Shown: positions 1 through 64,000 of the stretch, piece by piece
Layout of the letters: each line of letters opens with the position of its first letter
Numbering within the stretch: position 1 is the first letter of the stretch
IMG/VR virus record: IMGVR_UViG_3300031992_000028
Source of the DNA: a virus
Taxonomy: Duplodnaviria; Caudoviricetes
Reading direction: 5' to 3' (one strand)
DNA: 64,000 nucleotides
The notes under the pieces: generated by a model
Told to the model about the DNA's origin: nothing
Databases searched by the model: none
The model's input: only the letters and a program-made list of their open reading frames with translations
Program-made: the position numbers and the translations under genes

Positions 1-53
1 TGAGAAGCTACTGAGAAGTGTTTCATTTGCTAAATTATTTGAGGTTTGCAAAA

Positions 54-476
54 ATGCAGTGAAATAATGTTGATATAACTACCAAAGTAGCTATTACACG
101 CTTTCTAAAAGTTAAAAATAATTTACCAATTAAATTTATTTCAAGTAATTTTGCTGCAAGTGGCGAAAAACTTTATTACGCTTACTTTGAAGATACTAAA
201 TTATCTACATGATATAAAAGCATTAATTCGACACGAGAAGGTGTTTTTAGAGTAATTATTAACGAAGAATTTTTAAACTCTCAAACAAACGGCATTGATT
301 TAGTTGCTAAGATACCAAGCAATATATCAGATGAAAAAAGAATCATTTTAAGAATCGCTTACTCTATTTTGGTAAATTGACAAAGAGCTGTTATTGAAGC
401 TTATAAAACGGCAGAAAAAGATAGTAATAAAATTACTTATGCTAATGCTATGAATTGATATGAAGATTTAAAATAA
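54..476 (+). CDS. LRIAY-family paralog (code 4, 4 in-frame TGA)
   Basis: ATG54 to TAA476 is open if TGA=Trp; IILRIAYSIL motif; TGCTAAATTA at 28-37. Confidence 0.8.
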
Positions 477-477
477 T

Positions 478-819
478 ATGGCAAGATATAGTTTACAAGA
501 TGCACGTAGATATATAGTTCAAGCATTCATGAGACTTAATAAAGCTCGTGGTTTAAATTTAGCTTTACTTGATTTAGAGTATGCAGATTTAATGGGCTGA
601 GATTTTATTAAAGCTCATATGTATGATAAAACAACTCACACTAAGTTTGATAGTATGCTTAATGAGTTTATTTTTACCAGAGAAGATACTATGACAAATT
701 TAGACACACAAGCTAAAATACTTGGAAAAAATCTAAATGAAAGAGAAAAAATTATTTTAAGAGTTGCTTATACTATTTGAAGAGACTGGAAGGAAACTAG
801 AAATGTTGACGTGGACTAA
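478..819 (+). CDS. LRIAY-family paralog (code 4)
   Basis: Starts 1 nt after the previous stop; 2 TGA; IILRVAYTIW. Confidence 0.8.
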
Positions 820-1132
820 TCAAGACTTAGATGATTTCTGTGAACAAGCAGTCGAGCTTTTAAATAAGAAAAAGCAATTACAATTAGAATTAAGAAATTG
901 TTGGCTTTATTCAAATAGCTCTGGCAGTAATTTTCATATTATCTATCATAATAACTTTTTAGATAAAGATTTTCATTTATGTAGAAATGGTAGGATTTTG
1001 CAAGAAGGAACTATTGGTGTTGATAAAGTGGCCGAGCTAGAAAAAGTAGACGACATTAAATTAAAAATAGTTTTACGCATTGCATATTTTATTTATAAAG
1101 ACTGTCAAAGAGAGATGAAGGAAGATAAATAA
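803..1132 (+). CDS. LRIAY-family paralog
   Basis: Likely start ATG803; QAVELLNKKKQL...IVLRIAYFIY. Confidence 0.8.
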   Translation: MLTWTNQDLDDFCEQAVELLNKKKQLQLELRNCWLYSNSSGSNFHIIYHNNFLDKDFHLCRNGRILQEGTIGVDKVAELEKVDDIKLKIVLRIAYFIYKDCQREMKEDK

Positions 1133-1659
1133 TGGCTAGAGAAGTCTCATTTATGTTTAAAGACCTTGAAGAGCTTGCTCAAATTAAAGCAGGTGTTTTA
1201 GGTTATCTTCAAAGAGATATTAACAAGCTATTAAAAACAAAAGACTTAGATGCTGAATTTATAAATATTGCAACACCTGGAAAAGCTTATGGAAGGACTT
1301 GACTACTCTTTAAAGTTTATTACACTTGCTATGATGACCAAGATGATATGTTAGGAAATTATACGCATGTTTTCTTTGCTTACCCTATTCAACAAAACTT
1401 ATTTACAAGAGACCCAGACATGATGGACATTGTAGATGGACAAGCTAGAATTAAAGGAAGACAAGATAGATTAAGTGATATTGATTTAGTTAAGGTTAGA
1501 ATTCTTTATCATATATTTTATATTATTAAGTGTATTCAAGAAGATAATTTACCTGCAACCATTAAACTTCCTACTAAAAAATACATTGTAGTTGAATATG
1601 CCGATGCTGGAAACTTATTCTACGAGTTAAAAGATCATTTACCTGGGGGCTTTAATTAA
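1132..1659 (+). CDS. LRIAY-family paralog, divergent (code 4)
   Basis: TAATG overlap with the previous gene; one TGA joins it to ORF 1348-1659; VKVRILYHIF. Confidence 0.75.
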
Positions 1660-1660
1660 T

Positions 1661-2410
1661 ATGGGATTACAACTTGGAATGAATGAATCATCAAACATTA
1701 TTAGTCTAGCCATTAAAGCTACTGGAGAAAACTTGGATAGAGATTTTTATCATATTCATTCTGCACCAGGACATCAGGGCTTCTTTGTTGAAATTGCTGA
1801 CCAGACACTTGAAGGCAAGCTCTCTGCAGTATCTAACGACTATGATAATGGTGATTTTGTTTTTACTTTAAATATACCATATGAGTATTTTAATGATGAT
1901 CAATTGCCTGAAGATACTAAGCTTGGAATAAAACTTACAGACCACACTGAGGTAAAAGCTGAAATTAGATGTATGGGATTAATTGCTAAGACACACGAAG
2001 CATGACTTAAAGACCATGAAGTTTTTACCACAGAAGATTTAAGAAAAGTTATTAATGATGCTCTAGATAGATTAAGAAAAATTAAAAAATTAGATTTAAT
2101 GGTCCATGGAAATAAAGGCGAAAAAGCTGAAAAATATGTTTCATTGTGGCTTACTGAAGGACATATTCCTGCGACTGGTGGAAGTTTTCTTGATAGATTT
2201 TTCCCAGTTGAGCTACATGTCTATGACTATTATATTGATGTGGGAAATCATGTAGTCGATGAATTAATTGGTGAAACTAACCTCCGTGGTAAAAGCAGAC
2301 GAGAAGTTTGTCTATTAAGAGTAGCATATACTATTTATTCTGAATGTACTGGTTGGCTTCATAATAAATGACCAAAAGTTTTTAATGATTATGTAAACGG
2401 AGAGTTTTAG
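1661..2410 (+). CDS. LRIAY-family protein, probably two domains (code 4)
   Basis: ORFs 1661-2005 and 2099-2371 are in frame and joined by TGA; ends TAG2410; LLRVAYTIY. Confidence 0.75.
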
Positions 2411-2425
2411 TTAGGAGTTATATGT

Positions 2426-2764
2426 ATGGATCAAGCACAAAAAGATTTACTAATTAAAGATGCTGAGAAATATAAAGCAGATGACTATTTAGCTAAAGCT
2501 GTTCAGCTTCTATTTAAGAATAAAAAAATAAAAATAGAAATAGTTGCTCATGAATGAGATATTAGTAATGTCAGTGATAAGCTAATTTTTAAGCTATGAT
2601 ATTCTGCAGATGGTCATGAAGTAGTATTAAATATATTAGAAAGTGTTTTTAAAGATTATAATAGAGATGCAGATAAAGATATTGGAATTAAAAATGATTT
2701 GCCAATAAGCACTAAAATTATTTTGAGACTTGCATATCTATTATACAAACATAGAAATGATTAA
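2426..2764 (+). CDS. LRIAY-family paralog (code 4)
   Basis: AGGAG SD; 2 TGA; KAVQLLFKNKKI...ILRLAYLLY; absent from the ORF track. Confidence 0.8.
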
Positions 2765-2857
2765 CTGCTAAATTAAGTAACATAAATCATTTGCATGGTT
2801 TGAAAGGTGTCGAAAGGCATCTTTTTTTATCTCCGGCTATTGTATAATATAATAAGT

Positions 2858-3388
2858 ATGTCCACAGAAGAATTAATTGAAAAGGCAGTAGAAAATTTAA
2901 ATAGGGTTAAGCAATTAAACCTAAAGATAACAGGCATATTATTACAGCTTGGCAATGATAATAATTTTTCTGTATCAATATTAGATAATGAAAGTGACTG
3001 CACATTTGACACTATTATTGATGAACAGGTTACTACTAAACAGCTGTTACCAGATGACCCTGTAAGTCTATCACCAGATACTATTATAATGCTGAGAATA
3101 GCTAAGCGTATATTTGAAGCTTATAAAAAATTTAAATCTAAACTTGTTGATGATAGCTTAACACTTAATGCTAACCAAACAATTAGTTCAATACAATGGG
3201 GTAATACTACTTATGATATTGGAGTTAATGGTAGAAGCTTAACTGCAACATTTGATGAAGTAGATGAGCTAAAAAATAAGCTTAATAATTTACAAACTGA
3301 AAAAGATCACTTGGAACAAGAATTACAAAGCACAAAAGCAATAGTTGATTTACTCCTTCAACGATGCCAAGATAAAGGAATTCTATAA
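2858..3388 (+). CDS. LRIAY-family paralog with C-terminal coiled coil
   Basis: ATG shortly after TTGTATAAT; KAVENLNRVKQL...MLRIAKRIF. Confidence 0.75.
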   Translation: MSTEELIEKAVENLNRVKQLNLKITGILLQLGNDNNFSVSILDNESDCTFDTIIDEQVTTKQLLPDDPVSLSPDTIIMLRIAKRIFEAYKKFKSKLVDDSLTLNANQTISSIQWGNTTYDIGVNGRSLTATFDEVDELKNKLNNLQTEKDHLEQELQSTKAIVDLLLQRCQDKGIL

Positions 3389-3453
3389 ATTAGAAATTTG
3401 TAAAAAAACTATTTACAAGTTTCTTTTTTTATAGTATAATATAAATAGAGGTA

Positions 3454-3855
3454 ATGAATATGTTTAGAAAAGCTACTAAGACAGAATTTAGAAATAAACA
3501 AGGCAAGTTAGCCAAAGATATTATTGACTGGCTTTTAAAGAAAGAAATCTTTGATGATACTTTTATTTATGTAAATGGCAAACGTTATGGAACCTATGAT
3601 GGTGAAGGCCATTATAATTATGGAACTAACTCTTGGGACAAAGTTTATGTAGAAGATAATAAAGACCCTAAAGACTACTTTGAATATGCAGGAAAGATTT
3701 TATCTATGTCTTTTGAGGGACCACTTTATGATTTATTAAACTATGGCTTTGAGTGGAATAGCCATGCTGAAGATGAACTTAGAAATATCTTTCATAAATA
3801 TGGCTATTACTTTGAACTTGGAAATGCTTGGAACTTAACAGCAGTGGAGGAATAA
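3454..3855 (+). CDS. hypothetical phage protein
   Basis: ORF with GAGG SD after a TTTACA..TATAAT promoter. Confidence 0.75.
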   Translation: MNMFRKATKTEFRNKQGKLAKDIIDWLLKKEIFDDTFIYVNGKRYGTYDGEGHYNYGTNSWDKVYVEDNKDPKDYFEYAGKILSMSFEGPLYDLLNYGFEWNSHAEDELRNIFHKYGYYFELGNAWNLTAVEE

Positions 3856-3857
3856 TT

Positions 3858-4346
3858 ATGTTTCCAGATTTATTAGAAGCTCTTGGGGCTTATACTGATT
3901 ACTATATGGACGACACAGACCCAGAGGTTAAAGACGCATTTAAAAAAATACTTAAAGATATGTGGCATGAGAAAGCTATAAAGTATGTAGATGATACCGG
4001 TGAGATTACTGGTGAAGCTCGTGCTATTTTAGAAAAGGCTTTACAATTACTTCATAAAAATAAAAACATTCATCTCAGATTTGATTTGAATTCTGAAAAT
4101 TGCAGCATGCGTCATATGCAAGACCCAAGAAGTTTAAGTTCACAAATAACTTTACAATTTGAAGTAAAAGAAGGCTTAGCTAAACAATCTATTAAAGCTA
4201 CCTTTAATAAAGAAGTTTTTACTGCTAATTGGTTACCAACTGATGATTATGCTAGTATCTCAAATAAAATTAAAGCCTTAGATACTACAACCTATCGTGG
4301 TATTAGACTTGCTTATATTATCTATCAAGCAATTAAAAATAATTAA
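3858..4346 (+). CDS. LRIAY-family paralog
   Basis: GGAGG SD; KALQLLHKNKNI...GIRLAYIIY. Confidence 0.75.
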   Translation: MFPDLLEALGAYTDYYMDDTDPEVKDAFKKILKDMWHEKAIKYVDDTGEITGEARAILEKALQLLHKNKNIHLRFDLNSENCSMRHMQDPRSLSSQITLQFEVKEGLAKQSIKATFNKEVFTANWLPTDDYASISNKIKALDTTTYRGIRLAYIIYQAIKNN

Positions 4347-4410
4347 TTTTATTATTTACATACACATTTATTTGTGATATAATATTAATAGAAAGTTGAG
4401 GTTAACAACT

Positions 4411-5076
4411 ATGGAAAAAGAATATCAGAAAATTGGAAATGTATTTAAGTTCGATGAAAAGTTTAGAACTATTGTTGGTTTAAATGAACCTTATGAAACT
4501 TTAAAGAACATTATTTGGCAAGGCACTGAAAAGATTGACGGAACTAACATTCGTATTCATTGGGATGGCCATGACATCGAATTCGCTGGTCACACAGATA
4601 AAGCACAAATTCCACCAAAACTTCAAGCTTACTTAGAGTCTGTGTTCAAAGTTCCAGAAATGGAATATATTTTTGAACAAGTCTTTGGTGAATCTGAAGC
4701 TTATATCTTTGGTGAAGGTTTTGGTGCTGGAATTCAAAAGTCTGGCGGAGACTATGTAGAAAACGGAACTGATGTTTCTTTCATTGTCTTTGATGTTCAA
4801 ATCGATGGTTGGGACCTTGATAGAAAAAATACTACAGATGTCGCTACTAAACTTGGCTTACCTTCTGTCCCTGTTTGCTTTGAAGGAACTTTAGACGAAG
4901 CTAAAGCTTATGTTGCTGAACATCATATGTCTACACTTAATGGCGGAAAACATGAAATGGAGGGCTTAGTCTTAGTGCCTCGCGATATTCAATTATATGA
5001 CAAGAAGCATCACCTCATCAAGTGCAAATGCAAGTATAGAGATATGGTTCGTGCTGGCTTAGTTGAGGAGAAATAA
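4411..5076 (+). CDS. RNA ligase, Rnl2-like nucleotidyltransferase domain
   Basis: TEKIDGTN (motif I), FGEGFG, FIVFDV, EGLVL, KCK. Confidence 0.8.
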   Translation: MEKEYQKIGNVFKFDEKFRTIVGLNEPYETLKNIIWQGTEKIDGTNIRIHWDGHDIEFAGHTDKAQIPPKLQAYLESVFKVPEMEYIFEQVFGESEAYIFGEGFGAGIQKSGGDYVENGTDVSFIVFDVQIDGWDLDRKNTTDVATKLGLPSVPVCFEGTLDEAKAYVAEHHMSTLNGGKHEMEGLVLVPRDIQLYDKKHHLIKCKCKYRDMVRAGLVEEK

Positions 5077-5078
5077 TT

Positions 5079-5414
5079 ATGAGCTTAGATGCAAAAGTTT
5101 ATATTGGCTATGGCATTGATATTGGCTATGACAGATTTACCGAATATGAAGAGCGAGTAGACTATATGTATGACTTTGAAAGAAACGATGGTACTGAACT
5201 TGTTATTGATGGAATGAGCGGAAATTACGCACTTATCATGAGTGTCATTGATGTAGTTGAAGACCTTTATGGCGGTAGCGATGAAGTGCTAGCGCTTGAA
5301 ATTACAGATAAAGCTGAAGTAGTTGAGAAGCTTAAAGCTGCTTATAAAGAAATTACTGGTGAAGATGCTAGTGATGAAAACGTCAAACTTTATAGAGTTG
5401 TTTGGGTTGGTTAA
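5079..5414 (+). CDS. hypothetical protein
   Basis: ORF in operon with SD. Confidence 0.7.
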   Translation: MSLDAKVYIGYGIDIGYDRFTEYEERVDYMYDFERNDGTELVIDGMSGNYALIMSVIDVVEDLYGGSDEVLALEITDKAEVVEKLKAAYKEITGEDASDENVKLYRVVWVG

Positions 5415-5415
5415 T

Positions 5416-5889
5416 ATGAAGATTTATATTGCTGCAAGTTTCGCATATGAAGATAAGGCTAAGACCAGCCAAAAGAAAGACTTAATTGAGAAGACAGTCA
5501 AAAGAATTAAGAAATTTCTAAAAGGCGATTACTATTTGCCACATCAACTAAAGATTCCAAATGCTTGGGACATTAGTTTAGAAGAATGGTCAAGAGCTGT
5601 ATATGAGCATGATATGAAAGCACTTGAAGAGTCTGAAGTAGTAATCTTCTTAAGTTTTGGCAAAGAGAATAATGCTGGCTCAGCTTGGGAAATGGGGTAT
5701 GTTCATGGGTTTAATTTACATGAGCAAGTTCATTTTCCAAAAACAGTTGTTGTAGTAAAGATGACTGATGAGCCTGAAAGTCTTATGATTAGTAATTCAG
5801 TAGATAGAATTATTATGAGTAATGAAATTGAAACCTATGATTGGAAGACACTTCCAAAATATAAAACAGCTTTAGAAAAATTAAGTTAA
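5416..5889 (+). CDS. nucleoside 2-deoxyribosyltransferase-like protein
   Basis: MKIYIAASF, DMKALEES, GSAWEMGY motifs. Confidence 0.75.
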   Translation: MKIYIAASFAYEDKAKTSQKKDLIEKTVKRIKKFLKGDYYLPHQLKIPNAWDISLEEWSRAVYEHDMKALEESEVVIFLSFGKENNAGSAWEMGYVHGFNLHEQVHFPKTVVVVKMTDEPESLMISNSVDRIIMSNEIETYDWKTLPKYKTALEKLS

Positions 5890-6063
5890 TAATATGAGAC
5901 AGTGGAAGATAGAAAGAATAGCAACTTTTGATGATGAAGAGCTCGCTAATTTTATTACTGAGATAGACAATAGACCTGGCTGTGAAGTTAAAGAAGTAAT
6001 ATTTATTGGTAATAACACAGTAAAAGTTAGACTCTATCAAATCTTATATATAGAGGACTAGAA

Positions 6064-6333
6064 ATGAAAGTGAGTGAATTAATTCATCTACTACAAAAAT
6101 ACCCAGATAAAGAAGTTATAGTAAGAATTGGTAATGGCTTATTTTGTCCAGTAGAGCTAGTAAAACTCTTTGATGGAAACATTATTATAGTAGGGAAAGA
6201 CCTAAAAGTCTCTGACAAATGTGTTGATTTTGAGCCTTTGAAGTTCGAGACTTCTGTCGAAAAGCTCTATATTATAGATAATAAGAAATATGACTTCCGC
6301 CAAAATACACTCATAGTAGTATGAAGATTTTAA
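6064..6333 (+). CDS. hypothetical protein (ends TAA6333 under code 4)
   Basis: MKVSELIHLLQKYPD start typical of small phage proteins. Confidence 0.65.
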
Positions 6334-6488
6334 GACTTCTGTCAAAAGCAGAAGTTTTTTCTTTATTTAAAACTGAATCTCCGTCAGTCTGGCCCCAAGT
6401 AATTAAGAAATTGGGCGAAGCCCTTTTGAGGTGAAAAAATTGCCTTTGAGTCAATTTATTTGCTAAATTATACAAAGAGTAAAGCTTT

Positions 6489-6929
6489 ATGGATAAGATT
6501 TCAGAACTTCAACAACATAGAAACAAACTACTTGAGGGAAACAATTTAAGTACTTCAATTGCCAAGATGATCAGAGTCAAAGACCTTCCAGCTACCTTTC
6601 ACTCAGCTACCACAATTGCTGGCCGAGATGGTAAGACCGAGATAGTGTTGGAGCTCTTCATTGATGTATTGAACACAGAGAAAATTGCAAGAGTTTATTT
6701 ATACCTTACTGAGGACCTTTTTGACCCAGATAGCTTTAGTTATATAGATGGTGAAATAGGCCTTGGAGATAAGAAAATAGACATAGACGATTTCATTAAA
6801 CTTAGAGCTCTTCGAACAGTATATAATGTAATAAGAAATATAAGCACTGGTTATGCAAATGCAGTCGACCCAAATAAAATAATATATGTCAGAACTCGAT
6901 GAACAGGTATGTGTGATTATAGTAATTAA
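6489..6929 (+). CDS. LRIAY-family paralog, divergent (code 4)
   Basis: TGCTAAATTA at 6461; IKLRALRTVY; TGA6900 read through. Confidence 0.7.
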
Positions 6930-6941
6930 GGCGGTAATAAT

Positions 6942-7328
6942 ATGACAGACAGTGAATTTAGAACAAGAAAAATGATAGTCTTGAGGGCAATAGCAGCCTT
7001 ACAAAAACGCTTAGTTATTAAGGTAGAAGCCTCAGATATTTATATAAAACATGATAATATAATGGTTGATTTTATATATACAGATAGTATTAATTTTAAT
7101 CCACCAGTAGATAAAAAGATAACTTTAGGCTTCAGTAATAAATGATTTAATACAGAAGATTGGCTTACACAAGGTCAATTTGGAGATAGTTGAATGAAAC
7201 AAAATTTTGAAGACACAGAAGCCCATATATCATCTAGTGCTGCTATGTCAGAAGAAGATAAAGCAGTCTTACGTATTGCTTACCAATTCTTTAGATATCT
7301 TAAGCCATATAAAGAATTTCTTAAATAG
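6942..7328 (+). CDS. LRIAY-family paralog (code 4)
   Basis: Two TGA; the VLRIAYQFF motif lies downstream of both. Confidence 0.8.
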
Positions 7329-7330
7329 TT

Positions 7331-7711
7331 ATGAATTACCCATATAGACCCCAAAAAGAATGAGACATAATAAATATAGTTAAGAAAGCTATTAGGACCT
7401 TAAATAAGAAAAAAGGTGCTAATTTTAAGATGCGTAATATTAGCTTTGGTTTAGGTGTAGATGATAAGTATGGCTCAGGACAATTAGATACTACAGTAAG
7501 CTTAACAGTGCAAGATACAGTAAGTAAAAAGACAATAAAATTATTCTGGTATGAAAGCTTCTTTAATGCTGAATTACCAGACGATAAAGATGAAGTAGCA
7601 GGAGTAAATAAAGTAAGCAAACCAGAAGACAAAGTATTACTTAGAATTGCTTATAGCATTTGGTTCTGCAGACACTGAATGAGCTCACCACAAAAGAAAA
7701 ATATAAAATAG
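7331..7711 (+). CDS. LRIAY-family paralog (code 4)
   Basis: Two TGA; KKAIRTLNKKKG...LLRIAYSIW. Confidence 0.8.
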
Positions 7712-7821
7712 TTTTAAAATAATCTGCTATAATTAATTGAAGGTTGTTAAAAAGGGTGAAATAGGTTTCACTCAAAATATCCTTCTTTTTTTATACTCTT
7801 TTGCGCCGTATAATATAATGT

Positions 7822-8253
7822 ATGAACTTTAATGTTATAGACCAAGCGGTGAAGTTAGTAAGAGATAAATTCAAGATAGATTTTATCGTTAACAATTATA
7901 CACTAGAGACAGACCCAGAAGAAGTAATGATGTTTGGTGATGGTAATAAGCTTAGACTTCATAGAGAGCCAGAGCTTAAGATGACAATCACTGTAGTAGA
8001 AGACTATACTTCTTGGACCGAGCATACAGATTTAGATTATGTAATATTCGGTAGTGATATACAAGACGGAAGCTTAGTAGACGAAGTCATTGGTGGAAAC
8101 ATCAAAGGTTATGACTTAGCTATGAGGCAAGCTCTGAGACTCGCCTTCATCATATATAATGGAATCCAATATGGTGTAAAGAGAGAGCAACGAAAAGATT
8201 ATATAGACAAAGGTTGGCACCCAAGAGTGGTAAGTGTAAGAATGAGATACTAA
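7822..8253 (+). CDS. LRIAY-family paralog
   Basis: DQAVKLVRDKF...ALRLAFIIY. Confidence 0.75.
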   Translation: MNFNVIDQAVKLVRDKFKIDFIVNNYTLETDPEEVMMFGDGNKLRLHREPELKMTITVVEDYTSWTEHTDLDYVIFGSDIQDGSLVDEVIGGNIKGYDLAMRQALRLAFIIYNGIQYGVKREQRKDYIDKGWHPRVVSVRMRY

Positions 8254-8309
8254 AAAATATCTCATTTTTTTATTTACTTTTAAAGGCAACTATGGTATAA
8301 TATAAATGT

Positions 8310-9374
8310 ATGAGTAAGATTATCGGAACTTGTTTAGGAGAATATGTAAAAGAAGAAGATGTTTTTTATGATCCTCTAACTGACATATATAAGATAAAGG
8401 CTGGAGATAGACTAGTGGAAATTGATGGCCACGCTTTGCAGTCTGAGAGTCTAAGAACTTTACAGGAAGCCTTAAGTAATGTAGACGACGAAAACATTAA
8501 GATAGATATGTTAGGCAGTTGGGCTAAGGCGAGAAGTAATCCGACATATATAGATTCAAACTCTACATTCATCGATACTCAGGTTCCTTATACAGCGAAA
8601 GAGATAACTGACAAACTACAAGAAGCGGTGAGCAACTTGAGTAGCAAAACATCGGCTGCGGGGCTGGCTGCAGGAGCGCCTTTTGACAGTCAGAGCCAAG
8701 ACCCCTTGCGTGCGCGCGTTGAAGCAGCCGGAGCTTATGTCAGACCAGCAGACCCAGGAAGCTGGAGCGTCCGCTTCACCGACAAAGCCGCCGAGAAGCT
8801 TAGGGCGAACAGCGTTTATGGCCTCGGAAGCGCACAAGCCCACACCTCGGCGCCCTGGGACGATCCGCTAGCTGCCGACTTGACGAAAGCTCAGAATACT
8901 GTAGCTTGTATAGATATGCCAGACTATAGACCAGACTATAACCCTAATGCGAGAGTTGATATATATTATCATGATAGATTTCCTTCTATACCATTTAAGT
9001 CTATTATAGAGGACGCGATTGAATTACTAAATAAAAATAAAAATTTACATATATCTAAAATTTCTTTACATAATGAAAAATTTAGTAACTATGATATATC
9101 TCTTACATTCTCGGCCGATCATCCGACATCCCCAGGACTTAGAAAAGTTTTAGAAGTATTATTTACACATACGGCGTTCGACCGAGCTTACAAAACAGAC
9201 TTAGATAAGAATGCAGGACTTAGAGCAAAGCTTGATACAAATACTTATATGAAACTTAGAATTGCTTTCTTACTATATGAGGCTCTGAAACTTAATGATG
9301 CAGACGCCAAAAAGATACACTTAGACATCTTTAGAATATTTGCAAGCGACACAAGACCAAATTTCCATATTTAA
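8310..9374 (+). CDS. protein with a GC-rich internal segment and a C-terminal LRIAY-family domain
   Basis: DAIELLNKNKNL...KLRIAFLLY. Confidence 0.75.
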   Translation: MSKIIGTCLGEYVKEEDVFYDPLTDIYKIKAGDRLVEIDGHALQSESLRTLQEALSNVDDENIKIDMLGSWAKARSNPTYIDSNSTFIDTQVPYTAKEITDKLQEAVSNLSSKTSAAGLAAGAPFDSQSQDPLRARVEAAGAYVRPADPGSWSVRFTDKAAEKLRANSVYGLGSAQAHTSAPWDDPLAADLTKAQNTVACIDMPDYRPDYNPNARVDIYYHDRFPSIPFKSIIEDAIELLNKNKNLHISKISLHNEKFSNYDISLTFSADHPTSPGLRKVLEVLFTHTAFDRAYKTDLDKNAGLRAKLDTNTYMKLRIAFLLYEALKLNDADAKKIHLDIFRIFASDTRPNFHI

Positions 9375-9439
9375 AACTTATTTAAGGCCGTCACAACAAA
9401 CAAAACAGCATAAGCCAGGATAAAATTATATCTTGGCTT

Positions 9440-10760
9440 TTTTCGTGCCCCAAAACGCCCCGTTTTGCTTTTTGCCCGAAATTGGTACGTTTTCGTTTTT
9501 TAGCTTTTCTGAATTTGCCCCGTTTTCGTTACTGGCCAGATCCGCGATCCAGGGCGTCCGAAATTAGTACGTTTTCAAAAACCGAAATCACCCCAGTTTC
9601 AAAAAGCCGAAATCAGTACGTTTTCAAAATAGCCAATTTGGGGCGATTTCGTTTTGGGGCAGATAAAATACCTACTTAATATAAAAAGTGTCACAGAATG
9701 CGTTTGTGACATGTCTGTGACTATTCTAAGCTTTTGCCATATAACTAAAAGAAAAGCGACGACTCAGAGCCTGGATTTAAGAGAGAGGTGATGGCTCGTT
9801 GTGTGTCGTCGCCGGCTAAGAGGACATTGTGGGTGACCGGTTAGCCTTGAAAGGAGGTAATTGTCATAAGGGGATTTGACTCGCTAAACTGCCCGAAACC
9901 TAATGACTTGATTCTGTTTGTGATTCTGTTTAAATTACGTATCGTTAGTTTTTTTGACACTCTATTGATTACCTATCGTTATACGTATCGTCTGAGGCAT
10001 TCCTTTTCATTATTGGCAGTTTTTCGGTTGCCTCATACTATATTATACAACTAAAAATTATTTTTTAACAACTTTTTTCAAATTTAGGCAATTTCAGCTT
10101 CACATGTGTGCGTGTGTGGCGGCGCGCCAGTATTCTTAAACGTTAGAAGAATACCGCGCGTGGCCATGTGCGTGCGTATACACCAAAGCTTTCAAACTAA
10201 GGCAATTTCAAATTGAGCTGATTTCAAACGCAGGTCGACTTTAGCTTATATATTTTTTTATTTAAATAAAATAAATATATAAGTTAAAAAGTGCTCAAAG
10301 TGGGTTAATTTGTAAAAAAAGTTAAAAAAACTATTTACAGCTATTTACTTTTGTGCTATAATATTGTTATAATGGGGAGTGTTTTTTTATAAAAAAATAA
10401 AAAAGCCCTTAAATTAGCATAGTTCAGGCTGTATAATATAATAGGGAATAAAATGAAATTGTTCCAATTTCATTTATGTGTGCGCAAGCACACACGTGTA
10501 ATACTAAAAAAATTCATTACTAAATCAGGGTGTTTTTAATAATTTAATAAATTAATAATTTAATGATTTAATGTTTTAATAAATTATTAACACATAAATA
10601 TATGTACATGAATTATCTATATTAATTCTTAGCTAATATCATATAGCTATAGTAGCATAGCTTATAATAATAGCTTATATATAAGCTTTTGGCGCCCGCA
10701 CACATATGTACATGCGTACAGTAAGTACGGAATTAAAGTAGTTTCAAATTGAGGAGATTT
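9440..10760. other. non-coding repeat-rich region, candidate replication origin or genome-terminus region
   Basis: TACGTTTTC x3 (9487, 9568, 9617), CCGAAATCA repeats, TTTCAAA-N3-GG..ATTTCA repeats, alternating purine-pyrimidine tracts, AT-rich 9-mer array; adjacent to a helicase gene. Confidence 0.5.
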
Positions 10761-10766
10761 CAAAAC

Positions 10767-11072
10767 ATGGCGAATCCAGAACAAAAGAAGTGACCAGTCA
10801 TCACTTGTCCACATTGCGGTTATCAATATGCCCCAGCAGAGATATTCATGCCAGGAGATCTGATTGGCAATCCAGAACAAGTTGTTAGAGATGCACTTGG
10901 CAAAATCATCTACCAAGAGTATGATGAAGATAGTGAACCAGCACAAGTTGGGCACTACATCTGCGACGAGTGTGGAAAACCATTCATCGTAGAGCCAGTA
11001 ATTACATATAAAGTTAAGAAAGAAGATGAGGCTAAAGATTTCAGTGACCTTTCAGCCAGCTTACTAGACTAA
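10767..11072 (+). CDS. zinc-ribbon protein (code 4)
   Basis: GAGGAG SD; starting at ATG10767 through TGA10791 gives both CPHC and CDEC. Confidence 0.75.
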
Positions 11073-11098
11073 TTCCAAGTCAGGGAGATTTCAGATAA

Positions 11099-12814
11099 GT
11101 GATCTACATCAGAGAGATCGTTCCAAGAAAATTTTCCGGGCTAAGTTCATTCTTAGTCTCTTTTCAGTATGACCCAAAGATAGTGGAGGCAATCAAAACA
11201 GTTCCAGCTTACTACTATCACAAGAAAGATTTGTGCTGAGAAATTCCAAGTGACTATCTTGCCACTCTTTTAGACACACTTACTTTCTTAGATAATATAC
11301 AACTGATAATGCTTCCTGAAACTGAGGTAATTCCAAATCCAGGCGATTTCAGTTTGACCCAGGCGGAAATAGACCAACTTCACTTCAAGCCATTTCCACA
11401 TCAAGTAGATGCGATCAACTACGGCTTAAATCCGAAACACACTAAGTGGCTCTTATTAGACAGCATGGGTCTCGGCAAGACTTTAGAGATCATCGGATAT
11501 GCGGAAACTCTAAAATCCAGGGGTCTTATCGATCATGCACTAATTATCTGCGGAGTAGATTCACTAAGACAGAACTGGAAATCCGAAATTGAGAAGTTTT
11601 CAAACTATGGTGTTAGAGTCTTAGGCGAATACATCACTAAGAATGGAACTATCAGATACAGAACTATTCCAGAAAGAGCTGCGGAGTTAAAAGAACCGAT
11701 TTCAGAATTTTTCGTAGTAATTAACGCTGCCACATTAAGACACGATGAAGTGATCGATGCTTTTAAGAAATCTAAGAACAAGTTTGGGTTGATTGCAGTA
11801 GATGAAGTGCATCGCTTTGCATCGTCAACATCGCAACAAGGTGACAATCTACTAAAACTAAAATCCGACTACAAGGTTGCAGCTACAGGTACACTTTTAC
11901 TAAATTCACCAATCAGCTGTTATGTACCTCTAGTGTGGACTGAGAACGATCACAGCATCTTGACGAACTTCAAAGCTCAGTACTGTAAATTCGGCGGTTT
12001 TGGTGATAAACAGATCGTTGGATATAAGAATTTAGAGACACTAAGAGAAGAAATTAACTCATGTATGATCCGAAGAACGCTGGATCAAGTGCGAGACGAC
12101 ATGCCACTAAAGAACATTACTTACCAGATAGTAGAAATGTCTGATCAACATCGTAAGTTTTATGATGCTATAGTGGACGGTGTAAAATCAGAAGCTGATA
12201 AGATCAAGCTCAACACATCGAACTTACTTGCGTTAACTACCAGACTTCGCCAGGCTACAGCATGTCCTAGTGTGCTTACCACTCAGAACATCGTAAGCTC
12301 TAAGGTCGAAAGAGCTGCGGAAATAGCTACAGATCTACTAGAGTCAGGCGAGAAAGTTGTAGTGTTTAGCATGTTCAAGGAATCTGTACAGGCTTTAGCT
12401 ACGATGCTAGCACAGTACAAGCCGCTAATCTGTACAGGTGATTATACTGAACAGCAGATCAAGTCTAGTGTGGAAGCTTTCCAAAATGATCCGAATTCGA
12501 AATTACTGATCGGCACACATCAGAAGATGGGCACTGGATTCACACTAAATTCCGCATCGTACTTGATCTGCATCGACACACCGTGGACTGATGCTTCACT
12601 GAGTCAGTCTACAGATCGTATCTGGCGAATCACTAACAAGTATCCAGCATATGTTACCGTACTTACTTGCGCTGATACTATTGATGAACGTGTTAGAGAG
12701 ATTGTTGAAACTAAGAAGGATCTATCTGACTACATGATCGACGGCGTAGAAAATGAGCTCGCAGTTAGTGAACAGCTTTCGAATGAGATGCGCAGAATCA
12801 TTCAGAACCTTTAG
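11099..12814 (+). CDS. SNF2-family helicase/annealase with HARP-like N-terminus (code 4)
   Basis: DSMGLGKT, DEVH, ATGT, GTGFTL, QSTDRIWRI; N-terminal FQYDPKIVEAIK..C(TGA)EIP. Confidence 0.85.
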
Positions 12815-12880
12815 TGAATCTATGTGCGCGATGGAGAGAAACGTACGTGCGTACGTATACATGCATATGCGCGTTTCTTT

Positions 12881-12952
12881 TTAATAAATTATTAAATCAT
12901 TAAATTATTAAATTAATAAATCATTAAATTATTAAATTAATAAATTATTAAA
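12881..12952. repeat. AT-rich tandem 9-mer array (TAAATTATT/TAAATCATT)
   Basis: About 8 degenerate units; inverted counterpart at 10535-10590. Confidence 0.85.
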
Positions 12953-13007
12953 AATATTGTTTACTTGTCATGCAAATCGCGTTATAATATTATAGAGAGG
13001 TAAAGTT

Positions 13008-13586
13008 ATGGGAAGAGATACATTAAAAGTTATGGGTGCTTCAAACCACTGTGATGAAGAACGTTCTAAGTTAGATTACTATGGAACTGACCCTCGTTCA
13101 ACTAAAGCTTTATTAGCAGTAGAACAATTCGACCACGAAATTTGGGAACCATGTGCTGGACACCACTTAATGGTTAATACACTTATCGAAGCAGGATATC
13201 ATGTGTTAGCTACTGACATCGCAGAATATGATGGTGTTCAACATGCTAAGATGAATTTCCTAGACGTTGAAGGAAGTTGGGATGGAGATATCATTACTAA
13301 CCCACCATATGGACTATCAACTGAATTTGCAGTTAAAGCATTAGAGTTGGTAAAACCTGGACATAAAGTTGCGATGTTCCTACGAACCTTATTCTTAGAA
13401 GGAACAAAGAGATATGAGAAACTCTTTAAGGAAAACCCACCAAAAACTGTTTATGTCTTCACAAATCGTCAGGTGTCTGATAAGAATGATGACTTCAACA
13501 AAGGTTCAGCAGTTAGTTATTCCTGGTTTGTCTGGGAAAAAGGTTATACTGGACCAACACAAATAAAGTGGATAAGTTCTAAGTAA
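13008..13586 (+). CDS. DNA amino-methyltransferase (N6A/N4C)
   Basis: DYYGT, IWEPCAG, DIITNPPY, YSWFVWEKG. Confidence 0.85.
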   Translation: MGRDTLKVMGASNHCDEERSKLDYYGTDPRSTKALLAVEQFDHEIWEPCAGHHLMVNTLIEAGYHVLATDIAEYDGVQHAKMNFLDVEGSWDGDIITNPPYGLSTEFAVKALELVKPGHKVAMFLRTLFLEGTKRYEKLFKENPPKTVYVFTNRQVSDKNDDFNKGSAVSYSWFVWEKGYTGPTQIKWISSK

Positions 13587-13637
13587 AATTAGAACTTTTT
13601 TATTTACTTTATCTATATTGTATGTTATAATATAGTT

Positions 13638-13811
13638 ATGAAACAGAAGATTAAGATTATTGACAAAGTTACTGGAAAGACTCTTGAAAAAGAAGTAGAA
13701 ATTCGAAATCAAGATCATTTCAATGTGCAATTAAAAACTCGTGCACATATTTTTCGTAATCGTAAAAAATATAATCGTAAAATTAAACATAGACAGAAAG
13801 AAGAGGAATAA
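13638..13811 (+). CDS. small basic protein (57 aa)
   Basis: Leaderless ATG after a promoter; AHIFRNRKKYNRKIKH. Confidence 0.65.
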   Translation: MKQKIKIIDKVTGKTLEKEVEIRNQDHFNVQLKTRAHIFRNRKKYNRKIKHRQKEEE

Positions 13812-13814
13812 AAA

Positions 13815-16800
13815 ATGGAAATGGAACAAATTGATTTATCAGATCCAAAGAAATTTTTTGAAGAGCTTGTAAAGAAAGCATTAGAAGGTAAACAATCTAA
13901 TTTCGAATTTATCAGAAGCTATGGTATGCTTTCTGTTGCAAGACTTTATAGAAAAGGAACCAAGAGGGTTGCAAAAGTATTTAAAAATTTATGTAAAGAA
14001 ATTCTTGACAATTATTCTAAGTTAATTATTACAGATGAACAAAAAATTGATATGCTATTAGCCTATAAACAATTTGAGTCCTGTAGAGATTATTATTTAA
14101 AGGAATATGCAATCGCGAAAGATATGATTTCAGAATATCGAACATATGTATTTAGTGGTCATATACTTGAAATGCTCTCTGGTGGTTATAGGTCTGATTA
14201 TGAGTGTGTAGATTATAGAAAACTACCTTGGAAACTATTTTAAAGAGGAGGCTATATGGAAACAAAAATTTTAGAGCTTACTAAAGATGAAGCTGAGATG
14301 CTAGAATCTTATTTATTTAGAAAACAGATAAATTTAGAGAATGCAAATTTAACTGATTCGAAATGCTACCCACTAATTTGTAGTATCAGAGAAAAGTTAA
14401 AAAAGTAGTTTACATTTACGCACTAATGTGTTATAATATTATTAGAGGAGAATAATAATATGAAAGTTCAAAGTTCAACAATTTCAGACATTGATAGAGA
14501 AGTAATTAAAGGCGAGTTATTCTTAAAAGTTACATTTACAAATGGTAGAGAATATCTTTACGAAGGTGTGCCAGCAAATGTATATGAAGAATTCTTAACT
14601 TCAGAAAGTAAAGGCAAATTCTTACACGAGAATATCGTTGGCCGATATAATTATTCAAGAATTAAATAAAAAAACTATTTACAAATAACCGAATTTGTGT
14701 TATAATAATAGTGTAAGGTGGAATGGCGACCACCTAAAAAAACGGAGGTAAACAAAATGGCTAAAACTTACATGACTGGTTGGGGTATGCGTGGAGAGCG
14801 CACCGCAAGAGGCGGACGTGACGGAGTTCACTGTTCAGCACAATCTTATGACGGTTCAGTAATCGTCAGCAATCGCTATGTCAAAGATGACAATGGCAAT
14901 GAACACTTAGAGATCAGAGTTGGAACAAACGACGGATCAAGTTGTTATTCTGATTGGAATTCACCAGATTTCATTGGAACTCTTGATGAATTCAAGGCAC
15001 TCTTACAACTTCGTAAAGACATTAAAGAAGGTAAAGTGTCTGTTGTTAGACATCGTGATCCTGATGGTTCAAAGAAACTTAAGAAACAAATGGCCTATTT
15101 AGGCATTAAATAATGACATCCTCTCTTTCTGAAAAGTTGGTCTGTAAAAAGATCAACTTTTTATTTACTTTTTTTCAAAAACATGTTATAATAATAGTAG
15201 AGAGGTGAGAGATATGAAAGATAAAGAATTAGCAAAACAAGAATATCTTGAAATGATCAAGCAGTCCTGGACTTGGGCTAAACTTACAGAAGAGGAAAGA
15301 GAAAAGTTTTCTGAGCTATTGGAACATCCTTGTTCAGCAGTAGTCATTAAAGGAAACTACGAACAACGTTGGGAAGCATGCGAAGCTTTATACCACACTT
15401 ACTTAGAAGGGCTTGGATATGACCCACTTGAGTGGAGAGAAGCTCAACCAACTGTTTCTACATTCTATGAGTTAAACTATAAGACTCATGGCGAACCAGT
15501 GCCACCACTTCAAATAACAAATGAAGTTCAAGCAAAGCGTTTGGCAAAAGCAGCAACCATTATGAATGGAAATACAAATGTTTCATTAACTAAAGTTGAT
15601 TTAGTTACTACAAAAGTGAGGTTAGACTAATTATGTTAAAAGAATATAAAATTAAAGTAACTTCAGTAGATTACAGCATTACTTACGAAGACCTTAACTT
15701 CGACCCATTTGATTCTGTTTTCAATAGCGATGATGATATGGACGAAGCAGAGAGACAAGCTGATGAAGAAATTGCTAAGATTAAAGCAGAATTGCCACAA
15801 GAATTAGAATTGGAAATTACTTGTGAACCAGAAGACCTTGAGGACGAAATAGCTGATGCCATTAGTGATGAGACTGGTTGGCTTAACAACTCATTTACTT
15901 ATGAAATTATCAGTGAAGAAGATGCAGGAGGCCACTATAATGAAGATGGCTACTGGGTGGCTGATGATGATGACTATGAAGAAGATGAAGAAAGTGCATC
16001 AGACTTCTTTGAAAATATCGAAATTGAAGTGAAAGGTCATACAGTGTATTTGGCGCACGACGGTAGTAGTGGTTGTGAGTATGAGTTCAAGAGCAAAGAT
16101 GAACTAAAACAAATCATTGCTGACTATGTTGCTGACGTAATTGACTACGATTACGAAGACTAATAAAAAATTAAGTAAATTGTGTAAAAACAGTTTACTT
16201 TTTTTCATATTTGTGATATAATAATAGTATAAGAGAGGTAATTAAAATATGGAATTAAATGGAAAAACATTAGAAGAAGTTCTAAACACTGAATTAGTTG
16301 GTAAGGATGTTGGTTATTCACATTGGAACTTTACCGGCGCATTGATGAAAGTTATTCGTATCTTAGCAAAAGATGCTGGCTTAAATGAGTTAGACTTTAG
16401 TTATAAAACACAAGGCACTAATTCAGTGTATCTCACATACAAAGGTGTAAGTTTTGGCGATGCTACATTTCAAAAGCAAAAAGGTAAATATCATTATGGA
16501 AGTTATGAATGGACTTTCAAAAAAATATTTGTTAACTTATGGAATGAAGACGGTTATTCAAGTTACAAAGGTTTAACTTTCTTAGAAATGATTGCTAAGA
16601 TCAATGAGGAGTTAGATGTTAAGAAAACTAGAGAGCAAGCCAAACTTGAACAAGCAAAACAAATTTTTCAACTGATTAAAGAAAAAATTGGTGCTAAAGA
16701 CGATTACGAAGTTAGTTATTTCATTGAGTATATGAATAAAAACAGATATTCACTTCGTCAATAATTCTTATAAAAATTTAAGTAAATTCTTCAAAAAAGG

Positions 16801-19800
16801 GTTTACTTTTTTATTAAAATATGTTATAATTATAATAGAGAGAGGTTAAGAGAACTATGAAAAAATACTTAATTCATTTTATGAGTGTTGATACCCCAAG
16901 CGTTGAAGACGATGGTATTGATGCAGGAACTGGTTTTGGAATTTTAGACAAAACCTTTGACACAAAAGAAGATGCTGAAAAGTATCTTGAAGAAACTTTG
17001 ATTCCAGAAGACCAAGCCAATTTGGAAGATTGCTACGGAATTACTGATGATCCTGAACTTGCTGACAGTTATGAGTTTTCTGTTGAAGACGGTAGTTATG
17101 ATAGAAAGCAATTAGTTGTTTACGATAAGTTTGACGGAAATGAACTTAATACAACTATCTACGAAGTTGTGGAGGTTGAATTTTAATGAGAACAGTTTAT
17201 ATTGTCGTTAAAGACGGAATTATTCAAGATGCTTATGCAGACCATCTCACTGATTTAGTGGTATTAGATTATGATACCCAAGATGAAGAAATGATTAAGC
17301 AACTTGATAAAGAACTTGCTAAGATTAAAGAAAGCAATGATTGTATTGAAATTCTATAAAGAGGAAATACATATGGAATTCGGAAAATTAGAACAAGAAG
17401 AATTTGAAAAAAGATGTGAAGAAGTATTTGACACTCAAGAAGATGAAGAATACTATGGAATTCGCATTGAAGACGACGGTCAAGTTTACATTGAGATGGG
17501 CGAGACTGGAAGCAAGGCAGAAGGTTTTAAGTGGGTTTACTTTGATTACAAACCTGATATGACAGAAAGACCAGAAGCATTAGATTACTTAATGGGAAAG
17601 AGAGACGATTTCAATGATTGATAATGTTGTTTATGTTATTGTAGATTGTTGCAGTGGTGAAGATTACAGCACTGACGATCCAACAGTATTATTTGTTACT
17701 AATGATTTAGAAACTGGAATTCAATTCTTTGAAAATGAAATTGAAAACTGGGAAGATGGAATGACTGATTTCGACAGCCACAGAGAAATTCATGAAGATG
17801 GAAAGATCATTTATGAATGCACTGACTTTGAAGGTGATTCACATAGAATCTTAAAGTTAGTTAAAACAATAGTTGAATAAAAATTAAAAAAGCCGTTTAC
17901 AAATGCGGCTTTTTATGTTATAATATTAATAGAGAGTTGAGGTAATTACTATGAATAAAAAGAATATTGTTACAAAAGAAAACATTGCTAAAGTTGCTGG
18001 TTGGTTAAAGACAGCTTGTGATGACTTTGCAAATAATGATGCAAGCGGTTGCTATAATTTCCCACTATCTGATGACTTAGTATTGGCAGTTGGCTGGTCT
18101 GATGGTTATGACATGGCTGATACTGATATTATCAAATCTAAAGAAGGTCAAAGACAACATGGTTCTTGGGTTTGTGGTTGGGCAGTAAATGCGGCAGTTA
18201 AAGTTAGAAATGACTTCGATTGTGCTGACTTCGATATGTTAAACTATCCTTGCTATAATGATGGTGAATGCTGGGACAGTGGAATTTCCATGAAACCAAA
18301 TCAAACTCGTAGAGAGTATCGTAGAGACGCTCGTTGGTTCTTAGAAACATTTGTGTCTATGACAAATGCTCACAAGAGAGGTGAAATTAGTTATGAGTAA
18401 AGAAGAGACATATACAATTATTGTTCATTTTTCTGGACATGAAGATCAAGTTCGACATGGTGTTGATAAATTAAATGCTAGTATAATTCCCGCTGAATTC
18501 GAAATAGCATTCCCAAAAGAATTCAAGAGTGGAAAGATGAGTATTGAAGTAATTAAAGAATAAATTAAATAACCCGTTTACAGAAGCGGGTTTTTGTGTT
18601 ATAATAATAATGAGGAAAATAATATGATTAAATTAAAACAAGTTAGTCCTGAAAATGTTTGGTATGAATTCGAAGACGAAGTTGACTTTGATCAATACAA
18701 AGATAAAATGGTTATCACTGGGAATAGAGACTTCAAGTCTATCGGTGATGATACTTTAATCAGTGTTGTTAAAGGCGATTACTATGATGAAGATCAAACT
18801 TTAGTCGAGAATCCTGATGGTAGTTGCTACGAAGATACTATCGGATATGACTACGAAACAGCAGAAGAATTAGCAAAGCTTTCTGGTAAGAAAAACTGGG
18901 TGGAAGGCGACTTCCGCGGATACTCACAAGGCGATTGGCAAACTATCTGGTTCGTTAAAGATGAAGTTACTCAAGATGAAATTAAATACATGGAAAACTT
19001 CTACATGGGCAAGATGAGTGAATTTCATGATGAAGATATGTGTTGCTACTATGTGCCCGATGATGTAGTATGGAAAGGCAAGAAAGAAATTTGTGACTAC
19101 CTTGGGCTCAACCCCGATGACACAGAGATTTATGATGAAAATGAAAATTTAGTTGAATAAACTATTTACATTTTCTATTTTTCGTGTTATAATATATTTG
19201 AAGAGAGGTAAGAAGTATGGGCTTTAATAAAATTAGAACCATTAGAGTTAGCGAAAGAGTATTTGATATTGTCTGTGAGGCTTTAGATAATGAGGCAACA
19301 GAAAATTATGTTAAAATTTCCGGATACTTAGAATGCTTTAACAATTGCAGAGAACAAGGTTATGTCCTTCATGTTGATTCAGTTGATTGGGACAATCCTA
19401 ATAAAACTAAAAAAGATTTATGTGTTTGGGCTTTTGAAGCAAGAAGTTCAGATGAGATCGTCGTAAGTTGGCAAACTGAATATCCACACAACGGAATGTT
19501 CAGCGAAGAAACTTATAAAGAACGCAGAAAATATTTCCATTATGATGAACTTCAAAAAGCAGCAGACTTTATTATCGATTTAGTTAAAGAACATTTTGCC
19601 AATGAATTCAGAGGTGAATAATATGAAAGACGAATTTGACGAATTATTAGAAGAATTAAATTTAGAAAACTTTGGTGAAGACTTCGATGTTAAGCCAGCT
19701 ATATATCAAGTGTGGATGTTAGGCTACAATGAAGATGAAGCTATTACTGATTATGAAGTAATGGTTAATGAATCTAAAGACGCCGAATATGCAGTGGAAT

Positions 19801-20301
19801 ATGCTAAGAAATTCGTAGAAGAAAAACGTTATGAGTCTTCAGCGCCATTCCCAGAAGATGTTGCTTACATCGAAATATTAGTCGAGACTGTTGTGGATTT
19901 TGAAGATCACACAGAAAATGTCGGAACTTTATTTACAACAACTGTAAAAGTGAAATAAACTATTTACAAATTAATTTTTACATGTTATAATATAAATGAC
20001 AATGGAGGACTGATTTATGGTAAAGTCAAAACATTTAGGAAAGAAATTTGGTCGCTGGACTGTTACAAGAATTAGCAGAGAACGTGATGGACACTATCGT
20101 TTCTATTTAACTAGAAAGACAAGCGATGGCGCAATTAAGACTGTTGGTTTAACAAATGTTACAATGGCAAGATTAGCTCGTGGTGAAACTAGCATCACAA
20201 CTTTGTTAAAGAACAAACAATTCCAAAGAAACAAATTCCCAAGCAGATCTTATAGAAACTCTGTTTGGTATACTTACAACACAAACGGTAGCTTAGAATA
20301 A
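13815..20301 (+). other. early-module cluster of about 17 small hypothetical genes (13815, 14460, 14757, 15214, 15633, 16249, 16857, 17186, 17373, 17614, 17951, 18393, 18624, 19217, 19623, 20017 and others)
   Basis: Short, often acidic ORFs with GAGG SDs; most units have their own TTTACA/T-TGnTATAAT promoter; Trp encoded by TGG. Confidence 0.8.
14460..14669 (+). CDS. KTSC domain protein
   Basis: VQSSTI..LKVTFTNGREYLYEGVP..FLTSESKGKFLHENI. Confidence 0.85.
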   Translation: MKVQSSTISDIDREVIKGELFLKVTFTNGREYLYEGVPANVYEEFLTSESKGKFLHENIVGRYNYSRIK

Positions 20302-20329
20302 CTATCGGTATCGAAAGGAGGAAGTTGCT

Positions 20330-21247
20330 GTGGCAAGTCAAACATTTAACAACTTCAAGAATTACGCAAATCAATTAGAGAAAGAACTTGGTATTAAATA
20401 TGATGCTAAGCCTTATAAAGATACTATCAGGGTTATGCTTGATGGTTTTTGCAAAGCAATGGATGAAGGCGATGAACATCTTAAGAACTTATATATCAGT
20501 GGTTTAATCTTACGTCATTGGGATAAAGTAAAGAAACTTGCAGATAGTTGCCCTGGCATCGATCTTAAAGGCGAAGAGTTCGTCGACTGGGTTTACGAAG
20601 CAATTATGCTTGCTTGTGAATATCGTAAATGGCAAAAAGACGAAAGTGTCAATGCTCAACAATGTATCAATCAATGTATTGAAACTATCAGGGTTAGACA
20701 CTACTATGAATATAACTTAGACAAACACAAAGCGAACTACAATACTGTCTCTTTAGAAACCCCTGTTGGCGATGGAGACGATAATGGTGTTCAAAAAACT
20801 TTGATGGATACTATGCATGATGAGAATGCGGAAGAAGCTGCTAGAGTAGCAGAAAGTAATAACGCTGCTCGACACATCGTTCAGATGTTTATCAACAAAA
20901 ACAGAATTGTCGAAGCAATTATCATGGACATCATTGCTTTTGGTGATACTGAAAAAATTACTAAACACATTAAACGTGGCATTGACGAAAATGGTGAGGC
21001 TTACAAGTATATAACTTACACACGTGAGTTCTGGAAGTTCAAAGCAGTCCAACTTCTTTCAAACTTGCCAGAAGACTACCAACAATACTTCCTTGAAAAC
21101 TATTTAGTTAATACAGCAGCATTAGATGCAGCTTTAAACGTGCTTAGAAAGGCCAATAACAACAAATTATACCGTGAGTTAGATAAAAGCCTATCTGCAG
21201 CAAAAGTAATCCTACAAGCGTCTATGTGAGCTGAAAATAATAATTAA
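20330..21247 (+). CDS. phage RNA polymerase sigma-like factor (ends 21229 if the TGA is a stop)
   Basis: GAAAGGAGG SD; TVSLETPVGDGDD..TLMDTM resembles sigma70 region 3.2; region-2-like helical N-terminal half. Confidence 0.6.
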
Positions 21248-21308
21248 AATAAAACAACCTTCCAAATTGGGAGGTTTTCATGTTGTATAATAAAGTGAGG
21301 ATTTGATT

Positions 21309-22037
21309 ATGTGGTTAGATATAATGAGCCAGTATAATACACTTCAAGTAAATATCAAATTGGCAAATTTACTTGGGTTAGAAGTTGCTACTTATTGGGC
21401 GGCATTGATGGATGTGTATGCGAGAGTAGTGAATAAATATAAAGATGAGTTAGAAGCGAATTCAGGATATTTTGAACTCGACAGAGACTATATTACTAAG
21501 AGAACGACATTACAGTTAGACAAACAGTTAGAGATCGATGCAGGACTCGGTAAACTTGGTGTGCTACAACATCGTAGCGAAAACGAACTGAATTGGATCA
21601 CACTAGATGTAGAAAAGCTTTGTGCGATCTTAGTAGATGACAGTATCGATGCAATCAGAGATGTTCAACGCGTTTCTAAACTTAGACGAGAAGATACCGC
21701 TCGTGCCAAGAAAGCATCGGTTAGAATTAACTTAGTCGCAGCACTAAAAGAAACTGATCCAGATGTGCTTACTGCTTACAATAACTGGATCGATGCACTG
21801 TTAGAAGCTAAGAAGCCGATTACTAGACAAGCTTTGGATATATACCAGAATAACTTAAACAATTATACTGATAATAAACAAGCGAAAATTAAAATTCTTG
21901 AGATTGCGACAACAAATGCTTACACTGAATTTGCATGGTCTATGAAGATTTACGAAAAAGATTATCGTGGCAATGGAACATTTATTGGTGTAAAGCAAAA
22001 TAGAACTAGCGGAATTGATCCGAATTCAGGTTTTTAG
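21309..22037 (+). CDS. replication initiator / replisome-organizer-like protein
   Basis: VNIKLANLLGLEVA..GYFELDRDYITKRTTL..LGKLGVL wHTH-like pattern. Confidence 0.5.
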   Translation: MWLDIMSQYNTLQVNIKLANLLGLEVATYWAALMDVYARVVNKYKDELEANSGYFELDRDYITKRTTLQLDKQLEIDAGLGKLGVLQHRSENELNWITLDVEKLCAILVDDSIDAIRDVQRVSKLRREDTARAKKASVRINLVAALKETDPDVLTAYNNWIDALLEAKKPITRQALDIYQNNLNNYTDNKQAKIKILEIATTNAYTEFAWSMKIYEKDYRGNGTFIGVKQNRTSGIDPNSGF

Positions 22038-22049
22038 GAGAAATTTAGT

Positions 22050-22343
22050 ATGAATGAATTTATAGCAAGACGATCATTAGAAGAAGATGCACTTCTAGAA
22101 TATATTTCGAAAGCAAGAGTGCTAGATGATCTGTATCATCGAACAGGTGAGTTAGAAGAAACTATTGAAGCGATGGATAAAAACATCGACGATGTTGAGG
22201 AAACTGGTTTAGATGAAATTGTAGAAGCGATGTGCAAAGCTCGCAATGCACTAAATTTAGAAAGACTTGACCTCGAAATTCAAATTCACAAGTTAGAACT
22301 TTGGTTGGCAGAATTTGAAAGGATAAGACAAATAACCCGATAA
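22050..22343 (+). CDS. coiled-coil hypothetical protein
   Basis: ORF with AGGAG SD. Confidence 0.7.
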   Translation: MNEFIARRSLEEDALLEYISKARVLDDLYHRTGELEETIEAMDKNIDDVEETGLDEIVEAMCKARNALNLERLDLEIQIHKLELWLAEFERIRQITR

Positions 22344-22359
22344 ATTCGGGTTTTTATTT

Positions 22360-22685
22360 ACGAATTTAGTGTGGTTAGCGGAGCAGTCTAGCGTGATGAT
22401 CAGGTAACTGATCTGTAACATGTGACTGTAACTTGTACGATGATCTGTAACTGATCTGTAAAATTTGTACGGTCTAGTGAAATCCGCACCGGCATCCTGA
22501 CACACTAAACAGATGAATCAGGATACTGATCAGGCTTTCTAGTGCGATGTACAGTAACAGATACAGTAACCAGTGCGATGTATAGTGACAGACAGTAACG
22601 ATACAGTACTGTGTAACTGGATTTAGATTCACTAGAACTTGAAAACAGGTTGATTTCGTGCATGTGTATGTGCGTTTCTTTTTAA
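22360..22685. repeat. non-coding TAGTG/GATC-rich island
   Basis: TYTAGTG/CACTARA x5, GATCTGTAA x3, CAGTAAC x3; no credible ORF. Confidence 0.7.
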
Positions 22686-24333
22686 TTAAAAAAAGTATTT
22701 ACAAATCTTTAGTATTGTGATATAATATATATAGAGAGTGAGGAAAGTTATTATGAAACCTATGACAGTTAAAAGATTAAAAGAACTTTGTGAAGAACAA
22801 ATTAAAAAAGGTAATGGAGATAAGATTGTTGTCCTAAGTAATGACGATGAAGGTAATGGTTATCACGAATGTTATTACGAGTTTACCGAAGACGTTGCTG
22901 GTAATGATTTATGGGGAAGTATTGAAAACCCACAAAGTAAAATAATTCTTGGTTAGGAGGAACTAATAATGACAAGAGAAGAAAAATATAAGTTAATCGA
23001 ATTACTCGAAAAACTTAGAGACGAAAGAATCTTAGAAGTTGCGAAAGACTACGACTTAACCGAAAGAGAAGTCCGTGAAAAGTTATGTAGAGAACCTGAA
23101 GAAGTCTATGAGATGGATGATGGTGATAACTTACTTAACGGTATTGACATTGTGTTAGGTGTCTTAGAATAAAAAAGTTTAAAGTAGACGTAAAAAAACG
23201 TTTACTTTTTCTTTTAAACGTGATATAATATTTATAGAATAAAGAGAGGTAAAAAACAATGCAAGGACCAAAAGAAAAATATAATGCTGAAAAAGTATTA
23301 GAAAGATTAGAAGCAATGATTGAAAGAGGTTGCTCAAGAGAGATTAGACAAGTCTATGATGAACTATCAATCTTCGACTGGTGGCCAGAAAGATTAACTA
23401 TCACTCACATGAAACAAATGAGATCCTTCTTGAGAGAAGCAATCAAGTTAGGTTATACTGGTTATGTTTGCTTTAAAGTCGGTGCTTCTGGTTGCGCTAA
23501 TGGAATGTGGGCACACAAAGAAGAAGGTAAGGTAGAAGGTAAAGACGTCTACTCACCAGATGGCGATGCTATCTACAGAAGTTTTACACCTGATTATACT
23601 TATTGGTCATTCAATAAGAACGGTAAGTGGCTTCCAGATGGTGATACTCGTGGAACATATGACTCACTCAAAACTGCAAAGATGCTTGAAGAAGCACTTG
23701 CAAATGCCTAAATAAAAAAACTAAAAAGAGGTAAAAAACTATTTACTTCTTTTTTATTTTGTGGTATAATATATGTAGAGGATGAGGATATGAGATACAA
23801 CGTTAAAATTAAATTAAATAAAGATACTATCTACGAAGTTGAAGTTGAAGCTGATAATGAAAAAGATGCAATGTGCTTCGCTTATGATCAAATGGAAATG
23901 GATACTTACGCAGAACCAACTATGATTACGGAGGCTAAATAAAATGAAAGCAAAAAACTATAATCAAGTATTGAGAGCTCGTGGTTATAAAGCGAGAGAG
24001 CTTAGCGAGTATGAAGGAATTTGTATTTACGAGAAAGTTCATAAGTTTAACAAGATAGTTTGCTATGTTAAAAAAGACTCACATGGCAAAGGTCAAGAAA
24101 TGACTTTCAATATCTATGGAACTATGACTACACCAAAAGATATGGTTGAGTTCAAAGAGCAAGAGTTTGATAGAAGTTATCTTGCTAAAGAAGCAAATGC
24201 AATTCACGATGCTTTTGAAAAACTAAAAGAATTAAAAGCCCCTAAACATTTATATTGTTTCTAAAAAATTACATTAGCCCATTTACAAAGTGGGCTTTTT
24301 GTGTTATAATATATATGTAAAGAGGATAAGAAT

Positions 24334-24630
24334 ATGAACTATAAAATTAAACAAATTAAAGACTTAGAAAATTGTGACTATGCTTTCGAGCACTACGATT
24401 GGTGCAAAGATAAGATCAACTTGAACGACTATGAAGTTGTATATGAAGGCACAGTATCAGAAGAAAATGCTTCTAAAGGCGATAACTATGCTCTTGAAAT
24501 GTTGTTCACAAAGTTCAATATTGCTCATCCAGAAGACTATAGAGGACACAGCTTATCAGTTTCTGATATTGTAGAACTTGATGGCAAGAACTACTACTGC
24601 GATGCATTTGGCTGGGTCGAATTAAAATAA
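24334..24630 (+). CDS. YodL-like domain protein
   Basis: YEVVYEG..LEMLFTKFN..HPEDYRGHSLSVSDIV..YYCDAFGW. Confidence 0.8.
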   Translation: MNYKIKQIKDLENCDYAFEHYDWCKDKINLNDYEVVYEGTVSEENASKGDNYALEMLFTKFNIAHPEDYRGHSLSVSDIVELDGKNYYCDAFGWVELK

Positions 24631-25290
24631 AAAAAGTATTTACAAATTAAATAAATAGTGTTATAATATAAATGTAAAGAATAAGAGGTAAATATATTAT
24701 ATGTCTAAAATTGTTAATCTTACAAAAGTTCAAGGTTGTTATTCAAAAGAATTAAGAGAAGCAACTTATGGAATTAAGTTATGCTTAAGAGAACCATCTG
24801 TTTCACTTCAAGATATGAAGAATTATGTTGAAGCAGTTATTGACCCAGCAAGTATTGATGCTGAGGCTAAAAAGAGATTTAGAAAAAACCTAAGCGAATG
24901 TAAAACAAAACAAGAAGTTGACCAACTATGTTATGATGCAGTTGTTCACGGAATGTATTATCGTAGAAAAGAAAGTTAATGAAAACGGCTTAATTTCGCC
25001 GTTTTTTTATTGTATAATATAATGGAGGGTTATATTATGAAACTCGACGAAGGAAAATTAACCTTAACAGAAACTGAACTCGCTGAAGTTAAAAGAGCAA
25101 ATATGATGGCAAGTCCAAGTATTGCTGGTCTTTATTTACGCAGTTTTCTTAAAAATAAAAATTTAGTTGAAAATTTAGAAACACAACCTGATGTAAACTT
25201 TTATACTGAATGTATTCAAGCATACAGAAAAAAGAACTATGAAGTTATTTAGTTGGCTAAATTAATTGCATAAAGGCAGGTGAGAATAGA

Positions 25291-25479
25291 TTGGCTTGTA
25301 AAGTTAAACTTAGAGAAGACGAAACGACCGATGCTTTATTGGCTAGATTCAAAAGTCTAGTAAAGAAGTCTAACATCTTAGCTGACGTTAGAAAGCATGA
25401 GTTCTTCTTAAAGAAAAGTTTGAAAAGAAAACGTAAGTCTGAAGAGGCTCGTAAGTTAGCAAGAAGAAAGGGCAGATAA
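25291..25479 (+). CDS. rpsU: phage-encoded ribosomal protein bS21
   Basis: VKLREDETTDALLARFK..ILADVRKHEFFLKKSLKRKRKSEEARK. Confidence 0.85.
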   Translation: MACKVKLREDETTDALLARFKSLVKKSNILADVRKHEFFLKKSLKRKRKSEEARKLARRKGR

Positions 25480-25524
25480 ATTTCTGCTTTTTTATTTACA
25501 AATTTTTAGTATATGTTATAATGT

Positions 25525-25795
25525 GATCATGATGAATTTAGTGCAAGATGAAATTTAGTGCGAAAGCTACAGATCAGAAGCTGCTCTTCTGCAGCTGCAT
25601 CGATCTGTATTCTAGTGTGAATCACTACAGATCGTGGATACAGATTCATCTGCGATGTACGATCATGTCTAGTGAATCAGGCTACGATGTTGATGAAAAC
25701 AGTACGATTCCGTGCGCTAGATAGTGAACAAAAACATGATCTGCAAAGTTTTGTTCGCAATTTCATGTAGTAAACTGTTACAAAAATTTGCAACA
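25525..25795. repeat. non-coding TAGTG/GATC-rich island directly behind a sigma70 promoter
   Basis: TYTAGTG at 25537, 25554, 25611, 25668; many GATC. Confidence 0.7.
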
Positions 25796-28699
25796 AAACG
25801 TTTACATCGAAACACTAATGTGATATAATATAAGTATGGAAGTAAAGATAACTAAACTTAACAACTTACAAATATGGCCAACTGGTTTTATTACAGTATC
25901 AGCGGTTCATTTTAAATTAGATGATGAAGATTATTTCTTGCATTACTCTGGCGAAGAATACGAAGACCATTTGACTTTATATAAAGGCAGAAACAAATGT
26001 CATCTTACTCGTATTAGTTCTTGCTATGGAACATTAGATGACTTTATTAAATTCACAAAAAAGCCAAGATGTTTAAAGTATGTTGATACAGAAAACTTTA
26101 TTGAGAAGTTAAAAGAAAAACATTTACTTTAATTTAAAAGTGTGTTATAATATTAATAGTGAGGTAAGAAAGAAATGATTGATAAACAAACATTAGAAAA
26201 CTTTAGGCAAGACTTCAATGAAGCAATGAAAGATTTAGAAACAAAGTATGGTTTTGTAATCGAACTTGGACGTATCACTTATACAGCAACAAGTTTCACC
26301 GGCAAACTCGAAGTCAATGAAGGTGATAGCAAAGACGACGTTAATGAAAAAGACTTCTATAAGTATTGCTCTATGTATGGCTTAAGTAAAGACGACTATG
26401 ATAGACGTTTCACTTTCCAAGGCAATGATTACATTGTAGTTGGCATTAGACCAAGCAAACGCAAATACCCGATTTGTTGCCAGCAAGTTCAAAACGGCAC
26501 CACTTATGGTTTCACCGCTGAGTGTGTCAAACGTTGCTTAGGCAAATAAGAGAAGACTAAAACTTCTCTTTTTTATTTACATTGAGTGTGAAACATGGTA
26601 TAATAATAGTAGGAGAAAATATAACTATGAACACTCTTGGAATTGAAAAAGAATACAAGATAATTAAAAAGGTTAGAAGAAAACTTTTGTTAAATGATAA
26701 GTTCGTCAACTACCTTCTAAAACAATTAAATAAAGGCAATTATGTTTATATGACGAGTTCACACTCATATGAGATAATTAGTCGTGAGTTGATTAAAGAA
26801 CTTATTAAGAAAGCAGAAGATAATGATAGATACTGGAACTTAGATTGTTTTGCTCAAGTGGCAGATTATCCTGAATACGAAGGCGTGCCATTTGAAGTTA
26901 CTCATGCTAGTCCATACGATCATCGTTGGCCTGGAGACTATGATGAAGATGCTTATGATGACTGGAAAGTAGATGCGATTAGTTTATCCGATTTACTATA
27001 CGAAGACACTTGGCAAAGAGAACCTGTGTATGTAAAGCATCCTGAGATGTTTGACTTTGCTGATGAAGAAGTAATAGTAGAAGATGAAAAGTTAGAAGAT
27101 ACGAATTGTTGGTGGTAAAAGAATATGAAATACTTTTGGGTAATTGAAACAATTGATAACGAATATAGTTCAAGTTATAAATATATAACTGATAGTAGAG
27201 AAGATGCCGAAGCACATAGAATGGATTACTGTGGTTGGTATTGTCAAACTGGCGATTGTCATATAAAAAAGATCGACCAGAAGTTTCGTGTCGTAGAAGA
27301 CATTGATTACTGGCGTGGAGAAGTTTGGGAACACAAAGTAAATGTCTACGATGACAAGGGAGTTTATGTTGACATCAAATACTTAATAAAGAAAGGCAAG
27401 AAAGTTAAATAAACTATTTACTTTTCTTTTAATCCGTGTTATAATATATATGTAAGAAAGAGAAGAGAGGTAAATAAAGTTATGAAAAAAATTAACTGGT
27501 TAATGATTGGTATTCTCATTGCAATTCCAATTATCTTAATTGGTATCTATGTTGGCGACTACTTTTGGGTTGAAAGTTATAAAGCAGTTCCAGTTTATTA
27601 CCAACATATCTTCGGAAATGATTTAGCAAGATATATTATCTTCGACCATATCTGCTCAGGAATTGTTGTTGGTATTATTACAGTTATTATTGAAGTATTA
27701 ACTATTATTGAATTCAAAGTAAAAAAATAATAAGGAAGGTAAATAAACTATGGAAAGAAATGAATTGTTAGATAAGTTCTTCGAAATGAAGTGCAAACAG
27801 ATGTTATTGAAACTTTGGTTAATGGCTTTCGCTAAACCAGGTTATGTCGGAAGTGAAGTTGGTCTTTGTATGAAACATATGGAAGTTCAATCAAAGTTAG
27901 ATAATGTCGAAGACGAAATGCTTAAATTACTTCAAGCAAACGAAACCTTCTTCAGAGGTGCCGACTTAGATGGTTATTGCCAAGAATATAAAATCTCTAT
28001 GGACAGACAAAAAGAAATCTCTAAAGAAATCTTAGATAGAGAATATACCATTGAAGACTTAATGGATAAAGTCGAAAGGAGATAAGTATGAGAAAGTTAT
28101 ATGCTTTAATTACTTGTCCTATCTCAGACAATCCAAAGGCAAAAATTATTCAAGTATCTTTTAATAAAGAAGAACTTGAAGAGATTGCAAACTATCTAAA
28201 TCAATTCCATTACTTCTCACCTAATGCGACAGTCAGAGAAGTTGATGAACATGTTTGCGAATGGTATTGGCCTAAATAGGGGGTAAGAAATAGTTATGGG
28301 TTTTACAACAGGTTTTTGGCTATTTATAGTTGGAATAATATTATATATTGGTTTAACTATCTTAACAGTTGCGATTACAAATAATCGAGAAGATGACACA
28401 CCTTTATGGGAACCAATATTACTTTGTATCTTACTAACACCTGTCTTGGCAATCTTATTAGAGATGTTGAAACCATATAAGATTAAACAAGGAGGGAAAT
28501 AAATAATGTTTACCATATTCTTAATCATTGCCGCATGGAACTTAAACTTACCACAGTGGCTACAAATATGTCTCACAGTGTTTGGTGTCTTACATATCCT
28601 GTTTGGCACGTCTACGAGAGTCATACATGAATATAGGGAGAGGAAATAAAACCTCTTCTTTTTTTATTTACACAGTAAGAAGAACATGCTATAACATAA

Positions 28700-29055
28700 G
28701 CTCAGATAAATTCATCTCACACTAGAATGGCAGATCTATCCGGCAGATCAGATCAGCTGCATCGGATTTAGCTTTACTAGAAGATTGACATACATGATCA
28801 GATCACTGTATCCGGATTTTCGTCCACTAGAAATACAGGTAGAGATGCTGTGACATACGGTAACACAGATGTTACATACAGATGCTTCACACTAGAATAC
28901 AGATGAATCTGCGATCAGGATACAGATGAATACAGCTGAATTCGCACTAGGAATACAGGATCAGGATATAGCATCGGTAGCTAGATCTGTAGCTTATTTA
29001 CTAGCATCGGATACTGCATCTAGCTGATCTAATAGCTTATAATACACTAGAAATA
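28700..29055. repeat. non-coding island with a quasi-periodic ACTAG(A) motif
   Basis: ACTAG at 28721, 28776, 28826, 28891, 28946, 29000, 29046; about 9 GATC. Confidence 0.75.
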
Positions 29056-29307
29056 GGCCTCTGTACCTGGCTTCAAAAACACTACCCCCTGGGCGGGGGG
29101 GGCGCCCTTTTTCACCTTTTTAGCTTTCAATAAGAAAGGCCAAAAATTTTTCGCGCGCGCACACGTAATAATAAAAAGAAAGAGTAGCAAAATGAGTTGC
29201 AATAAAAATATCTGCACGAAAGTTGCAATATAAGAAGCAAAGAGTTGCAGTTTGAGCAATAATTTTTATTTTCACTGTATAATATAGCATAGAGGTAAAT
29301 AATTTAT

Positions 29308-29826
29308 ATGGTTAAAGACAAAATTTTAAAAAATGCTGCTGAAGCAGGTGCTGACCTATCTGTATTTCATGAGCCAGATAGAAAGTGGAAGAATTACTAT
29401 ATAGAAGATGAAGAGAATAATTTATTATTCTTAGTTCCATCTTATTTATTCTATGGTGTTATAGTCTTAGATTTAGATATTGCAAGAAAAGCAACATTTA
29501 CTACTTCAGATGGTGCTATTCATAAACTTAGTGATTATGCTTGGGGATTATCTTCTACTTCAAGAAAGAGTTGCTATCCAAAAGTAGCTGTTATTGATCG
29601 AAAAATTAAATGTGGTAGAACTACAATATTATTGAATTCAGTTATTTTAAATAATGCAAAGCAAGAAGATGGAGTATTAGATAGATATAGCTTTGATAAT
29701 ATAAATGGTAATAAACTTGATAATCGTCTTTGTAACCTTCGTTTCGGCACTACAAAAAATAATAATGATACAAGATATGAGCAAAAAGTTCCAGAGATAA
29801 AATATCCATTTAAAGTTTGGTTTTAA
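29308..29826 (+). CDS. HNH endonuclease-like protein (possibly degenerate)
   Basis: FDNINGNKLDNRLCNLR matches DHINGNKLDNRxxNLR, but with His replaced by Asn. Confidence 0.6.
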   Translation: MVKDKILKNAAEAGADLSVFHEPDRKWKNYYIEDEENNLLFLVPSYLFYGVIVLDLDIARKATFTTSDGAIHKLSDYAWGLSSTSRKSCYPKVAVIDRKIKCGRTTILLNSVILNNAKQEDGVLDRYSFDNINGNKLDNRLCNLRFGTTKNNNDTRYEQKVPEIKYPFKVWF

Positions 29827-29873
29827 GTAAGCTATTAAAATAGCTTACTTTTTATTTTGCTAAATTATACAGT

Positions 29874-31610
29874 ATGAACATATTAGAAGCTTATAATATT
29901 CTTAATACTTTATATGAAGATTATTCTGATGGCTATCTTGAAATTGCAAAGCCAATTAATTTAAAAGATTGCAGAGAGATAGTTTCAGATGTTTTAGATA
30001 TTCGTAATGAATTAGAAGCCAGCGCTTGTTTAGACTATAATGGAGTATTAACCAGAGTTGCAGCAAAAGTACTTATTTTTAGAGACGGCTTAGAAGGAAA
30101 AGAAGTATTGCTTAGACTTTGAAGAACTGCCGTTTATTTACCTGGCGGCGGTTTTGATCTTAAAAAAGATAATTATAATATAGTCAATACCGTTAAACGT
30201 GAAGTAGAAGAAGAAATAAACTTAGTCATAGATAATATTAGACCAACTAGCTTTAACTATTGAAGATATGATAATAAAGCTTGAGTTAGCAACCATGTAG
30301 AAAAAGAAGAAGATAGATGGCTAGGTTATTATAATTATTTATTTACCGCTGATTATAAAACCACTGGAGACAATGATTTGCCTGAAGAAGCTGGAAGATA
30401 CAGATGGCATAAAGTTTCTGATATTTTAGCTAGGCCAGACACAAAAGAACTTGCTTGCATTAAAAAAGCTATCATTGAGAATGGTTATGCAGATTTAAAT
30501 GAGGGTTTATTGACTGAAGGCAAATCAGTCGGTTCAGTGAGCTATTTTGTTCATGATACTAAAGGACAACCAGCTATTACTGGCTTAGCCAAGATTTTAA
30601 CTTCAGAAACTATTTTGGCTTCAACAGAAAGTGATAGTTCAAAGTATATTTCTACGTCAAGAGATTTAATGTCGCATGCTGGATCAACTTGAAAATGTGG
30701 TCTTATTTTAGATGGAGACAAGATTTCAAATAGATATAAAGTCAATCCAATAAATAAAAATAGTATGATTTATTTTGGGCTGACAGCTGATAGCACAAAA
30801 CAATTACAGTTACGAGCTATTTCTAAATATGTTGCAGATGATAACCCAGAGTTATGCTTTTATTGCATTGATTTAAATGGCAGTCGTTTCTTTACTGAAA
30901 TTTCAGAACAAACATATAATATCTTTAAAGATATTATGTTAGCTTTTAATGCCCAACTTGCCGTTCAAAATCAAGAACCTGGAAAGGGTGGATTAGATAA
31001 ATATAAAGGGAGAACAAACAGCGATGTTAAAAAATATTCTGATCAGCATCCTGTTAGATATAATCGTCATATAATGCCTGATAAGCTTCCAGCAGACAAA
31101 CGAGATCATGCCTGACATTGTGTTGAGTCATGTGGGTACAATGTTGAAAACTCTAACCTAGTTTTAAAGTTATCTGAATTGGGCAATTATAAAGATTTAA
31201 TTTTTGAAAAACATGGTATTGATATAACTACAGCTGAATTTTTCAGACAATTTGCAGGACAATATGTAGATGAATCAGAAGAACGTATTGTTGCAAAATT
31301 AATTAAAGATGTAGACAAACTTGGAGAAGTAGTAGAGGGAGATACTGATATTTATGGTTTAAATATTTCCGGGTGTATTCAGGCAATTTTAATTAATATT
31401 AAGCATAAACCGGCCTTTGAAAATACTAACAGTGAAAAGCTTCCAAAATTAGCTGATGATAACGGAAATATTACAACTAAGGTTGATAATATTCCAAATA
31501 TTAGACAGATAGCTAAAATAATAAAAGACTATGCAAAACGTCATTCTATTCCAATAATTTTTTGAAATAATACTACTACAAATAATGATATACTGAAACA
31601 AGTAAACTAA
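29874..31610 (+). CDS. 578-aa protein with a Nudix domain and a possible ART-like domain (code 4, 6 TGA)
   Basis: Four track ORFs share one frame; LPGGG..VKREVEEEINL Nudix box; TGCTAAATTA at 29858. Confidence 0.75.
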
Positions 31611-31669
31611 GCAGAATTAAAACTTCTGCTTTTTATTACTATGGCTATAAAAATATTGTATAATATAAT

Positions 31670-32392
31670 ATGGAAAATAATATGGAAGAATTGTTAAATA
31701 TTGAATTTACAGAAGACTATAAAGAGCAATTATTGAGCATTATAAAACGTTCTATGATGCCCGGTAATACTAGTATTTCTACTGCAGAGGCATCAATGCT
31801 ATTTCATTGGAAACGTCATGAAAATGACCCTGCATATAGTTTTGTTCCAGAAGAGTACAGAGGTTATAAATAATATGCCAGGAAGTAATTTTGAAAAGGA
31901 TATAGCATTAGCTATTACAAGACAAACAGAGATTGTTAAACAACAAGTATTACTAGAATTAATTACTATTGCATGTAATTGTGATGATTTTAATCAATTT
32001 AAAAAAGTCTTATATGCAAGAGCTTTGGGCTTTATGAAAGAATTTGAAGATCAAGGTATGTTAAAGCCTGGTACAACCGAAAAAGTTGCTAAGGGTGAAC
32101 AGATGTCTGATTCAGATTTAAACATTAAAAATAAGGGGAAATAATGTAAATGGAGTTTAAGGATACTTTACGACAAAATATTGACTGGATTGAGTATTAT
32201 GCTGCCATTCAGAATTCTGAGTATGATGAGCCAATTTCTGAAGACATTCGTTTAAAAACATTAATAGATGGAATTTTAGCATTTATTGTTAATGACGAAG
32301 AAACAGCTGAAAAAACATCTTATATTAAAAAAATTAAAGCAGCTAAAAAACGTGAGTCAGTATTAAAAATAACTCATAAAATTATTGATTAA
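31670..32392 (+). other. three small hypothetical genes (31670, 31875, 32150)
   Basis: Contiguous ORFs after TTGTATAAT, followed by a terminator. Confidence 0.7.
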
Positions 32393-32469
32393 TCAAGAGA
32401 AGATTGAAAGACATCTTCTTTTCTTTTTGCTAAATTATTTGATAGATCAGCAAAAAGGAGCTTAAATAT

Positions 32470-33699
32470 ATGGCAAAACCAAAAGAACAATATAAGAAGC
32501 AAGATAATGAAATGTCCACTTGATTTTCTGATGCCGATTCTTCTTATCCTACTATTAATTTAAATCAATTTAAGTATTCTGATGGATCTACTATTGCTGG
32601 TATTACAAAAATTTGTCCTTGACAGCGTGAAAGAGACGATATTGCAGAATTTTATAATGATGGAACAGTAGACTCTTTTAAGCCGGTTTATGCAGGCGAT
32701 TCACCTAAGTTTACTGAATGAGTAAAGGTAGATACTGCTGGGACATATAAGTTATATGTTAAAGATAATAAATTACTCCTAAGCAATAAAAAGACTACAA
32801 ATGCAGTAGACTTTAGAGATGGAGTAATTCCAAATAGAATGGTTTTGTTCTTACAAGCTGGTGGTGGAGGCGGAGGAAGCTCTTCCGATGTTTTTGCTGC
32901 TGGTTGGTGTATTGGCGGTGCTAATGGCGGAGCAGGTGGTAGTGGTGCTGCTTTTGCAGTAGTGCTTAATACAGAATTACTAAAGGTTTCTGAATCTAAT
33001 TATTTTGAGATTAAGGTTGGTGCAGGAGGAAAAGGTGGTAACTGGTTTGGCCACTCGTCTCAGGGTGCAATTGTTCTAGGAAATGGTGCTGCTTACGGTG
33101 ATAGCGGTGCCGCTGGAGAAAGTAGTATATTGACTTTTGGTGATTCTAAAAATAAAACTGAGACTGAACTAATTGTAGCCACTGGCGGCGGTGCAGGTGG
33201 TCGTGCATCTGGATATAATACAGGTGGTCCAGGTGGTGGTGGCAATGTAACAAAGAAAACAGGTAGCGGAACATATTGATGGCCTTTACCTTGTACACAA
33301 GGTAGTACATTACATCAGTCTTGCTGACTTAATGGGGCTAGCGGTGGAACCTATCAGCATGCTGGAGGAAGTACAGCTGCGTATGTGGCACGTATAACTG
33401 ATAATAGTAATTATTATAGTAGGTCTGGTATGTACTTTACTTTAGGAAACAAAAGTGGCGGTGCAGCTGGACAAGGTGAGGCTCCTGGCGGTGGTGCATC
33501 CTGATTTGCTAATGGAGGAGCGGGCGGTGGCGCTGCCTCATACGGCAATCATGGCTCACTTGGTTCTGGTGGAGGCGGCGGTCGTTTTACTTACGCTGGT
33601 CACTTTATTGGTATCTTTGTGATAGGTATGGCTATTGTTAGCTTAGCTATTCAAGGTGGCGGTAATGGCGGCGATGGCTGTCTTAGATTATATTATTAA
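32470..33699 (+). CDS. glycine-rich virion/tail-fibre-like protein (code 4, 6 TGA)
   Basis: LQAGGGGGG, GGAGGSG, IKVGAGGKGG, GGNGGDGCLRLYY end; AAGGAG SD; TGCTAAATTA at 32428. Confidence 0.8.
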
Positions 33700-33794
33700 T
33701 AGATAAAAATAATGCCAAAAAAATTGGGAAAAATTCTCAATTTTTTATTTACTTTTAATATATAGAAGTGTATAATATAAATAGAGGATATATT

Positions 33795-34721
33795 ATGAAA
33801 AAATTAAAAATAGCTATACTATCGGTATTAGTTGCCGCTATGTTGACTGCTTGTGGCATACAAAATACTGCAGATAGTACTGTAGATGATGCAGCTATTG
33901 TTGAAGAAATCTTAGATGAAGATGACGATAGCCATAGATTTCCAATGTCTGAAATCTTAAATTTCTATAGGCAAGCACCGGTTGATTGTATTGCTATTCC
34001 AGATTATAGTAAAATAAATAGAGATACTGTTTATGAAGCAAATGATAAATTTGAAAATTATTATTTAGTGAAAGCAGTATTATCACCATTAGCAGATATG
34101 AATGTCTATAAAGATATGCTTATTTATAATGGTTGGGAATTTATTCAAACTGATGAAGATGGTATTGATACTTATCAATTTGAAAATACTGTTGCATTTT
34201 TGGATATTGGAAAATATGCTGGCAATGTTGGACTATCTTTCTATTATATTCCAGAAGAACCAAGTCCATATTATAAGGCAAAAGCAGATATATTAGAGAA
34301 AACTGTAAGTATGTTAGTTGACTTTGATGATGTTAACTGGAGGTCTTATGGAATGGGATATATTCAAATTCATGTTGGAGATGATGAGGATTTTAAGCTT
34401 AATTCTATGCCAGACCCTACTGAGTTTCCAGATAATGCTAGCGAAGAGAAGCTCTCTCAAATCACAGCTGCTTTAGAAAGTAGATTATTACCAGAGTATT
34501 TAATTAAACGTAAAGAGCATTTTTATACTGGCGATACTGATGTAGCATATTATTGGTCAAGGTATAAAGAACCAAAGCACTCAAATGTATTTGTATCACA
34601 ATATTTAGATGAAAATGAAACTATTTTGGTTCAAGTTGCCACATACTGCACAGGTGGGTATCTCTATGGTAGTGTTATCTTACTATTATTATCAGATTGC
34701 CCTCGTTGGGTTGAGAGCTAA
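33795..34721 (+). CDS. lipoprotein
   Basis: MKKLKIAILSVLVAAMLTA-C lipobox; early-type promoter. Confidence 0.75.
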   Translation: MKKLKIAILSVLVAAMLTACGIQNTADSTVDDAAIVEEILDEDDDSHRFPMSEILNFYRQAPVDCIAIPDYSKINRDTVYEANDKFENYYLVKAVLSPLADMNVYKDMLIYNGWEFIQTDEDGIDTYQFENTVAFLDIGKYAGNVGLSFYYIPEEPSPYYKAKADILEKTVSMLVDFDDVNWRSYGMGYIQIHVGDDEDFKLNSMPDPTEFPDNASEEKLSQITAALESRLLPEYLIKRKEHFYTGDTDVAYYWSRYKEPKHSNVFVSQYLDENETILVQVATYCTGGYLYGSVILLLLSDCPRWVES

Positions 34722-34774
34722 TATTTATTTAAATCAAGGTGCCATTAGGCATCTTTTTTATTGTATAATATAAT

Positions 34775-36600
34775 ATGACAGTAAAAGAAAGATTAATTAG
34801 ATATTTTAATTTGGTGCGCAAGCAGAGTCAATTAACTGTAGATGAATATCATGAGATGCTTCATTTAGAAGAAGCACTTATTGATGATATTGATCAATTA
34901 GACTTATCAGATGACTTACGAGAACTTCAACAAAAGTTTATTAATGCATCTATTGAATTAATGGCTGGTCCATATGCGATTATGGATACCGGAAATGGTT
35001 GGGATGCAATGTATGTTTTATTAGAAAGTGCATTACCAAAATTAACTGGCAAAGAAAGAATGGCTATTGCAGATTTAATTGGCGGTAGAATTGCTGTTGG
35101 TGGCCCATATCCAAGTAGAAGAGAATACATTAAAAAATTCAGGAGAAAGTAAAATATGATTAAACTAAGAGATTGGGATAGATTATATGTGCATACTTTT
35201 GACTGGGTTTTAAGAAGAATGGAGCCTGATACTTTAGAATTTTATAAAGATACTGAGCAAGATTGGGTAGAATCAATTAAAGCATTTAATAAAGTTCAAT
35301 TAGAGCTTTTTGATAAATATGCTGTGACTTATAAGTCTGGCGATGGCTTTAAGAAGAAATGTGTTAAAGGTTTAGAATTAACTGCAGATCAATTATTTGA
35401 ATTATTTCATAAACATTTAAATCTTTATACAAATCATACTATTAGATATTTTATTTTTCATTGGTGGAATGATTTAAGGTATTATATAGAAGGTGCACAA
35501 CCAACACTAGATTGTGCATTTGAATTATTTAAAGATGCTACAAAAGAAGAAATTGAACAAGCTAATAAAGATTTTGCTCATTATGAATATGACCATTACG
35601 GTGAAATTCAAAAATCTGATCATACATTTAATAATGGTAGAGTATTAGAATATCGAGGCATTAGATTTCCTCTTGATGATCAATGGGGAGACGCTTGGTT
35701 TAAAAAGAAAAATGGTGAAATTACACATTTTGAATTAGTTTGGGATTGGTGGTTTCCCATTGATGAGTGTTTAGATTTATATAATATTTAAGGAGTATTT
35801 ATGGACGTTACAAAAACAATGAAGTTGCCATTAAAGGATGTTTATCAATTACTTATCAGTGAGATGCGTTATGGCTATGGAAGAAATAATCATTTAATGC
35901 CAAGTTGTGGTTATGATAAGGTAAAAACTTTTGTCCCGCAAATGTATGAAGTTGATAAAGAATATGCTGTTTATACAATGAAGCAGCTTTGTGAAGAATG
36001 TATTTCAGATCAGCTTATGATGAATTTCTACGATGGTGAAGATGATGAACATGGAAATCGTGCTGAAGCTATTGAGTTTATTAAATGGAGTATGCAATGG
36101 GTTCATCAACATGAAACAGACCCAAGATATAAAGGTAGCACCTGGCTTCCATATAATCATGATTTATTTTTAGATAACTTAGCTAAGGATAATGAGCCAA
36201 GATATTTAGTTTATGAGCTTCGTGGTAAAAGTAAAAGAAAGAAATTAATTACAGTTGAACCAGTTAGTCAAAAGGAATATATTAATATAGTTTTTGATGG
36301 TATTGCTGAAGGTACATATCGTAAAGAAGACCATAAACTTACTGAAAAGTATGGCGATAATAGAAGAAGTTATACATATCATATTTTATCGCCAGTTGAA
36401 AAAGATTTTTATGTTAAGCATATATAGAATAGAGGTAAGCTAATATGTATTATGCATGTTTTAGAATTAAAAAAGATCAAAAAGATAAAAATGAACCACA
36501 AAAGATTATTAAGAAGGCTTTTAATACTAGAGATGAGGCTAGAGACTTCCTTAATATTCATATGGACTTTGATAAATATGATCAATGCTGGACAGAATAA
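34775..36600 (+). other. hypothetical genes (34775, 35156, 35801, 36445)
   Basis: Contiguous ORFs. Confidence 0.7.
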
Positions 36601-36603
36601 ATC

Positions 36604-37080
36604 ATGAGTGCAAATATAGGTGATAATGTATACACACCGCCAGCAGTAGCAAAAAGAATAATTGATGAATTTGAGTTGTTTGGAACTGTGCTAGAGCCAT
36701 TCCGTGGTAAGGGTGCATTTTATGATAATTATCCTAATTCTGTTAAAAAGCTTTGGTGTGAAATATCTAACGGAAGAGACTTTTTTGATTTTAATGAAAG
36801 AGTAGATTGGATTGTTTCAAATCCACCATATTCTATATTTAACAAAGTTTTAGCGCATAGCTTTGAATTAAGTGATAACATTGTTTATTTAATTCCAATT
36901 AACAAGTTAACAAGCTCGTTTACAAGAATTAAACAACTTGCAGATTGGGGAGGAATTCCAAAAGTGATTTTAATGTCACCAAAGAAAATTGGATTTCCAT
37001 TTGGATTTGCAGTTGGTGCAGTTTATTTCAAAAAAGGTTACAAAGGCTTAACGGAATTTAAAATTTTAGAGGAGAATTAA
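36604..37080 (+). CDS. DNA amino-methyltransferase
   Basis: VYTPP, VLEPFRGKG, DWIVSNPPYS. Confidence 0.8.
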   Translation: MSANIGDNVYTPPAVAKRIIDEFELFGTVLEPFRGKGAFYDNYPNSVKKLWCEISNGRDFFDFNERVDWIVSNPPYSIFNKVLAHSFELSDNIVYLIPINKLTSSFTRIKQLADWGGIPKVILMSPKKIGFPFGFAVGAVYFKKGYKGLTEFKILEEN

Positions 37081-37082
37081 TT

Positions 37083-37460
37083 ATGAGAGATCCAAAAAGA
37101 ATTGATGTTATTTTGCAAGAAATTAGTAATATTTGGCATAAATATCCAGATATGCGCCTAGGCCAATTAATTGGTAATGTATTAGAAGGAACAGCCTTAT
37201 ACTATGTAGAGGATAACGGTCTTATAGATGCTTTAAAAGATACTTATGATGGTCAAAATATTCCAGTTAATTTTGATCATGATGCTTATATTTTTGATTT
37301 AGTTAAAAGAGACCCTGGTGAGCTTGGTTTTATCACACAATCTAAAAACTATGAAGAATATGTTGCAACCTACCTTGATGCTGGCGGTAAAGCTGAAGAT
37401 GCTACATATAATGAGCATGAATTTAATGCTTTAAAAGATTATTTTGGAGATGAAGAATAG
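37083..37460 (+). CDS. conserved phage hypothetical protein
   Basis: MRDPKRID..WHKYPDMRLGQLI pattern. Confidence 0.65.
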   Translation: MRDPKRIDVILQEISNIWHKYPDMRLGQLIGNVLEGTALYYVEDNGLIDALKDTYDGQNIPVNFDHDAYIFDLVKRDPGELGFITQSKNYEEYVATYLDAGGKAEDATYNEHEFNALKDYFGDEE

Positions 37461-37602
37461 CTTAAAAAATAACTGCTAAATTAAATACAAAACAGGCCGT
37501 TTAGACCAAATCTAGGCGGCTTTATTTTATTTAAAATTGGCTAAATTTAGTACACAAATAAATTGTATATTATTAAGAAGAAAGGATGTTTTTTTATTCA
37601 CT

Positions 37603-39846
37603 ATGATAGTTATTAAGCGTGATGGTAAAAAAGTAGATTTTGATGTCTACAAGATTAAAAAAGCTCTTATCGGAGCAAATAGTCGTTCTCAAGAAATGTC
37701 TGATGACGATATTGAAAGAATTACTGAAATTATCTTAAATAAATGTAATAAAGCAACTGGTGATTTAAAAGTTGAAGATATCCAAGATATTGTTGAAGAC
37801 ACTTTATTAAAAAGTAAGTTTAATAGAACAGCTAAGACATATATTCTTTATAGAGACAAAAGAACAAGAATTAGACAAGGTAAATCTAAACTTTTAAAAG
37901 AAGTTGGTGATAAGCTTATGGGCGTTCATATTGTCAACCAAAATGCTAATGTCGATGAACGTTCATTTGGTGGTCGTAAGGGTGAAGCAGACAGTGTTTT
38001 AACTAAACAATATGCTTTAGATTATTGCATGTCTGAAAAGTCTAGAAATAATCATTTAAATAATGAAATTTATATTCATGATTTAGATTCATATGCTGTT
38101 GGTATGCACAACTGCTTATCAATTCCCTTTGATGATTTATTGGCCAAAGGTTTTAATACAAGACAAACCGATGTTAGGCCAGCTGCTTCAATTAATACTG
38201 CTTTCCAATTAGTTGCTGTTATATTCCAACTTCAAAGCTTACAACAATTTGGTGGTGTTTCAGCAACCCACTTAGACTGGACAATGGTTCCTTATGTTAG
38301 AAAAAGTTTTCTAAAGCATTATATTTTTGAGTATTTAAAAGATACTGAAGAATTCTATACTCTTAATCTTGAATCATTAGCTGATGAGGAAATCGATGAA
38401 TGGGTTAAGGAAAACAAACATAAATATCTAGATATGTGGCAATGTAAAGAAGAAGACTTTTATATTGGTAATGAAGGCTTAGACAAGCATTTTTATCAAA
38501 AAGCATTATTTGAAACACGTAGGGAATTAATGCAAGCAGTTGAAGGCATGTATCATAACTTAAATACACTTCAATCAAGAAGTGGTAATCAACTTCCATT
38601 TACTTCAATTAACTATGGAACATGCACTTTACCTGAAGGTAGAATGGTCATTAGAGCTTTATTAGAAGGAAGTTTGAAAGGTGTTGGAAAACTTCATAGA
38701 ACTCCAATCTTCCCATGTGGTATTTTCCAATATATGAAGGGTGTAAATGATAAGCCAGGAACTCCGAATTATGATTTATATAAATTAGCTTTAAAATCAA
38801 CAGCAAAACGTTTGTATCCAAACTACGCTAATGTAGACTGGAGCAACAATGCTGGCTATGACAGAAACGATCCTAAGACTTATTTCTCAACTATGGGCTG
38901 TAGAACTGCAAATGGTGCTGATATTAATGCAGAACCGGGTGTAAATCCACAAACCAAAGACGGTCGTGGAAATATCTGCCCAGTTACAATTATCATGCCA
39001 ACATTAGCTATGGAAGCGGGCAGAGATGTTGAGAAATTCATGGCTTTACTTAATACAAAAATACATGAAGCCAAAGATATGTTAATTGAAAGATATGAAT
39101 ATATCTGCAGCCAATGTGCAGATTCCGCTAAGTTCATGTATGAGAATGGAACTATGATGGGATATAAACCAGAAGAGGGCGTTAGAAGCGCCATGAAGCA
39201 CGGAACTCTTGTTATTGGACAAATTGCTTTAGCTGAGACTTTAGAGCTTCTAATCGGCAAAAATCAATGCACACCAGAAGGTATGGAATTAGCCAAGAGA
39301 ATTGAGCAATTATTCAAAGATAGATGTGCTGAGTTTAAACAAAGATACCACTTAAACTTCGGTGTTTATTATACTCCAGCTGAAAATTTATGCTATACTG
39401 CAATGAAAAAATTTAAAGAAAAATACGGTATAATAAAGAATGTATCAGACCGTGAATATTTTACAAATAGTATTCATGTTCCAGTTTGGGAAAAAGTATC
39501 AGCTTTTGAAAAAATTGATATTGAATCTCAATTAACAGGATATTCAAATGCTGGTTGCATTACTTATGTCGAATTAAGTTCAGCTGCAACTGGAAACTTA
39601 GACGCATTAGAATCATTGGTTAACTATGCAATGGATCATGACATTCCATATTTCGCAGTCAACATTCCAAACGATACTTGCTTAGAGTGTGGTTATACTG
39701 GTGAATTCAACGATCACTGTCCAGAATGTGGAAGTCACAACATTCAGCAATTACGCCGCGTTACTGGTTATTTGACCGGAAATTATAAAACAGCATTTAA
39801 CTACGGAAAACAAAAAGAAGTAGAAGATAGGGTGAAACATATTTAG
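37603..39846 (+). CDS. nrdD: anaerobic (class III) ribonucleotide reductase
   Basis: ATP cone VIKRDG, HIHDLD-like YIHDLD, TPAENL, CLEC/CPEC, RRVTGYL glycyl-radical motif. Confidence 0.97.
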   Translation: MIVIKRDGKKVDFDVYKIKKALIGANSRSQEMSDDDIERITEIILNKCNKATGDLKVEDIQDIVEDTLLKSKFNRTAKTYILYRDKRTRIRQGKSKLLKEVGDKLMGVHIVNQNANVDERSFGGRKGEADSVLTKQYALDYCMSEKSRNNHLNNEIYIHDLDSYAVGMHNCLSIPFDDLLAKGFNTRQTDVRPAASINTAFQLVAVIFQLQSLQQFGGVSATHLDWTMVPYVRKSFLKHYIFEYLKDTEEFYTLNLESLADEEIDEWVKENKHKYLDMWQCKEEDFYIGNEGLDKHFYQKALFETRRELMQAVEGMYHNLNTLQSRSGNQLPFTSINYGTCTLPEGRMVIRALLEGSLKGVGKLHRTPIFPCGIFQYMKGVNDKPGTPNYDLYKLALKSTAKRLYPNYANVDWSNNAGYDRNDPKTYFSTMGCRTANGADINAEPGVNPQTKDGRGNICPVTIIMPTLAMEAGRDVEKFMALLNTKIHEAKDMLIERYEYICSQCADSAKFMYENGTMMGYKPEEGVRSAMKHGTLVIGQIALAETLELLIGKNQCTPEGMELAKRIEQLFKDRCAEFKQRYHLNFGVYYTPAENLCYTAMKKFKEKYGIIKNVSDREYFTNSIHVPVWEKVSAFEKIDIESQLTGYSNAGCITYVELSSAATGNLDALESLVNYAMDHDIPYFAVNIPNDTCLECGYTGEFNDHCPECGSHNIQQLRRVTGYLTGNYKTAFNYGKQKEVEDRVKHI

Positions 39847-39847
39847 T

Positions 39848-40537
39848 ATGAAATTTAAAAAATTACCTTTTACAGAACATGCACAATTTGTATTTAAATC
39901 TATTCTTGCTGCAGTATTAATTGCTATGGCAGGTGGAATATTTTTACTTTGTACTAATACTGGAACAATTCAAGATCCATTTCTTGCAAAAGTGGTTGGT
40001 TCGTTCTTATTTTCTTTAGGCTTATGTGTAGTCATTGCATTACAAGCAAATTTATATACAGGTAAAATTGGGTATGTTAATAGTAAACATTTAGCCATTA
40101 GAGCTTTTTGGATGCTATTTATTAACTTAGGTATTGCATTTTTAATCGGTTGGCTGTTTAGAGGTGTAAATACCTCTATTCCATCTTTTGGCCAAGGAAG
40201 TCCTTTTGGGCCAGATAGTACTAGATTGAGCAAAGCTTGGTATCAGTTTTTATTTGATGGATTTGGCTGTGGTGTATTAATTTATCTTGCAGTGGAATTA
40301 TATAGAAAAACAAGAAGCTTCCTACCTGTAATTATGTGCGTAATGGCATTTATACTGAGTGGTGCTGAACACTGCATAGCAGATGCATTTTATCTTGGTG
40401 CCAGTCAGTTTAGCTGGGAAGCTCTTGGTGACTTAGGATTAGCTATTATTGGAAACACTTTTGGAAGTATTGCAATACATTGGTTACAAGTAGGAGCAGA
40501 ATACTTAAATGAACTACCTAACAATATACAAAGATAG
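39848..40537 (+). CDS. formate/nitrite transporter (FNT/FocA-like channel)
   Basis: About 6 hydrophobic helices; LYTGK, GCGVLIYLAV, FILSGAEHCIAD, IIGNTFG. Confidence 0.85.
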   Translation: MKFKKLPFTEHAQFVFKSILAAVLIAMAGGIFLLCTNTGTIQDPFLAKVVGSFLFSLGLCVVIALQANLYTGKIGYVNSKHLAIRAFWMLFINLGIAFLIGWLFRGVNTSIPSFGQGSPFGPDSTRLSKAWYQFLFDGFGCGVLIYLAVELYRKTRSFLPVIMCVMAFILSGAEHCIADAFYLGASQFSWEALGDLGLAIIGNTFGSIAIHWLQVGAEYLNELPNNIQR

Positions 40538-41036
40538 CATAAGCGATGGTCCTGGTGTAAGGGTTTCAGTTTATTTTGCCGGATGTTTGCCAAATAAGTG
40601 TGGAAATAAGAATTGTCCTGGTTGTCACAATCCAGAAGCTCAAAAGTTTACAGCAGGTGAAGAATATACTGAAGAAACAAAGAATTATATTCTAGGTCTT
40701 TGTAGAAATCCATATATTGCTGGTTTGACTCTCTGTGGCGGTGAGCCATACGATCAAGATGAAAATCAATTAATTGAGCTTTTGAAGGCTTTTCGTAAGC
40801 AAAACCCAGATAAAAATGTTTGAATTTATACAGGTTATGAATTTGAACAGATTAAAAATAGAGAGCTAACTAAGCAGGCTGATGTTGCAGTTGTTGGGCC
40901 ATTCATCTTAGAACAAAGGGATATTTCTGACGCTAATAGATGGCGTGGAAGCAGAAATCAACGTGTGTTAGACTTGCCAAAATCTTTAGAAAATGGCAAA
41001 ATAATCAAGCTAGAAAATATTCCAAATAATGAATAA
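40509..41036 (+). CDS. nrdG: anaerobic RNR activase (code 4)
   Basis: DGPGVRVSVYFAGC..CPGCHN, GGEP, KNV(TGA)IYTGY, WRGSRNQRV. Confidence 0.93.
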
Positions 41037-41101
41037 CCATATCTATTGATATGGTTTTTATTTTGCTAAATTAAATGCTGTTGACTTGGGAGGTTGACTG
41101 C

Positions 41102-41341
41102 ATGAACTGCTGAAGTAAATATTCATATTATGACTATGAAGAAGCTTATTTTAAATTGCAATACTATAAATGCAAAGAAATAGGCATTTATATTTTATCT
41201 AAACAAAAAGATGAATATTCAAAAAAACTATTAAAAAGGCTTGAAAAGTTTGAATATGACTGGTTGCATCCAGATACTAAAGATGCTAAGCTTCTTTGAG
41301 ATATAAAGGTCTGATTGATGGTAAATTGCAATTATTTTTAA
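41102..41341 (+). CDS. hypothetical protein (code 4, 3 TGA)
   Basis: GGAGG SD; TGCTAAATTA at 41064; open frame to TAA. Confidence 0.65.
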
Positions 41342-41413
41342 ATAATTGTATATTATACTAGGGTTCCCGGACGGTCCATAGCGATCCAGCCCGTTAGAGG
41401 AGAAAGTAAAAAT

Positions 41414-41653
41414 ATGGGAAAAGAACTTAAAAGCATTACAGCTAAAGAAGCTAGAAAAATAGCAGATGAATCTGAATTTACTCTTAAGCACATCTACAAA
41501 ATGATTAGAGACTGCGCAGAAGAAAATAGTACTTCTCTTGAATGGTGTCTATGTGCTATAAGTAAACCAGCATTAGATAGTATTAAAGCGGCTCTAAAAA
41601 AAGATGGTTTCAATATCGAATGCACAGATGATTCATTAACAATTAAGTGGTAA
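41414..41653 (+). CDS. hypothetical protein
   Basis: ORF with SD, followed by a terminator. Confidence 0.7.
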   Translation: MGKELKSITAKEARKIADESEFTLKHIYKMIRDCAEENSTSLEWCLCAISKPALDSIKAALKKDGFNIECTDDSLTIKW

Positions 41654-41730
41654 TTTAAAGCAAAAATTTCAGAGCTGAACATTAGTTTGGCTCTTTTTAT
41701 TTATGTTATAAATACTGTATAATATATAGT

Positions 41731-42777
41731 ATGAGTGATAAAAAAAATTTAGATTTAGCTAAGTTAAAGGCAGATGATGAATTCTATACTTCTTTTGCTG
41801 ATATTGTCACAGAATTATCACATTGAATAAGTAAATTAAAAGATAAAAAAATTATTTGTCCATGTGATTTTATTCCGACTAAGAAAATAAGCTCTATAAC
41901 AATTGATTTTAGCCAGGGTAAATATTTTATTAACTCAGTTAAAAAGAAAGCTTCAGATACGCCGTATTTTAATTTATTTGAGGACTTTACAGTGTCTGAA
42001 CCGGCAACTGAAATTTCTGAAAGTCAATTAAGAGAAATTTTAGCTAATCAAGAAGTAGTAAATTTTGTTAATTATTTATGGGCAGTTGGTAAGGAAGCTA
42101 GGGTCAAATCTATTACAGCATCGGGTTATAATATTAAGTCTGGCCTTGGTATTAGTTTTGATGAAGTAGATTATAGTCAATATGATTTAGTTATTACAAA
42201 TCCACCATTTAGTTTGTATAGTAGCTTTATGGAATGCATTGGTGATATTGATAAAATTATTATCGCACCATTTATGAATAGAGTTGCTCCATGTGTTGCT
42301 ATTCCGCTTATGGAAAGAAAAGCTTATTTAGGTTATGGAAGACATTTAGCAATGAATTTCAACAATCCAACTGGTGGTAAAGGTAAAAAGGTTGCAGTTG
42401 ATTGGATTGTTTCTTGGCCTGATGCACAAGATGAAGTAGATAAATTGTCCTGTAAAACTGGTATTAGATATGACATTTTGTCCTATAAAGACATGCCATA
42501 TATGACAATGAAAGATGGAACAAAGCCAATTAAAATTAATTCAGTTCAACAAATTCCAGATGACTATAATGGCTATATGTTTACATCAGTTGCTGTTTTA
42601 GATAAATTAAGCTATAATGAGTTTGATTGGATTTGCACAGGTTGTAAACGATATTTTAATAAAGAGCATCCAGAATTAAATCCATTTGCACATAAAGTTT
42701 CAAATGAAATGATTGGCTATGGAACAGAAAATTCATGCTTTCATGGAATTCTATTTAAAAGAAAGCGTATAATATAG
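41731..42777 (+). CDS. adenine-specific DNA methyltransferase, EcoRI-methylase-like (code 4)
   Basis: AKLKADDEFYT..ELSH(TGA)..KKIICPCD..VITNPPFSL. Confidence 0.8.
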
Positions 42778-42778
42778 T

Positions 42779-44032
42779 ATGAGTAAGATGATTTATAAAA
42801 AAGATTATACTACTAAAGCCCAAAAAGTAAAGCTTATAGAAAGTTGTTTTTTAGGTAGACAATATGTAGAAGGTCTTATTTATATGGATATTATAGATTG
42901 TGATTTAGGTGATGAATATAATTTACCTGTTAAAGAACTGGATGAAGTTGAAGCATATATTCACAATCATTTTTATAGTATAATAAATAAAAATATAGAC
43001 CAAGTTTGGGAAACAATTTGGGAGGACCTTAGCTATGCATAAAACATGTTTTAATTGTAAATATTTTCATGGTTGCTTAGCTGAAGAAGACCCATCGCAA
43101 TATCATATTCATAATTATTGCGAAATATTTAAAACCATACTTCCATTTGATATGGACAGTGAAGTAAATCATTTTTTAGAAGATCATTGGCATACAATGT
43201 GTAAAGCTTCTGTTGGCTGTGATTATGGCGTAAATGATGATTTAGAAACTGGTGAAGCAAGCTGTTATTTATATAAAGATGCAGACAAAGAATTCTGGTC
43301 AGACGAAAAATTTGAAGCTAATAAAAAGCATAATCTAGAACTTGCAATTAAAACATTAGAATATATGTTTGAAAAAGATGAAGTTTGGGATGAATTTGAT
43401 GATTATACTTGGTATAAATTAGATGATTACTACGAGGAAGATGAAATAGCTTATTATAGAGACCTATTAAAAAGATTGAAGGAGACGGAATAATGGCAAT
43501 TAAAATTATTAAACACGGTGAAACAAAATTTAAAATTACTTGCCCAGTATGTGGATGTGAATTTGAGTATGAATTTGAAGATTTAGTTACTAAGTATGAT
43601 TTTATTAAGCAAGTTAAATGTCCAGATTGTGGTGAATGGCTAACACATAAAGATACTTTTCCAACATATCCAAATTATCCAAATTGGCCAAAGATAGGTG
43701 AGCCAATTCCAACTGGTCCATCTGACCCAATTACTAAACCATATATTACATGGACAACCACTACTCCAAATTCTTGGCCAGATTGTGAAACTTGTCCAAA
43801 TAAGCCAGATCCAACTAAAACTGTAGTTGGGGATACACCTTGTACTTGGTGTCGTAAAAATCAACCATATTGCTTTACTGGTGATAAATTTCCAGAAGGG
43901 TATAAAGGTGGAGTGCATACGGTAAATCCAGAGAGTTATAAAGATACTGTTACTACTTTTAGTAATAACTTGAATACTAATTATTCAGATATAAAAACTG
44001 GCTATACAGCTGAAATTAAAACTGAAAAATAA
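42779..44032 (+). other. three hypothetical genes (42779, 43035, 43493); the last two are Cys-rich/Zn-ribbon
   Basis: CFNC; CPVC..CPDC motifs. Confidence 0.7.
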
Positions 44033-44077
44033 TAGCAAAAAGCTATTATTTTTTTTATTTCTATTGTATAATATAAT

Positions 44078-44230
44078 GTGTGTAGGTAATATTTGACCCA
44101 CATTTAACCCTTGTGAAAGCTAAATAAGAAAGTGGCGGGAAGCTCATATAGCACACATTTGAGTTGAGACGATAGATAGCCGTTAGAAGAGGTTAATGAA
44201 TTTTCCTGGATGAAATAAAAATTCTGACTA
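44078..44230 (+). ncRNA. structured leader or small RNA upstream of a 50-aa ORF (44242-44394)
   Basis: TTGTATAAT promoter; stems TTAACC/GGTTAA, AGCTCA/TGAGTT, GAATTTT/AAAATTC. Confidence 0.45.
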
Positions 44231-44489
44231 AGGAGATTTTTATGGAAAAAATTATTAAAGCACTTAAAGATTATGTTAGAGTTAATGAGTCAAATAACAC
44301 AGTTGAAATTTTTAATGAATATGGTGTTAAAATGAGACTTGAAGTTGATGCAGAAACTTTAGCTGAATTTAAAAAGCACTATCCAAGTTTCTAACTTATA
44401 TAAATAAAAAAATAGCGTAAGTGTTTAAAAATAGATACTTACGCTTTTATTTTTATTTAAAGGTTGTATAATATAATAGAGATTTAATT

Positions 44490-45074
44490 ATGGGAAAGCT
44501 AGCAAAGCATTTAAAAACTATTAGAATTCATAGAAAACAAGTACGAAAAATGTGCTGGAAAATGGGCTTATTTTGGCAAGGCCTAGTCCATGACTTATCA
44601 AAATATTCTTATACTGAGCTAAAAATATGTAAATACTGGACAGGAAAAGGATCACCGCATCAAGCTTGTAGAGAAGCTATTGGTTATAGTCCTAGTTGGA
44701 ATCATCATTATCATAGAAATAAACATCATTTTCAATTTTGGTGGGATGAAGATGAAGTAGGCAACATTATTCCAGTTAAAATGCCTTACAAATATGTTAT
44801 AGAAAGCTTTTGTGATATGGTTGGGGCCAGTAAAGCTTATGGCGGAAAAACTTGGAAAGAAGAAGCAGTATGGAATTACTGGATTGATAAATGCAAAGGC
44901 CAAAGATTGATGAATAAGGAATCTGAATATTTAGTTGAAAAGCTTATTTGGAATTATTATCAACATGGTGAAAAAGAATTTATTAGTTTATATAAAAGAA
45001 TTAAAAAGAATTTAAAAGAAAGTTATGAAAAAGGCACCTTAATTGCCGAGGACAGTTGTTATGCTCAATATTAG
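44490..45074 (+). CDS. HD-like protein (DUF5662-type)
   Basis: H..HDLSKY..HHYHRNKHH..ESFCD. Confidence 0.75.
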   Translation: MGKLAKHLKTIRIHRKQVRKMCWKMGLFWQGLVHDLSKYSYTELKICKYWTGKGSPHQACREAIGYSPSWNHHYHRNKHHFQFWWDEDEVGNIIPVKMPYKYVIESFCDMVGASKAYGGKTWKEEAVWNYWIDKCKGQRLMNKESEYLVEKLIWNYYQHGEKEFISLYKRIKKNLKESYEKGTLIAEDSCYAQY

Positions 45075-45942
45075 AAAAAATGTTTTTGAGACAAATAGTT
45101 CATCTATGCATAGTTTGGTTATTGTTAAAAAGCCAAAACCTTATACTAAGAATGAATTAAATCTTTTTACTTACCATAATAAAAATGAATTTAATTTATT
45201 TGATTGGTCTGAAGACGGTAATTATGAAAGAGCGCCTTATAGAGTCTTAAGAACACCACTTGATAAACTTAGATACTACAGTGCTTATATTTTAGGTACC
45301 TGTGGAGAGCTTGATAAAATCAATGATATTAAAAATTTTATTAATCAACAAACAGGTATTAATCAAGAAAATATTAATCTTGAACATATTGAAACTCATT
45401 ATATTAAAAGAGACAAAGAAGTTGAAACTAGAGATTATGGGTATGTTAGTCAAAATGATTCTGGCGAAGATGTTTTTGAGTTTGTAAAAAGAAAGAATAT
45501 TGATTGGAAAGATCTTATTTTAAATCCAAAATATGTTATTATTGTTGATGGCGATGAATATCAGCTATTTAAAGCATTATTTGATAGTAATATTTTAGAT
45601 GCAAATAATTTTGAAGATATTTCTTCTGGTCCAGACTTTTGGAATGATTCAGAAAAGTGTATTTATTTAAGCTGGTTTGAATCTGCTACTTTAACTGAAC
45701 AGACTGCAGACCATTATGCAGATGATATTTCTGAATTTATTAATACCTTAAAGTTTGTAATTTCAGTTGATACTTATAAATTATATAATAAACATATGCA
45801 ATTAATTAAAGATATCTGTGCACTTGCAAGAAGTAAAAATCCAAATATTAAAATTATTTTAGAAAATGATTATTATGAACGTGAAAAAGTAAAAAGTGTT
45901 TCAGCACTAGATACTTCTATGTTTGATGAGGTTAGAATTTAA
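45061..45942 (+). CDS. ETNSSS-motif protein, type A
   Basis: MLNIRKNVFETNSSSMHSLV. Confidence 0.85.
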   Translation: MLNIRKNVFETNSSSMHSLVIVKKPKPYTKNELNLFTYHNKNEFNLFDWSEDGNYERAPYRVLRTPLDKLRYYSAYILGTCGELDKINDIKNFINQQTGINQENINLEHIETHYIKRDKEVETRDYGYVSQNDSGEDVFEFVKRKNIDWKDLILNPKYVIIVDGDEYQLFKALFDSNILDANNFEDISSGPDFWNDSEKCIYLSWFESATLTEQTADHYADDISEFINTLKFVISVDTYKLYNKHMQLIKDICALARSKNPNIKIILENDYYEREKVKSVSALDTSMFDEVRI

Positions 45943-46376
45943 TGATACAAATTAGAAATGGCACATTTGAAACTAATAGTAGCTCAACTCATTCTTTAGT
46001 TATATTAAATAAAGAGGATTGGGAAGAGGTTAAAAATGGTAATTTATTTATTGATATTTTAGATGCAGAAAGATATTCTAAGTTTCCTAGATTAGTTACA
46101 GAGAATTTTATTTTCGCAGAAGCCAGAGAAGATTATTTAGAAGAAGAAAGGTCTCGTGGCAAAGATTGTCATAATTCTTTCAGAGATGGACATTATATTT
46201 CTTGGGAAGAAATTTTAGCAAACTGCAAAGGTGATTATCGCGGATATGATTGTAATATTTTTGGTATGGCAGGCGAAAAATATATCAATCCAAAAAGCTG
46301 CGTTTGGCACAGTTGTACAGAAGAAGATTTAGGCAATGGAACAGTTAAAGTTGAAATAGACCATTTCTTTGGTTAG
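45942..46376 (+). CDS. ETNSSS-motif protein, type B
   Basis: MIQIRNGTFETNSSSTHSLV. Confidence 0.85.
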   Translation: MIQIRNGTFETNSSSTHSLVILNKEDWEEVKNGNLFIDILDAERYSKFPRLVTENFIFAEAREDYLEEERSRGKDCHNSFRDGHYISWEEILANCKGDYRGYDCNIFGMAGEKYINPKSCVWHSCTEEDLGNGTVKVEIDHFFG

Positions 46377-46385
46377 GAGAATAAT

Positions 46386-46922
46386 ATGATTAAAATTAGA
46401 AATTCAGTTTTTGAAACAAACAGCAGCTCATCACACAGTTTAGTTTTTTCTAAGGTTGATAGAGGACATAATTATGATTTACCAGTTGATGAAGATGGTA
46501 TTTTAACTATTCCATTCGGTGAATTTGGCTGGGGTCCTGAAGTTCTTAGAACACCTTTAGAAAAGTTGTCTTATACTGTTACTGATAGAGGTGGTTGGTC
46601 TTATGATGACGATAGTAAATCTTGGGATGAAATTTTAGAAGAATTAAAAGAAGATGATGAAATTCAACAAATTATTGAAATAGTCAAAAGAAATGTTCCA
46701 GCGGTAAGAGAAGTTACTTTTGAGCCAGCCAGTGATTGTTATCCTCGTGGATATGTAGATCATCAAAGCCAGGGAACTTCAAGAAATGCTGATACTGAAG
46801 ATATAATTTTTAATAATAGTATTATTATTTTAATCGATAATGATAATAGTTGTCATTTTGAGGATTATATTAAAATCTGGAGTGATAGTCCAGCTTCTAA
46901 GGATATAGAAGATTTATTTTAA
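46386..46922 (+). CDS. ETNSSS-motif protein, type A
   Basis: MIKIRNSVFETNSSSSHSLV. Confidence 0.85.
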   Translation: MIKIRNSVFETNSSSSHSLVFSKVDRGHNYDLPVDEDGILTIPFGEFGWGPEVLRTPLEKLSYTVTDRGGWSYDDDSKSWDEILEELKEDDEIQQIIEIVKRNVPAVREVTFEPASDCYPRGYVDHQSQGTSRNADTEDIIFNNSIIILIDNDNSCHFEDYIKIWSDSPASKDIEDLF

Positions 46923-46933
46923 AGGAGATAAGT

Positions 46934-47305
46934 ATGGTTCAAGTAAGAAAAGGTGTTTTTGAAACAAATAGTTCTAGCACCCACAGCCTAGTTATGGCTG
47001 TTCAATCAGAGTTTGACAAATGGGAAAATGGAGAACTTTATTACTGTGAATGGTTTGGTAGTAAATTAAAAGAAGCTGGTTTTGAGGAAAAAGATTTTTA
47101 TACTAAAGAAGAAGTTAAAAAAGCTTGCGAAATTTTAGGCATTGAATTTGATTCAGATGAAGATGGCTGGAGCGAGCGCAGAGAACATTTCGTTACATAT
47201 GATGAATTCTGTGATACAGATTATCTTGAAACTAATGAATATTCTTATACTACGCCTTCAGGTGAAGTTGTTAAAGCTATTGCAAAATATGGCTATGATG
47301 GCTAA
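46934..47305 (+). CDS. ETNSSS-motif protein, type B
   Basis: MVQVRKGVFETNSSSTHSLV. Confidence 0.85.
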   Translation: MVQVRKGVFETNSSSTHSLVMAVQSEFDKWENGELYYCEWFGSKLKEAGFEEKDFYTKEEVKKACEILGIEFDSDEDGWSERREHFVTYDEFCDTDYLETNEYSYTTPSGEVVKAIAKYGYDG

Positions 47306-47387
47306 TTAAAAAATAATAAAAGTATTAAAAAGGGGCTAAACCGGCCTCTTTTTTGTTGTATAATAAAATATAGCGAGGTAAATTATT

Positions 47388-48284
47388 ATGGAATTACTTG
47401 GAAAAGTTCGTAATGGTAATTATGATATTTATATGTTTTCTGACGGTACAAAGGTTAGAAAAAATAATTTAGATTGTTTTATTCCTGATAAGCCAGAAAG
47501 TATGGATTATAAAATTACAAATAAATGTGATAAAGGTTGTGCATTTTGTCATGAAGATAGCAGACCAGATGGCCAACATGGCGATATTATGCATGATAAG
47601 TTTATTGAAACATTAAATCCGTATACTGAATTAGCAATTGGTGGTGGAAATCCTTTAGAGCACCCTGATTTAATTAAGTTTTTAAGAAAATGTAAAAAAC
47701 TTAGACTTATTCTAAATATGACTGTTAATCAAGTTCATTTTATGAAACACTTTGATGAGATTAAGAGAATGATTGATGAGCATTTAATTTATGGTTTAGG
47801 CGTTTCTTTAGTTACTATTACAGATGAATTTATTAAAAAAGTTCAACAAATTCCAACTGCAGTTATCCACATGATTAATGGAGTTCATTCAGTTGAAGAC
47901 TTTAAGAAACTTTATGATAAAAATTTAAAAATTTTAATTCTTGGCTATAAAGAATTTAGACGTGGTAAAGCTTATTATAACGAAGAAGTTGAATTTGAAA
48001 AAGAAAGGCTTTATGTATTTTTACCAGAAGTTGTAGAGCATTTTAAAGTTGTTAGTTTTGACAATTTAGCTCTTGACCAATTAAAAGTCAAAGATATGTT
48101 ATCTAAAGCTGAATGGGATCAATTTTTCATGGGAAATGATGGTACTTTTACGATGTATGTAGATTCTGTAAATAAAACATTTAGTAGAAGCTCTACCACA
48201 CCTATTGAACAAAGACATGCCATGTTAGATGATATTAAACCAATGTTTGACCAAATTCGTTCAGAAAGTCAAACAAGTTTATAA
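47388..48284 (+). CDS. radical SAM enzyme
   Basis: ITNKCDKGCAFCHE (CxxxCxxC), AIGGGNPLEHP. Confidence 0.9.
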   Translation: MELLGKVRNGNYDIYMFSDGTKVRKNNLDCFIPDKPESMDYKITNKCDKGCAFCHEDSRPDGQHGDIMHDKFIETLNPYTELAIGGGNPLEHPDLIKFLRKCKKLRLILNMTVNQVHFMKHFDEIKRMIDEHLIYGLGVSLVTITDEFIKKVQQIPTAVIHMINGVHSVEDFKKLYDKNLKILILGYKEFRRGKAYYNEEVEFEKERLYVFLPEVVEHFKVVSFDNLALDQLKVKDMLSKAEWDQFFMGNDGTFTMYVDSVNKTFSRSSTTPIEQRHAMLDDIKPMFDQIRSESQTSL

Positions 48285-48325
48285 AAGCTATTTACAAAAG
48301 TAATTAATTGTGATATAATATAATT

Positions 48326-48793
48326 ATGAAAGATATAGTTAAATACCCAAATCCAATTTTAAGAGAAATTTCAGAGCCTGTTAAACTTCCTCTATCTAAG
48401 GAAGACAGACTGCTTTTAGATGAAATGTTTTCTTATATAAAAGATCCAAGTCATAATGCAGTTGGTCTATCAGCGGTTCAAGTTGGTATTTTAAAAAGAA
48501 TGTGCGCCATTAGGATTACGGGTGAAAAAACTATTAGTTATAAATTAGTTAATCCAAGAATTATTAGACATAGTTCAAAACAAACATTTGTTCCAGAAGG
48601 CTGTTTATCTGTCTTAGAAGAGCATGATGAAAATATTCCAAGATGGGAAAGTGTTACAGTTATGGCTTATGATGCTATTCAAAATAAAAATATTATGATT
48701 AATGCTTATGGTTGGGAAGCAAAAGTTTTACAACATGAAATTGATCATATGGATGGTAAGTTATATATAGACTACATTAAGGAGTTTGACTAA
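48326..48793 (+). CDS. def: peptide deformylase
   Basis: GLSAVQVG, EGCLS, QHEIDHMDG. Confidence 0.95.
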   Translation: MKDIVKYPNPILREISEPVKLPLSKEDRLLLDEMFSYIKDPSHNAVGLSAVQVGILKRMCAIRITGEKTISYKLVNPRIIRHSSKQTFVPEGCLSVLEEHDENIPRWESVTVMAYDAIQNKNIMINAYGWEAKVLQHEIDHMDGKLYIDYIKEFD

Positions 48794-49071
48794 TGGAATT
48801 TAAACCAAACTATAAAACAGAGGATGGATTATTTGAAATAATGCTTGATAAAAGCACATTAACTTTAGAGCATCCAGAAGCAAGAGAAAACTGGGTATCT
48901 AAAGATATTACTTCTTCTACAAAAATAACTGTTTATAATACTAAAACTAAAGCTTTAAGTCAAAAGTCAATTTATTATAGTAAAACAAAAGGTTTTTATT
49001 TTAAGGGACACTATGGCTATTGGAATAATTATAGTTATAGTATCAGCGAATTAATACCAATAGAGGAATAG
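48793..49071 (+). CDS. hypothetical protein
   Basis: TAATG-coupled ORF. Confidence 0.65.
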   Translation: MEFKPNYKTEDGLFEIMLDKSTLTLEHPEARENWVSKDITSSTKITVYNTKTKALSQKSIYYSKTKGFYFKGHYGYWNNYSYSISELIPIEE

Positions 49072-49074
49072 CAA

Positions 49075-50406
49075 ATGTTATTAGAATTTAAAGAATTTTA
49101 TGATAAAATTACTGCAGAAGCTGGACGAAATTATAAAATTTCGGTTTTAGAAGAATATTGCAAATCTAAAGATATTTTATATCTTTTGGATTTTATTTAT
49201 AATCCTTATATTACAACTGGAATTTCAGATAAAAAAGTAAATAAAAAGTTTGATAAGGGAACAAAAACTAATGCTGACTGGAAGAACCCATATGAGCTTC
49301 CTAGTTTTAAGTCCTTATTGGAATATCTTAAAGTTAATAATACTGGTAGAGACTTTGATATTTTAACTGTACAGATTTGGGAAGATGTTGCTTTTTATGA
49401 AGCAGGTGAACAACTATATTCAGTAGCAGCACCAGATATTTGGCATAAGCTTTTTAATGATATTATTACAAAAAATGTTCAACTTGGTATTGACTCAAAA
49501 ACAATTAATAAAGTTATTCCAGGCTTGATTCCAGAATTTAATGTTCAATTAAGTAATAAATATTTTGATAAGCCAGAAGTAGTCGAAGGTAAAGAATTTG
49601 TTTTGACAACTAAGATTGATGGCAGTAGAATTATTGCTATGAAAGAAGAGGGCAAAGTCAGTTTTTGGACTCGTCAGGGACAAAAGTATGAAGGCCTCGT
49701 TGATTTAGAAGCCGCTTTATTAAAGTCTCCAGAAGATAATATTGTTTTAGACGGCGAAATAGTTGCCATTGACACAGCTAAAGAAGATACTTATAAAAAT
49801 ACTATGAAATTAAGCCGAACAAAAGATTTAGAAAAACATGGCTTAAAAATGTTGGTATTTGACTATATGCCGATAGCTAACTTTAAGATGCAGTGTTGTC
49901 CTCTTACTTACAGAGCAAGAAGAGCAACTTTATCTGCTATTTTTGATTTTAATGCTCAATATTTTAGATCTTATTTTGAATTATTACCAAAACTATATCA
50001 AGGCTCTGATACGAGTAAGATTATTGAGATTTTAGAAGACCAAGTTTCTAAAGGTGAAGAAGGTATTATGATAAACTTACTTGATGCGCCCTATGAATTT
50101 AAGAGAACTAATAATCTACTTAAAGTTAAAAAGTTCAAAGATACTGAAGTTGAGATTATTGGCTTTGAAGAAGGAACAAATAAATTAGTTGGAACTCTTG
50201 GTGCATTTATATGTAAGTATAAAGATAATGAAGTTAGAGTTGGCTCAGGTTTAACAGATGAAGATAGAGCTTATTTTTGGGCCAATAAAGACAAGTTTTT
50301 AGGTAAGTTTATTACAGTTAAATACTTTGAAACTTCTGTTGATTCTAAGACAGGTTTAGAAAGTTTAAGATTTCCAATATTTTTAAGAATAAGAGAGGAT
50401 ATTTAG
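49075..50406 (+). CDS. ATP-dependent DNA ligase
   Basis: KIDGSR, VLDGEI, EEGIMI, LLKVK, SLRFPIF. Confidence 0.95.
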   Translation: MLLEFKEFYDKITAEAGRNYKISVLEEYCKSKDILYLLDFIYNPYITTGISDKKVNKKFDKGTKTNADWKNPYELPSFKSLLEYLKVNNTGRDFDILTVQIWEDVAFYEAGEQLYSVAAPDIWHKLFNDIITKNVQLGIDSKTINKVIPGLIPEFNVQLSNKYFDKPEVVEGKEFVLTTKIDGSRIIAMKEEGKVSFWTRQGQKYEGLVDLEAALLKSPEDNIVLDGEIVAIDTAKEDTYKNTMKLSRTKDLEKHGLKMLVFDYMPIANFKMQCCPLTYRARRATLSAIFDFNAQYFRSYFELLPKLYQGSDTSKIIEILEDQVSKGEEGIMINLLDAPYEFKRTNNLLKVKKFKDTEVEIIGFEEGTNKLVGTLGAFICKYKDNEVRVGSGLTDEDRAYFWANKDKFLGKFITVKYFETSVDSKTGLESLRFPIFLRIREDI

Positions 50407-50408
50407 AT

Positions 50409-51121
50409 ATGGCAAATGGAAGACACGGTTTAGGAATTAGTCCAGCAGCATCAAATTTAACATCACCATGCCCAAGAATGATTGATGCTTATTTTAGGCA
50501 ACAGCTTATGTATAATAGGGTTGCTCCAGATAATCCAAACTGTAAGGATAATTTTTATGTTAAATATACTAAAACGCTTAATCATTCAGACAATCCAATT
50601 AAACCCGATTTAGCAAATATTTCATGTACTTCACATATTATTGTAGACCTATACACAGGTGCAATTATAGATAGTTATTTTAAAATTAATAAAGGTAGTC
50701 CAATTAGATCATACACAGATTGTCCTAATATAGCTAGTTTACAGCTGGTTTTTAAGTGGCACTTAAATCTAGTTCATATGACGCGTGAATATATTAAATG
50801 TGGTTGGTTACAGAGAGATTCTGTTAAAAAAGAAATTGAAAAGTCAAAAGCAAGCTGTTATATTATTAATAAAGTTGGTACTACTAACTTATTAAATAAA
50901 GCAAAGCCAGATGAATTATGTTAGTTACAATAAGATTTAAAGATAAAGATACTTTACTTTGTGATAGCTTAGATAATCTTACTTTTAAGCTTAATGAAGA
51001 AAAGCAAGAGTTAGAAATTTATAAAGACGGAAAATTCCAAGGATATTATTGCAGTATTTTAGGTATAACTGAAGATGAATTTATAAAGTATATTCAAGAT
51101 CAGCAAATAGAGATAATTTAA
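50409..51121 (+). other. two hypothetical genes (50409, 50918)
   Basis: Contiguous ORFs. Confidence 0.65.
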
Positions 51122-51178
51122 AAAAGGGGTTTACAAAGCCTCTTTTTTGTTGTATAATATTATTAGAGGATTTAAAAC

Positions 51179-52672
51179 ATGTTCAAAAAGCAAATTGAAT
51201 TTAGACAATTAAAACCTATCTTATATAAACCGGGTGAAGAACCAGAAGCGTCTGGTAGTTTTAATTTTGGCATTGATAATAGATTATATAGAAGTTTAAT
51301 GAAACTTTTTGAAACTTTTTATATTTATACAAAGCCAAGAAGAGAGTTATTCTTAGTTGGTGGCTGCGTTCGTGATATGCTTTTAGATAAAGAACCAAAA
51401 GATTATGATTTATGCACAAATGCAACACCAGATGAAGTTAAACAAATCTGTGATAAAATTGGTTTAAAGTATTTTGATTCCGGCATTAAACATGGCACTT
51501 TAACGATTATTGATGATTTTTATGGTCAAAGCTATGAAATTACTACTTATAGAGTTGATGGTAAATATACAGATGGTCGTCACCCAGATGAAGTAGTTTT
51601 CACGCCAAGCTTAGAAGAAGACTTAAAGCGCCGTGATTTTACAATTAACTCTTTTGCTTATAACTTATTAACTCAAGAGTTAGTTATGTTAGATGAGTCT
51701 TATTTAAAAGATTTAGAATATGGTGTCATTAGAACAGTAGGTAATCCAATTGATAGATTTAATGAAGATGCTTTAAGAATGCTTAGAGCTTTAAGATTTG
51801 CAGCACAATTAAACTTTACTATTCAAAGAGATACTTATGCTGCTATTAAAGAATTAGCTCCAAAAATTGCTTTAGTTTCAAAAGAGAGAATTAGAGATGA
51901 AATTACAAAAATTCTTTTAAGCAATAAACCAGATATGTTAAAGTTATTTGTTTTATCAGGTCTTGAGGAACCAGCATTTGGGTTTACTCCACTTGGTGAT
52001 ATGATGAAATGTGATCATCAAAATCCATGGCATTATGCAGATGTTTTTCATCATACAATGGATGTTGTAAATGGTGTTCCTGCTACATTCGAACTTAGAT
52101 GGGCTGCATTATTACATGATACTGGTAAACCAGCTACAAAAGCTTTGAAAGAAGGCACTGTTGATCATTATAACTATCATGGTCATCCAGATGTTTCAGC
52201 TGAAATTACCTTAAGACTTATGGAAATCTTAAAATTTTCAAATGAGCAAAAAGATACTGTTTATAAGTTTGTTAAATATCATGATGAACCTCTTGCAGAA
52301 GTAAGAAATGCAAAGTTTAAAACAATTGTTAATGAAATTGGCAAAGAGAATTTTCCAGACTTTATTAAACTAAGAGCAGCAGATAGTTTTGCTCATAGAC
52401 TTTTAATGGATACTAAATTTGCAGTTGATTTTCCAGATATTGTAAAAGAAAGATTTACCAAAATTGTTGAAGAAGACCAAGCATTAAAAGTTACAGATTT
52501 AGCTATTAATGGTAATGATATTCTTGCAGATGGTTTTTTAAAGGGAAAAGAAATTGGCGACTGCTTAAGATGGATGCTAGATATTGTCTTAGAACATCCA
52601 GAATATAATACAAGAGATAAATTACTTGAGTATTTACAGATGTTTAAAGATATGTCATTTCAAAACAGTTAA
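51179..52672 (+). CDS. cca: CCA-adding tRNA nucleotidyltransferase with HD domain
   Basis: VGGCVRD, DYD, RRDFTIN, EDALRMLRALRF, ERIRDE, LLHDTGK. Confidence 0.92.
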   Translation: MFKKQIEFRQLKPILYKPGEEPEASGSFNFGIDNRLYRSLMKLFETFYIYTKPRRELFLVGGCVRDMLLDKEPKDYDLCTNATPDEVKQICDKIGLKYFDSGIKHGTLTIIDDFYGQSYEITTYRVDGKYTDGRHPDEVVFTPSLEEDLKRRDFTINSFAYNLLTQELVMLDESYLKDLEYGVIRTVGNPIDRFNEDALRMLRALRFAAQLNFTIQRDTYAAIKELAPKIALVSKERIRDEITKILLSNKPDMLKLFVLSGLEEPAFGFTPLGDMMKCDHQNPWHYADVFHHTMDVVNGVPATFELRWAALLHDTGKPATKALKEGTVDHYNYHGHPDVSAEITLRLMEILKFSNEQKDTVYKFVKYHDEPLAEVRNAKFKTIVNEIGKENFPDFIKLRAADSFAHRLLMDTKFAVDFPDIVKERFTKIVEEDQALKVTDLAINGNDILADGFLKGKEIGDCLRWMLDIVLEHPEYNTRDKLLEYLQMFKDMSFQNS

Positions 52673-52755
52673 ATAAAAGTTGAAAAGGGGGTTTACAAAC
52701 CCTCTTTTTTGTTGTATAATATAAATAGAGAAATTCTCAAGAAAGGAGAATTATT

Positions 52756-53931
52756 ATGAGAGCACTTACAGATGAAGAAATGAAAGCATTTAATGAAGAA
52801 CTTACAAAGCATGCAGTATCTCTTGGTATTACAGTAGAAGACTTTGAGGCTCTTGTTGAAGATTTTAAAAATAAAAGATCTAATAAGGCTTTAAAAGATT
52901 TAATGTCTCCAATGTATCAAATGATTGCTGACGTAGATGAACTTAAATGGTTTTTTGATCATATTGTTCAAAAGCCACAAGTTAATGAATCTTATTCAGC
53001 TGTTTTTGTTAGCCGTCATAAGAAGCTTACAAAAGAAGAACAAGAGACTGTTGGGCTTACAAGAAAAGAAGCAGAATTTTTAGCCACACAAACTTTTAGA
53101 TTGGCTGGATTTAAGGATGCTTTAAATATTGATGAAGAAAATAGTTGGACTTTTGATAGGTTTTTACAAAGATTAAAAAAATTTAATGTTGATAAAGGAG
53201 CTTACACAACTTCCAAAGGCGCACCAATTCCAAGTAAGACTTTAGCTATTATTTTCTACGTAAATCCCTGCGATGATATTAAAGTTGTTAGAGAATTTGT
53301 TAATCAATATTTAGACGTTAATCAAGCCATTTCTAAGGCTATGTTAGGCGGAAAAACTACAATTGATAATTTACATAGCTATCAATGGTTTGGTAATGCG
53401 GAGAATAATTTAAAGCATCTTAAAGCAAATCAAAAAGGAACTAGATATTGGTTAGACTTTGATATTGATGTTCCAGCTTGGTTTAAGAAAGGTGATTTAG
53501 CTAACTTAGGCAAAGGTCTTGATGCTATTGGTTATTGGCCAGATGTTTTTGATGATAAAAAACAGGCTCAAAGAGAAGCAGCTATTGAAAAGGTTAAAGC
53601 TGATTGCTATGATAAATATTATAGAAAATTAACTGAATTATTCAATGAAACTTTTGGCAAAGGTAATTATGTTGTTGTTGATACTTCTGGCGGTTATCAT
53701 ATTTTAGTTAAAACTTCTGTGATCAAGGCTGATCCACATAAAATTTGTAAAGCTGTTACAGCTATTTATAATCAAGGCGTAGCAGATGGTAATCCAGAAT
53801 ATTTAGATGAAAAAGGTGTTTGCAAATTTGAGTGTATTGTTAATGATTCTCAAATTCCAGGTATTCCACTCCCAGGAACTTTTCAATATGATAGGCCTAT
53901 TACTGTCTTAAATAAGGGAGACTTTGAATAA
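52756..53931 (+). CDS. hypothetical protein with AEP/prim-pol-like motifs
   Basis: WLDFDID and TSGGYHIL resemble AEP motifs I and II. Confidence 0.45.
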   Translation: MRALTDEEMKAFNEELTKHAVSLGITVEDFEALVEDFKNKRSNKALKDLMSPMYQMIADVDELKWFFDHIVQKPQVNESYSAVFVSRHKKLTKEEQETVGLTRKEAEFLATQTFRLAGFKDALNIDEENSWTFDRFLQRLKKFNVDKGAYTTSKGAPIPSKTLAIIFYVNPCDDIKVVREFVNQYLDVNQAISKAMLGGKTTIDNLHSYQWFGNAENNLKHLKANQKGTRYWLDFDIDVPAWFKKGDLANLGKGLDAIGYWPDVFDDKKQAQREAAIEKVKADCYDKYYRKLTELFNETFGKGNYVVVDTSGGYHILVKTSVIKADPHKICKAVTAIYNQGVADGNPEYLDEKGVCKFECIVNDSQIPGIPLPGTFQYDRPITVLNKGDFE

Positions 53932-55141
53932 TGACAAAAGAAGATTTACTAGAACTACTAGATTGTAATTATGTATATGTTGCTTTGCATAATTGTGATT
54001 TTGGAGATGTAAGCGATTATTTTATTGTTGCATTAGAAATTGATAAGCTAACAGCTAATGGCATAGTTGTTAAAGAAAATGAATATGAAATTACATTTAT
54101 TCCATATGAAGGATTTAAAAAATATTGGGCTATAAATAAGAAGGACCTTGAATAATGAGTCGTGTGAGAACAACTAATACAGACCACTCATATTATCGAG
54201 CTGCTGAGCGCTGTGGCTGGGGAAAACGAAAAGCCAGGGATATGATGAAAGCCGCGCAACGCTATGGAAAAATGTATGGAAATTTGCCAGATGGTGACTT
54301 GCGAAGCTTTTTAGAAGCTAGACAAGTTGGGCAGCACAGAAGAATAAAATACTACGCTGGATATATCTTTGTATTTGCTTCTACTAGTACACGTTGCATA
54401 ACAGTATATCCATATCCAAAAGAGCTAGAAAAGATAACAAATTAATGTTATCTTTTTTTAATTGTATAATATAAAGAAGATGTGTGAGGTTTTTATTTAT
54501 GAATAAATATTTAGATGCACTTTGAGAATTAAAATTAAGAGTAGATGCTTATAATGAATATGATGATAAAGCAAATGAGGCTTTTTATATTTTAAAGACA
54601 TTTATTCAAGAGGCTTTATTGAAAGAAGAAGCAAGAAAAGAAATTAGTGATGATTATTACGATATTACTGAGGCTATTGAATTTATGAAAAAACATGTTG
54701 AGGTTCAAGACCACCCTGATATGTTTTTCCATCGTGAACAGCCAGAACGTGTAGTAATCGATTTAAGATACCTAATTGATACTGGTGATTGGGCAAAGAA
54801 ACCAGAAAACATAGAAGAGAATAATGAAGGCTATAATTTAGTTAAACGTGTATTAGGCCTACCTGAATACAAAGGGGAATAATATGACAAAAGATGAATT
54901 TTTAAAATTAATTGAGCATGATTCAGTTGAAGTGCATGAATTAACTAAGAATGAAGCATATATCGTTGAAGTTGAGGTTGGAGACATGCCCAAAGAAAAT
55001 GTCTACCAATTCTTAAATGTACTAGCAGAAAAATTTACCAGCTTTGGTTTGCAAGATACTATTTTTGTCCCAATATGTCATGGCGCCGGTAAATTTACAT
55101 TCTTTAGAGTAAAAGACAGAAAAGTCTTAGAGGCAGAATAA
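53931..55141 (+). other. hypothetical genes (53931, 54155, 54499 [code 4, one TGA], 54884)
   Basis: Contiguous ORFs; ATG54499 is in frame with track ORF 54619. Confidence 0.7.
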
Positions 55142-55142
55142 T

Positions 55143-55565
55143 ATGTTAATAGATGAACTTAAGAAAGCAAATATTGAAGCAATGAAAGAGAGAAATGCTA
55201 ACAAAAGAGCTATTTTTTCTGTTGTTATCAACAAATATACAAATGCTAGTATAGAAGCAAAAGCAGCTGGAAAAGAGCTTACAGATGCTGATATGTTAGC
55301 AATTATACAAAAAACCATTAAAGAGCTAAACGATGAAGCTGAGAGCTTTATTAAAGCAGATAGACATGATAGAGCTGCTGAGATTATGCAGCAACTTGCC
55401 TATATTCATAATTACTTACCAAAACAGCTTACAGAGGATGAAATTAAAGCTGAGATAGATAAATTAGCTGATAAATCAATTTCAAGTGTTATGAAGCATT
55501 TTAAGACTAATTTTGCAGGTCAAGTCGATATGTCTGTGGTCAGCAGGATTGCAAGAGGAGCATAG
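55143..55565 (+). CDS. GatB/YqeY domain protein
   Basis: AMKER..IIQKTIK..YLPKQLTEDEI..GQVDMSVVS. Confidence 0.9.
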   Translation: MLIDELKKANIEAMKERNANKRAIFSVVINKYTNASIEAKAAGKELTDADMLAIIQKTIKELNDEAESFIKADRHDRAAEIMQQLAYIHNYLPKQLTEDEIKAEIDKLADKSISSVMKHFKTNFAGQVDMSVVSRIARGA

Positions 55566-55566
55566 T

Positions 55567-56070
55567 ATGGCTGAAGAAATTAAAGAACTAACTATTGATG
55601 AGTGTAGAACTCAAACTCAAAAGCATATTGACTTAGTTAATAAATTAGGTCGTATTTATATTAATGAGCTTAATACTAGACTCGCTAATCACGACAAGTC
55701 TAAATTAGAAAGCCCAGAAGTTGAAGAATTTGCCAAGGTTACAAATGGTCTTGCGTCAACTACTTATGGTAGTGATGAATATATGAAATTTTTAAAGGAG
55801 GATTTAGCTCTTGCTCTTGAGCATCACTATGCTCATAATCGTCATCATCCAGAGCACTTTGGTGAGCGTGGTGTTGATGCTATGAATTTGTTCGATTTAG
55901 TTGAAATGTTCTTAGATTGGCTTGCTGCTTCTAAAAGACAAAATAATGGTAATTTAATGGTTAGCATTGATAAGTCTTGTGAAAGATTTAATATTACTGG
56001 TACATTAGCTAATATTCTTAGAAATACTGTTGATTACTTTGATGCTATTTTAAGCGCGGAGGATAAATAA
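55567..56070 (+). CDS. HD-like protein (DUF5662-type), second copy
   Basis: HDKSKL..HHYAHNRHHPEHF..EMFLDW. Confidence 0.8.
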   Translation: MAEEIKELTIDECRTQTQKHIDLVNKLGRIYINELNTRLANHDKSKLESPEVEEFAKVTNGLASTTYGSDEYMKFLKEDLALALEHHYAHNRHHPEHFGERGVDAMNLFDLVEMFLDWLAASKRQNNGNLMVSIDKSCERFNITGTLANILRNTVDYFDAILSAEDK

Positions 56071-56071
56071 G

Positions 56072-56461
56072 ATGTTTTATGAATTATACGACTGAGATAC
56101 TGATAATAATGAAAAAGAATATCATTTAATTAACTTAGATGAAGTAATTCAAGTTAATAAGACAAATGGTATTTATGAAATAAGAAATTCAAGAACAGGC
56201 AGAGTAGAAAAATACTATAGATTTGTGGTCTATTATACTGGTAAAGGCAATAGCTGGACATTCTATTATAGAAGTGAATCTGAAAGGCATCTTGCTTATG
56301 AAAATTTAAAGCAAGCAATGAGAGATTATGGTTTGTTACCAAAAGTGCCCGAAAACCCTAACGATGTTTCAAATATTTTAAAAGAAGATCTTCACCCATT
56401 AGAAGATTTGCTAAGAAACCCACCTCTTAGTGATATTCCAGATGTAAAATTATGCGAGTAG
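56072..56461 (+). CDS. hypothetical protein (code 4)
   Basis: ATG56072, one TGA, in frame with track ORF 56225. Confidence 0.7.
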
Positions 56462-57087
56462 TATTCTTAGATATAGATGGCGTATTAAATGCTGATTGCG
56501 ATTTTGGAGGCAAGTCGAAACCTAATCCATATGTATCTTCTGACGATGGAAATAGATATTGTGGTATTTGTAGAACACATGTTAAATTACTAAAGAAAAT
56601 AGTAGATAGAACAGATGCAAAATTAGTATTAACTTCTTCATGAAAAAATGATTATAATGATTATATAAGACACGGTTATTTTAATAGAGTTGGAAAATAT
56701 TTACACAATAAGTTAAGAGCATTTGGTCTTAGCATCTATGACACAACAATTAAATATGATTTCAGTAGTGGAAAGAATCGCGGCTATGAAATAAGTCAGT
56801 GATTAGAAGACCACCCAGAAGTAGATAGATGGGTTGTATTAGATGATGAAAAATTTAGTGATTATGATTTTTTAAAGATAACGCCAAATTTAATTTTAAC
56901 AGATTCGGAATATGGTTTATGAAAGCTTCCGGCACTTCAAGCAATTTATAAATTAACGGGTGAAAAAGATCCTTGGTTAGAGGCTCATGAAAAATTTGCT
57001 AAACTATGCAGCGAAATGATTACAGTAGTTATTCCAGAAGTAAAAGAACAAGAGCTTGTAATTGTTGAGCCAGAAATGGAGGACTAA
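56452..57087 (+). CDS. HAD-family phosphatase of RNA-repair type (code 4)
   Basis: FLDIDGVLN, LTSS(TGA)K, RGYEISQ(TGA)LEDHP, VVLDD. Confidence 0.88.
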
Positions 57088-57091
57088 TACT

Positions 57092-57331
57092 ATGGATTAT
57101 GAGTGGCTAGTAAATAAGCTTGTTAACAATGAATATGTAGAAGATGGCCCAGAGTTAGAGAAGGCTGAATGTGAGCAGGTATTGAAGCTTGTTTCAGAAA
57201 AAACAGGTAAAACACATATGTTAATTGTTAATGTTAACATTGATTTGCATGAAATTAGTTATGACTACATTTTAGATGATAATGCTAAGAATGAAGTGGT
57301 AATTCAAGAATGAGATAATAGATACCTATAA
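57092..57331 (+). CDS. hypothetical protein
   Basis: GGAGG SD; TGA57311 read through to TAA. Confidence 0.65.
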
Positions 57332-57359
57332 AATGGTATCTTTTTTATTGTATAATATA

Positions 57360-57510
57360 ATAACTAGATAGATGTGCCGTGATCGGCATATCGGGGACGT
57401 GCAAGATGCTGGTGCGTTAATTATTGAAAGGCGTCAACGCATGAATATCTGAAAAAACTAGTTAAGTAGGATATTGGGAACGGAGTAATTAACCGTTCTT
57501 TTCTTTTTTA
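57360..57510 (+). ncRNA. candidate structured small RNA
   Basis: TTGTATAAT promoter; TAACTAG/CTAGTTA enclosing GATGTGCCG/CGGCATATC; terminator GAACGG..CCGTTC-T run. Confidence 0.6.
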
Positions 57511-57526
57511 TATTGTATAATATATT

Positions 57527-57752
57527 GATAAGTTCGGAGCGATACAGCTTTAAAACCAGGAACCGCGCTTATTGCTGGAGAACAGGCCTAACATACGGGG
57601 CACGTAAAGTTCAAAGGTGAATATTGATTTTGTACATTTATCCTAGGTATTAACGTATGTATGTTCAAAGCGATTGGCGCTTGACCGTAGAGAACATTAT
57701 TATATTGTGAAAAAGCGTAATAGCAGTAGGTGTACAACTATTGCTATTTTTT
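57527..57752 (+). ncRNA. candidate structured small RNA
   Basis: Own promoter; terminator AATAGCAGTAG..CTATTGCTATT; no ORF; ACATACG/CGTATGT stem. Confidence 0.5.
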
Positions 57753-57786
57753 TGTTTCTTATCGTATAATAATATTGAGGAAAAAT

Positions 57787-58347
57787 ATGAAATTTTATAC
57801 AAGCGACTTACATTTAGACCATGCTAATATGCTTAAATTTGAACCTGAAAGCAGACCATTTAATAATGTTGATGAAATGAATAGAGCTTTAATTCAATAT
57901 TGGAATGAAAAGGTCGGAGTTGACGATGAGGTTTATATTTTAGGAGATTTTTGTTTTGATAATCAAGGACGTAGAGCTACTGAATTTTTAAAACAATTAA
58001 ATGGCAAGAAATATTTAATTAAAGGAAATCATGATGGATTTATTTATAAATCACAATTTGATAAAAGTCAATTTGAATGGATTAAGGATTATGCAGCTAT
58101 TAAAGATGAAGTTAATGGTGAAGAAGTAACAGTTTGTTTATTTCATTATCCAATAGCTGTTTGGGATAGAAAACATCATCATGCATATCATCTATTTGGG
58201 CATATTCATAGTAACAAATCAGATGGTAGTCATCATGCATTAGAATTTGATTTAGGTGACCACGCATTTAATGTTGGTGTTGATGTTAGAAATCTAGAAC
58301 CGGTTACATTAGAAGAATTGATTAAATCAAGATACAGAGGCTATTAA
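57787..58347 (+). CDS. calcineurin-like metallophosphoesterase
   Basis: SDLHLDH, LGDF, KGNHD, HYP, GHIH, NVGVD. Confidence 0.9.
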   Translation: MKFYTSDLHLDHANMLKFEPESRPFNNVDEMNRALIQYWNEKVGVDDEVYILGDFCFDNQGRRATEFLKQLNGKKYLIKGNHDGFIYKSQFDKSQFEWIKDYAAIKDEVNGEEVTVCLFHYPIAVWDRKHHHAYHLFGHIHSNKSDGSHHALEFDLGDHAFNVGVDVRNLEPVTLEELIKSRYRGY

Positions 58348-58607
58348 TGGAAGACACTACAATAAAACCAGTTGATAATGTGGAGGTCGAACTCCGAGGC
58401 ATTTTAGATAAAATTAATACACTTCAATTAGAGTCTGACCCAAATAGTACAGCAGTATTACCAACAAGTTATAGTAGTGAAACTGCAACATCAACTTCAT
58501 ATAATAATCCACCAATAACAAATCTTGGTTATAATAGAAAAGTTTGTCGTTATGCTAAAAAGCATAAGATAACGGTAGAACAAGCATTTAAAAGACTTTA
58601 TAAATAA
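58347..58607 (+). CDS. hypothetical protein
   Basis: TAATG-coupled ORF. Confidence 0.65.
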   Translation: MEDTTIKPVDNVEVELRGILDKINTLQLESDPNSTAVLPTSYSSETATSTSYNNPPITNLGYNRKVCRYAKKHKITVEQAFKRLYK

Positions 58608-58664
58608 TAAGGTCTTTTTCTTTTTGCTAAATTATGTAAAGAATAAAGTAAAGGAGACAACTAA

Positions 58665-58865
58665 ATGGCAAAGGGAAAAGGCGGCAAGAAAGTTAGCGCT
58701 AGCTCTGGACTTAGAAAAAAACACGGTCCAAAGAAAAGAATGTTCCATAAGTATTCAAAGTGCATTAGAATTGAAATGGCAAAGCTTGGAATGCTTAAAA
58801 AGGACGTAGATTCTGAAGCAAGAGAACAGTCTGAAAGTGCAAAAAATCCAAAAGGAAAAAAATAA
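58665..58865 (+). CDS. small very basic protein
   Basis: AAGGAG SD; TGCTAAATTA at 58625; MAKGKGGKK.. Confidence 0.7.
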   Translation: MAKGKGGKKVSASSGLRKKHGPKKRMFHKYSKCIRIEMAKLGMLKKDVDSEAREQSESAKNPKGKK

Positions 58866-58909
58866 GACAGATTTAATTCTGTCTTTTTTATTTTTTATTG
58901 TATAATATA

Positions 58910-59240
58910 ATGTTCATCAAGAGCATATTGATAACTAGTCGAGTTTATGGGTGCTTTAAGACAATAAAAGATAAGCCGTCCGGTTTATTACTAATTCCTA
59001 TCCTTAAATTGAATTAGCGTAAGGTTACGTCACACCGGGATGACACCGCTGATATACAAGGTCCAGGATGTAATTAACTCTGTGCCGAAATATGCTATAC
59101 TACATACGAGGTAGTTACGAAAGCCCTATTAGATATAGGGGCATCAAAGAAAAAGAGTTTATTAAATGACATTAGCTTAGTTGGGATATACTAAGTAATA
59201 TCGAAAGGAAAAGTCGTATGCTCCGGCTTTCTTTTTTATT
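58910..59240 (+). ncRNA. candidate structured RNA of about 330 nt
   Basis: TTGTATAAT promoter, no ORF; stems CCGGT/ACCGG, CTAATTC/GAATTAG, CCCTAT/ATAGGG, CTTAGT/ACTAAG; T-tailed hairpin end. Confidence 0.6.
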
Positions 59241-59290
59241 TTTTATTTATAAGTAACGTTTTAAGTTGTATAATATATTGAGGTATATTT

Positions 59291-60394
59291 ATGACAGATT
59301 ACCAAAACGTTAAGATTGCAAATGAAATAATTATTGTTGAAAAACCCACACCATATCGTAGCTGGGTTTATTGGCGCAAAGTCAAAGGTCAAGGCTTACA
59401 TCAGGGCTATGTAGTTGATGCTGGAAATAAGAAAAGCTTAGAAACTGCGATGAAGTGGGCAGAATGTAGAGAATATGATGAAAATTTAAGACCTACAAAA
59501 GCACCATATAATTGGGATAAATATTATGCATCTGTAATAATTCACTCAGGAGTTGAACATAGATATCAAAACGGTCAATTTGAGATTACTTTGTGTGATT
59601 CAGCGGACGGAAGTAGCCAAGGTGGTAAATTAGCTTTCTGGAACTGCATTATCACTTGTCCAGATGGAAAAGAATTTTTAGTTGGTATCAATGCAGATAT
59701 CTTATTAGAATTATTACTTAAAAATACATTTATTGATGGTAAGTGTCAAAGTAAAGTTTGGCTCGGTAGAATTAAAGGTACGCAAGTCGGCGCTTTTACT
59801 GAAAACATGGAACTTTATGAACAAGCTCAAAAAGATGAAGCAAGTCGTCAAGCTGCAGCTAAAGCAGATAGTAAGTATGTGCCAGGGGATATTGTTAAAA
59901 CTTTAACTGGAAAGGACTTATATTTAGGTGCAGTTTATCAGTATTACAGCTTTGAGCAAGGTTGGAGATACAGTGATAGATATATTGTGGTATATAAGAA
60001 ACCAAAATTAGTTCATGTTTATCGATCTTATTATGAAAGTTGGCAAACTAAAAAAGAAGAATTATCCGAGTATTTTGAAGCTAAGAATACTAAAGTAAAA
60101 CGTGTTGTAGATAGTCATGCAAATAATTTTACACCAGCGTTAGAATATATTAATAAGTATAACCAAGAATGGCTTAAAAAAGAATTAGAAAAAGATAAAG
60201 ATGGAAAGTCTAGATATGCTTGGGATCCTATTAAGTCATTAAAGCAATATGGCGATAATCCTACATCGGATAGAAATGAAATTATTAAGTATTTAGAAGA
60301 AGAATATGCCAAGCATTGTAAGTGCTGGGCGTATTCAATTCATTCTGAATATAAAATAATAGATGAAGATGAGTGGGAAAAAACTAAAAATTAG
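59291..60394 (+). CDS. hypothetical protein
   Basis: 367-aa ORF with promoter and SD. Confidence 0.75.
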   Translation: MTDYQNVKIANEIIIVEKPTPYRSWVYWRKVKGQGLHQGYVVDAGNKKSLETAMKWAECREYDENLRPTKAPYNWDKYYASVIIHSGVEHRYQNGQFEITLCDSADGSSQGGKLAFWNCIITCPDGKEFLVGINADILLELLLKNTFIDGKCQSKVWLGRIKGTQVGAFTENMELYEQAQKDEASRQAAAKADSKYVPGDIVKTLTGKDLYLGAVYQYYSFEQGWRYSDRYIVVYKKPKLVHVYRSYYESWQTKKEELSEYFEAKNTKVKRVVDSHANNFTPALEYINKYNQEWLKKELEKDKDGKSRYAWDPIKSLKQYGDNPTSDRNEIIKYLEEEYAKHCKCWAYSIHSEYKIIDEDEWEKTKN

Positions 60395-60450
60395 GCGTTT
60401 ACAAACGTCTTTTTTTGTTGTATAATATATGTAGTTAAAAGGAGAAATTT

Positions 60451-62715
60451 ATGAGAACTCTATTAATTTTACGCGGAGCCCCTGGATGCGGTAAGTCAAC
60501 ATGGGTTAAAAACAATGGTTTATCCGCCTATACTTTATGTCCAGATGATATTCGTGTTATGTGCGCTTCAAGAGAATTGAAAGCAGATGGTGCTTTTGCT
60601 ATTGCAAGAAATCATGCAGTTGAACAAGAAACCTGGAAAATTATTTTAGACTTACTTGAATATAGAATGTCTCGTGGTGAATTAACAGTTTTAGATGCTA
60701 CAGCTTCAAAAACAAAAGATATTAAACAATATAAAGAATTAGCAGATCAATATAGATATAGAATGTATTGTGTTGATTTTACTGACATTCCTTTAGAAGT
60801 TTGTAAGAAACAAAACTTACAACGTCCAGAAGATAAAATTGTTCCAGAGCAAGGCATTGACAATATTTATGCTCGTTTTGCAACACAACCAGTTCCAGCT
60901 GGCGTCGAAGTTATTAAACCAAATGAATTAGATAAGGTTTTAGAAAAACCAATTGATTTGTCTTCTTATAGAAAAATCGTTTTTATTGGTGATATTCATG
61001 GCTGCTATGATACTTTAATGCAGTATTTTAAAGATGGTTTAGAAGATGATGTTGAATACATTTTTTTAGGAGATTATATTGACCGCGGTAATCAAAACGC
61101 TGAAGTTATGAATTGGTTATATTCTATTAAAGATAGACCAAATGTTTGCTTACTAGAAGGTAATCATGAAAGATGGATTCAAGCTTATGGCATGAACGTT
61201 GAAGCTAAATCAAAAGAATTTGAAGAAAAAACAAAAGGTCAATTAATTTTAGGCGGCTTTGATGAAAAAAAAGCTAGAATTTTCTATCGAAAGCTTCGTC
61301 AAATGTCTCATTTTACTTATAATGGTATTGAAGTTTTAGCAACTCATGGTGGTATTCCATGTATGCGTGCAAATCTTACTTATATTCCTACATGTGCTTT
61401 CATCAATGGTGTTGGTGAATACAATGATTATCAAGATGTTGCGGATACTTGGATGAGAGAAACTAAAGAAAATCAATATCAAGTTCATGGTCATCGTAAT
61501 ACTGCGCAAGACCCAGTTCAATTAGCTGATCGAGTTTTCAACTTAGAAGGTGAAGTTGAATTTGGTGGTAAGTTAAGAATTGTTGAATTAACTTCTGATA
61601 CTTATAATGGTTGGGCTTTTGGCCATCCAGAAGCTGGTTTAGTTACAGGTATTCATTGGAATGTCGTTGAGCTATCTAACTGTCAACCACTTACAGAAGA
61701 TTTTAATGTTGAAAAAGCTCCTGTTGAAACTGTTGAACAAGCAGTCGAATATCTAAGAAATAACCAATTTGTCAAAGAAAAGAAATTAGGTAATGGTATC
61801 TCTTCTTTCAACTTTACAAGAGAGGCCTTCTACTCTGCTAACTGGACTAGACAAACAGTTTTAGCACGTGGATTATTTATCGATACTGATAATAATAAGA
61901 TTATGGCTCGTTCATATGAAAAGTTCTTCCGTATCAATGAAGTCCGTGAAACTGAAATGGTTGCTTTAAAGAATAGGTTGAAATTCCCAGTTAAAGCCTA
62001 TATTAAAGAAAATGGTTTCTTAGGCATTGTTTCTTATAATTATAAAACCGATGATTTATTTATTGCAACTAAGTCATCTGATAAAGGTGATTGCGCGGAA
62101 TATTTTAATAAGATGCTTGAACCTTATAAAGAAAAGTTGCTTAATTTATTTAGAGCTCTTGATAAATCAGAAGACCAAGATACTTATTCATTTGTATTTG
62201 AGTGCGTTGATCAAGAAAATGACCCACACATTATTAAATATAGTAAAAGTGATATTTATTTATTAGATGTAGTGTATAATGACTTAGAATTTAAAACTTT
62301 ACCTTATTGGAGACTAAAAGAACTAGCAGAAGCTATTGGTTGTAAAGTTAAAACTGAGGCTTATACAATTAAAGACTACGATGAGTTCAGAGACCTTGTA
62401 AATAGAGCCGATAATGAAGATTATAAATATAATGGAAATTATATTGAAGGGTTCGTTTTCGTTGACCAGAATGGCTTTATGACTAAATTAAAGACAGGTT
62501 ATTACAATTTCTGGAAGCATATGAGAAGTGTTGCAGATTCAACTTTGAGATGCGGCTCTTATAGAAGAATGGGCTCATTACTTACTGTTCAAGGTAATCA
62601 ATTTGCAGCTTTCTGTAAGGAGTGTTTCAACAAGGATAGAATTAAAGAAACAAAGTCGTACCCTTACAAAACTGATATTATTTCGCTAAGAGAAAAGTTC
62701 TTATTTGGCAAATAA
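60451..62715 (+). CDS. polynucleotide kinase / metallophosphatase / Rnl1-type RNA ligase fusion (Pnkp-like)
   Basis: GAPGCGKST; GDIHG, GDYIDRG, GNHE; ARSYEKFF, KENGFLG, EGFV, KLK. Confidence 0.9.
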   Translation: MRTLLILRGAPGCGKSTWVKNNGLSAYTLCPDDIRVMCASRELKADGAFAIARNHAVEQETWKIILDLLEYRMSRGELTVLDATASKTKDIKQYKELADQYRYRMYCVDFTDIPLEVCKKQNLQRPEDKIVPEQGIDNIYARFATQPVPAGVEVIKPNELDKVLEKPIDLSSYRKIVFIGDIHGCYDTLMQYFKDGLEDDVEYIFLGDYIDRGNQNAEVMNWLYSIKDRPNVCLLEGNHERWIQAYGMNVEAKSKEFEEKTKGQLILGGFDEKKARIFYRKLRQMSHFTYNGIEVLATHGGIPCMRANLTYIPTCAFINGVGEYNDYQDVADTWMRETKENQYQVHGHRNTAQDPVQLADRVFNLEGEVEFGGKLRIVELTSDTYNGWAFGHPEAGLVTGIHWNVVELSNCQPLTEDFNVEKAPVETVEQAVEYLRNNQFVKEKKLGNGISSFNFTREAFYSANWTRQTVLARGLFIDTDNNKIMARSYEKFFRINEVRETEMVALKNRLKFPVKAYIKENGFLGIVSYNYKTDDLFIATKSSDKGDCAEYFNKMLEPYKEKLLNLFRALDKSEDQDTYSFVFECVDQENDPHIIKYSKSDIYLLDVVYNDLEFKTLPYWRLKELAEAIGCKVKTEAYTIKDYDEFRDLVNRADNEDYKYNGNYIEGFVFVDQNGFMTKLKTGYYNFWKHMRSVADSTLRCGSYRRMGSLLTVQGNQFAAFCKECFNKDRIKETKSYPYKTDIISLREKFLFGK

Positions 62716-62798
62716 TAAAAAGTTTAAAAATATTTAAGGGCTGAGAATAAAACTTAGCCCTTTTATTGTATAATATTATGTATTTGGAGGTAGTTTTT

Positions 62799-62999
62799 AT
62801 GTTAGAATTGCAAGAAATCATTCATCAATTAGCAAAGAGAGATGATATTGTCATTCAAGGTGATGTATACAAAGTGGCTAATGCTGTGTATATTACAGAT
62901 GGAGAGATTTTAAAAACAAGACTCTTATTAAAGAGTACAAGTAGTAAAGACCAGGTAGCTATTGATATTGGTATTTCTGCAAAAATTTACAAGCGCTAA
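62799..62999 (+). CDS. hypothetical protein
   Basis: GGAGG SD. Confidence 0.6.
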   Translation: MLELQEIIHQLAKRDDIVIQGDVYKVANAVYITDGEILKTRLLLKSTSSKDQVAIDIGISAKIYKR

Positions 63000-63032
63000 A
63001 TTAACGTAGATAGGAAAGGTTAGTTTAATTTA

Positions 63033-63311
63033 ATGGAATTGTGTCTCGAAGATGAAATGCAAGCTCTTTTGGCTGAAGAGAGCTACTTAGACAACATGAT
63101 TAGTCAGCTATCAGAACTCAAATATAGAAAGGGTTATGATAAATTCTTAAAAGATATTACAAAATTATTAGATGAGTTAAAAGATAGAAAAGAAATGATA
63201 CAAAAAAATATACAAGAACTTACAGATGATATAGTAATGGCTGCTGAAGTATATGCAGGTGATTATTGCGCTAGTACTGATACAGTAGATAACTACATTT
63301 GAGATTATTAA
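63033..63311 (+). CDS. coiled-coil hypothetical protein (code 4)
   Basis: CGCTAAATTA at 62994; TGA63300 read through to TAA. Confidence 0.65.
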
Positions 63312-63334
63312 AAATACATTTGCTAAATTATATA

Positions 63335-63990
63335 AAGATATCGCAGGATAATTGCAATAATGGCTTCCTGCAGAAACTATGCTTATTTCTTAAAACCGCC
63401 GGAGGTCCGCGGCTAATCTGGATCGCCATTCTAAAATATAGCTAGTTCGGATATTGCAGCAAATAGACTATAGATAATATTTAGCCAGAGCGGTACGACT
63501 TGTGGTCAAATCCCAGAGGAGATTAAGGAGACTGGGTGTCTGACGACTAGCTACAAGCAAAATGGCAGAAGCTGTACTTATTTCCAGGTCTCTAGTGATA
63601 TACAACCAAAAGTTGTATAGCACTATAATAACAGTTATGTTAATGGAAATTGGCCGCAACAGTCAGTTCAAATATTGTTTATAGTCTATTTTTATTTTTA
63701 AAAAACTATCGTATAATAATATAGAGCTTGTGCTTATTTCTAAATTACGAATCTTGAAAATCCGCGACATTAGCCAAGCCAAAATAAAAAATTTAAAAAA
63801 AATTATTTACATTTTAAAAAATTTATTGTATAATAATAATGTGAGTGAATGAAACTCACAGTTAGAGCCTATACTTATTTCTCAGAAATATGGTATTCTA
63901 ATTAGTTAGGCCAAATCGTTAATATATTCAAGCAGTTTTTGGAATATTAGGCGAATTGGCAGTCTAATATCTCAAAGGCTGCTTTTTATG
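63335..63990 (+). ncRNA. cluster of structured RNAs sharing a CTTATTTC motif
   Basis: Three promoter-like motifs, four motif copies with flanking stems, long inverted repeat 63461-63482/63670-63691. Confidence 0.6.
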
Positions 63991-64000
63991 TAAAGGAGGT

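Follow-up and report, generated by a model that had tools for sequence, protein, structure and literature searches.

The DNA analysed here is a stretch of 64,000 nucleotides from a tailed phage (Caudoviricetes), and the whole of it is called the window below. TGA occurs in it both inside genes and at their ends. The question raised by this locus is whether the use of TGA as a tryptophan codon depends on the promoter behind which a gene lies, as an earlier note on this DNA had claimed, and whether such a dependence could reflect a change of the genetic code in the course of infection. The phage is large, of rumen type and low in GC; as part of the best explanation of the data, the window would belong to a jumbo phage with a genome of some 230 kb. 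Long contigs that contain the upstream structural module exist. Searches with megablast and tblastn against the GenBank phages returned no annotated relatives. The sister genome G001 (146 kb, about 64% complete) extends past the window by 107 kb.

TGA as a tryptophan codon and the three promoter classes

TGA encodes tryptophan in the window phage, because five of the six TGAs of a NUDIX-domain gene align with invariant or nearly invariant tryptophans of its homologues, and because the comparison with G001 yields eight swaps between TGA and TGG and none between TGA and any other codon. Altogether, 15% of the tryptophan codons of the window are TGA (44 of 290).

Three classes of promoter were distinguished. 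Class A comprises full sigma70-type (host sigma-A-type) promoters, TTTAC[AT]-N17-TATAAT; class B is the extended -10 promoter TTGTATAAT, which has no -35 element; class C is a promoter-like motif of the phage family, TGCTAAATTA, with the extended form TGCTAAATTA(WWTGA). Transcription units were cut at terminators before TGA and TGG were counted by class. The resulting TGA/TGG counts in the window are 31/18 for class C, 5/125 for class A, 6/71 for class B and 2/32 for unassigned genes. This is the tabulation by upstream motif that the earlier note had proposed, and the association is significant in the Fisher test (p=5e-19) as well as under permutation of whole units (p=5e-5). When the terminator cuts are omitted, p is 0.011 for the window and 0.007 for G001. 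Within the central 80% of the genes of the window the counts are 0/103 (A), 3/58 (B) and 23/13 (C). The independent 107 kb of G001 give 74/157 for class C versus 10/134 for class B (p=0.003). The claim that TGA use tracks promoter class holds, and the association is replicated in the sister genome.

The TGAs of class B had been described as sporadic. They are rare overall (6/71), but six of seven are clustered within one operon (54499-57331). This class B operon (TTGTATAAT, 54462-57331, plus strand) contains a HAD-like gene (56452-57087) with three TGA and two TGG, the G001 orthologue of which has five TGA and no TGG. Class C is heterogeneous, too: gene 58665 and several large genes of G001 (TGA/TGG 1/16 and 0/12) are poor in TGA.

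Early block and selection against TGA

Base composition does not explain the difference between the classes, since the share of A-ending codons for K, E, Q and L is flat (0.77-0.83 in every class) while the share of TGA varies, from 0.02-0.04 in class A and 0.08-0.10 in class B to 0.33-0.63 in class C. Between orthologues of the window and G001, G-to-A changes at third positions of K, E and Q codons amount to 40-44%. The corresponding change from TGG to TGA was found at 0 of 39 positions in class A (p=1.6e-9), 5 of 38 in class B (p=4.5e-5) and 1 of 25 in unassigned genes. There is strong selection against this change in class A and class B genes.

The early block (12960-28700, plus strand) carries about 25 promoters of the form TTTAC[AT]-N17-TATAAT and 39 small genes, which are mostly ORFans. 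These genes (13008-28650) contain 72 TGG and no internal TGA. Only a single TGA exception to the use of TGG had been reported for them; the absence of internal TGA stands, but there are two in-frame TGAs, at 21227 and at 17619 (TGATAA, gene 17373-17621), both of which are best read as stop codons. The class A TGAs located beyond the N-terminal 10% of their genes stand 0, 2 and 5 codons upstream of a TAA. That early genes are readable in the standard code, as the earlier note proposed, is borne out by the absence of internal TGA, by the TGA stops and by the lack of TGG-to-TGA changes (0/39 versus about 40% expected).

The TGA at 21227 ends a gene of 299 amino acids (20330-21229, plus strand) with a class A promoter at 19963. 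The homologues of its product are 290-299 amino acids long, their C-termini coincide with this TGA, and they are present in all four of four motif-bearing relatives. No match was obtained in Pfam (including Sigma70_r2 and Sigma70_r4) or PHROG, nor in the sequences of PDB with a 43-sequence profile. The predicted model (pLDDT 91) resembles sigma factors: nearly all of the 50 best Foldseek matches and 50 of the 50 best VIA-align matches belong to this group. Aligned with the sigma-2 domains of sigma-E, pro-sigma-K, SigW and SigA, residues 1-135 reach Z scores of 7.2-8.4, which are middling for a helical domain, and an rmsd of 2.5-3.7 Å over 90-114 residues. Judged from the predicted fold, the gene probably encodes a divergent sigma factor.

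The class C motif and the genes behind it

The window contains nine copies of TGCTAAATTA on the plus strand and none on the minus strand, all of them intergenic; dinucleotide shuffles of the window led to an expectation of 0.78 +/- 0.92 copies with a maximum of 4. The counts for the two strands are equally one-sided in G001 (17/0), G010 (23/0) and G009 (12/0), and in G002, which has 23 copies, their orientation tracks the strand of the genes; in this genome the motif is found upstream of the head maturation protease and of a tail protein. Half of the copies in the window with readable upstream sequence (4/8) follow directly on the T-run of a terminator. Downstream there is a WWTGA consensus, and a -35 element is absent. 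With this strand bias, its intergenic position, the terminators upstream, the WWTGA and the missing -35 element, the motif behaves like a promoter.

The first copy (28-37, plus strand, as for all features of this section) is located 16 nt upstream of gene 54-476, which opens a class C unit (54-2764); this unit comprises six small genes, adjoins the tail-fibre module and contains 11 TGA and 5 TGG in total. Downstream of the second (2766-2775) there is a hairpin that carries a T-run, and beyond it a TTGTATAAT promoter at 2840. A third (6461-6470) stands upstream of the unit 6489-8253 (4 TGA, 5 TGG). The copy at 29858-29867 comes directly after the terminator 29825-29850 and 6 nt upstream of the ATG of the NUDIX-domain gene (29874-31610, 578 amino acids, 6 TGA, 2 TGG), for which one weak match only was found as a gene family in IMG/VR. 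Next to it, the copy at 32428-32437 precedes gene 32470-33699 (409 amino acids, no family match, 6 TGA, 3 TGG). Gene 41102-41341, behind the terminator 41035-41056 and the copy at 41064-41073, has three TGA, all conserved in G001, and one TGG. Most of the TGA-rich genes of the window have no Pfam or PHROG matches.

Other copies stand before genes without TGA or before no gene. The copy at 58625-58634 is upstream of gene 58665-58865, which encodes 66 amino acids with no tryptophan codon and has no Pfam match, its identity as S21 being putative. For nrdD (37603-39846), cited earlier as a gene that uses TGG behind TGCTAAATTA, the codon count was confirmed (no TGA, five TGG), but a terminator-like hairpin (37494-37522) intervenes between the gene and the copy at 37474-37483. 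Gene 63033-63311 had been placed behind the motif; in the window it lies behind a copy with one mismatch, CGCTAAATTA (62994-63003), and the exact copy (63321-63330) comes after the gene and is followed by a hairpin without an ORF. The site of G001 that is orthologous to CGCTAAATTA is an exact TGCTAAATTA.

The close relatives G002, G009, G010 and L185 are in the standard code. G002 has 6 central TGA versus 436 TGG, and 13% of its stops are TGA; in G009 and G010 translation with code 4 lengthens the ORFs of the coding strand almost not at all. In these relatives (23 copies in G002, 23 in G010, 12 in G009, and L185) TGCTAAATTA stands before TGA-free genes, as it does in the window before 58665 and, beyond the hairpin, before nrdD. 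The suggestion that the motif is the cis marker of a recoded regulon had to be rejected on these grounds: TGCTAAATTA is family-wide, and because standard-code relatives carry it too, what it marks is a class of transcription rather than recoding itself.

A cassette made up of a terminator, TGCTAAATTA and the NUDIX gene is shared by the window (TGA/TGG 6/2), the recoded contig L061 (10/1) and the standard-code phage L185 (0/12). As the cassette with the same promoter is free of TGA in a standard-code phage, TGA accumulated in place. This bears on the idea of the TGA-rich genes as mobile cassettes (homing endonucleases, morons) in circulation among fully recoded phages, each arriving with its TGA load and a TGCTAAATTA promoter of its own, so that gene origin and not regulation would account for the association. 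TGA reaches its highest frequency in accessory and selfish genes that form single-gene cassettes (NUDIX, homing endonucleases), and many TGA-rich genes are single-gene units between terminators. The NUDIX gene and gene 32470 both lie in a stretch (29302-34783) without DNA-level alignment to G001, and three TGA-saturated cassettes of G001 encode GIY-YIG or DUF559 endonucleases. However, multi-gene class C units of G001 with genes for large LRR and carbohydrate-binding proteins hold TGA as well (TGA/TGG 11/28, 8/7 and 4/7), and purifying selection against TGA in classes A and B requires a functional cause regardless of where the TGA-rich genes came from. Together with the TGA-free cassette of L185, this makes an origin by import quite unlikely.

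Decoding machinery, known systems and a proposed temporal reading

The earlier note had assumed a UGA decoding switch installed by the phage. Neither the window nor the 146 kb of G001 (about 64% complete) yielded a tRNA(UCA), RF1 or TrpRS. The tRNA set of G001 comprises 39 tRNAs, none with a UCA anticodon, and ARAGORN (introns on and off) and the Rfam tRNA model detected no UCA anticodon in the window, G001, G002, G003, G004, G005, G007, G009 or G010. In the larger tRNA region of G001 (L042), an Rfam scan with permissive settings showed no group I intron and no split tRNA, and RF1/RF2 (PF00472) and TrpRS (PF00579) are absent in G001-G004. The phage and all its relatives carry a tRNA-Trp(CCA). 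This tRNA was considered as a Hirsh-type suppressor and ruled out, as it has the ordinary U11:G24 pair (sequence read by hand). Aberrant tRNA-like genes with anticodon loops of 6 nt and 8 nt occur in G001.

The missing agents and the ubiquitous tRNA-Trp(CCA) would suit a phage in which there is no discrete switch, UGA being always leakily read by this near-cognate tRNA, TGA being confined to proteins needed in low amounts and the link to promoters being a by-product. That the most TGA-rich genes encode homing endonucleases and accessory enzymes would agree with this. Under leaky decoding, though, genes with 6-10 TGAs (NUDIX, GIY-YIG) would yield almost no full-length product, and class C units of G001 hold genes for large LRR and carbohydrate-binding proteins in which TGA is frequent. 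The 39 early genes, whose products probably differ widely in abundance, have no internal TGA against 72 TGG, and none of their 39 compared positions changed from TGG to TGA. We regard constant leaky reading as rather unlikely.

The lack of a phage suppressor tRNA would also be explained by a host that itself uses code 4, with the bias reflecting tRNA supply or codon preference. Since about 80% of synonymous codons end in A, TGA should predominate everywhere on such a host; against this stand the 0/103 of early genes and the strong negative selection. Early genes moreover terminate on TGA, and standard-code relatives share the promoter, with TGA among the stops of G002. The best matches of the phage FTHFS gene (52-56% identity) are mostly from Clostridia/Lachnospiraceae, with some from Alphaproteobacteria, which is a weak hint of a Clostridia-type host. 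A code-4 host is very improbable. Phages of Mycoplasma and Spiroplasma, which live on such hosts, share TGA as a tryptophan codon with the window phage, but use it throughout and never as a stop; in the window phage it makes up 15% of the tryptophan codons, does not occur within the early genes and functions at the end of two of them as a stop.

We consider it likely that TGA has been partly reassigned to tryptophan in the lineage, its use being stratified by transcription class and UGA becoming decodable late. The pattern agrees with a change of code over time on a standard-code host; the timing of the classes, the link between the sigma-like protein and the motif, the genetic code of the host and the existence of the switch are inferred. 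Class A genes would be early and kept in a strict standard code in which TGA is still a stop; class B genes would carry TGA rarely; TGCTAAATTA would be a middle or late promoter, recognised probably with the help of the sigma-like protein that is encoded early (20330-21229); and class C genes would tolerate TGA as tryptophan. In the simplest mechanism, UGA would be undecodable at the start of infection on a standard-code host and decodable later. A TGA in an early gene would then be lethal, whereas in a late gene it would have almost no effect on fitness or would be of use as a gate. How UGA might be read late without a tRNA(UCA) is a matter for conjecture: disabling of the host RF2 combined with a flood of phage tRNA-Trp(CCA), or one of the aberrant tRNA-like genes, might act with the switch by TGCTAAATTA and the sigma-like protein as a two-key timer, a proposal that we hold to be unlikely.

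In outline, the transcription programme resembles that of T4, which has temporal promoter classes, the late sigma factor gp55 and the late promoter TATAAATA, and that of SPO1, with gp28 and gp33-34. The likeness would lie in host-type early promoters followed by phage-specific, -10-like promoters without a -35 element, in a small divergent sigma factor among the early genes and in free-standing homing endonuclease genes under non-early control. The window phage differs from both in its motif (TGCTAAATTA-WWTGA), in a sigma-like protein without sequence match to sigma families and in a timing that is deduced here.

Phages with TGA-to-Trp recoding (code 4) on standard-code hosts of the gut and rumen have been described as the Agate and Jade clades (Borges et al., 10.1101/2021.08.26.457843; later Nat Microbiol 2022). 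According to that study, recoded codons gather in accessory genes and in those for structural and late functions, the other modules keep to the standard code, very close standard-code relatives exist, and 65% of such genomes have no detectable TGA suppressor tRNA; a code switch in mid-infection was proposed, and a lysis bias of recoding was reported (10.1101/2021.08.26.457843). No lysis genes were identified in the window phage. Like the published phages, it is low in GC, reads TGA as tryptophan, is recoded in a subset of genes and has standard-code relatives. The earlier note's coupling of transcriptional and genetic-code timing agrees with the pattern found here, but as an idea it had already been published (10.1101/2021.08.26.457843). 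The window phage is thus a well-controlled further example of the published pattern of late genes in another code, and not a new type of system. It differs in that the partition is tied to explicit promoter motifs, the word 'promoter' being absent from the text of Borges et al. (10.1101/2021.08.26.457843), in that selection against TGA in early genes was measured directly, and in that the sister genome has 39 tRNAs and none with a UCA anticodon.

In this lineage the tRNA set is near-complete, and still the agent that decodes UGA was not found (window and G001). The published idea of a mid-infection switch rests mostly on the functional modules that carry recoded stops, and the lineage offers a sharper handle on it: three promoter classes defined by sequence, a candidate early sigma factor, standard-code relatives that share the promoter and the cassettes, and an evolutionary measurement by which TGA is strongly disfavoured in early genes. 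Given a host or a metatranscriptome, the timing hypothesis is therefore testable gene by gene.

Gene content and the reading of TGA

The 64-kb window has a G+C content of about 32%. Some 112 genes were judged credible, every one of them on the + strand. Gene calling relied on codon usage and RBS, with neutral scoring of TGA, and the calls match JGI's own over the JGI-annotated stretch. The recognisable genes have auxiliary and nucleic-acid functions (SNF2 helicase, NrdD, formate/nitrite transporter, NrdG, DNA ligase, CCA-adding enzyme, Pnkp-type RNA repair enzyme and NUDIX protein). On contigs sharing the window's proteins, tail-fibre genes directly precede the start of the window. The gene-poor stretch 28500-29300 contains a palindromic, G/C-rich tract (CCCCCTGGGCGGGGGGGGCGCCC, 29085-29113) in a genome that otherwise has 32% GC.

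The closest readable record is the sister phage G001 (IMGVR_UViG_3300031992_000025; 146.5 kb, estimated to be 64% complete, 39 tRNA genes). It shares 74-97% DNA identity with the window, is syntenic with it from position 19113 on, and runs 107 kb past its end. The formate/nitrite transporter of the window (39848-40537) is located between nrdD and nrdG, and G001 encodes a full formate-tetrahydrofolate ligase (112191-113798); both are possible auxiliary metabolism genes for formate and one-carbon compounds. G001 also encodes a 799-aa protein (91891-94290) with a carbohydrate-binding module and a C-terminal ribosomal L7/L12 domain.

The NUDIX gene (29874-31610) contains six in-frame TGAs, five of them at invariant or nearly invariant Trp positions in an alignment of nine homologues (~50% identity). 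Comparison of orthologous codons between the window and G001 gave 14 TGA=TGA pairs and eight TGA/TGG swaps, with no case of TGA swapped for any other codon. Judged from these alignments, TGA is Trp in this phage.

Promoter-like classes and TGA use

Three classes of promoter-like motif were distinguished. Class A (TTTAC[AT]-N17-TATAAT) has about 25 copies at 12960-28700, ahead of 39 small, presumably early genes. Class B (TTGTATAAT(ATAAT)), found 18 times on the + strand, is of the extended -10 type, and most copies lack a -35 element. Class C (TGCTAAATTA) has nine copies on the + strand and none on the opposite strand (0.78 expected); all are intergenic, and of the eight copies whose upstream sequence was readable, four come straight after a terminator T-run. 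A downstream WWTGA and the lack of a -35 element are common to 48 TGCTAAATTA copies from the window, G001 and the relative G002.

TGA use follows promoter class, as the earlier note had claimed. By nearest upstream motif, TGA/TGG counts were 32/44 in class C, 5/128 in class A and 7/74 in class B; with units also cut at terminators they were 31/18, 5/125 and 6/71, and 2/32 for genes of no class (Fisher p=5e-19; permutation of whole units p=5e-5). Within the central 80% of class A genes there were 0 TGA and 103 TGG in the terminator-cut units. The association was confirmed and replicated independently in G001 outside the window (C 74/157 vs B 10/134; unit permutation p=0.003). In every class the share of A-ending codons for Lys, Glu, Gln and Leu is 0.77-0.83, so base composition is not the cause of the partition.

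TGA-rich genes of the window are the small ones that adjoin the tail-fibre module (54-2764), those at 6489-7711, the NUDIX gene, one gene of 409 aa without family match, another of 79 aa, and a HAD-like gene in one class B operon. The most TGA-saturated single-gene cassettes of G001 are free-standing homing-endonuclease-like genes, each behind TGCTAAATTA: one DUF559 (61242-62054, 7/3) and two GIY-YIG (62992-63783, 5/1; 121018-121626, 8/1). Two of the three border a tRNA array. TGA also occurs in the lipase, glycosyltransferase and PhoH genes of G001, and many times in its large LRR and carbohydrate-binding proteins (11/28, 8/7, 4/7); DNA polymerase, clamp and RecA have none.

In the stretch 10767-12814, a single TGA close to the N-terminal end occurs both in the gene for a small CxxC protein (10791) and in that for the SNF2 helicase (11237). 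Neither gene can be classed with certainty, as the closest class A promoter lies 393 nt ahead of them; in the helicase, translation may begin only after the TGA. At the NUDIX gene (29858-29876), the gap between TGCTAAATTA and the ATG is only 6 nt and there is no RBS, which would leave the mRNA with little or no leader; homologous cassettes on contigs L061 and L185 retain a leader of ~35 nt with AGGAG. Ahead of nrdD (37474-37540), TGCTAAATTA is followed by a 12-pair hairpin and T-run (37494-37522), which may be an attenuator or short RNA. This layout is conserved in G001, there with a second motif-like copy, GGCTAAATTT, after it. The copies at 63321-63400 and 2766-2840 have a hairpin downstream and no ORF, and may represent small RNAs or decoy promoters.

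Exclusion of TGA and decoding of UGA

The rate of synonymous G-to-A change in Lys, Glu and Gln codons is 40-44% when the window is compared with G001. TGG-to-TGA changes are far rarer (class A 0/39, p=1.6e-9; class B 5/38, p=4.5e-5; genes without class 1/25), and TGA is therefore actively excluded from these genes. With upstream-start artefacts left out, class A TGAs are 0, 2 and 5 codons ahead of TAA; that at 17619 reads TGATAA. The sigma-like gene (20330-21229) ends on TGA at 21227, which is best read as a stop, since its homologues (290-299 residues) end at the same place. The single near-terminal TGA noticed earlier in this gene is thus present, but acts as a stop and is joined by a second stop TGA in the early block (17619).

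The phage-installed UGA decoding switch proposed earlier was not found: G001 (estimated 64% complete) has tRNA-Trp(CCA), but no tRNA with a UCA anticodon, no RF1/RF2 and no TrpRS. Three aberrant tRNA-like genes of G001 (45677-45764, 47549-47660, 48045-48118; in its tRNA region L042, 7678-7765, 9550-9661, 10046-10119) also have no UCA anticodon. One has an inserted hairpin and one a 6-nt anticodon loop; in another the anticodon loop appears to be 8 nt long, with a variable arm of ~43 nt. No ribozyme or group I intron matched in the G001 tRNA arrays. Such an absence is common: Borges et al. (10.1101/2021.08.26.457843) report that just 35% of code-4 phage genomes have a detectable TGA suppressor. 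A host that itself uses code 4 is very unlikely, because selection acts against TGA in early genes, where it serves as a stop, relatives with the same promoter use the standard code, and, as a weak hint, the G001 formate-tetrahydrofolate ligase is nearest to Clostridia/Lachnospiraceae.

The class C motif in relatives

The relative G002 (180.8 kb, complete, direct terminal repeats) uses the standard code (central TGA 6 vs TGG 436; TGA stop in 13% of genes) and carries 23 TGCTAAATTA copies whose orientation tracks gene strand, among them copies ahead of the head maturation protease and a tail protein. The relatives G010 (148 kb, complete) and G009 have 23 and 12 copies, all on the coding strand, where almost no ORF length is gained under code 4. 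The cassette of terminator, TGCTAAATTA and NUDIX gene is conserved in the window, L061 and L185 (~50% protein identity), with TGA/TGG of 6/2, 10/1 in L061 (recoded, 220 kb; adjoined by TGG-only neighbours) and 0/12 in L185 (standard code). Occurring in standard-code G002, G009, G010 and L185, TGCTAAATTA, contrary to the earlier note, does not serve as the cis marker of a recoded regulon. By sequence comparison the motif predates the recoding. It therefore marks a transcription class, within which TGA builds up in recoded lineages.

The sigma-like gene has a class A promoter upstream and no sequence match in Pfam, PHROG or PDB. Foldseek searches with a confident AlphaFold model of its product (pLDDT 91) gave sigma factors in nearly all top rows, with weak E-values; VIA-align superposed 90-114 residues on sigma region 2 (Z 7.2-8.4; rmsd 2.5-3.7 A). 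G001, G002, G009 and G010 all encode homologues. The modelled fold points to a probable divergent sigma factor, and we infer that it acts with TGCTAAATTA.

Borges et al. (10.1101/2021.08.26.457843) described TGA-recoded phages on standard-code hosts, with a mid-infection switch, recoded codons in late modules, and close standard-code relatives. The interpretation in the earlier note is this model, and is partly supported. The present phage shares the TGA recoding and the close standard-code relatives; promoters are not mentioned by Borges et al., whereas here an explicit promoter partition and a measurement of selection are provided. These are added detail, and not a new kind of system.

Follow-up and report, generated by a model that had tools for sequence, protein, structure and literature searches.

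Within the window analyzed, which is the entire 64,000-nucleotide stretch of this Caudoviricetes phage (IMG/VR record IMGVR_UViG_3300031992_000028), four co-oriented neighboring genes encode proteins that begin with the same serine-rich stretch of 17 residues. These genes lie between a DUF5662 (HD-like) gene and a gene for a radical SAM enzyme, and the region carries the following features.

44414-44445 (+), terminator-like hairpin that closes the upstream unit (14-bp stem followed by a T run)
44464-44472 (+), promoter-like TTGTATAAT (extended -10), 18 nt before ATG 44490, in front of the DUF5662 gene and the tagged-gene array
44490-45074 (+), DUF5662 (HD-like) protein, 194 aa, first gene of the unit, overlapping A1 by 14 nt
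45061-45942 (+), A1, long tagged protein, 293 aa, an A-type domain with degenerate polar motifs (GYVSQND, VDGD) plus a C-terminal extension of about 125 aa with no known family
45942-46376 (+), B1, short tagged protein, 144 aa, ending in HFFG, its start overlapping the A1 stop by 1 nt
46386-46922 (+), A2, canonical A-type tagged protein, 178 aa, with GEFGWGP, L.TP..KL.Y, GYVDHQS.G, IDNDN and E.LF
46934-47305 (+), B2, canonical short B-type tagged protein, 123 aa, ending in YGYDG
47327-47353 (+), terminator-like hairpin between the tagged-gene array and the radical SAM gene (11-bp stem followed by a T run)
47356-47364 (+), second TTGTATAAT promoter-like site, directly before the radical SAM gene
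47388-48284 (+), radical SAM enzyme, 298 aa, with an N-terminal Y.NGN...DGTK.R hairpin, C47xxxC51xxC54 and no auxiliary-cluster domain

The TTGTATAAT motif occurs 22 times in the window against 2.5 expected. The array (DUF5662-A1-B1-A2-B2) and the enzyme gene are adjacent units, each with its own promoter-like site.

A first-pass annotation of the sequence had described four adjacent genes sharing an N-terminal motif in A-B-A-B order, and this observation is confirmed in every sequence detail. The four proteins begin MLNIRKNVFETNSSSMHSLV, MIQIRNGTFETNSSSTHSLV, MIKIRNSVFETNSSSSHSLV and MVQVRKGVFETNSSSTHSLV, conforming to M-x-x-(I/V)-R-x-x-x-FETNSSS-x-HS, and a six-frame scan finds exactly these four copies in the window. 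One correction concerns gene 1, which starts at ATG 45061, preceded by a GAGGA ribosome-binding site, rather than at TTG 45043. This start gives the Met-to-Glu distance of 9 that is seen family-wide. The Ser codons switch between AGY and TCN among the four copies, so selection acts on the peptide and the motif is not a DNA repeat. The phage uses code 4 (TGA=Trp), but this does not change any of these ORFs.

Genes 1 and 3 (A1 and A2) share LRTPL(D/E)KL.Y, GYV and a hydrophobic h-h-h-D-(G/N)-D segment, and align over the whole A domain at 28% identity (E 4e-7). Genes 2 and 4 (B1 and B2) share NG(N/E)L, an aromatic-x-(S/T)-(W/Y)-(E/D)E segment and a C-terminal Gly, although BLASTP similarity between them covers only the first 36 residues. 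When the portions downstream of the tag are clustered, A1 and A2 fall in one cluster, B2 joins the main short cluster of 126 unique sequences, and B1 is a singleton, a divergent short form. The A-B-A-B reading therefore holds, and the same DUF5662-A-B-A-B-rSAM order is kept in a relative at 67% identity. No match to A1 was found in Pfam, NCBIfam or Atlas. An AF2 model of A2 (pLDDT 86.7) has no fold match in the PDB, including no resemblance to known pyruvoyl or Ntn enzymes or to the alkaline-phosphatase or sulfatase fold.

The gene upstream of the array matches DUF5662 (PF18907) at 2.2e-30, with 105.8 bits against a cut-off of 27 and coverage of positions 3-154 of the 156 in the profile, and contains an HD dipeptide. 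The first-pass annotation had placed this HD-type gene next to the array, but its membership in a general system is not supported. DUF5662 accompanies the module in the window and in only 4 of about 230 other loci (L229, L230, L162 and L190 of our collection of related loci), and is a lineage-restricted accessory.

The gene downstream of the array belongs to the radical SAM superfamily. It matches PF04055 with 31.5 bits against a curated cut-off of 29.5 and phrog_16999 at 9e-44, and C47, C51 and C54 of its CxxxCxxC motif are invariant in 37 homologs. In a structural comparison, the homologous domain of a fused relative matches SkfB, SuiB, viperin and MoaA at E values of about 1e-8, in line with a partial TIM-barrel fold. 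The protein contains only two other Cys residues, neither of them conserved. No SPASM or twitch profile match was found, and NCBIfam SPASM families reach only 12-19 bits against cut-offs of 170-650. No RiPP recognition element (RRE) was matched in Pfam or NCBIfam, although the enzyme has a conserved N-terminal beta-hairpin of about 35 aa ahead of the Cys motif.

To examine whether the tag and the enzyme are linked beyond this phage, a test that had been named beforehand, we assessed their co-occurrence in both directions. A radical SAM protein at 27-81% identity lies beside the tagged genes in 71 of 82 tag-seeded viral loci and in 48 of 64 loci from a genome collection. Of five loci lacking it nearby, two carry it elsewhere on the contig. 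Conversely, 78 of 79 enzyme-seeded loci hold 1-4 tagged genes. Among the 82 tag-seeded loci only two gene families recur broadly, namely the tagged proteins (80 loci) and this radical SAM family (70 loci), whereas every other family is found in 15 loci or fewer. The window conforms to the same arrangement, with RxxxFETNSSSxH starting 4-5 residues after Met1 in all four proteins and a cognate radical SAM gene without SPASM within a few kb on the same strand.

The tag is the only universal element of the partner proteins. In 128 unique N-termini R5, E10, N12, S13, S14 and H17 are invariant, and F9, T11 and S15 are nearly so, while the Met-to-Glu distance is 9 or 10 in 162 of 173 sequences. A profile of the tag matches 7,501 protein clusters, almost all from phages, and the match lies at residues 1-33 in nearly all of the 150 best. 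The carriers include Lak megaphages, the Microcystis bloom phage Ma-LMM01 and a cultured Salmonella phage. In contrast, the tails are diverse. There are 1-10 tagged genes per enzyme, the tails fall into 28 clusters, and A and B tails show no profile homology. Pre-motif residues are more alike among paralogs of one genome than between genomes (0.54 versus 0.39, with 0 of 2000 resamples reaching this), suggestive of concerted evolution. However, this similarity could also come from gene conversion or shared 5′ constraints, and the loci are not independent.

The long (A-type) form is also fused N-terminally to the enzyme in at least 381 proteins, including gp146c of the cultured Salmonella phage Arash. 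The tag remains at the N-terminus of these fusions, but its Glu is always Ala (A13, invariant in 40 of 40), which suggests that Glu serves recognition between separate chains. Across hundreds of uncultured and a few cultured phages, the tag almost always travels with, or is fused to, this one radical SAM family. Together with the two-way synteny, the fusions make a working partnership between tagged proteins and enzyme very likely. We found no paper describing this tag, and neither the tag, the A-type fold nor this radical SAM subfamily has any described function.

The same data weigh against a targeting or processing signal unrelated to radical chemistry, with the radical SAM gene merely a neighbor. 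Tandem, fast-diverging phage genes that share only their first 10-20 residues, some of them with anti-defense cargo, resemble the internal-protein arrays of T4, whose shared element is a capsid-targeting sequence. Moreover, h-F-E followed by T resembles an L/I-x-E protease site, so that cleavage after Glu might be envisaged, and X-Ser bonds are the usual sites of pyruvoyl-type self-cleavage. However, the tag is invariant across unrelated phages, and its linkage with one radical SAM family is two-way and spans enzymes down to 27% identity and contigs of 43-430 kb, whereas a capsid signal should co-vary with head proteins. In addition, the tag heads an enzyme fusion in which the supposed cleavage residue is Ala. 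We consider this reading very unlikely.

The first-pass annotation had inferred that the Ser-rich motif is a site of modification or self-processing in an uncharacterized enzyme system, and this interpretation is only partly supported, in that the link to the enzyme is strong while nothing shows the tag to be the site of either event. Our preferred explanation, to which we assign a probability of about 45%, is that the locus is a duplicated copy of a widespread phage two-component module in which one radical SAM enzyme without auxiliary clusters covalently modifies otherwise diverse proteins bearing a common N-terminal handle. In this view, the first ~9 residues (h-x-h-R-x-x-h-F, a beta-strand) would dock on the enzyme, perhaps on its Y.NGN...DGTK.R hairpin, and place the N-S-S-S-x-H loop at the SAM/[4Fe-4S] site. 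The 5′-deoxyadenosyl radical would then abstract a hydrogen from one of the serines, yielding an epimerized residue, an aldehyde or dehydro residue, or a cross-link or adduct that matures the tagged protein. In A-type proteins the changed residue may then serve the domain's own polar pocket (DH.S, NDN(H), K..Y), with B-type and other forms being further clients. The invariant tag, its fixed N-terminal position, its two-way linkage with the enzyme and the fusions are established by the sequence data, whereas physical docking, on which our complex prediction gave no verdict, the targeted residue and the chemistry are inferred.

Consistent with this explanation, the A-type polar motifs appear dispensable. 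By a coarse regular-expression typing, only 78 of 225 loci have a protein with both DH.S and NDN, and A1 of the window has lost both yet keeps a perfect tag. The tag region also has low confidence in both AF2 models, of A2 and of a fused protein, but the low-confidence stretch differs in register between them and may be an artifact. By fold, the nearest solved relatives of the enzyme include the peptide maturases SkfB, SuiB and CteB, although the nucleotide- and sugar-acting enzymes viperin, MoaA, BlsE and DesII are found at similar scores. Furthermore, the absence of auxiliary clusters and of a recognizable RRE removes the usual electron path for oxidative peptide chemistry and the usual leader-binding domain, and there is no direct evidence of binding or of any modification.

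It is also possible, though less likely, that the A-type protein and the radical SAM enzyme form a two-subunit or two-domain enzyme. The N-terminal motif might then be an active-site or interface loop that works with DH.S, NDN(H), K..Y and W, and the pair would act in sequence on a third molecule, such as a nucleotide, an NAD-derived signal or a nucleic acid, while B-type and other paralogs would be alternative or regulatory subunits docking through the same element. Fusing a substrate 1:1 to its enzyme is unusual, and the fusions, all in the same order as the split genes, fit a two-domain enzyme at least as well. A-type and fused forms conserve many polar residues outside the tag (W of FGW, K..Y, DH.S, NDN), as an active site would, and the model of the fused protein has a pTM of 0.86, suggesting a fixed arrangement of the two domains. 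The nucleotide- and sugar-acting structural neighbors fit this view, as do NAD-synthesis genes that lie near some related modules (NAD synthase in 14 of 224 loci, plus L230). However, most modules lack an intact A-type polar set, the modal module being a long protein plus a B-type protein plus the enzyme. B tails are unrelated to A tails yet keep the tag letter for letter, up to 10 paralogs per enzyme is odd for subunits, and the predicted A fold matches no known enzyme fold.

Alternatively, the tagged proteins might regulate or chaperone the enzyme, delivering or gating its real substrate or protecting its cluster, and bind through the tag without being changed themselves. The linkage and fusion data fit this equally well, and the Glu-to-Ala switch fits a pure docking role. 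Nonetheless, conservation of three consecutive Ser plus Asn and His in a tag found across 7,501 clusters is more than docking usually needs, and a chaperone does not explain the great diversity of tails. We regard this as unlikely.

One subfamily of tagged proteins is fused to, and ends in, a Tad2-like anti-defense domain (PF11195), which is related to anti-Thoeris nucleotide sponges. The domain is present only in relatives such as the protein at 9998-10789 of locus L013, with 32.8 bits against a cut-off of 25, and none of the four proteins of the window matches it. The fusion suggests that some clients act in counter-defense, although a nucleotide sponge would also fit a two-subunit enzyme acting on nucleotides. 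A broader and still more tentative reading is that a single enzyme without auxiliary clusters installs a radical-derived modification on the N-S-S-S-x-H loop of a portable 17-residue N-terminal tag and so matures a fast-diversifying repertoire of full-length phage proteins, anti-defense cargo included, one class of which has a predicted fold not represented in the PDB. This would be a general enzyme-plus-tag protein modification system of phages that has not been described. If the enzyme does modify the tag, this would be a new kind of radical post-translational modification acting on whole proteins, would explain a large block of phage "dark matter", and could supply a compact enzyme-plus-tag pair for protein engineering. 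The natural fusions and the cultured carriers make the question testable at the bench now.

Among described systems, RiPP radical SAM maturases with leader-bearing precursors (SuiB-SuiA of streptide, SkfB, CteB, PqqE-PqqA) likewise encode one enzyme next to one or several substrates that share an N-terminal recognition stretch and differ elsewhere. The present family differs in having no SPASM or twitch clusters and no detectable RRE, in that the putative precursors are full-size, apparently folded proteins of 90-320 aa, in that the conserved stretch would be both handle and target, and in being almost entirely viral. Radical SAM-SPASM genes beside FxSxx-motif peptides in vWA-MoxR conflict systems (Kaur, Burroughs, Iyer, Aravind 2020, PMC7159879) are predicted to encode enzymes that modify short conserved Ser-containing motifs on effector peptides or proteins, but that paper describes C-terminal peptides processed by a protease and a SPASM-type enzyme in bacterial ternary systems, and not this phage tag or this enzyme family without SPASM.

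The first-pass annotation had drawn an analogy with anaerobic sulfatase-maturating enzymes (AtsB, anSMEcpe), which mature whole proteins by acting on a Ser (or Cys) in a short motif near the N-terminus, and the A-type pocket rich in D, N and H loosely recalls a metal site around a modified residue. However, this analogy fails on its defining features, since those enzymes need two auxiliary SPASM clusters and recognize (C/S)-x-P-x-R, whereas the tag FETNSSSxHS has no such Pro or Arg pattern. Glycyl-radical activating enzymes (PFL-AE, NrdG) provide a further comparison. The tagged proteins have no RVxG-type glycine loop, none of the four in the window has a Gly_radical match, the motif is N-terminal and rich in Ser, and the enzyme, with its N-terminal hairpin, matches NrdG only weakly (TIGR02495, E 3e-4, 20 bits against a cut-off of 131). 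Nonetheless, these activases are also small radical SAM enzymes without auxiliary clusters that act on a loop of a folded protein partner, and the window carries a true nrdD-nrdG pair, with PF01228 found only in nrdD at 37537-39846.

The window is AT-rich (about 31% GC) phage DNA in which nearly all genes lie on the + strand. Between 44490 and 48284 are six co-oriented genes, which together with the signals around them are arranged as follows.

44414-44445, terminator-like hairpin preceding the DUF5662 gene
44464, a copy of the over-represented TTGTATAAT box, also preceding the DUF5662 gene
44490-45074, DUF5662/HD-like gene (PF18907, 2e-30)
45061 (ATG), start of the first of four consecutive genes that carry the shared N-terminal motif, or tag (A1, B1, A2 and B2)
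47327-47353, second terminator-like hairpin, between B2 and the radical SAM (rSAM) gene
47356, second TTGTATAAT box, also between B2 and the rSAM gene
47388-48284, rSAM gene, 298 aa

The rSAM protein matches PF04055 at 31.5 bits against a cut-off of 29.5 and phrog_16999 ('Fe-S oxidoreductase') at 9e-44. It carries C47xxxC51xxC54 and has no auxiliary-cluster domain. The four tagged proteins begin MLNIRKNVFETNSSSMHSLV, MIQIRNGTFETNSSSTHSLV, MIKIRNSVFETNSSSSHSLV and MVQVRKGVFETNSSSTHSLV, and a six-frame scan finds just these four copies in 64 kb. The first gene starts at ATG 45061, which has a GAGGA site and overlaps the DUF5662 stop by 14 nt. The serine codons of the motif switch between AGY and TCN among the copies, and therefore the repeat is kept at the protein level and is not a DNA repeat. 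A1 and A2 align over a whole domain of about 165 residues (28% identity, E 4e-7), whereas B1 and B2 are similar only in their first 36 residues. The first-pass annotation had described four genes with a common start in A-B-A-B order, and this observation is confirmed.

Searches of family libraries with the four tagged proteins gave no match in Pfam or NCBIfam, and PHROGs yielded only a weak match to phrog_28997, a family of unknown function. Ten further long tagged proteins gave no Pfam domain, and the Atlas gave no named cluster. Likewise, megablast and tblastn searches of GenBank phages with the locus and with A2 returned no match.

The TTGTATAAT box, of the extended -10 type, occurs 22 times in the window against 2.5 expected, an approximately nine-fold over-representation. 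The sites, which include 44064, 44464, 47356 and 51150, usually sit just before genes and often right after a terminator hairpin, and the box is probably the main promoter type of this phage. The tagged-gene array and the enzyme gene are therefore adjacent units with the same type of putative promoter.

To determine whether the tagged genes and the rSAM gene are linked beyond this phage, we first collected relatives. A2 has 226 relatives in the 90%-clustered protein collection, none of which has a Pfam domain, and the motif or A2 relatives occur in at least 338 IMG/VR loci. We then called ORFs in 82 tag-seeded loci and clustered every ORF within 6 kb. Only two families recur broadly: the tagged proteins (80 loci, 183 ORFs) and the rSAM (70 loci). 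Everything else is confined to 15 loci or fewer from single lineages. An rSAM at 27-81% identity lies beside tagged genes in 71 of 82 viral loci, and an rSAM lies beside tagged genes in 48 of 64 loci from the genome collection, which are mostly gut and rumen MAG contigs, many of them short. Of five loci lacking a nearby rSAM, two carry it elsewhere on the contig, two others are fragments that are 38-41% complete, and the fifth is a MAG of unstated completeness. Conversely, 78 of 79 rSAM-seeded loci hold 1-4 tagged genes, with a mode of two genes (59 loci), although this sample is biased because it comprises the closest relatives at 50-66% identity.

There are 1 to 10 tagged genes per enzyme. 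The largest arrays seen are in L095 and L103 (loci on Fibrobacter and Prevotella MAG contigs), where ten tagged genes lie within about 10 kb of one rSAM. The order DUF5662-A-B-A-B-rSAM-PDF-ligase is kept in a relative at 67% identity, so the duplication is not recent. Other neighbors could be set aside as parts of the module. Peptide deformylase (PDF) is adjacent in only 2 of 82 loci and was rejected as a partner. DUF5662 was rejected as a core component because it is lineage-restricted, accompanying the module only in the window and in four other loci (L229, L230, L162 and L190). NAD-related genes (nicotinamidase-like, PRPP synthetase, NADAR, NMNAT-like and NAD synthase) lie next to the module in some relatives, including L230:1-3416 and L001:16004-16663, and Salmonella phage Arash has a nicotinamide phosphoribosyltransferase about 5 kb away. 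However, NAD synthase is present in only 14 of 224 loci, an association that is too weak to build on in the absence of a control for the background rate.

Among known phages, the module is carried by Microcystis phage Ma-LMM01 and its relatives, in which gp130 is a tagged protein and gp128 is the 'Fe-S oxidoreductase', and by Lak megaphages, in which the rSAM is followed by four tagged genes. Phage Arash carries a fused form. No other record among 50,697 GenBank phages has it. A literature search for 'ETNSSS' returned no papers, and searches on phage radical SAM enzymes and anti-defence, on Arash and on Ma-LMM01 gave nothing about function; papers on the two phages say nothing about these genes. 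Kaur et al. 2020 (PMC7159879) predict rSAM-SPASM modification of FxSxx peptides in bacterial conflict systems, which is related in kind but is a different system.

The tag itself is highly conserved. Over 128 unique N-termini, R5, E10, N12, S13, S14 and H17 never vary, and F9, T11 and S15 vary once or twice. The start Met lies 9 or 10 residues before the Glu in 162 of 173 proteins. A 34-position profile of the tag finds 7,501 clusters (50% identity) among 1.84 billion, 930 of them at E of 1e-10 or below, and the match covers residues 1-33 in nearly all of the 150 best. Two hits (P0244 and P0245) are called proteins with a second, internal tag that is preceded by Met at the usual distance. These are most likely two adjacent tagged genes merged by read-through of a recoded stop codon.

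In contrast, after residue 24 the proteins fall into 28 clusters. These include a long family of 263 unique sequences, among them A1 and A2, whose ends include ...DNDNH and ...YxKGN, a short family of 126, among them B2, ending ...FGxYGYDG, and many singletons, among them B1. A and B tails show no profile-profile homology (probability 1.4%). Canonical A-type proteins also conserve GEFGWGP, K..Y, GY(V/I)DH(Q/E)S.G and IDNDN(H). However, by a coarse regex typing only 78 of 225 loci hold a protein with both DH.S and NDN, and A1 of this window has replaced them (GYVSQND, VDGD) while keeping a perfect tag.

While collecting rSAM homologs, we found a previously unrecognized fusion at L052:16000-17826 (a locus among these homologs). 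This 609-aa protein starts MKIHNIRLGFACNSSSTHSF, continues with an A-type domain, and then has the rSAM hairpin and core. Arash gp146c (L149:5458-6888, OQ632216.1; 476 aa) is annotated 'methyltransferase' but has the same build; it is a cultured, genetically tractable carrier of the system. A search from the rSAM side found at least 381 such proteins of 334-1066 aa, typically 460-500 aa, whereas a search for longer proteins with A2 as query returned none. In an alignment of 40 fusions, R, G, A, N-S-S-S and H are invariant, and FGW, K..Y, IDHQS and GGNDN are kept. The Glu of the split form is always Ala, and the Thr varies among C, T, N, A and M. So the universal core is R...N-S-S-S-x-H-S, and the Glu appears to matter only when the tag and the enzyme are separate chains.

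A second kind of fusion joins an A-type tagged protein to a Tad2-like domain (PF11195, anti-Thoeris sponge; 32.8 bits). In L013:9998-10789 the Tad2-like domain occupies residues 184-252, and the gene sits between two other tagged genes and directly after the rSAM. About 12 related loci (L014-L034) carry this form, as does an Atlas cluster in which 97% of members have PF11195. The rSAM gene can also be interrupted: at L050:11397-13838 an intein-like insert lies exactly at the third Cys of CxxxCxxC (...CVF / ...VSN C HENS...), and two fused homologs (P0214 and P0225) carry intein Pfam domains PF14528 and PF14890.

To assess whether structure suggests a function, we examined AF2 models. The A2 model is confident overall (pLDDT 86.7, pTM 0.84), but residues 1-13 fall below 50. 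It matches nothing solved, with a best Foldseek E of 1.0 against the PDB and a best VIA-align Z of 2.1 over 48,161 chains. Against BFVD and the Atlas, its confident matches are only uncharacterised phage proteins and the Tad2-fusion cluster. Resemblances to PIN (hhhDTN), HAD (DxDxT), SGNH and the flavodoxin phosphate loop were considered, but none is supported by the fold searches. A fused protein, P0126, models at pLDDT 84.6 and pTM 0.86, with residues 15-25 (the N-S-S-S-x-H-S stretch) below 50. Because the low-confidence segment differs between the two models, flexibility of the tag is only weakly indicated. The rSAM half of P0126 is closest to SkfB, SuiB, CteB, viperins, BlsE, DesII, MoaA and PqqE at E of 1e-8 to 1e-5. 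This is the MoaA/PqqE/SkfB branch, and it does not decide between peptide and small-molecule substrates. A predicted complex of the rSAM with SAM, a 4Fe-4S cluster and A2 scored 0.02 and 0.19 against a mark of 0.32, values that we use neither for nor against docking.

We also compared paralogs from different tail clusters at the variable pre-motif positions (2-4 and 6-8). Paralogs in the same locus share these residues more than do proteins from different loci (0.54 versus 0.39; 0 of 2000 resamples reach this). This fits adaptation to a genome-specific partner, but could also reflect gene conversion or 5′ constraints, and the loci are not independent.

A functional partnership between the tagged proteins and the rSAM is very well supported by two-way synteny across deep divergence and by Rosetta-stone fusions. 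The feature is real, widespread and undescribed. The first-pass annotation had inferred a radical-SAM-linked system in which the motif is a modification or self-processing site, and this interpretation is partly supported: the link to the enzyme finds support, whereas modification of the tag remains the leading hypothesis but is unproven. The motif, its co-occurrence with the enzyme and the fusions are read directly from sequences, while docking, modification and any chemistry are inferred.

In the reading we favor, with a probability of about 0.45, the tag is the docking and modification site of the enzyme. This best explains why the tag is the only universal element, why it survives in paralogs that lost the A-type polar residues, why tails are unrelated and numerous, and why the Glu becomes dispensable on fusion. 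Alternatively, the two proteins might form a two-subunit enzyme acting on a third molecule, which best explains the fusions and the A-type polar constellation; we consider this possible but less probable. A hybrid, in which the enzyme would create a protein-derived catalytic residue in the A-type pocket, falls within the first reading. A pure docking or chaperone role is unlikely, and targeting or self-cleavage signals unrelated to the enzyme are more doubtful still. With no auxiliary clusters, redox-neutral outcomes or outcomes based on an adduct or a stable radical (epimerisation, adenosylation) would be chemically easier than anSME-type oxidation, although this is inference only.

The module is not an anSME-sulfatase pair, as it has no SPASM and no (C/S)xPxR, and it is not a glycyl-radical pair, as it has no Gly loop. 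Nor is it shown to be a RiPP system, since no RRE was detected and the putative clients are full-size proteins.

Elsewhere in the window, nrdG (40509-41036) is a complete 175-aa protein only if the TGA at 40821-40823 is read as Trp (...NPDKNVW-IYTGY...), whereas under code 11 it stops at 104 aa. The phage therefore appears to use code 4, and other genes in the window may be split by standard ORF calling, although code 4 changes none of the six ORFs described here. In the region 37537-40823, nrdD (PF13597, with ATP-cone and glycine radical) is followed directly by a formate/nitrite transporter family gene (PF01226, 2.6e-19) and then nrdG, which confirms a neighboring first-pass entry proposing a formate channel inside the anaerobic RNR operon. 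At 41992-42777, an EcoRI-type adenine methyltransferase match covers only profile positions 137-343 of 345, and the N-terminal part may lie upstream, across a TGA codon.

What the first reader, a model, noticed from the sequence alone, without database searches (positions are those of the whole stretch)
63371..63915. Four copies of a covarying RNA motif (stem + RCTTATTTC) in an ORF-free region
Seen: CTTATTTC at 63382, 63577, 63733 and 63874, each preceded by AGA and a variable 4-5-mer whose complement lies downstream: CTAT/ATAG (63438), CTGT/ACAG (63659), GCTTG/CAAGC (63775), GCCTA/TAGGC (63907). In three copies TTTC can pair with a later GAAA(A)T around inserts of very different length. Copies 1 and 2 both end in AGTTC. 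Promoter-like motifs lie at 63321, about 63711 and about 63826. The 5' part (TAGAGCTTGTGCTTATTTC) loosely resembles streptococcal type II-A CRISPR repeats (GTTTTAGAGCTGTG..). Inference: a new structured RNA family, perhaps repeat-mimic anti-CRISPR RNAs, protein decoys or ribozymes.
Basis: partly seen in the sequence, partly recalled or inferred. Interest (0 to 1): 0.72.

Follow-up and report, generated by a model that had tools for sequence, protein, structure and literature searches.

The report
Phage handle RNAs beside TerD-domain protein
The four repeats are real small folded RNAs that share one conserved "handle"; this handle always sits in front of one uncharacterised protein gene in gut and rumen phages and some bacteria, and in relatives it carries tRNA look-alikes, so the pair probably forms an undescribed RNA-protein particle resembling Ro60 with its Y RNAs.

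Summary
RCTTATTTC occurs four times in 63371-63915 and only twice elsewhere in the 64 kb. All four copies fit one architecture: AGA, a 5-bp stem, a bulged U, a 3-bp stem (RCU/AGY), then UAUUUC, a variable cargo and the 3' strand.

The motif is a large family. 82 of 94 5' motifs in IMG/VR loci have a perfect 3' partner, against 11-23 in permuted controls. There are 27 different stem sequences, and Rfam has no match.

Relatives lie inside phage tRNA arrays. Their cargo is often a tRNA look-alike, and ARAGORN reads all 15 cargoes of 86 nt or more as circularly permuted tRNAs.

In all 25 loci fetched by protein alone, a handle lies just upstream, on the same strand, of a ~670-aa helical + TerD-fold protein with no Pfam family. 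By synteny that gene starts just past the window end. A trifunctional RNA-repair enzyme lies 650 nt upstream.

The CRISPR-repeat resemblance is coincidental, and no known ribozyme matches. The best reading is partner RNAs of a Ro60/Y-RNA-like particle, but binding is inferred. This scan has noted the same system in other genomes; I found no paper on it.

The parts
60451..62715 (+). Neighbouring gene: Pnkp-like trifunctional RNA-repair enzyme (P-loop kinase, metallophosphoesterase and T4-type RNA ligase domains)
   Evidence: Pfam AAA_33 (4e-17), Metallophos (7e-18) and RNA_lig_T4_1 (1.4e-39); PHROG 8238 'RNA ligase' at 9e-198
63368..63459 (+). Handle RNA copy 1. Outer stem 63368-73 / 63454-59. 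Handle 5' strand 63372-63389 (AGA, AACTA, U, GCU, UAUUUC). 50-nt cargo 63390-63439 with a GC-rich hairpin. Handle 3' strand 63440-63448 (AGC, TAGTT, C).
   Evidence: Model R1 at E 7.5e-4. RNAalifold with relative L001 recovers the outer stem, the handle and a cargo hairpin with 3 compensatory changes.
63461..63699 (+). Composite RNA holding copy 2. Outer stem of about 21 bp, 63461-82 / 63670-91, followed by a U run at 63690-99. Extra structured domain 63483-63566. Handle 5' strand 63567-63584 (AGA, AGCTG, U, ACU, UAUUUC). 76-nt cargo 63585-63660 with a 13-bp hairpin. Handle 3' strand 63661-63669 (AGU, CAGTT, C).
   Evidence: R1 at E 7.6e-4. The outer stem has one compensatory U-A to C-G change against L001. 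The cargo hairpin appears in both folds.
63712..63780 (+). Copy 3. -10 box TATAAT 63712-17, so the RNA starts about 63723. Handle 5' strand 63723-63740 (AGA, GCTTG, U, GCU, UAUUUC). 31-nt AU-rich cargo 63741-63771. Handle 3' strand 63772-63780 (AGC, CAAGC, C).
   Evidence: R1 at E 1.5e-14; sequence read directly
63806..63988 (+). Copy 4, in the leader of the partner gene. Promoter TTTACA-17-TATAAT 63806-63834. 5' hairpin 63841-63859. Handle 5' strand 63864-63881 (AGA, GCCTA, U, ACU, UAUUUC). 22-nt cargo 63882-63903. Handle 3' strand 63904-63912 (AGU, TAGGC, C). Terminator hairpin 63930-63983 plus U run 63984-88.
   Evidence: Promoter matches 11 of 12. R1 at E 8e-13. Fold z-score -4.9. The 5' hairpin differs in sequence but is kept in L001.
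63993..64000 (+). Ribosome-binding site (AAGGAGG) of the next gene. By synteny that gene is the 677-aa helical + TerD-fold protein and starts about 20 nt past the window end.
   Evidence: In L001 the last ~85 nt of the window are repeated letter for letter, and the 677-aa ORF follows at L001 7551-9584. L001 is a relative whose Pnkp is 95% identical.

Best explanation
The four elements are small non-coding RNAs of one large, apparently undescribed family.

The handle. Each RNA has a constant handle: a 5-bp stem of free but compensated sequence, one bulged U, a 3-bp stem RCU/AGY, and a single-stranded UAUUUC(U). The handle encloses a variable cargo.

The cargo. In this window the cargoes are short hairpins or AU-rich loops. 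In related phages the same handle carries whole tRNA look-alikes or circularly permuted ones. The permuted ones run anticodon arm, T arm, loop-closed acceptor stem, D arm.

The partner. I infer that the handle is the docking site of the ~670-aa helical + TerD-fold protein. Its gene starts just past the window end and always has a handle RNA in its leader. RNA and protein would then form a particle built on the plan of Ro60 with its Y RNAs (YrlA): the protein holds the handle and the cargo is displayed.

The role. The RNAs lie among phage tRNA genes and next to RNA-repair enzymes, and the cargoes keep intact anticodon loops. From this I infer that the particle acts in the contest over tRNA cleavage and repair during infection, for example by presenting tRNA mimics to tRNA-directed enzymes or nucleases.

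Copy 4. Its order is promoter, RNA, terminator, RBS, gene. It would be made in excess as a free RNA, with read-through giving the protein's mRNA. Feedback by the protein on its own leader is possible.

Shown: the RNA family, its structure, its cargo types and its strict gene linkage. Inferred: transcription, binding and function.
For: Structure:
- 82 of 94 5' motifs have a perfect AG-Y-N5' partner within 300 nt. Twenty controls with the 5-mers permuted gave 11-23.
- There are 27 different 5-mers, and the R:Y pair covaries as G-C, A-U and (in L143/L145) U-A.
- Sliding the partner strand by 1-3 columns drops pairing from 98% to 5-60%.
- Single non-Watson-Crick pairs are mostly G:U on this strand: 4, against 1 A:C.

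In the window:
- R1 finds exactly the four copies.
- Copies 1 and 2 show further compensatory changes against L001.
- Promoters and terminators flank the copies.

Gene linkage:
- ORF clustering of motif-selected loci gave one ~670-aa protein in 16 loci, next to or between the units.
- In the reverse test, 22 of 25 loci fetched by that protein alone have an R1 hit (E <= 1e-9) on the same strand, ending 45-200 nt before the gene.
- The other three loci are 40%-identical homologues in GC-richer bacterial DNA. They carry a diverged handle at the same spot (E 0.03 and 0.06, and one seen by eye).

Cargo:
- ARAGORN calls a tRNA across the rotated junction in 15 of 15 cargoes of 86 nt or more.
- Three cargoes are tRNA-like in normal order.
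- This T arm / closed acceptor stem / D arm order is that of YrlA (PMC4201824).

Context:
- Units abut tRNA genes in arrays of 6-19 tRNAs.
- The window's relative has 9 units, 4 before the protein gene and 5 in the region of its tRNA genes.
- RNA-repair genes are adjacent: Pnkp-like here, and an AAA_33 kinase in L022.

Protein:
- The family has 1275 representatives at 50% identity.
Against: - There is no direct evidence of transcription, of RNA-protein binding or of any function. All of it rests on genomic association.
- The partner protein has no recognised RNA-binding domain.
- The handle lacks the Ro-binding motif GNCGAAN0-1G / GGUCCGA.
- One 230-kb contig rated complete carries a unit but no detectable homologue of the protein.
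- None of the window's own four copies has a tRNA-like cargo, so the tRNA link for them is by family and neighbourhood only.
- The pair counts come from units chosen for perfect pairing. Only the partner-versus-control test is unbiased.
Confidence: 0.62

Rival explanations
1. The handle is mainly a cis-acting leader of the 670-aa gene. It would be an operator or attenuator through which the protein, or another factor, controls termination or translation. The dispersed copies would be by-products or titrating decoys.
For: Every homologue of the gene has a short-cargo handle in its leader. An intrinsic terminator or U run lies between the handle and the RBS. The bacterial loci have a single leader copy, or two in tandem in L144.
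Against: Phages carry 4-9 or more further copies far from the gene. These have their own promoters or sit between tRNA genes, where tRNA processing would release them. Their elaborate tRNA-like cargoes make little sense for a leader. This reading is compatible with the main one (partner RNA plus autoregulation), not exclusive of it.
Confidence: 0.12
2. The elements are RNA-processing signals or small self-cleaving ribozymes that punctuate tRNA-array transcripts, or that mature split or permuted tRNAs. Cleavage at the handle would be followed by healing and sealing by the neighbouring kinase-phosphatase-ligase.
For: The units abut tRNA genes. The permuted tRNA cargoes would need cutting and joining to become normal tRNAs. 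Some encode the discriminator base plus CCA in the acceptor loop. A Pnkp-type healing-and-sealing enzyme lies 650 nt upstream.
Against: No known ribozyme family matches. Most units, including all four here, carry no tRNA part at all. Many permuted cargoes close the acceptor stem with a tetraloop and have no CCA. The bacterial chromosomal copies have no tRNA array or ligase nearby.
Confidence: 0.1
3. The elements are mimics of type II CRISPR repeats (RNA anti-CRISPRs or natural single-guide-like RNAs) that soak up or redirect host Cas9.
For: By eye, UAGAGCUUGUGCUUAUUUC (copy 3) resembles the start of streptococcal II-A repeats. This rests on my memory of those repeats and was not tested. Copy 4 has about 20 nt between its promoter and the motif.
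Against: The resembling stretch is the compensated stem, with 27 variants. Distant members read GAGCCAACUCUUAUUUC. The 20 nt before copy 4 form a hairpin that is conserved in structure. No Rfam CRISPR-DR family matches. Linkage is to tRNA arrays and the 670-aa gene, including housekeeping neighbourhoods in bacteria.
Confidence: 0.02
4. The elements are DNA-level repeats, such as hairpin recombination sites or miniature mobile elements, with no RNA function.
For: They are dispersed, multi-copy and have inverted-repeat ends with a variable interior.
Against: All copies lie on the strand of the tRNAs and of the partner gene. They have promoters and terminators. The non-Watson-Crick pairs are mostly G:U on that strand. 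The interiors are folded RNA-type modules such as tRNA mimics.
Confidence: 0.03

Closest known systems
Bacterial and phage Y RNAs (YrlA/YrlB, Rfam RF02553) with Ro60/Rsr (TROVE + vWA); Chen et al. 2014, PMC4201824; Thermus phage phiRo60, PMC12135203
   Same: - The RNAs are modular: a terminal bulged stem serves as the protein handle and an interchangeable module is attached.
- In relatives the module is a tRNA mimic in the order T arm, loop-closed acceptor stem, D arm.
- The RNAs are encoded next to, and on the strand of, a protein of about 550-670 aa that has a helical-repeat domain followed by a domain that binds divalent cations in its named relatives.
- There are several RNAs per protein gene.
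- RNA-repair genes are neighbours: rsr-yrlBA-rtcBA in Salmonella, a Pnkp-like gene here.
   Different: - The handle sequence is unrelated. It has no GNCGAAN0-1G or GGUCCGA; instead it has N5, bulged U, RCU, UAUUUC.
- There is no hit to RF02553.
- The protein has no TROVE match and ends in a TerD beta-sandwich, not a vWA domain.
- Several permuted cargoes keep an intact anticodon stem-loop, and the handle joins at position 28/29 or 29/30 of the anticodon stem instead of replacing the arm.
- Many members, including all four here, have no tRNA-like part.
Circularly permuted and split tRNA genes (Cyanidioschyzon merolae; Nanoarchaeum equitans)
   Same: In relatives the 3' half of a tRNA precedes its 5' half, and flanking complementary sequences pair next to the break in the anticodon arm.
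   Different: - There is no bulge-helix-bulge motif, and I saw no sign of a splicing endonuclease.
- The acceptor end is often closed by a tetraloop without CCA.
- The same flanks also enclose non-tRNA cargo.
- The system is bacterial and phage, not archaeal or eukaryotic.
Solitary CRISPR repeat units / RNA anti-CRISPRs (from my own knowledge; I did not look for or read a paper on them)
   Same: Short, promoter-driven phage RNAs in several copies; loose sequence likeness of one copy to type II-A repeats.
   Different: The look-alike stretch varies and is compensated. There is no repeat-spacer periodicity, and the linkage is to tRNA arrays and a non-Cas protein.
TerD-family proteins (PDB 2kxt, 2qz7, 3ibz)
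   Different: It is fused to a ~420-residue helical-repeat domain and is not in a ter operon. Pfam TerD does not hit. The only sequence match is a weak one to NCBIfam NF041916 (E 1e-19 to 1e-21, far below its cut-off).

Membership tests
Handle-RNA family defined here (model R1) | 5-bp compensated stem, one bulged nucleotide, 3-bp RCU/AGY stem, then UAUUUC, enclosing a variable cargo | tested here: met
   All four window copies fit. R1 gives E 1.5e-14, 8e-13, 7.5e-4 and 7.6e-4, with no other significant hit in the 64 kb.
Handle-RNA family defined here (model R1) | A copy lies just upstream, on the same strand, of the ~670-aa helical + TerD gene | tested here: met
   The gene itself lies past the window end. 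The RBS is at 63993-99. In the syntenic relative L001/L147 the gene follows copy 4. 25 of 25 protein-anchored loci show the arrangement.
YrlA / Y RNA (Rfam RF02553) | Match to the Rfam covariance model | tested here: not met
   No hit at gathering threshold over the window. No hit at E <= 10 over 63000-64000.
YrlA / Y RNA (Rfam RF02553) | Ro60-binding motif GNCGAAN0-1G (bacteria) or GGUCCGA (animals) near the 5' end | tested here: not met
   The motif definition comes from PMC4201824. It is absent from the handles read.
YrlA / Y RNA (Rfam RF02553) | tRNA-like domain in the order T arm, closed acceptor stem, D arm | tested here: not met
   Not met for the four window copies. Met in relatives: ARAGORN reads 15 of 15 rotated cargoes of 86 nt or more as tRNAs.
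YrlA / Y RNA (Rfam RF02553) | Encoded next to a Ro60/Rsr (TROVE) gene | tested here: inconclusive
Type II CRISPR repeat mimic (RNA anti-CRISPR) | Copies keep the sequence of one host repeat | tested here: not met
   The look-alike stretch has 27 variants with compensating partners. The host and its repeats are unknown, so no direct comparison was possible.
Known self-cleaving ribozymes (Rfam) | Match to a ribozyme covariance model | tested here: not met
   No hits. Self-cleavage as such cannot be tested here.
tRNA | Cloverleaf recognised by ARAGORN | tested here: not met
   There are 0 tRNA genes in the window. The window cargoes are not recognised even after rotation.
TerD fold (partner protein, C-terminal domain) | Structural match to solved TerD proteins | tested here: met

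The most novel reading that the evidence does not exclude
Handle RNAs plus the helical + TerD protein form a widespread ribonucleoprotein that is not related to Ro60 and has arrived at the same plan independently. One protein docks a whole family of RNAs, and their swappable cargoes include tRNAs opened at the anticodon stem. Phages and some gut bacteria use it to sense, decoy or repair tRNA damage.
Probability: 0.4. Interest if true: 0.85.

Novelty: new variant of a known kind. Interest (0 to 1): 0.74.

Why it matters
Ro60 with its Y RNAs is so far the only well-studied particle in which a protein carries tRNA-mimicking RNAs, and what it does in bacteria is still unclear.

A second, much more varied system with a different handle and a different protein would give a natural panel for asking what displayed tRNA look-alikes are for. 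The panel would include short loops, whole tRNA mimics and tRNAs rotated at several positions.

It would also add an unannotated gene class to large gut and rumen phages. The relative of this phage has at least nine such RNA genes, and none is found by Rfam or by tRNA finders.

It would assign a first context to a protein family of more than a thousand 50%-identity clusters that has no Pfam family or informative name.

Its position next to healing-and-sealing RNA-repair enzymes ties it to the phage-host contest over tRNA cleavage.

Tried and rejected
- Rfam at gathering and at permissive thresholds gave only noise (snoRNA-type hits, E 0.3-3). ARAGORN found no tRNA in the window.
- Single-sequence folds of copies 1-3 are no better than shuffles (z +0.5 to -1.3). 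Only comparison with relatives shows the structure.
- blastn against isolated phages matched only an AT-rich promoter stretch. No whole genome is held for the window.
- The pattern for copies 1 and 2 (GCAGAANCTNTNCTTATTTC) gave five unrelated loci.
- Most of the more than 120 hits to TAGAGCNNNNNCTTATTTC are chance. Only about 30 loci hold true units by R1.
- A '550-aa protein cluster' beside the units turned out to be a spurious antisense ORF inside the partner gene.
- The partner protein had no Pfam or PDB sequence match.
- I could not run a profile-profile comparison with TROVE, because no TROVE alignment was at hand.
- Literature searches found no description of this pair (permuted tRNA + bacteriophage; Ro60 + Y RNA + phage; TROVE + TerD; Y RNA + TerD; tRNA array + structured RNA). 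The catalogue of 10,006 unnamed viral RNA candidates (PMC10690425) may contain it.
- PMC5062991 (Burroughs and Aravind 2016 on RNA repair systems) is not held.
- I did not use the complex predictor, because it takes no RNA.

Full report
**1. The observation**

The region 63300-64000 lies between two small ORFs (62766-62999 and 63033-63302) and the window end. It holds only short ORFs of 63 aa or fewer. RCTTATTTC occurs at 63381, 63576, 63732 and 63873 on the + strand and only twice elsewhere in the 64 kb.

Read against relatives, all four copies fit one architecture. In order it is:
- AGA
- a 5-nt segment N5
- one U
- RCU
- UAUUUC
- a variable cargo
- AGY
- the complement of N5
- C

The stems in the window are:

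| Copy | N5 stem | 3-bp stem |
|---|---|---|
| 1 | AACTA / TAGTT | GCU / AGC |
| 2 | AGCTG / CAGTT (one G:U pair) | ACU / AGU |
| 3 | GCTTG / CAAGC | GCU / AGC |
| 4 | GCCTA / TAGGC | ACU / AGU |

Those for copies 1 and 2 (CTAT/ATAG, CTGT/ACAG) are off register. The shared 'AGTTC' ending is simply the 3' strand of the stem.

**2. It is a family**

Rfam 15 and ARAGORN find nothing here. A scan of IMG/VR for TAGAGCNNNNNCTTATTTC returned more than 120 loci. Several have many copies spaced 70-150 nt apart inside phage tRNA arrays of 6-19 tRNA genes.

The unbiased test of the structure is this. Of 94 occurrences of the 5' motif in 1.25 Mb of fetched DNA, 82 have a perfect AG-Y-N5' partner within 300 nt. 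Twenty controls in which the 5-mers were permuted among sites gave 11-23. There are 27 different 5-mers.

On an alignment of 31 short units, 98% of cells pair, and 6 of 8 pairs show double changes. Sliding the 3' strand by 1-3 columns drops pairing to 5-60%. Those units were chosen for pairing, so one search carries the weight.

Distant members add a third state of the R:Y pair (U-A), a C in place of the bulged U, and in one locus no bulge at all.

A covariance model (R1) recovers exactly the four window copies. It marks about 30 of the pattern-selected loci as true members, and the rest are chance.

**3. Cargo**

Cargo length falls into classes:
- 22-37 nt, AU-rich, often with a UUGGG core
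- 41-57 nt, sometimes a lone T arm
- 73-117 nt

Three long cargoes are tRNA-like in normal order, with odd anticodon loops of 5-7 nt.

In all 15 cargoes of 86 nt or more, ARAGORN finds a tRNA only after the cargo is rotated. By eye, these run in this order:
- part of the anticodon stem
- an intact anticodon loop (Lys UUU, Asn GUU, Arg UCU, Thr UGU, Ser GCU, Ile GAU)
- variable loop
- T arm
- acceptor 3' strand
- a closing loop (a tetraloop, or the discriminator base plus CCA)
- acceptor 5' strand
- D arm

The handle joins at position 28/29 or 29/30 of the anticodon stem, or in the loop.

The window's own cargoes are not tRNA-like:
- Copy 1 has a GC-rich hairpin with three compensatory changes against the relative L001.
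- Copy 2 has a 13-bp hairpin. Together with a further domain (63483-63566) it sits inside a ~21-bp outer stem, 63461-82 / 63670-91, which shows one compensatory change and is followed by a U run.
- Copies 3 and 4 have short loops.

**4. The linked gene**

All-against-all clustering of ORFs in the fetched loci gave one protein of 650-680 aa in 16 loci. It always lies next to or between the units.

L001 is a 146-kb contig whose Pnkp is 95% identical to the window's. It is syntenic with the window, and the last ~85 nt of the window recur there letter for letter. The 677-aa ORF follows the terminator after copy 4. The window therefore stops about 20 nt before this gene, and its RBS is at 63993-99.

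The reverse test used loci fetched by the protein alone: 19 viral contigs and 6 contigs of metagenome-assembled genomes.
- 22 of the 25 have an R1 hit with E <= 1e-9 on the same strand, ending 45-200 nt before the gene.
- The other three are 40%-identical homologues in GC-richer DNA. They carry a diverged handle in the same place.

Three of the distant loci are ordinary bacterial neighbourhoods: dnaG-rpoD-NIF3; a TRAM/U5 methyltransferase and ATP synthase; RmuC and DinB. The pair is therefore not confined to phages.

One 230-kb contig rated complete has a unit but no homologue of the protein.

**5. The protein**

It has no Pfam family and no sequence relative in the PDB. It gives a weak NCBIfam match to NF041916, far below that model's cut-off. 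The family is large: 524 close clusters and 1275 representatives at 50% identity. None carries an informative name.

The AlphaFold model has pLDDT 78 and pTM 0.70.
- The N-terminal ~420 residues are helical.

**6. Context in the window and its relative**

A 754-aa protein at 60451-62715 combines a P-loop kinase, a metallophosphoesterase and a T4-type RNA ligase domain. That is the domain set of the bacterial Pnkp healing-and-sealing enzyme. In another lineage an AAA_33 kinase precedes the unit and the gene.

The relative's contig has nine R1 hits. Four lie before the protein gene, as in the window. Five lie 4-19 kb downstream of it, in the region of its tRNA genes. There, units abut tRNA genes so closely that tRNA processing would release them.

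**7. Interpretation**

Shown:
- a structured RNA family
- modular cargo that includes permuted tRNA mimics
- strict linkage to one protein family
- association with tRNA arrays and RNA-repair genes

Inferred:
- The handle is the docking site of the helical + TerD protein.
- The pair is a particle on the plan of Ro60 with Y RNAs, acting in the conflict over tRNA cleavage and repair.

The layout of copy 4 (promoter, RNA, terminator, RBS, gene) fits a partner RNA made in excess, with read-through for the protein. Autoregulation is possible.

Rivals:
- A pure cis-regulatory leader is disfavoured by the dispersed copies and their cargo.
- A processing signal or ribozyme for permuted tRNAs is disfavoured because most units have no tRNA part.
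- A CRISPR-repeat mimic is disfavoured because the look-alike stretch is the compensated stem.
- A DNA-level repeat is disfavoured by the strand bias, the promoters and terminators, and the G:U pairs.

**8. Comparison with what is known**

The nearest known system is YrlA with Ro60/Rsr (PMC4201824). Shared features are the modular plan, the order of the tRNA-like domain, the adjacency to the protein gene and the RNA-repair neighbours.

Membership fails on three counts, and kinship of the protein to Ro60 is inconclusive. The failures are:
- no RF02553 match
- no GNCGAA-type Ro motif
- no TROVE domain

I found no paper that describes this RNA or this protein. An unnamed entry in a bulk catalogue of viral RNA candidates is possible (PMC10690425).

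**9. Earlier notes of this scan**

After I had written down the Y-RNA-like reading and found the protein, look-ups showed that this scan has noted the same system in at least ten other genomes in recent days. That system is the bulged-U handle, UAUUUCU, and a helical/TerD protein. Those notes are unchecked AI notes and do not count as independent support. They disagree on whether the protein is Ro60-related, and my tests leave that open.

**10. Verdict**

The finding is real, and it is part of a widespread, apparently undescribed RNA-protein gene pair. The anti-CRISPR and ribozyme readings are not supported. Function and binding remain to be shown.

Noticed in passing
window 60451-62715 (+): A 754-aa protein joins a P-loop polynucleotide kinase, a calcineurin-type phosphoesterase and a T4-type RNA ligase domain. 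This is a Pnkp-like RNA healing-and-sealing enzyme. It has relatives at 40-95% identity in ten viral contigs.
   Followed up: partly
window 57730-58347 (+): A second, separate metallophosphoesterase gene (PHROG 547), 2 kb upstream of the Pnkp-like gene.
   Followed up: no
window 63483-63566 (+): A GC-richer stretch between copies 1 and 2 is almost identical in the relative. It is enclosed, together with copy 2, by a ~21-bp outer stem. It folds into a long imperfect hairpin of unknown nature, and I did not find other homologues.
   Followed up: partly
window 63841-63859 and L001 7376-7400: The 5' hairpin between the promoter and the handle of copy 4 differs in sequence between the window (GTGAGT...ACTCAC) and the relative (GTAAG...CTTAC), but it stays a hairpin.
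   Followed up: no
L068 648-770, L095 116-239, L160 8989-9062: tRNA-like sequences in normal order, with anticodon loops of 5 or 6 nt. ARAGORN reports 'tRNA-???' with a 2-nt anticodon. Two of them lie inside a handle unit.
   Followed up: no
L022 8389-8549 and L038 10306-10466: Two nearly identical 117-nt permuted tRNA cargoes differ in the anticodon loop: CUGCUAA (GCU) against CUGUUAA (GUU). The displayed anticodon seems to change while the body stays the same.
   Followed up: no
L143 3857-8862: In a Christensenella-like MAG contig the handle RNA and the helical + TerD gene sit directly upstream of dnaG and rpoD. This is a housekeeping neighbourhood, not a phage one.
   Followed up: partly
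L144 3785-3990: Two handle units lie in tandem, the second with a permuted tRNA (Ile GAU loop). They are enclosed by one long outer stem plus a U run in the leader of the protein gene. Neither handle has the bulged nucleotide.
   Followed up: no
L133 / L165 (230-kb contig, unit at 675-752, minus strand): A contig rated 100% complete has one strong handle unit in a tRNA array but no detectable homologue of the partner protein.
   Followed up: partly
L037 3017-3147, L022 9181-9313, L099 7660-7793: In these permuted cargoes the octamer TTCCAGCT occurs at both ends of the cargo. It could be a trace of how the permutation arose, or it could allow alternative pairings.
   Followed up: no
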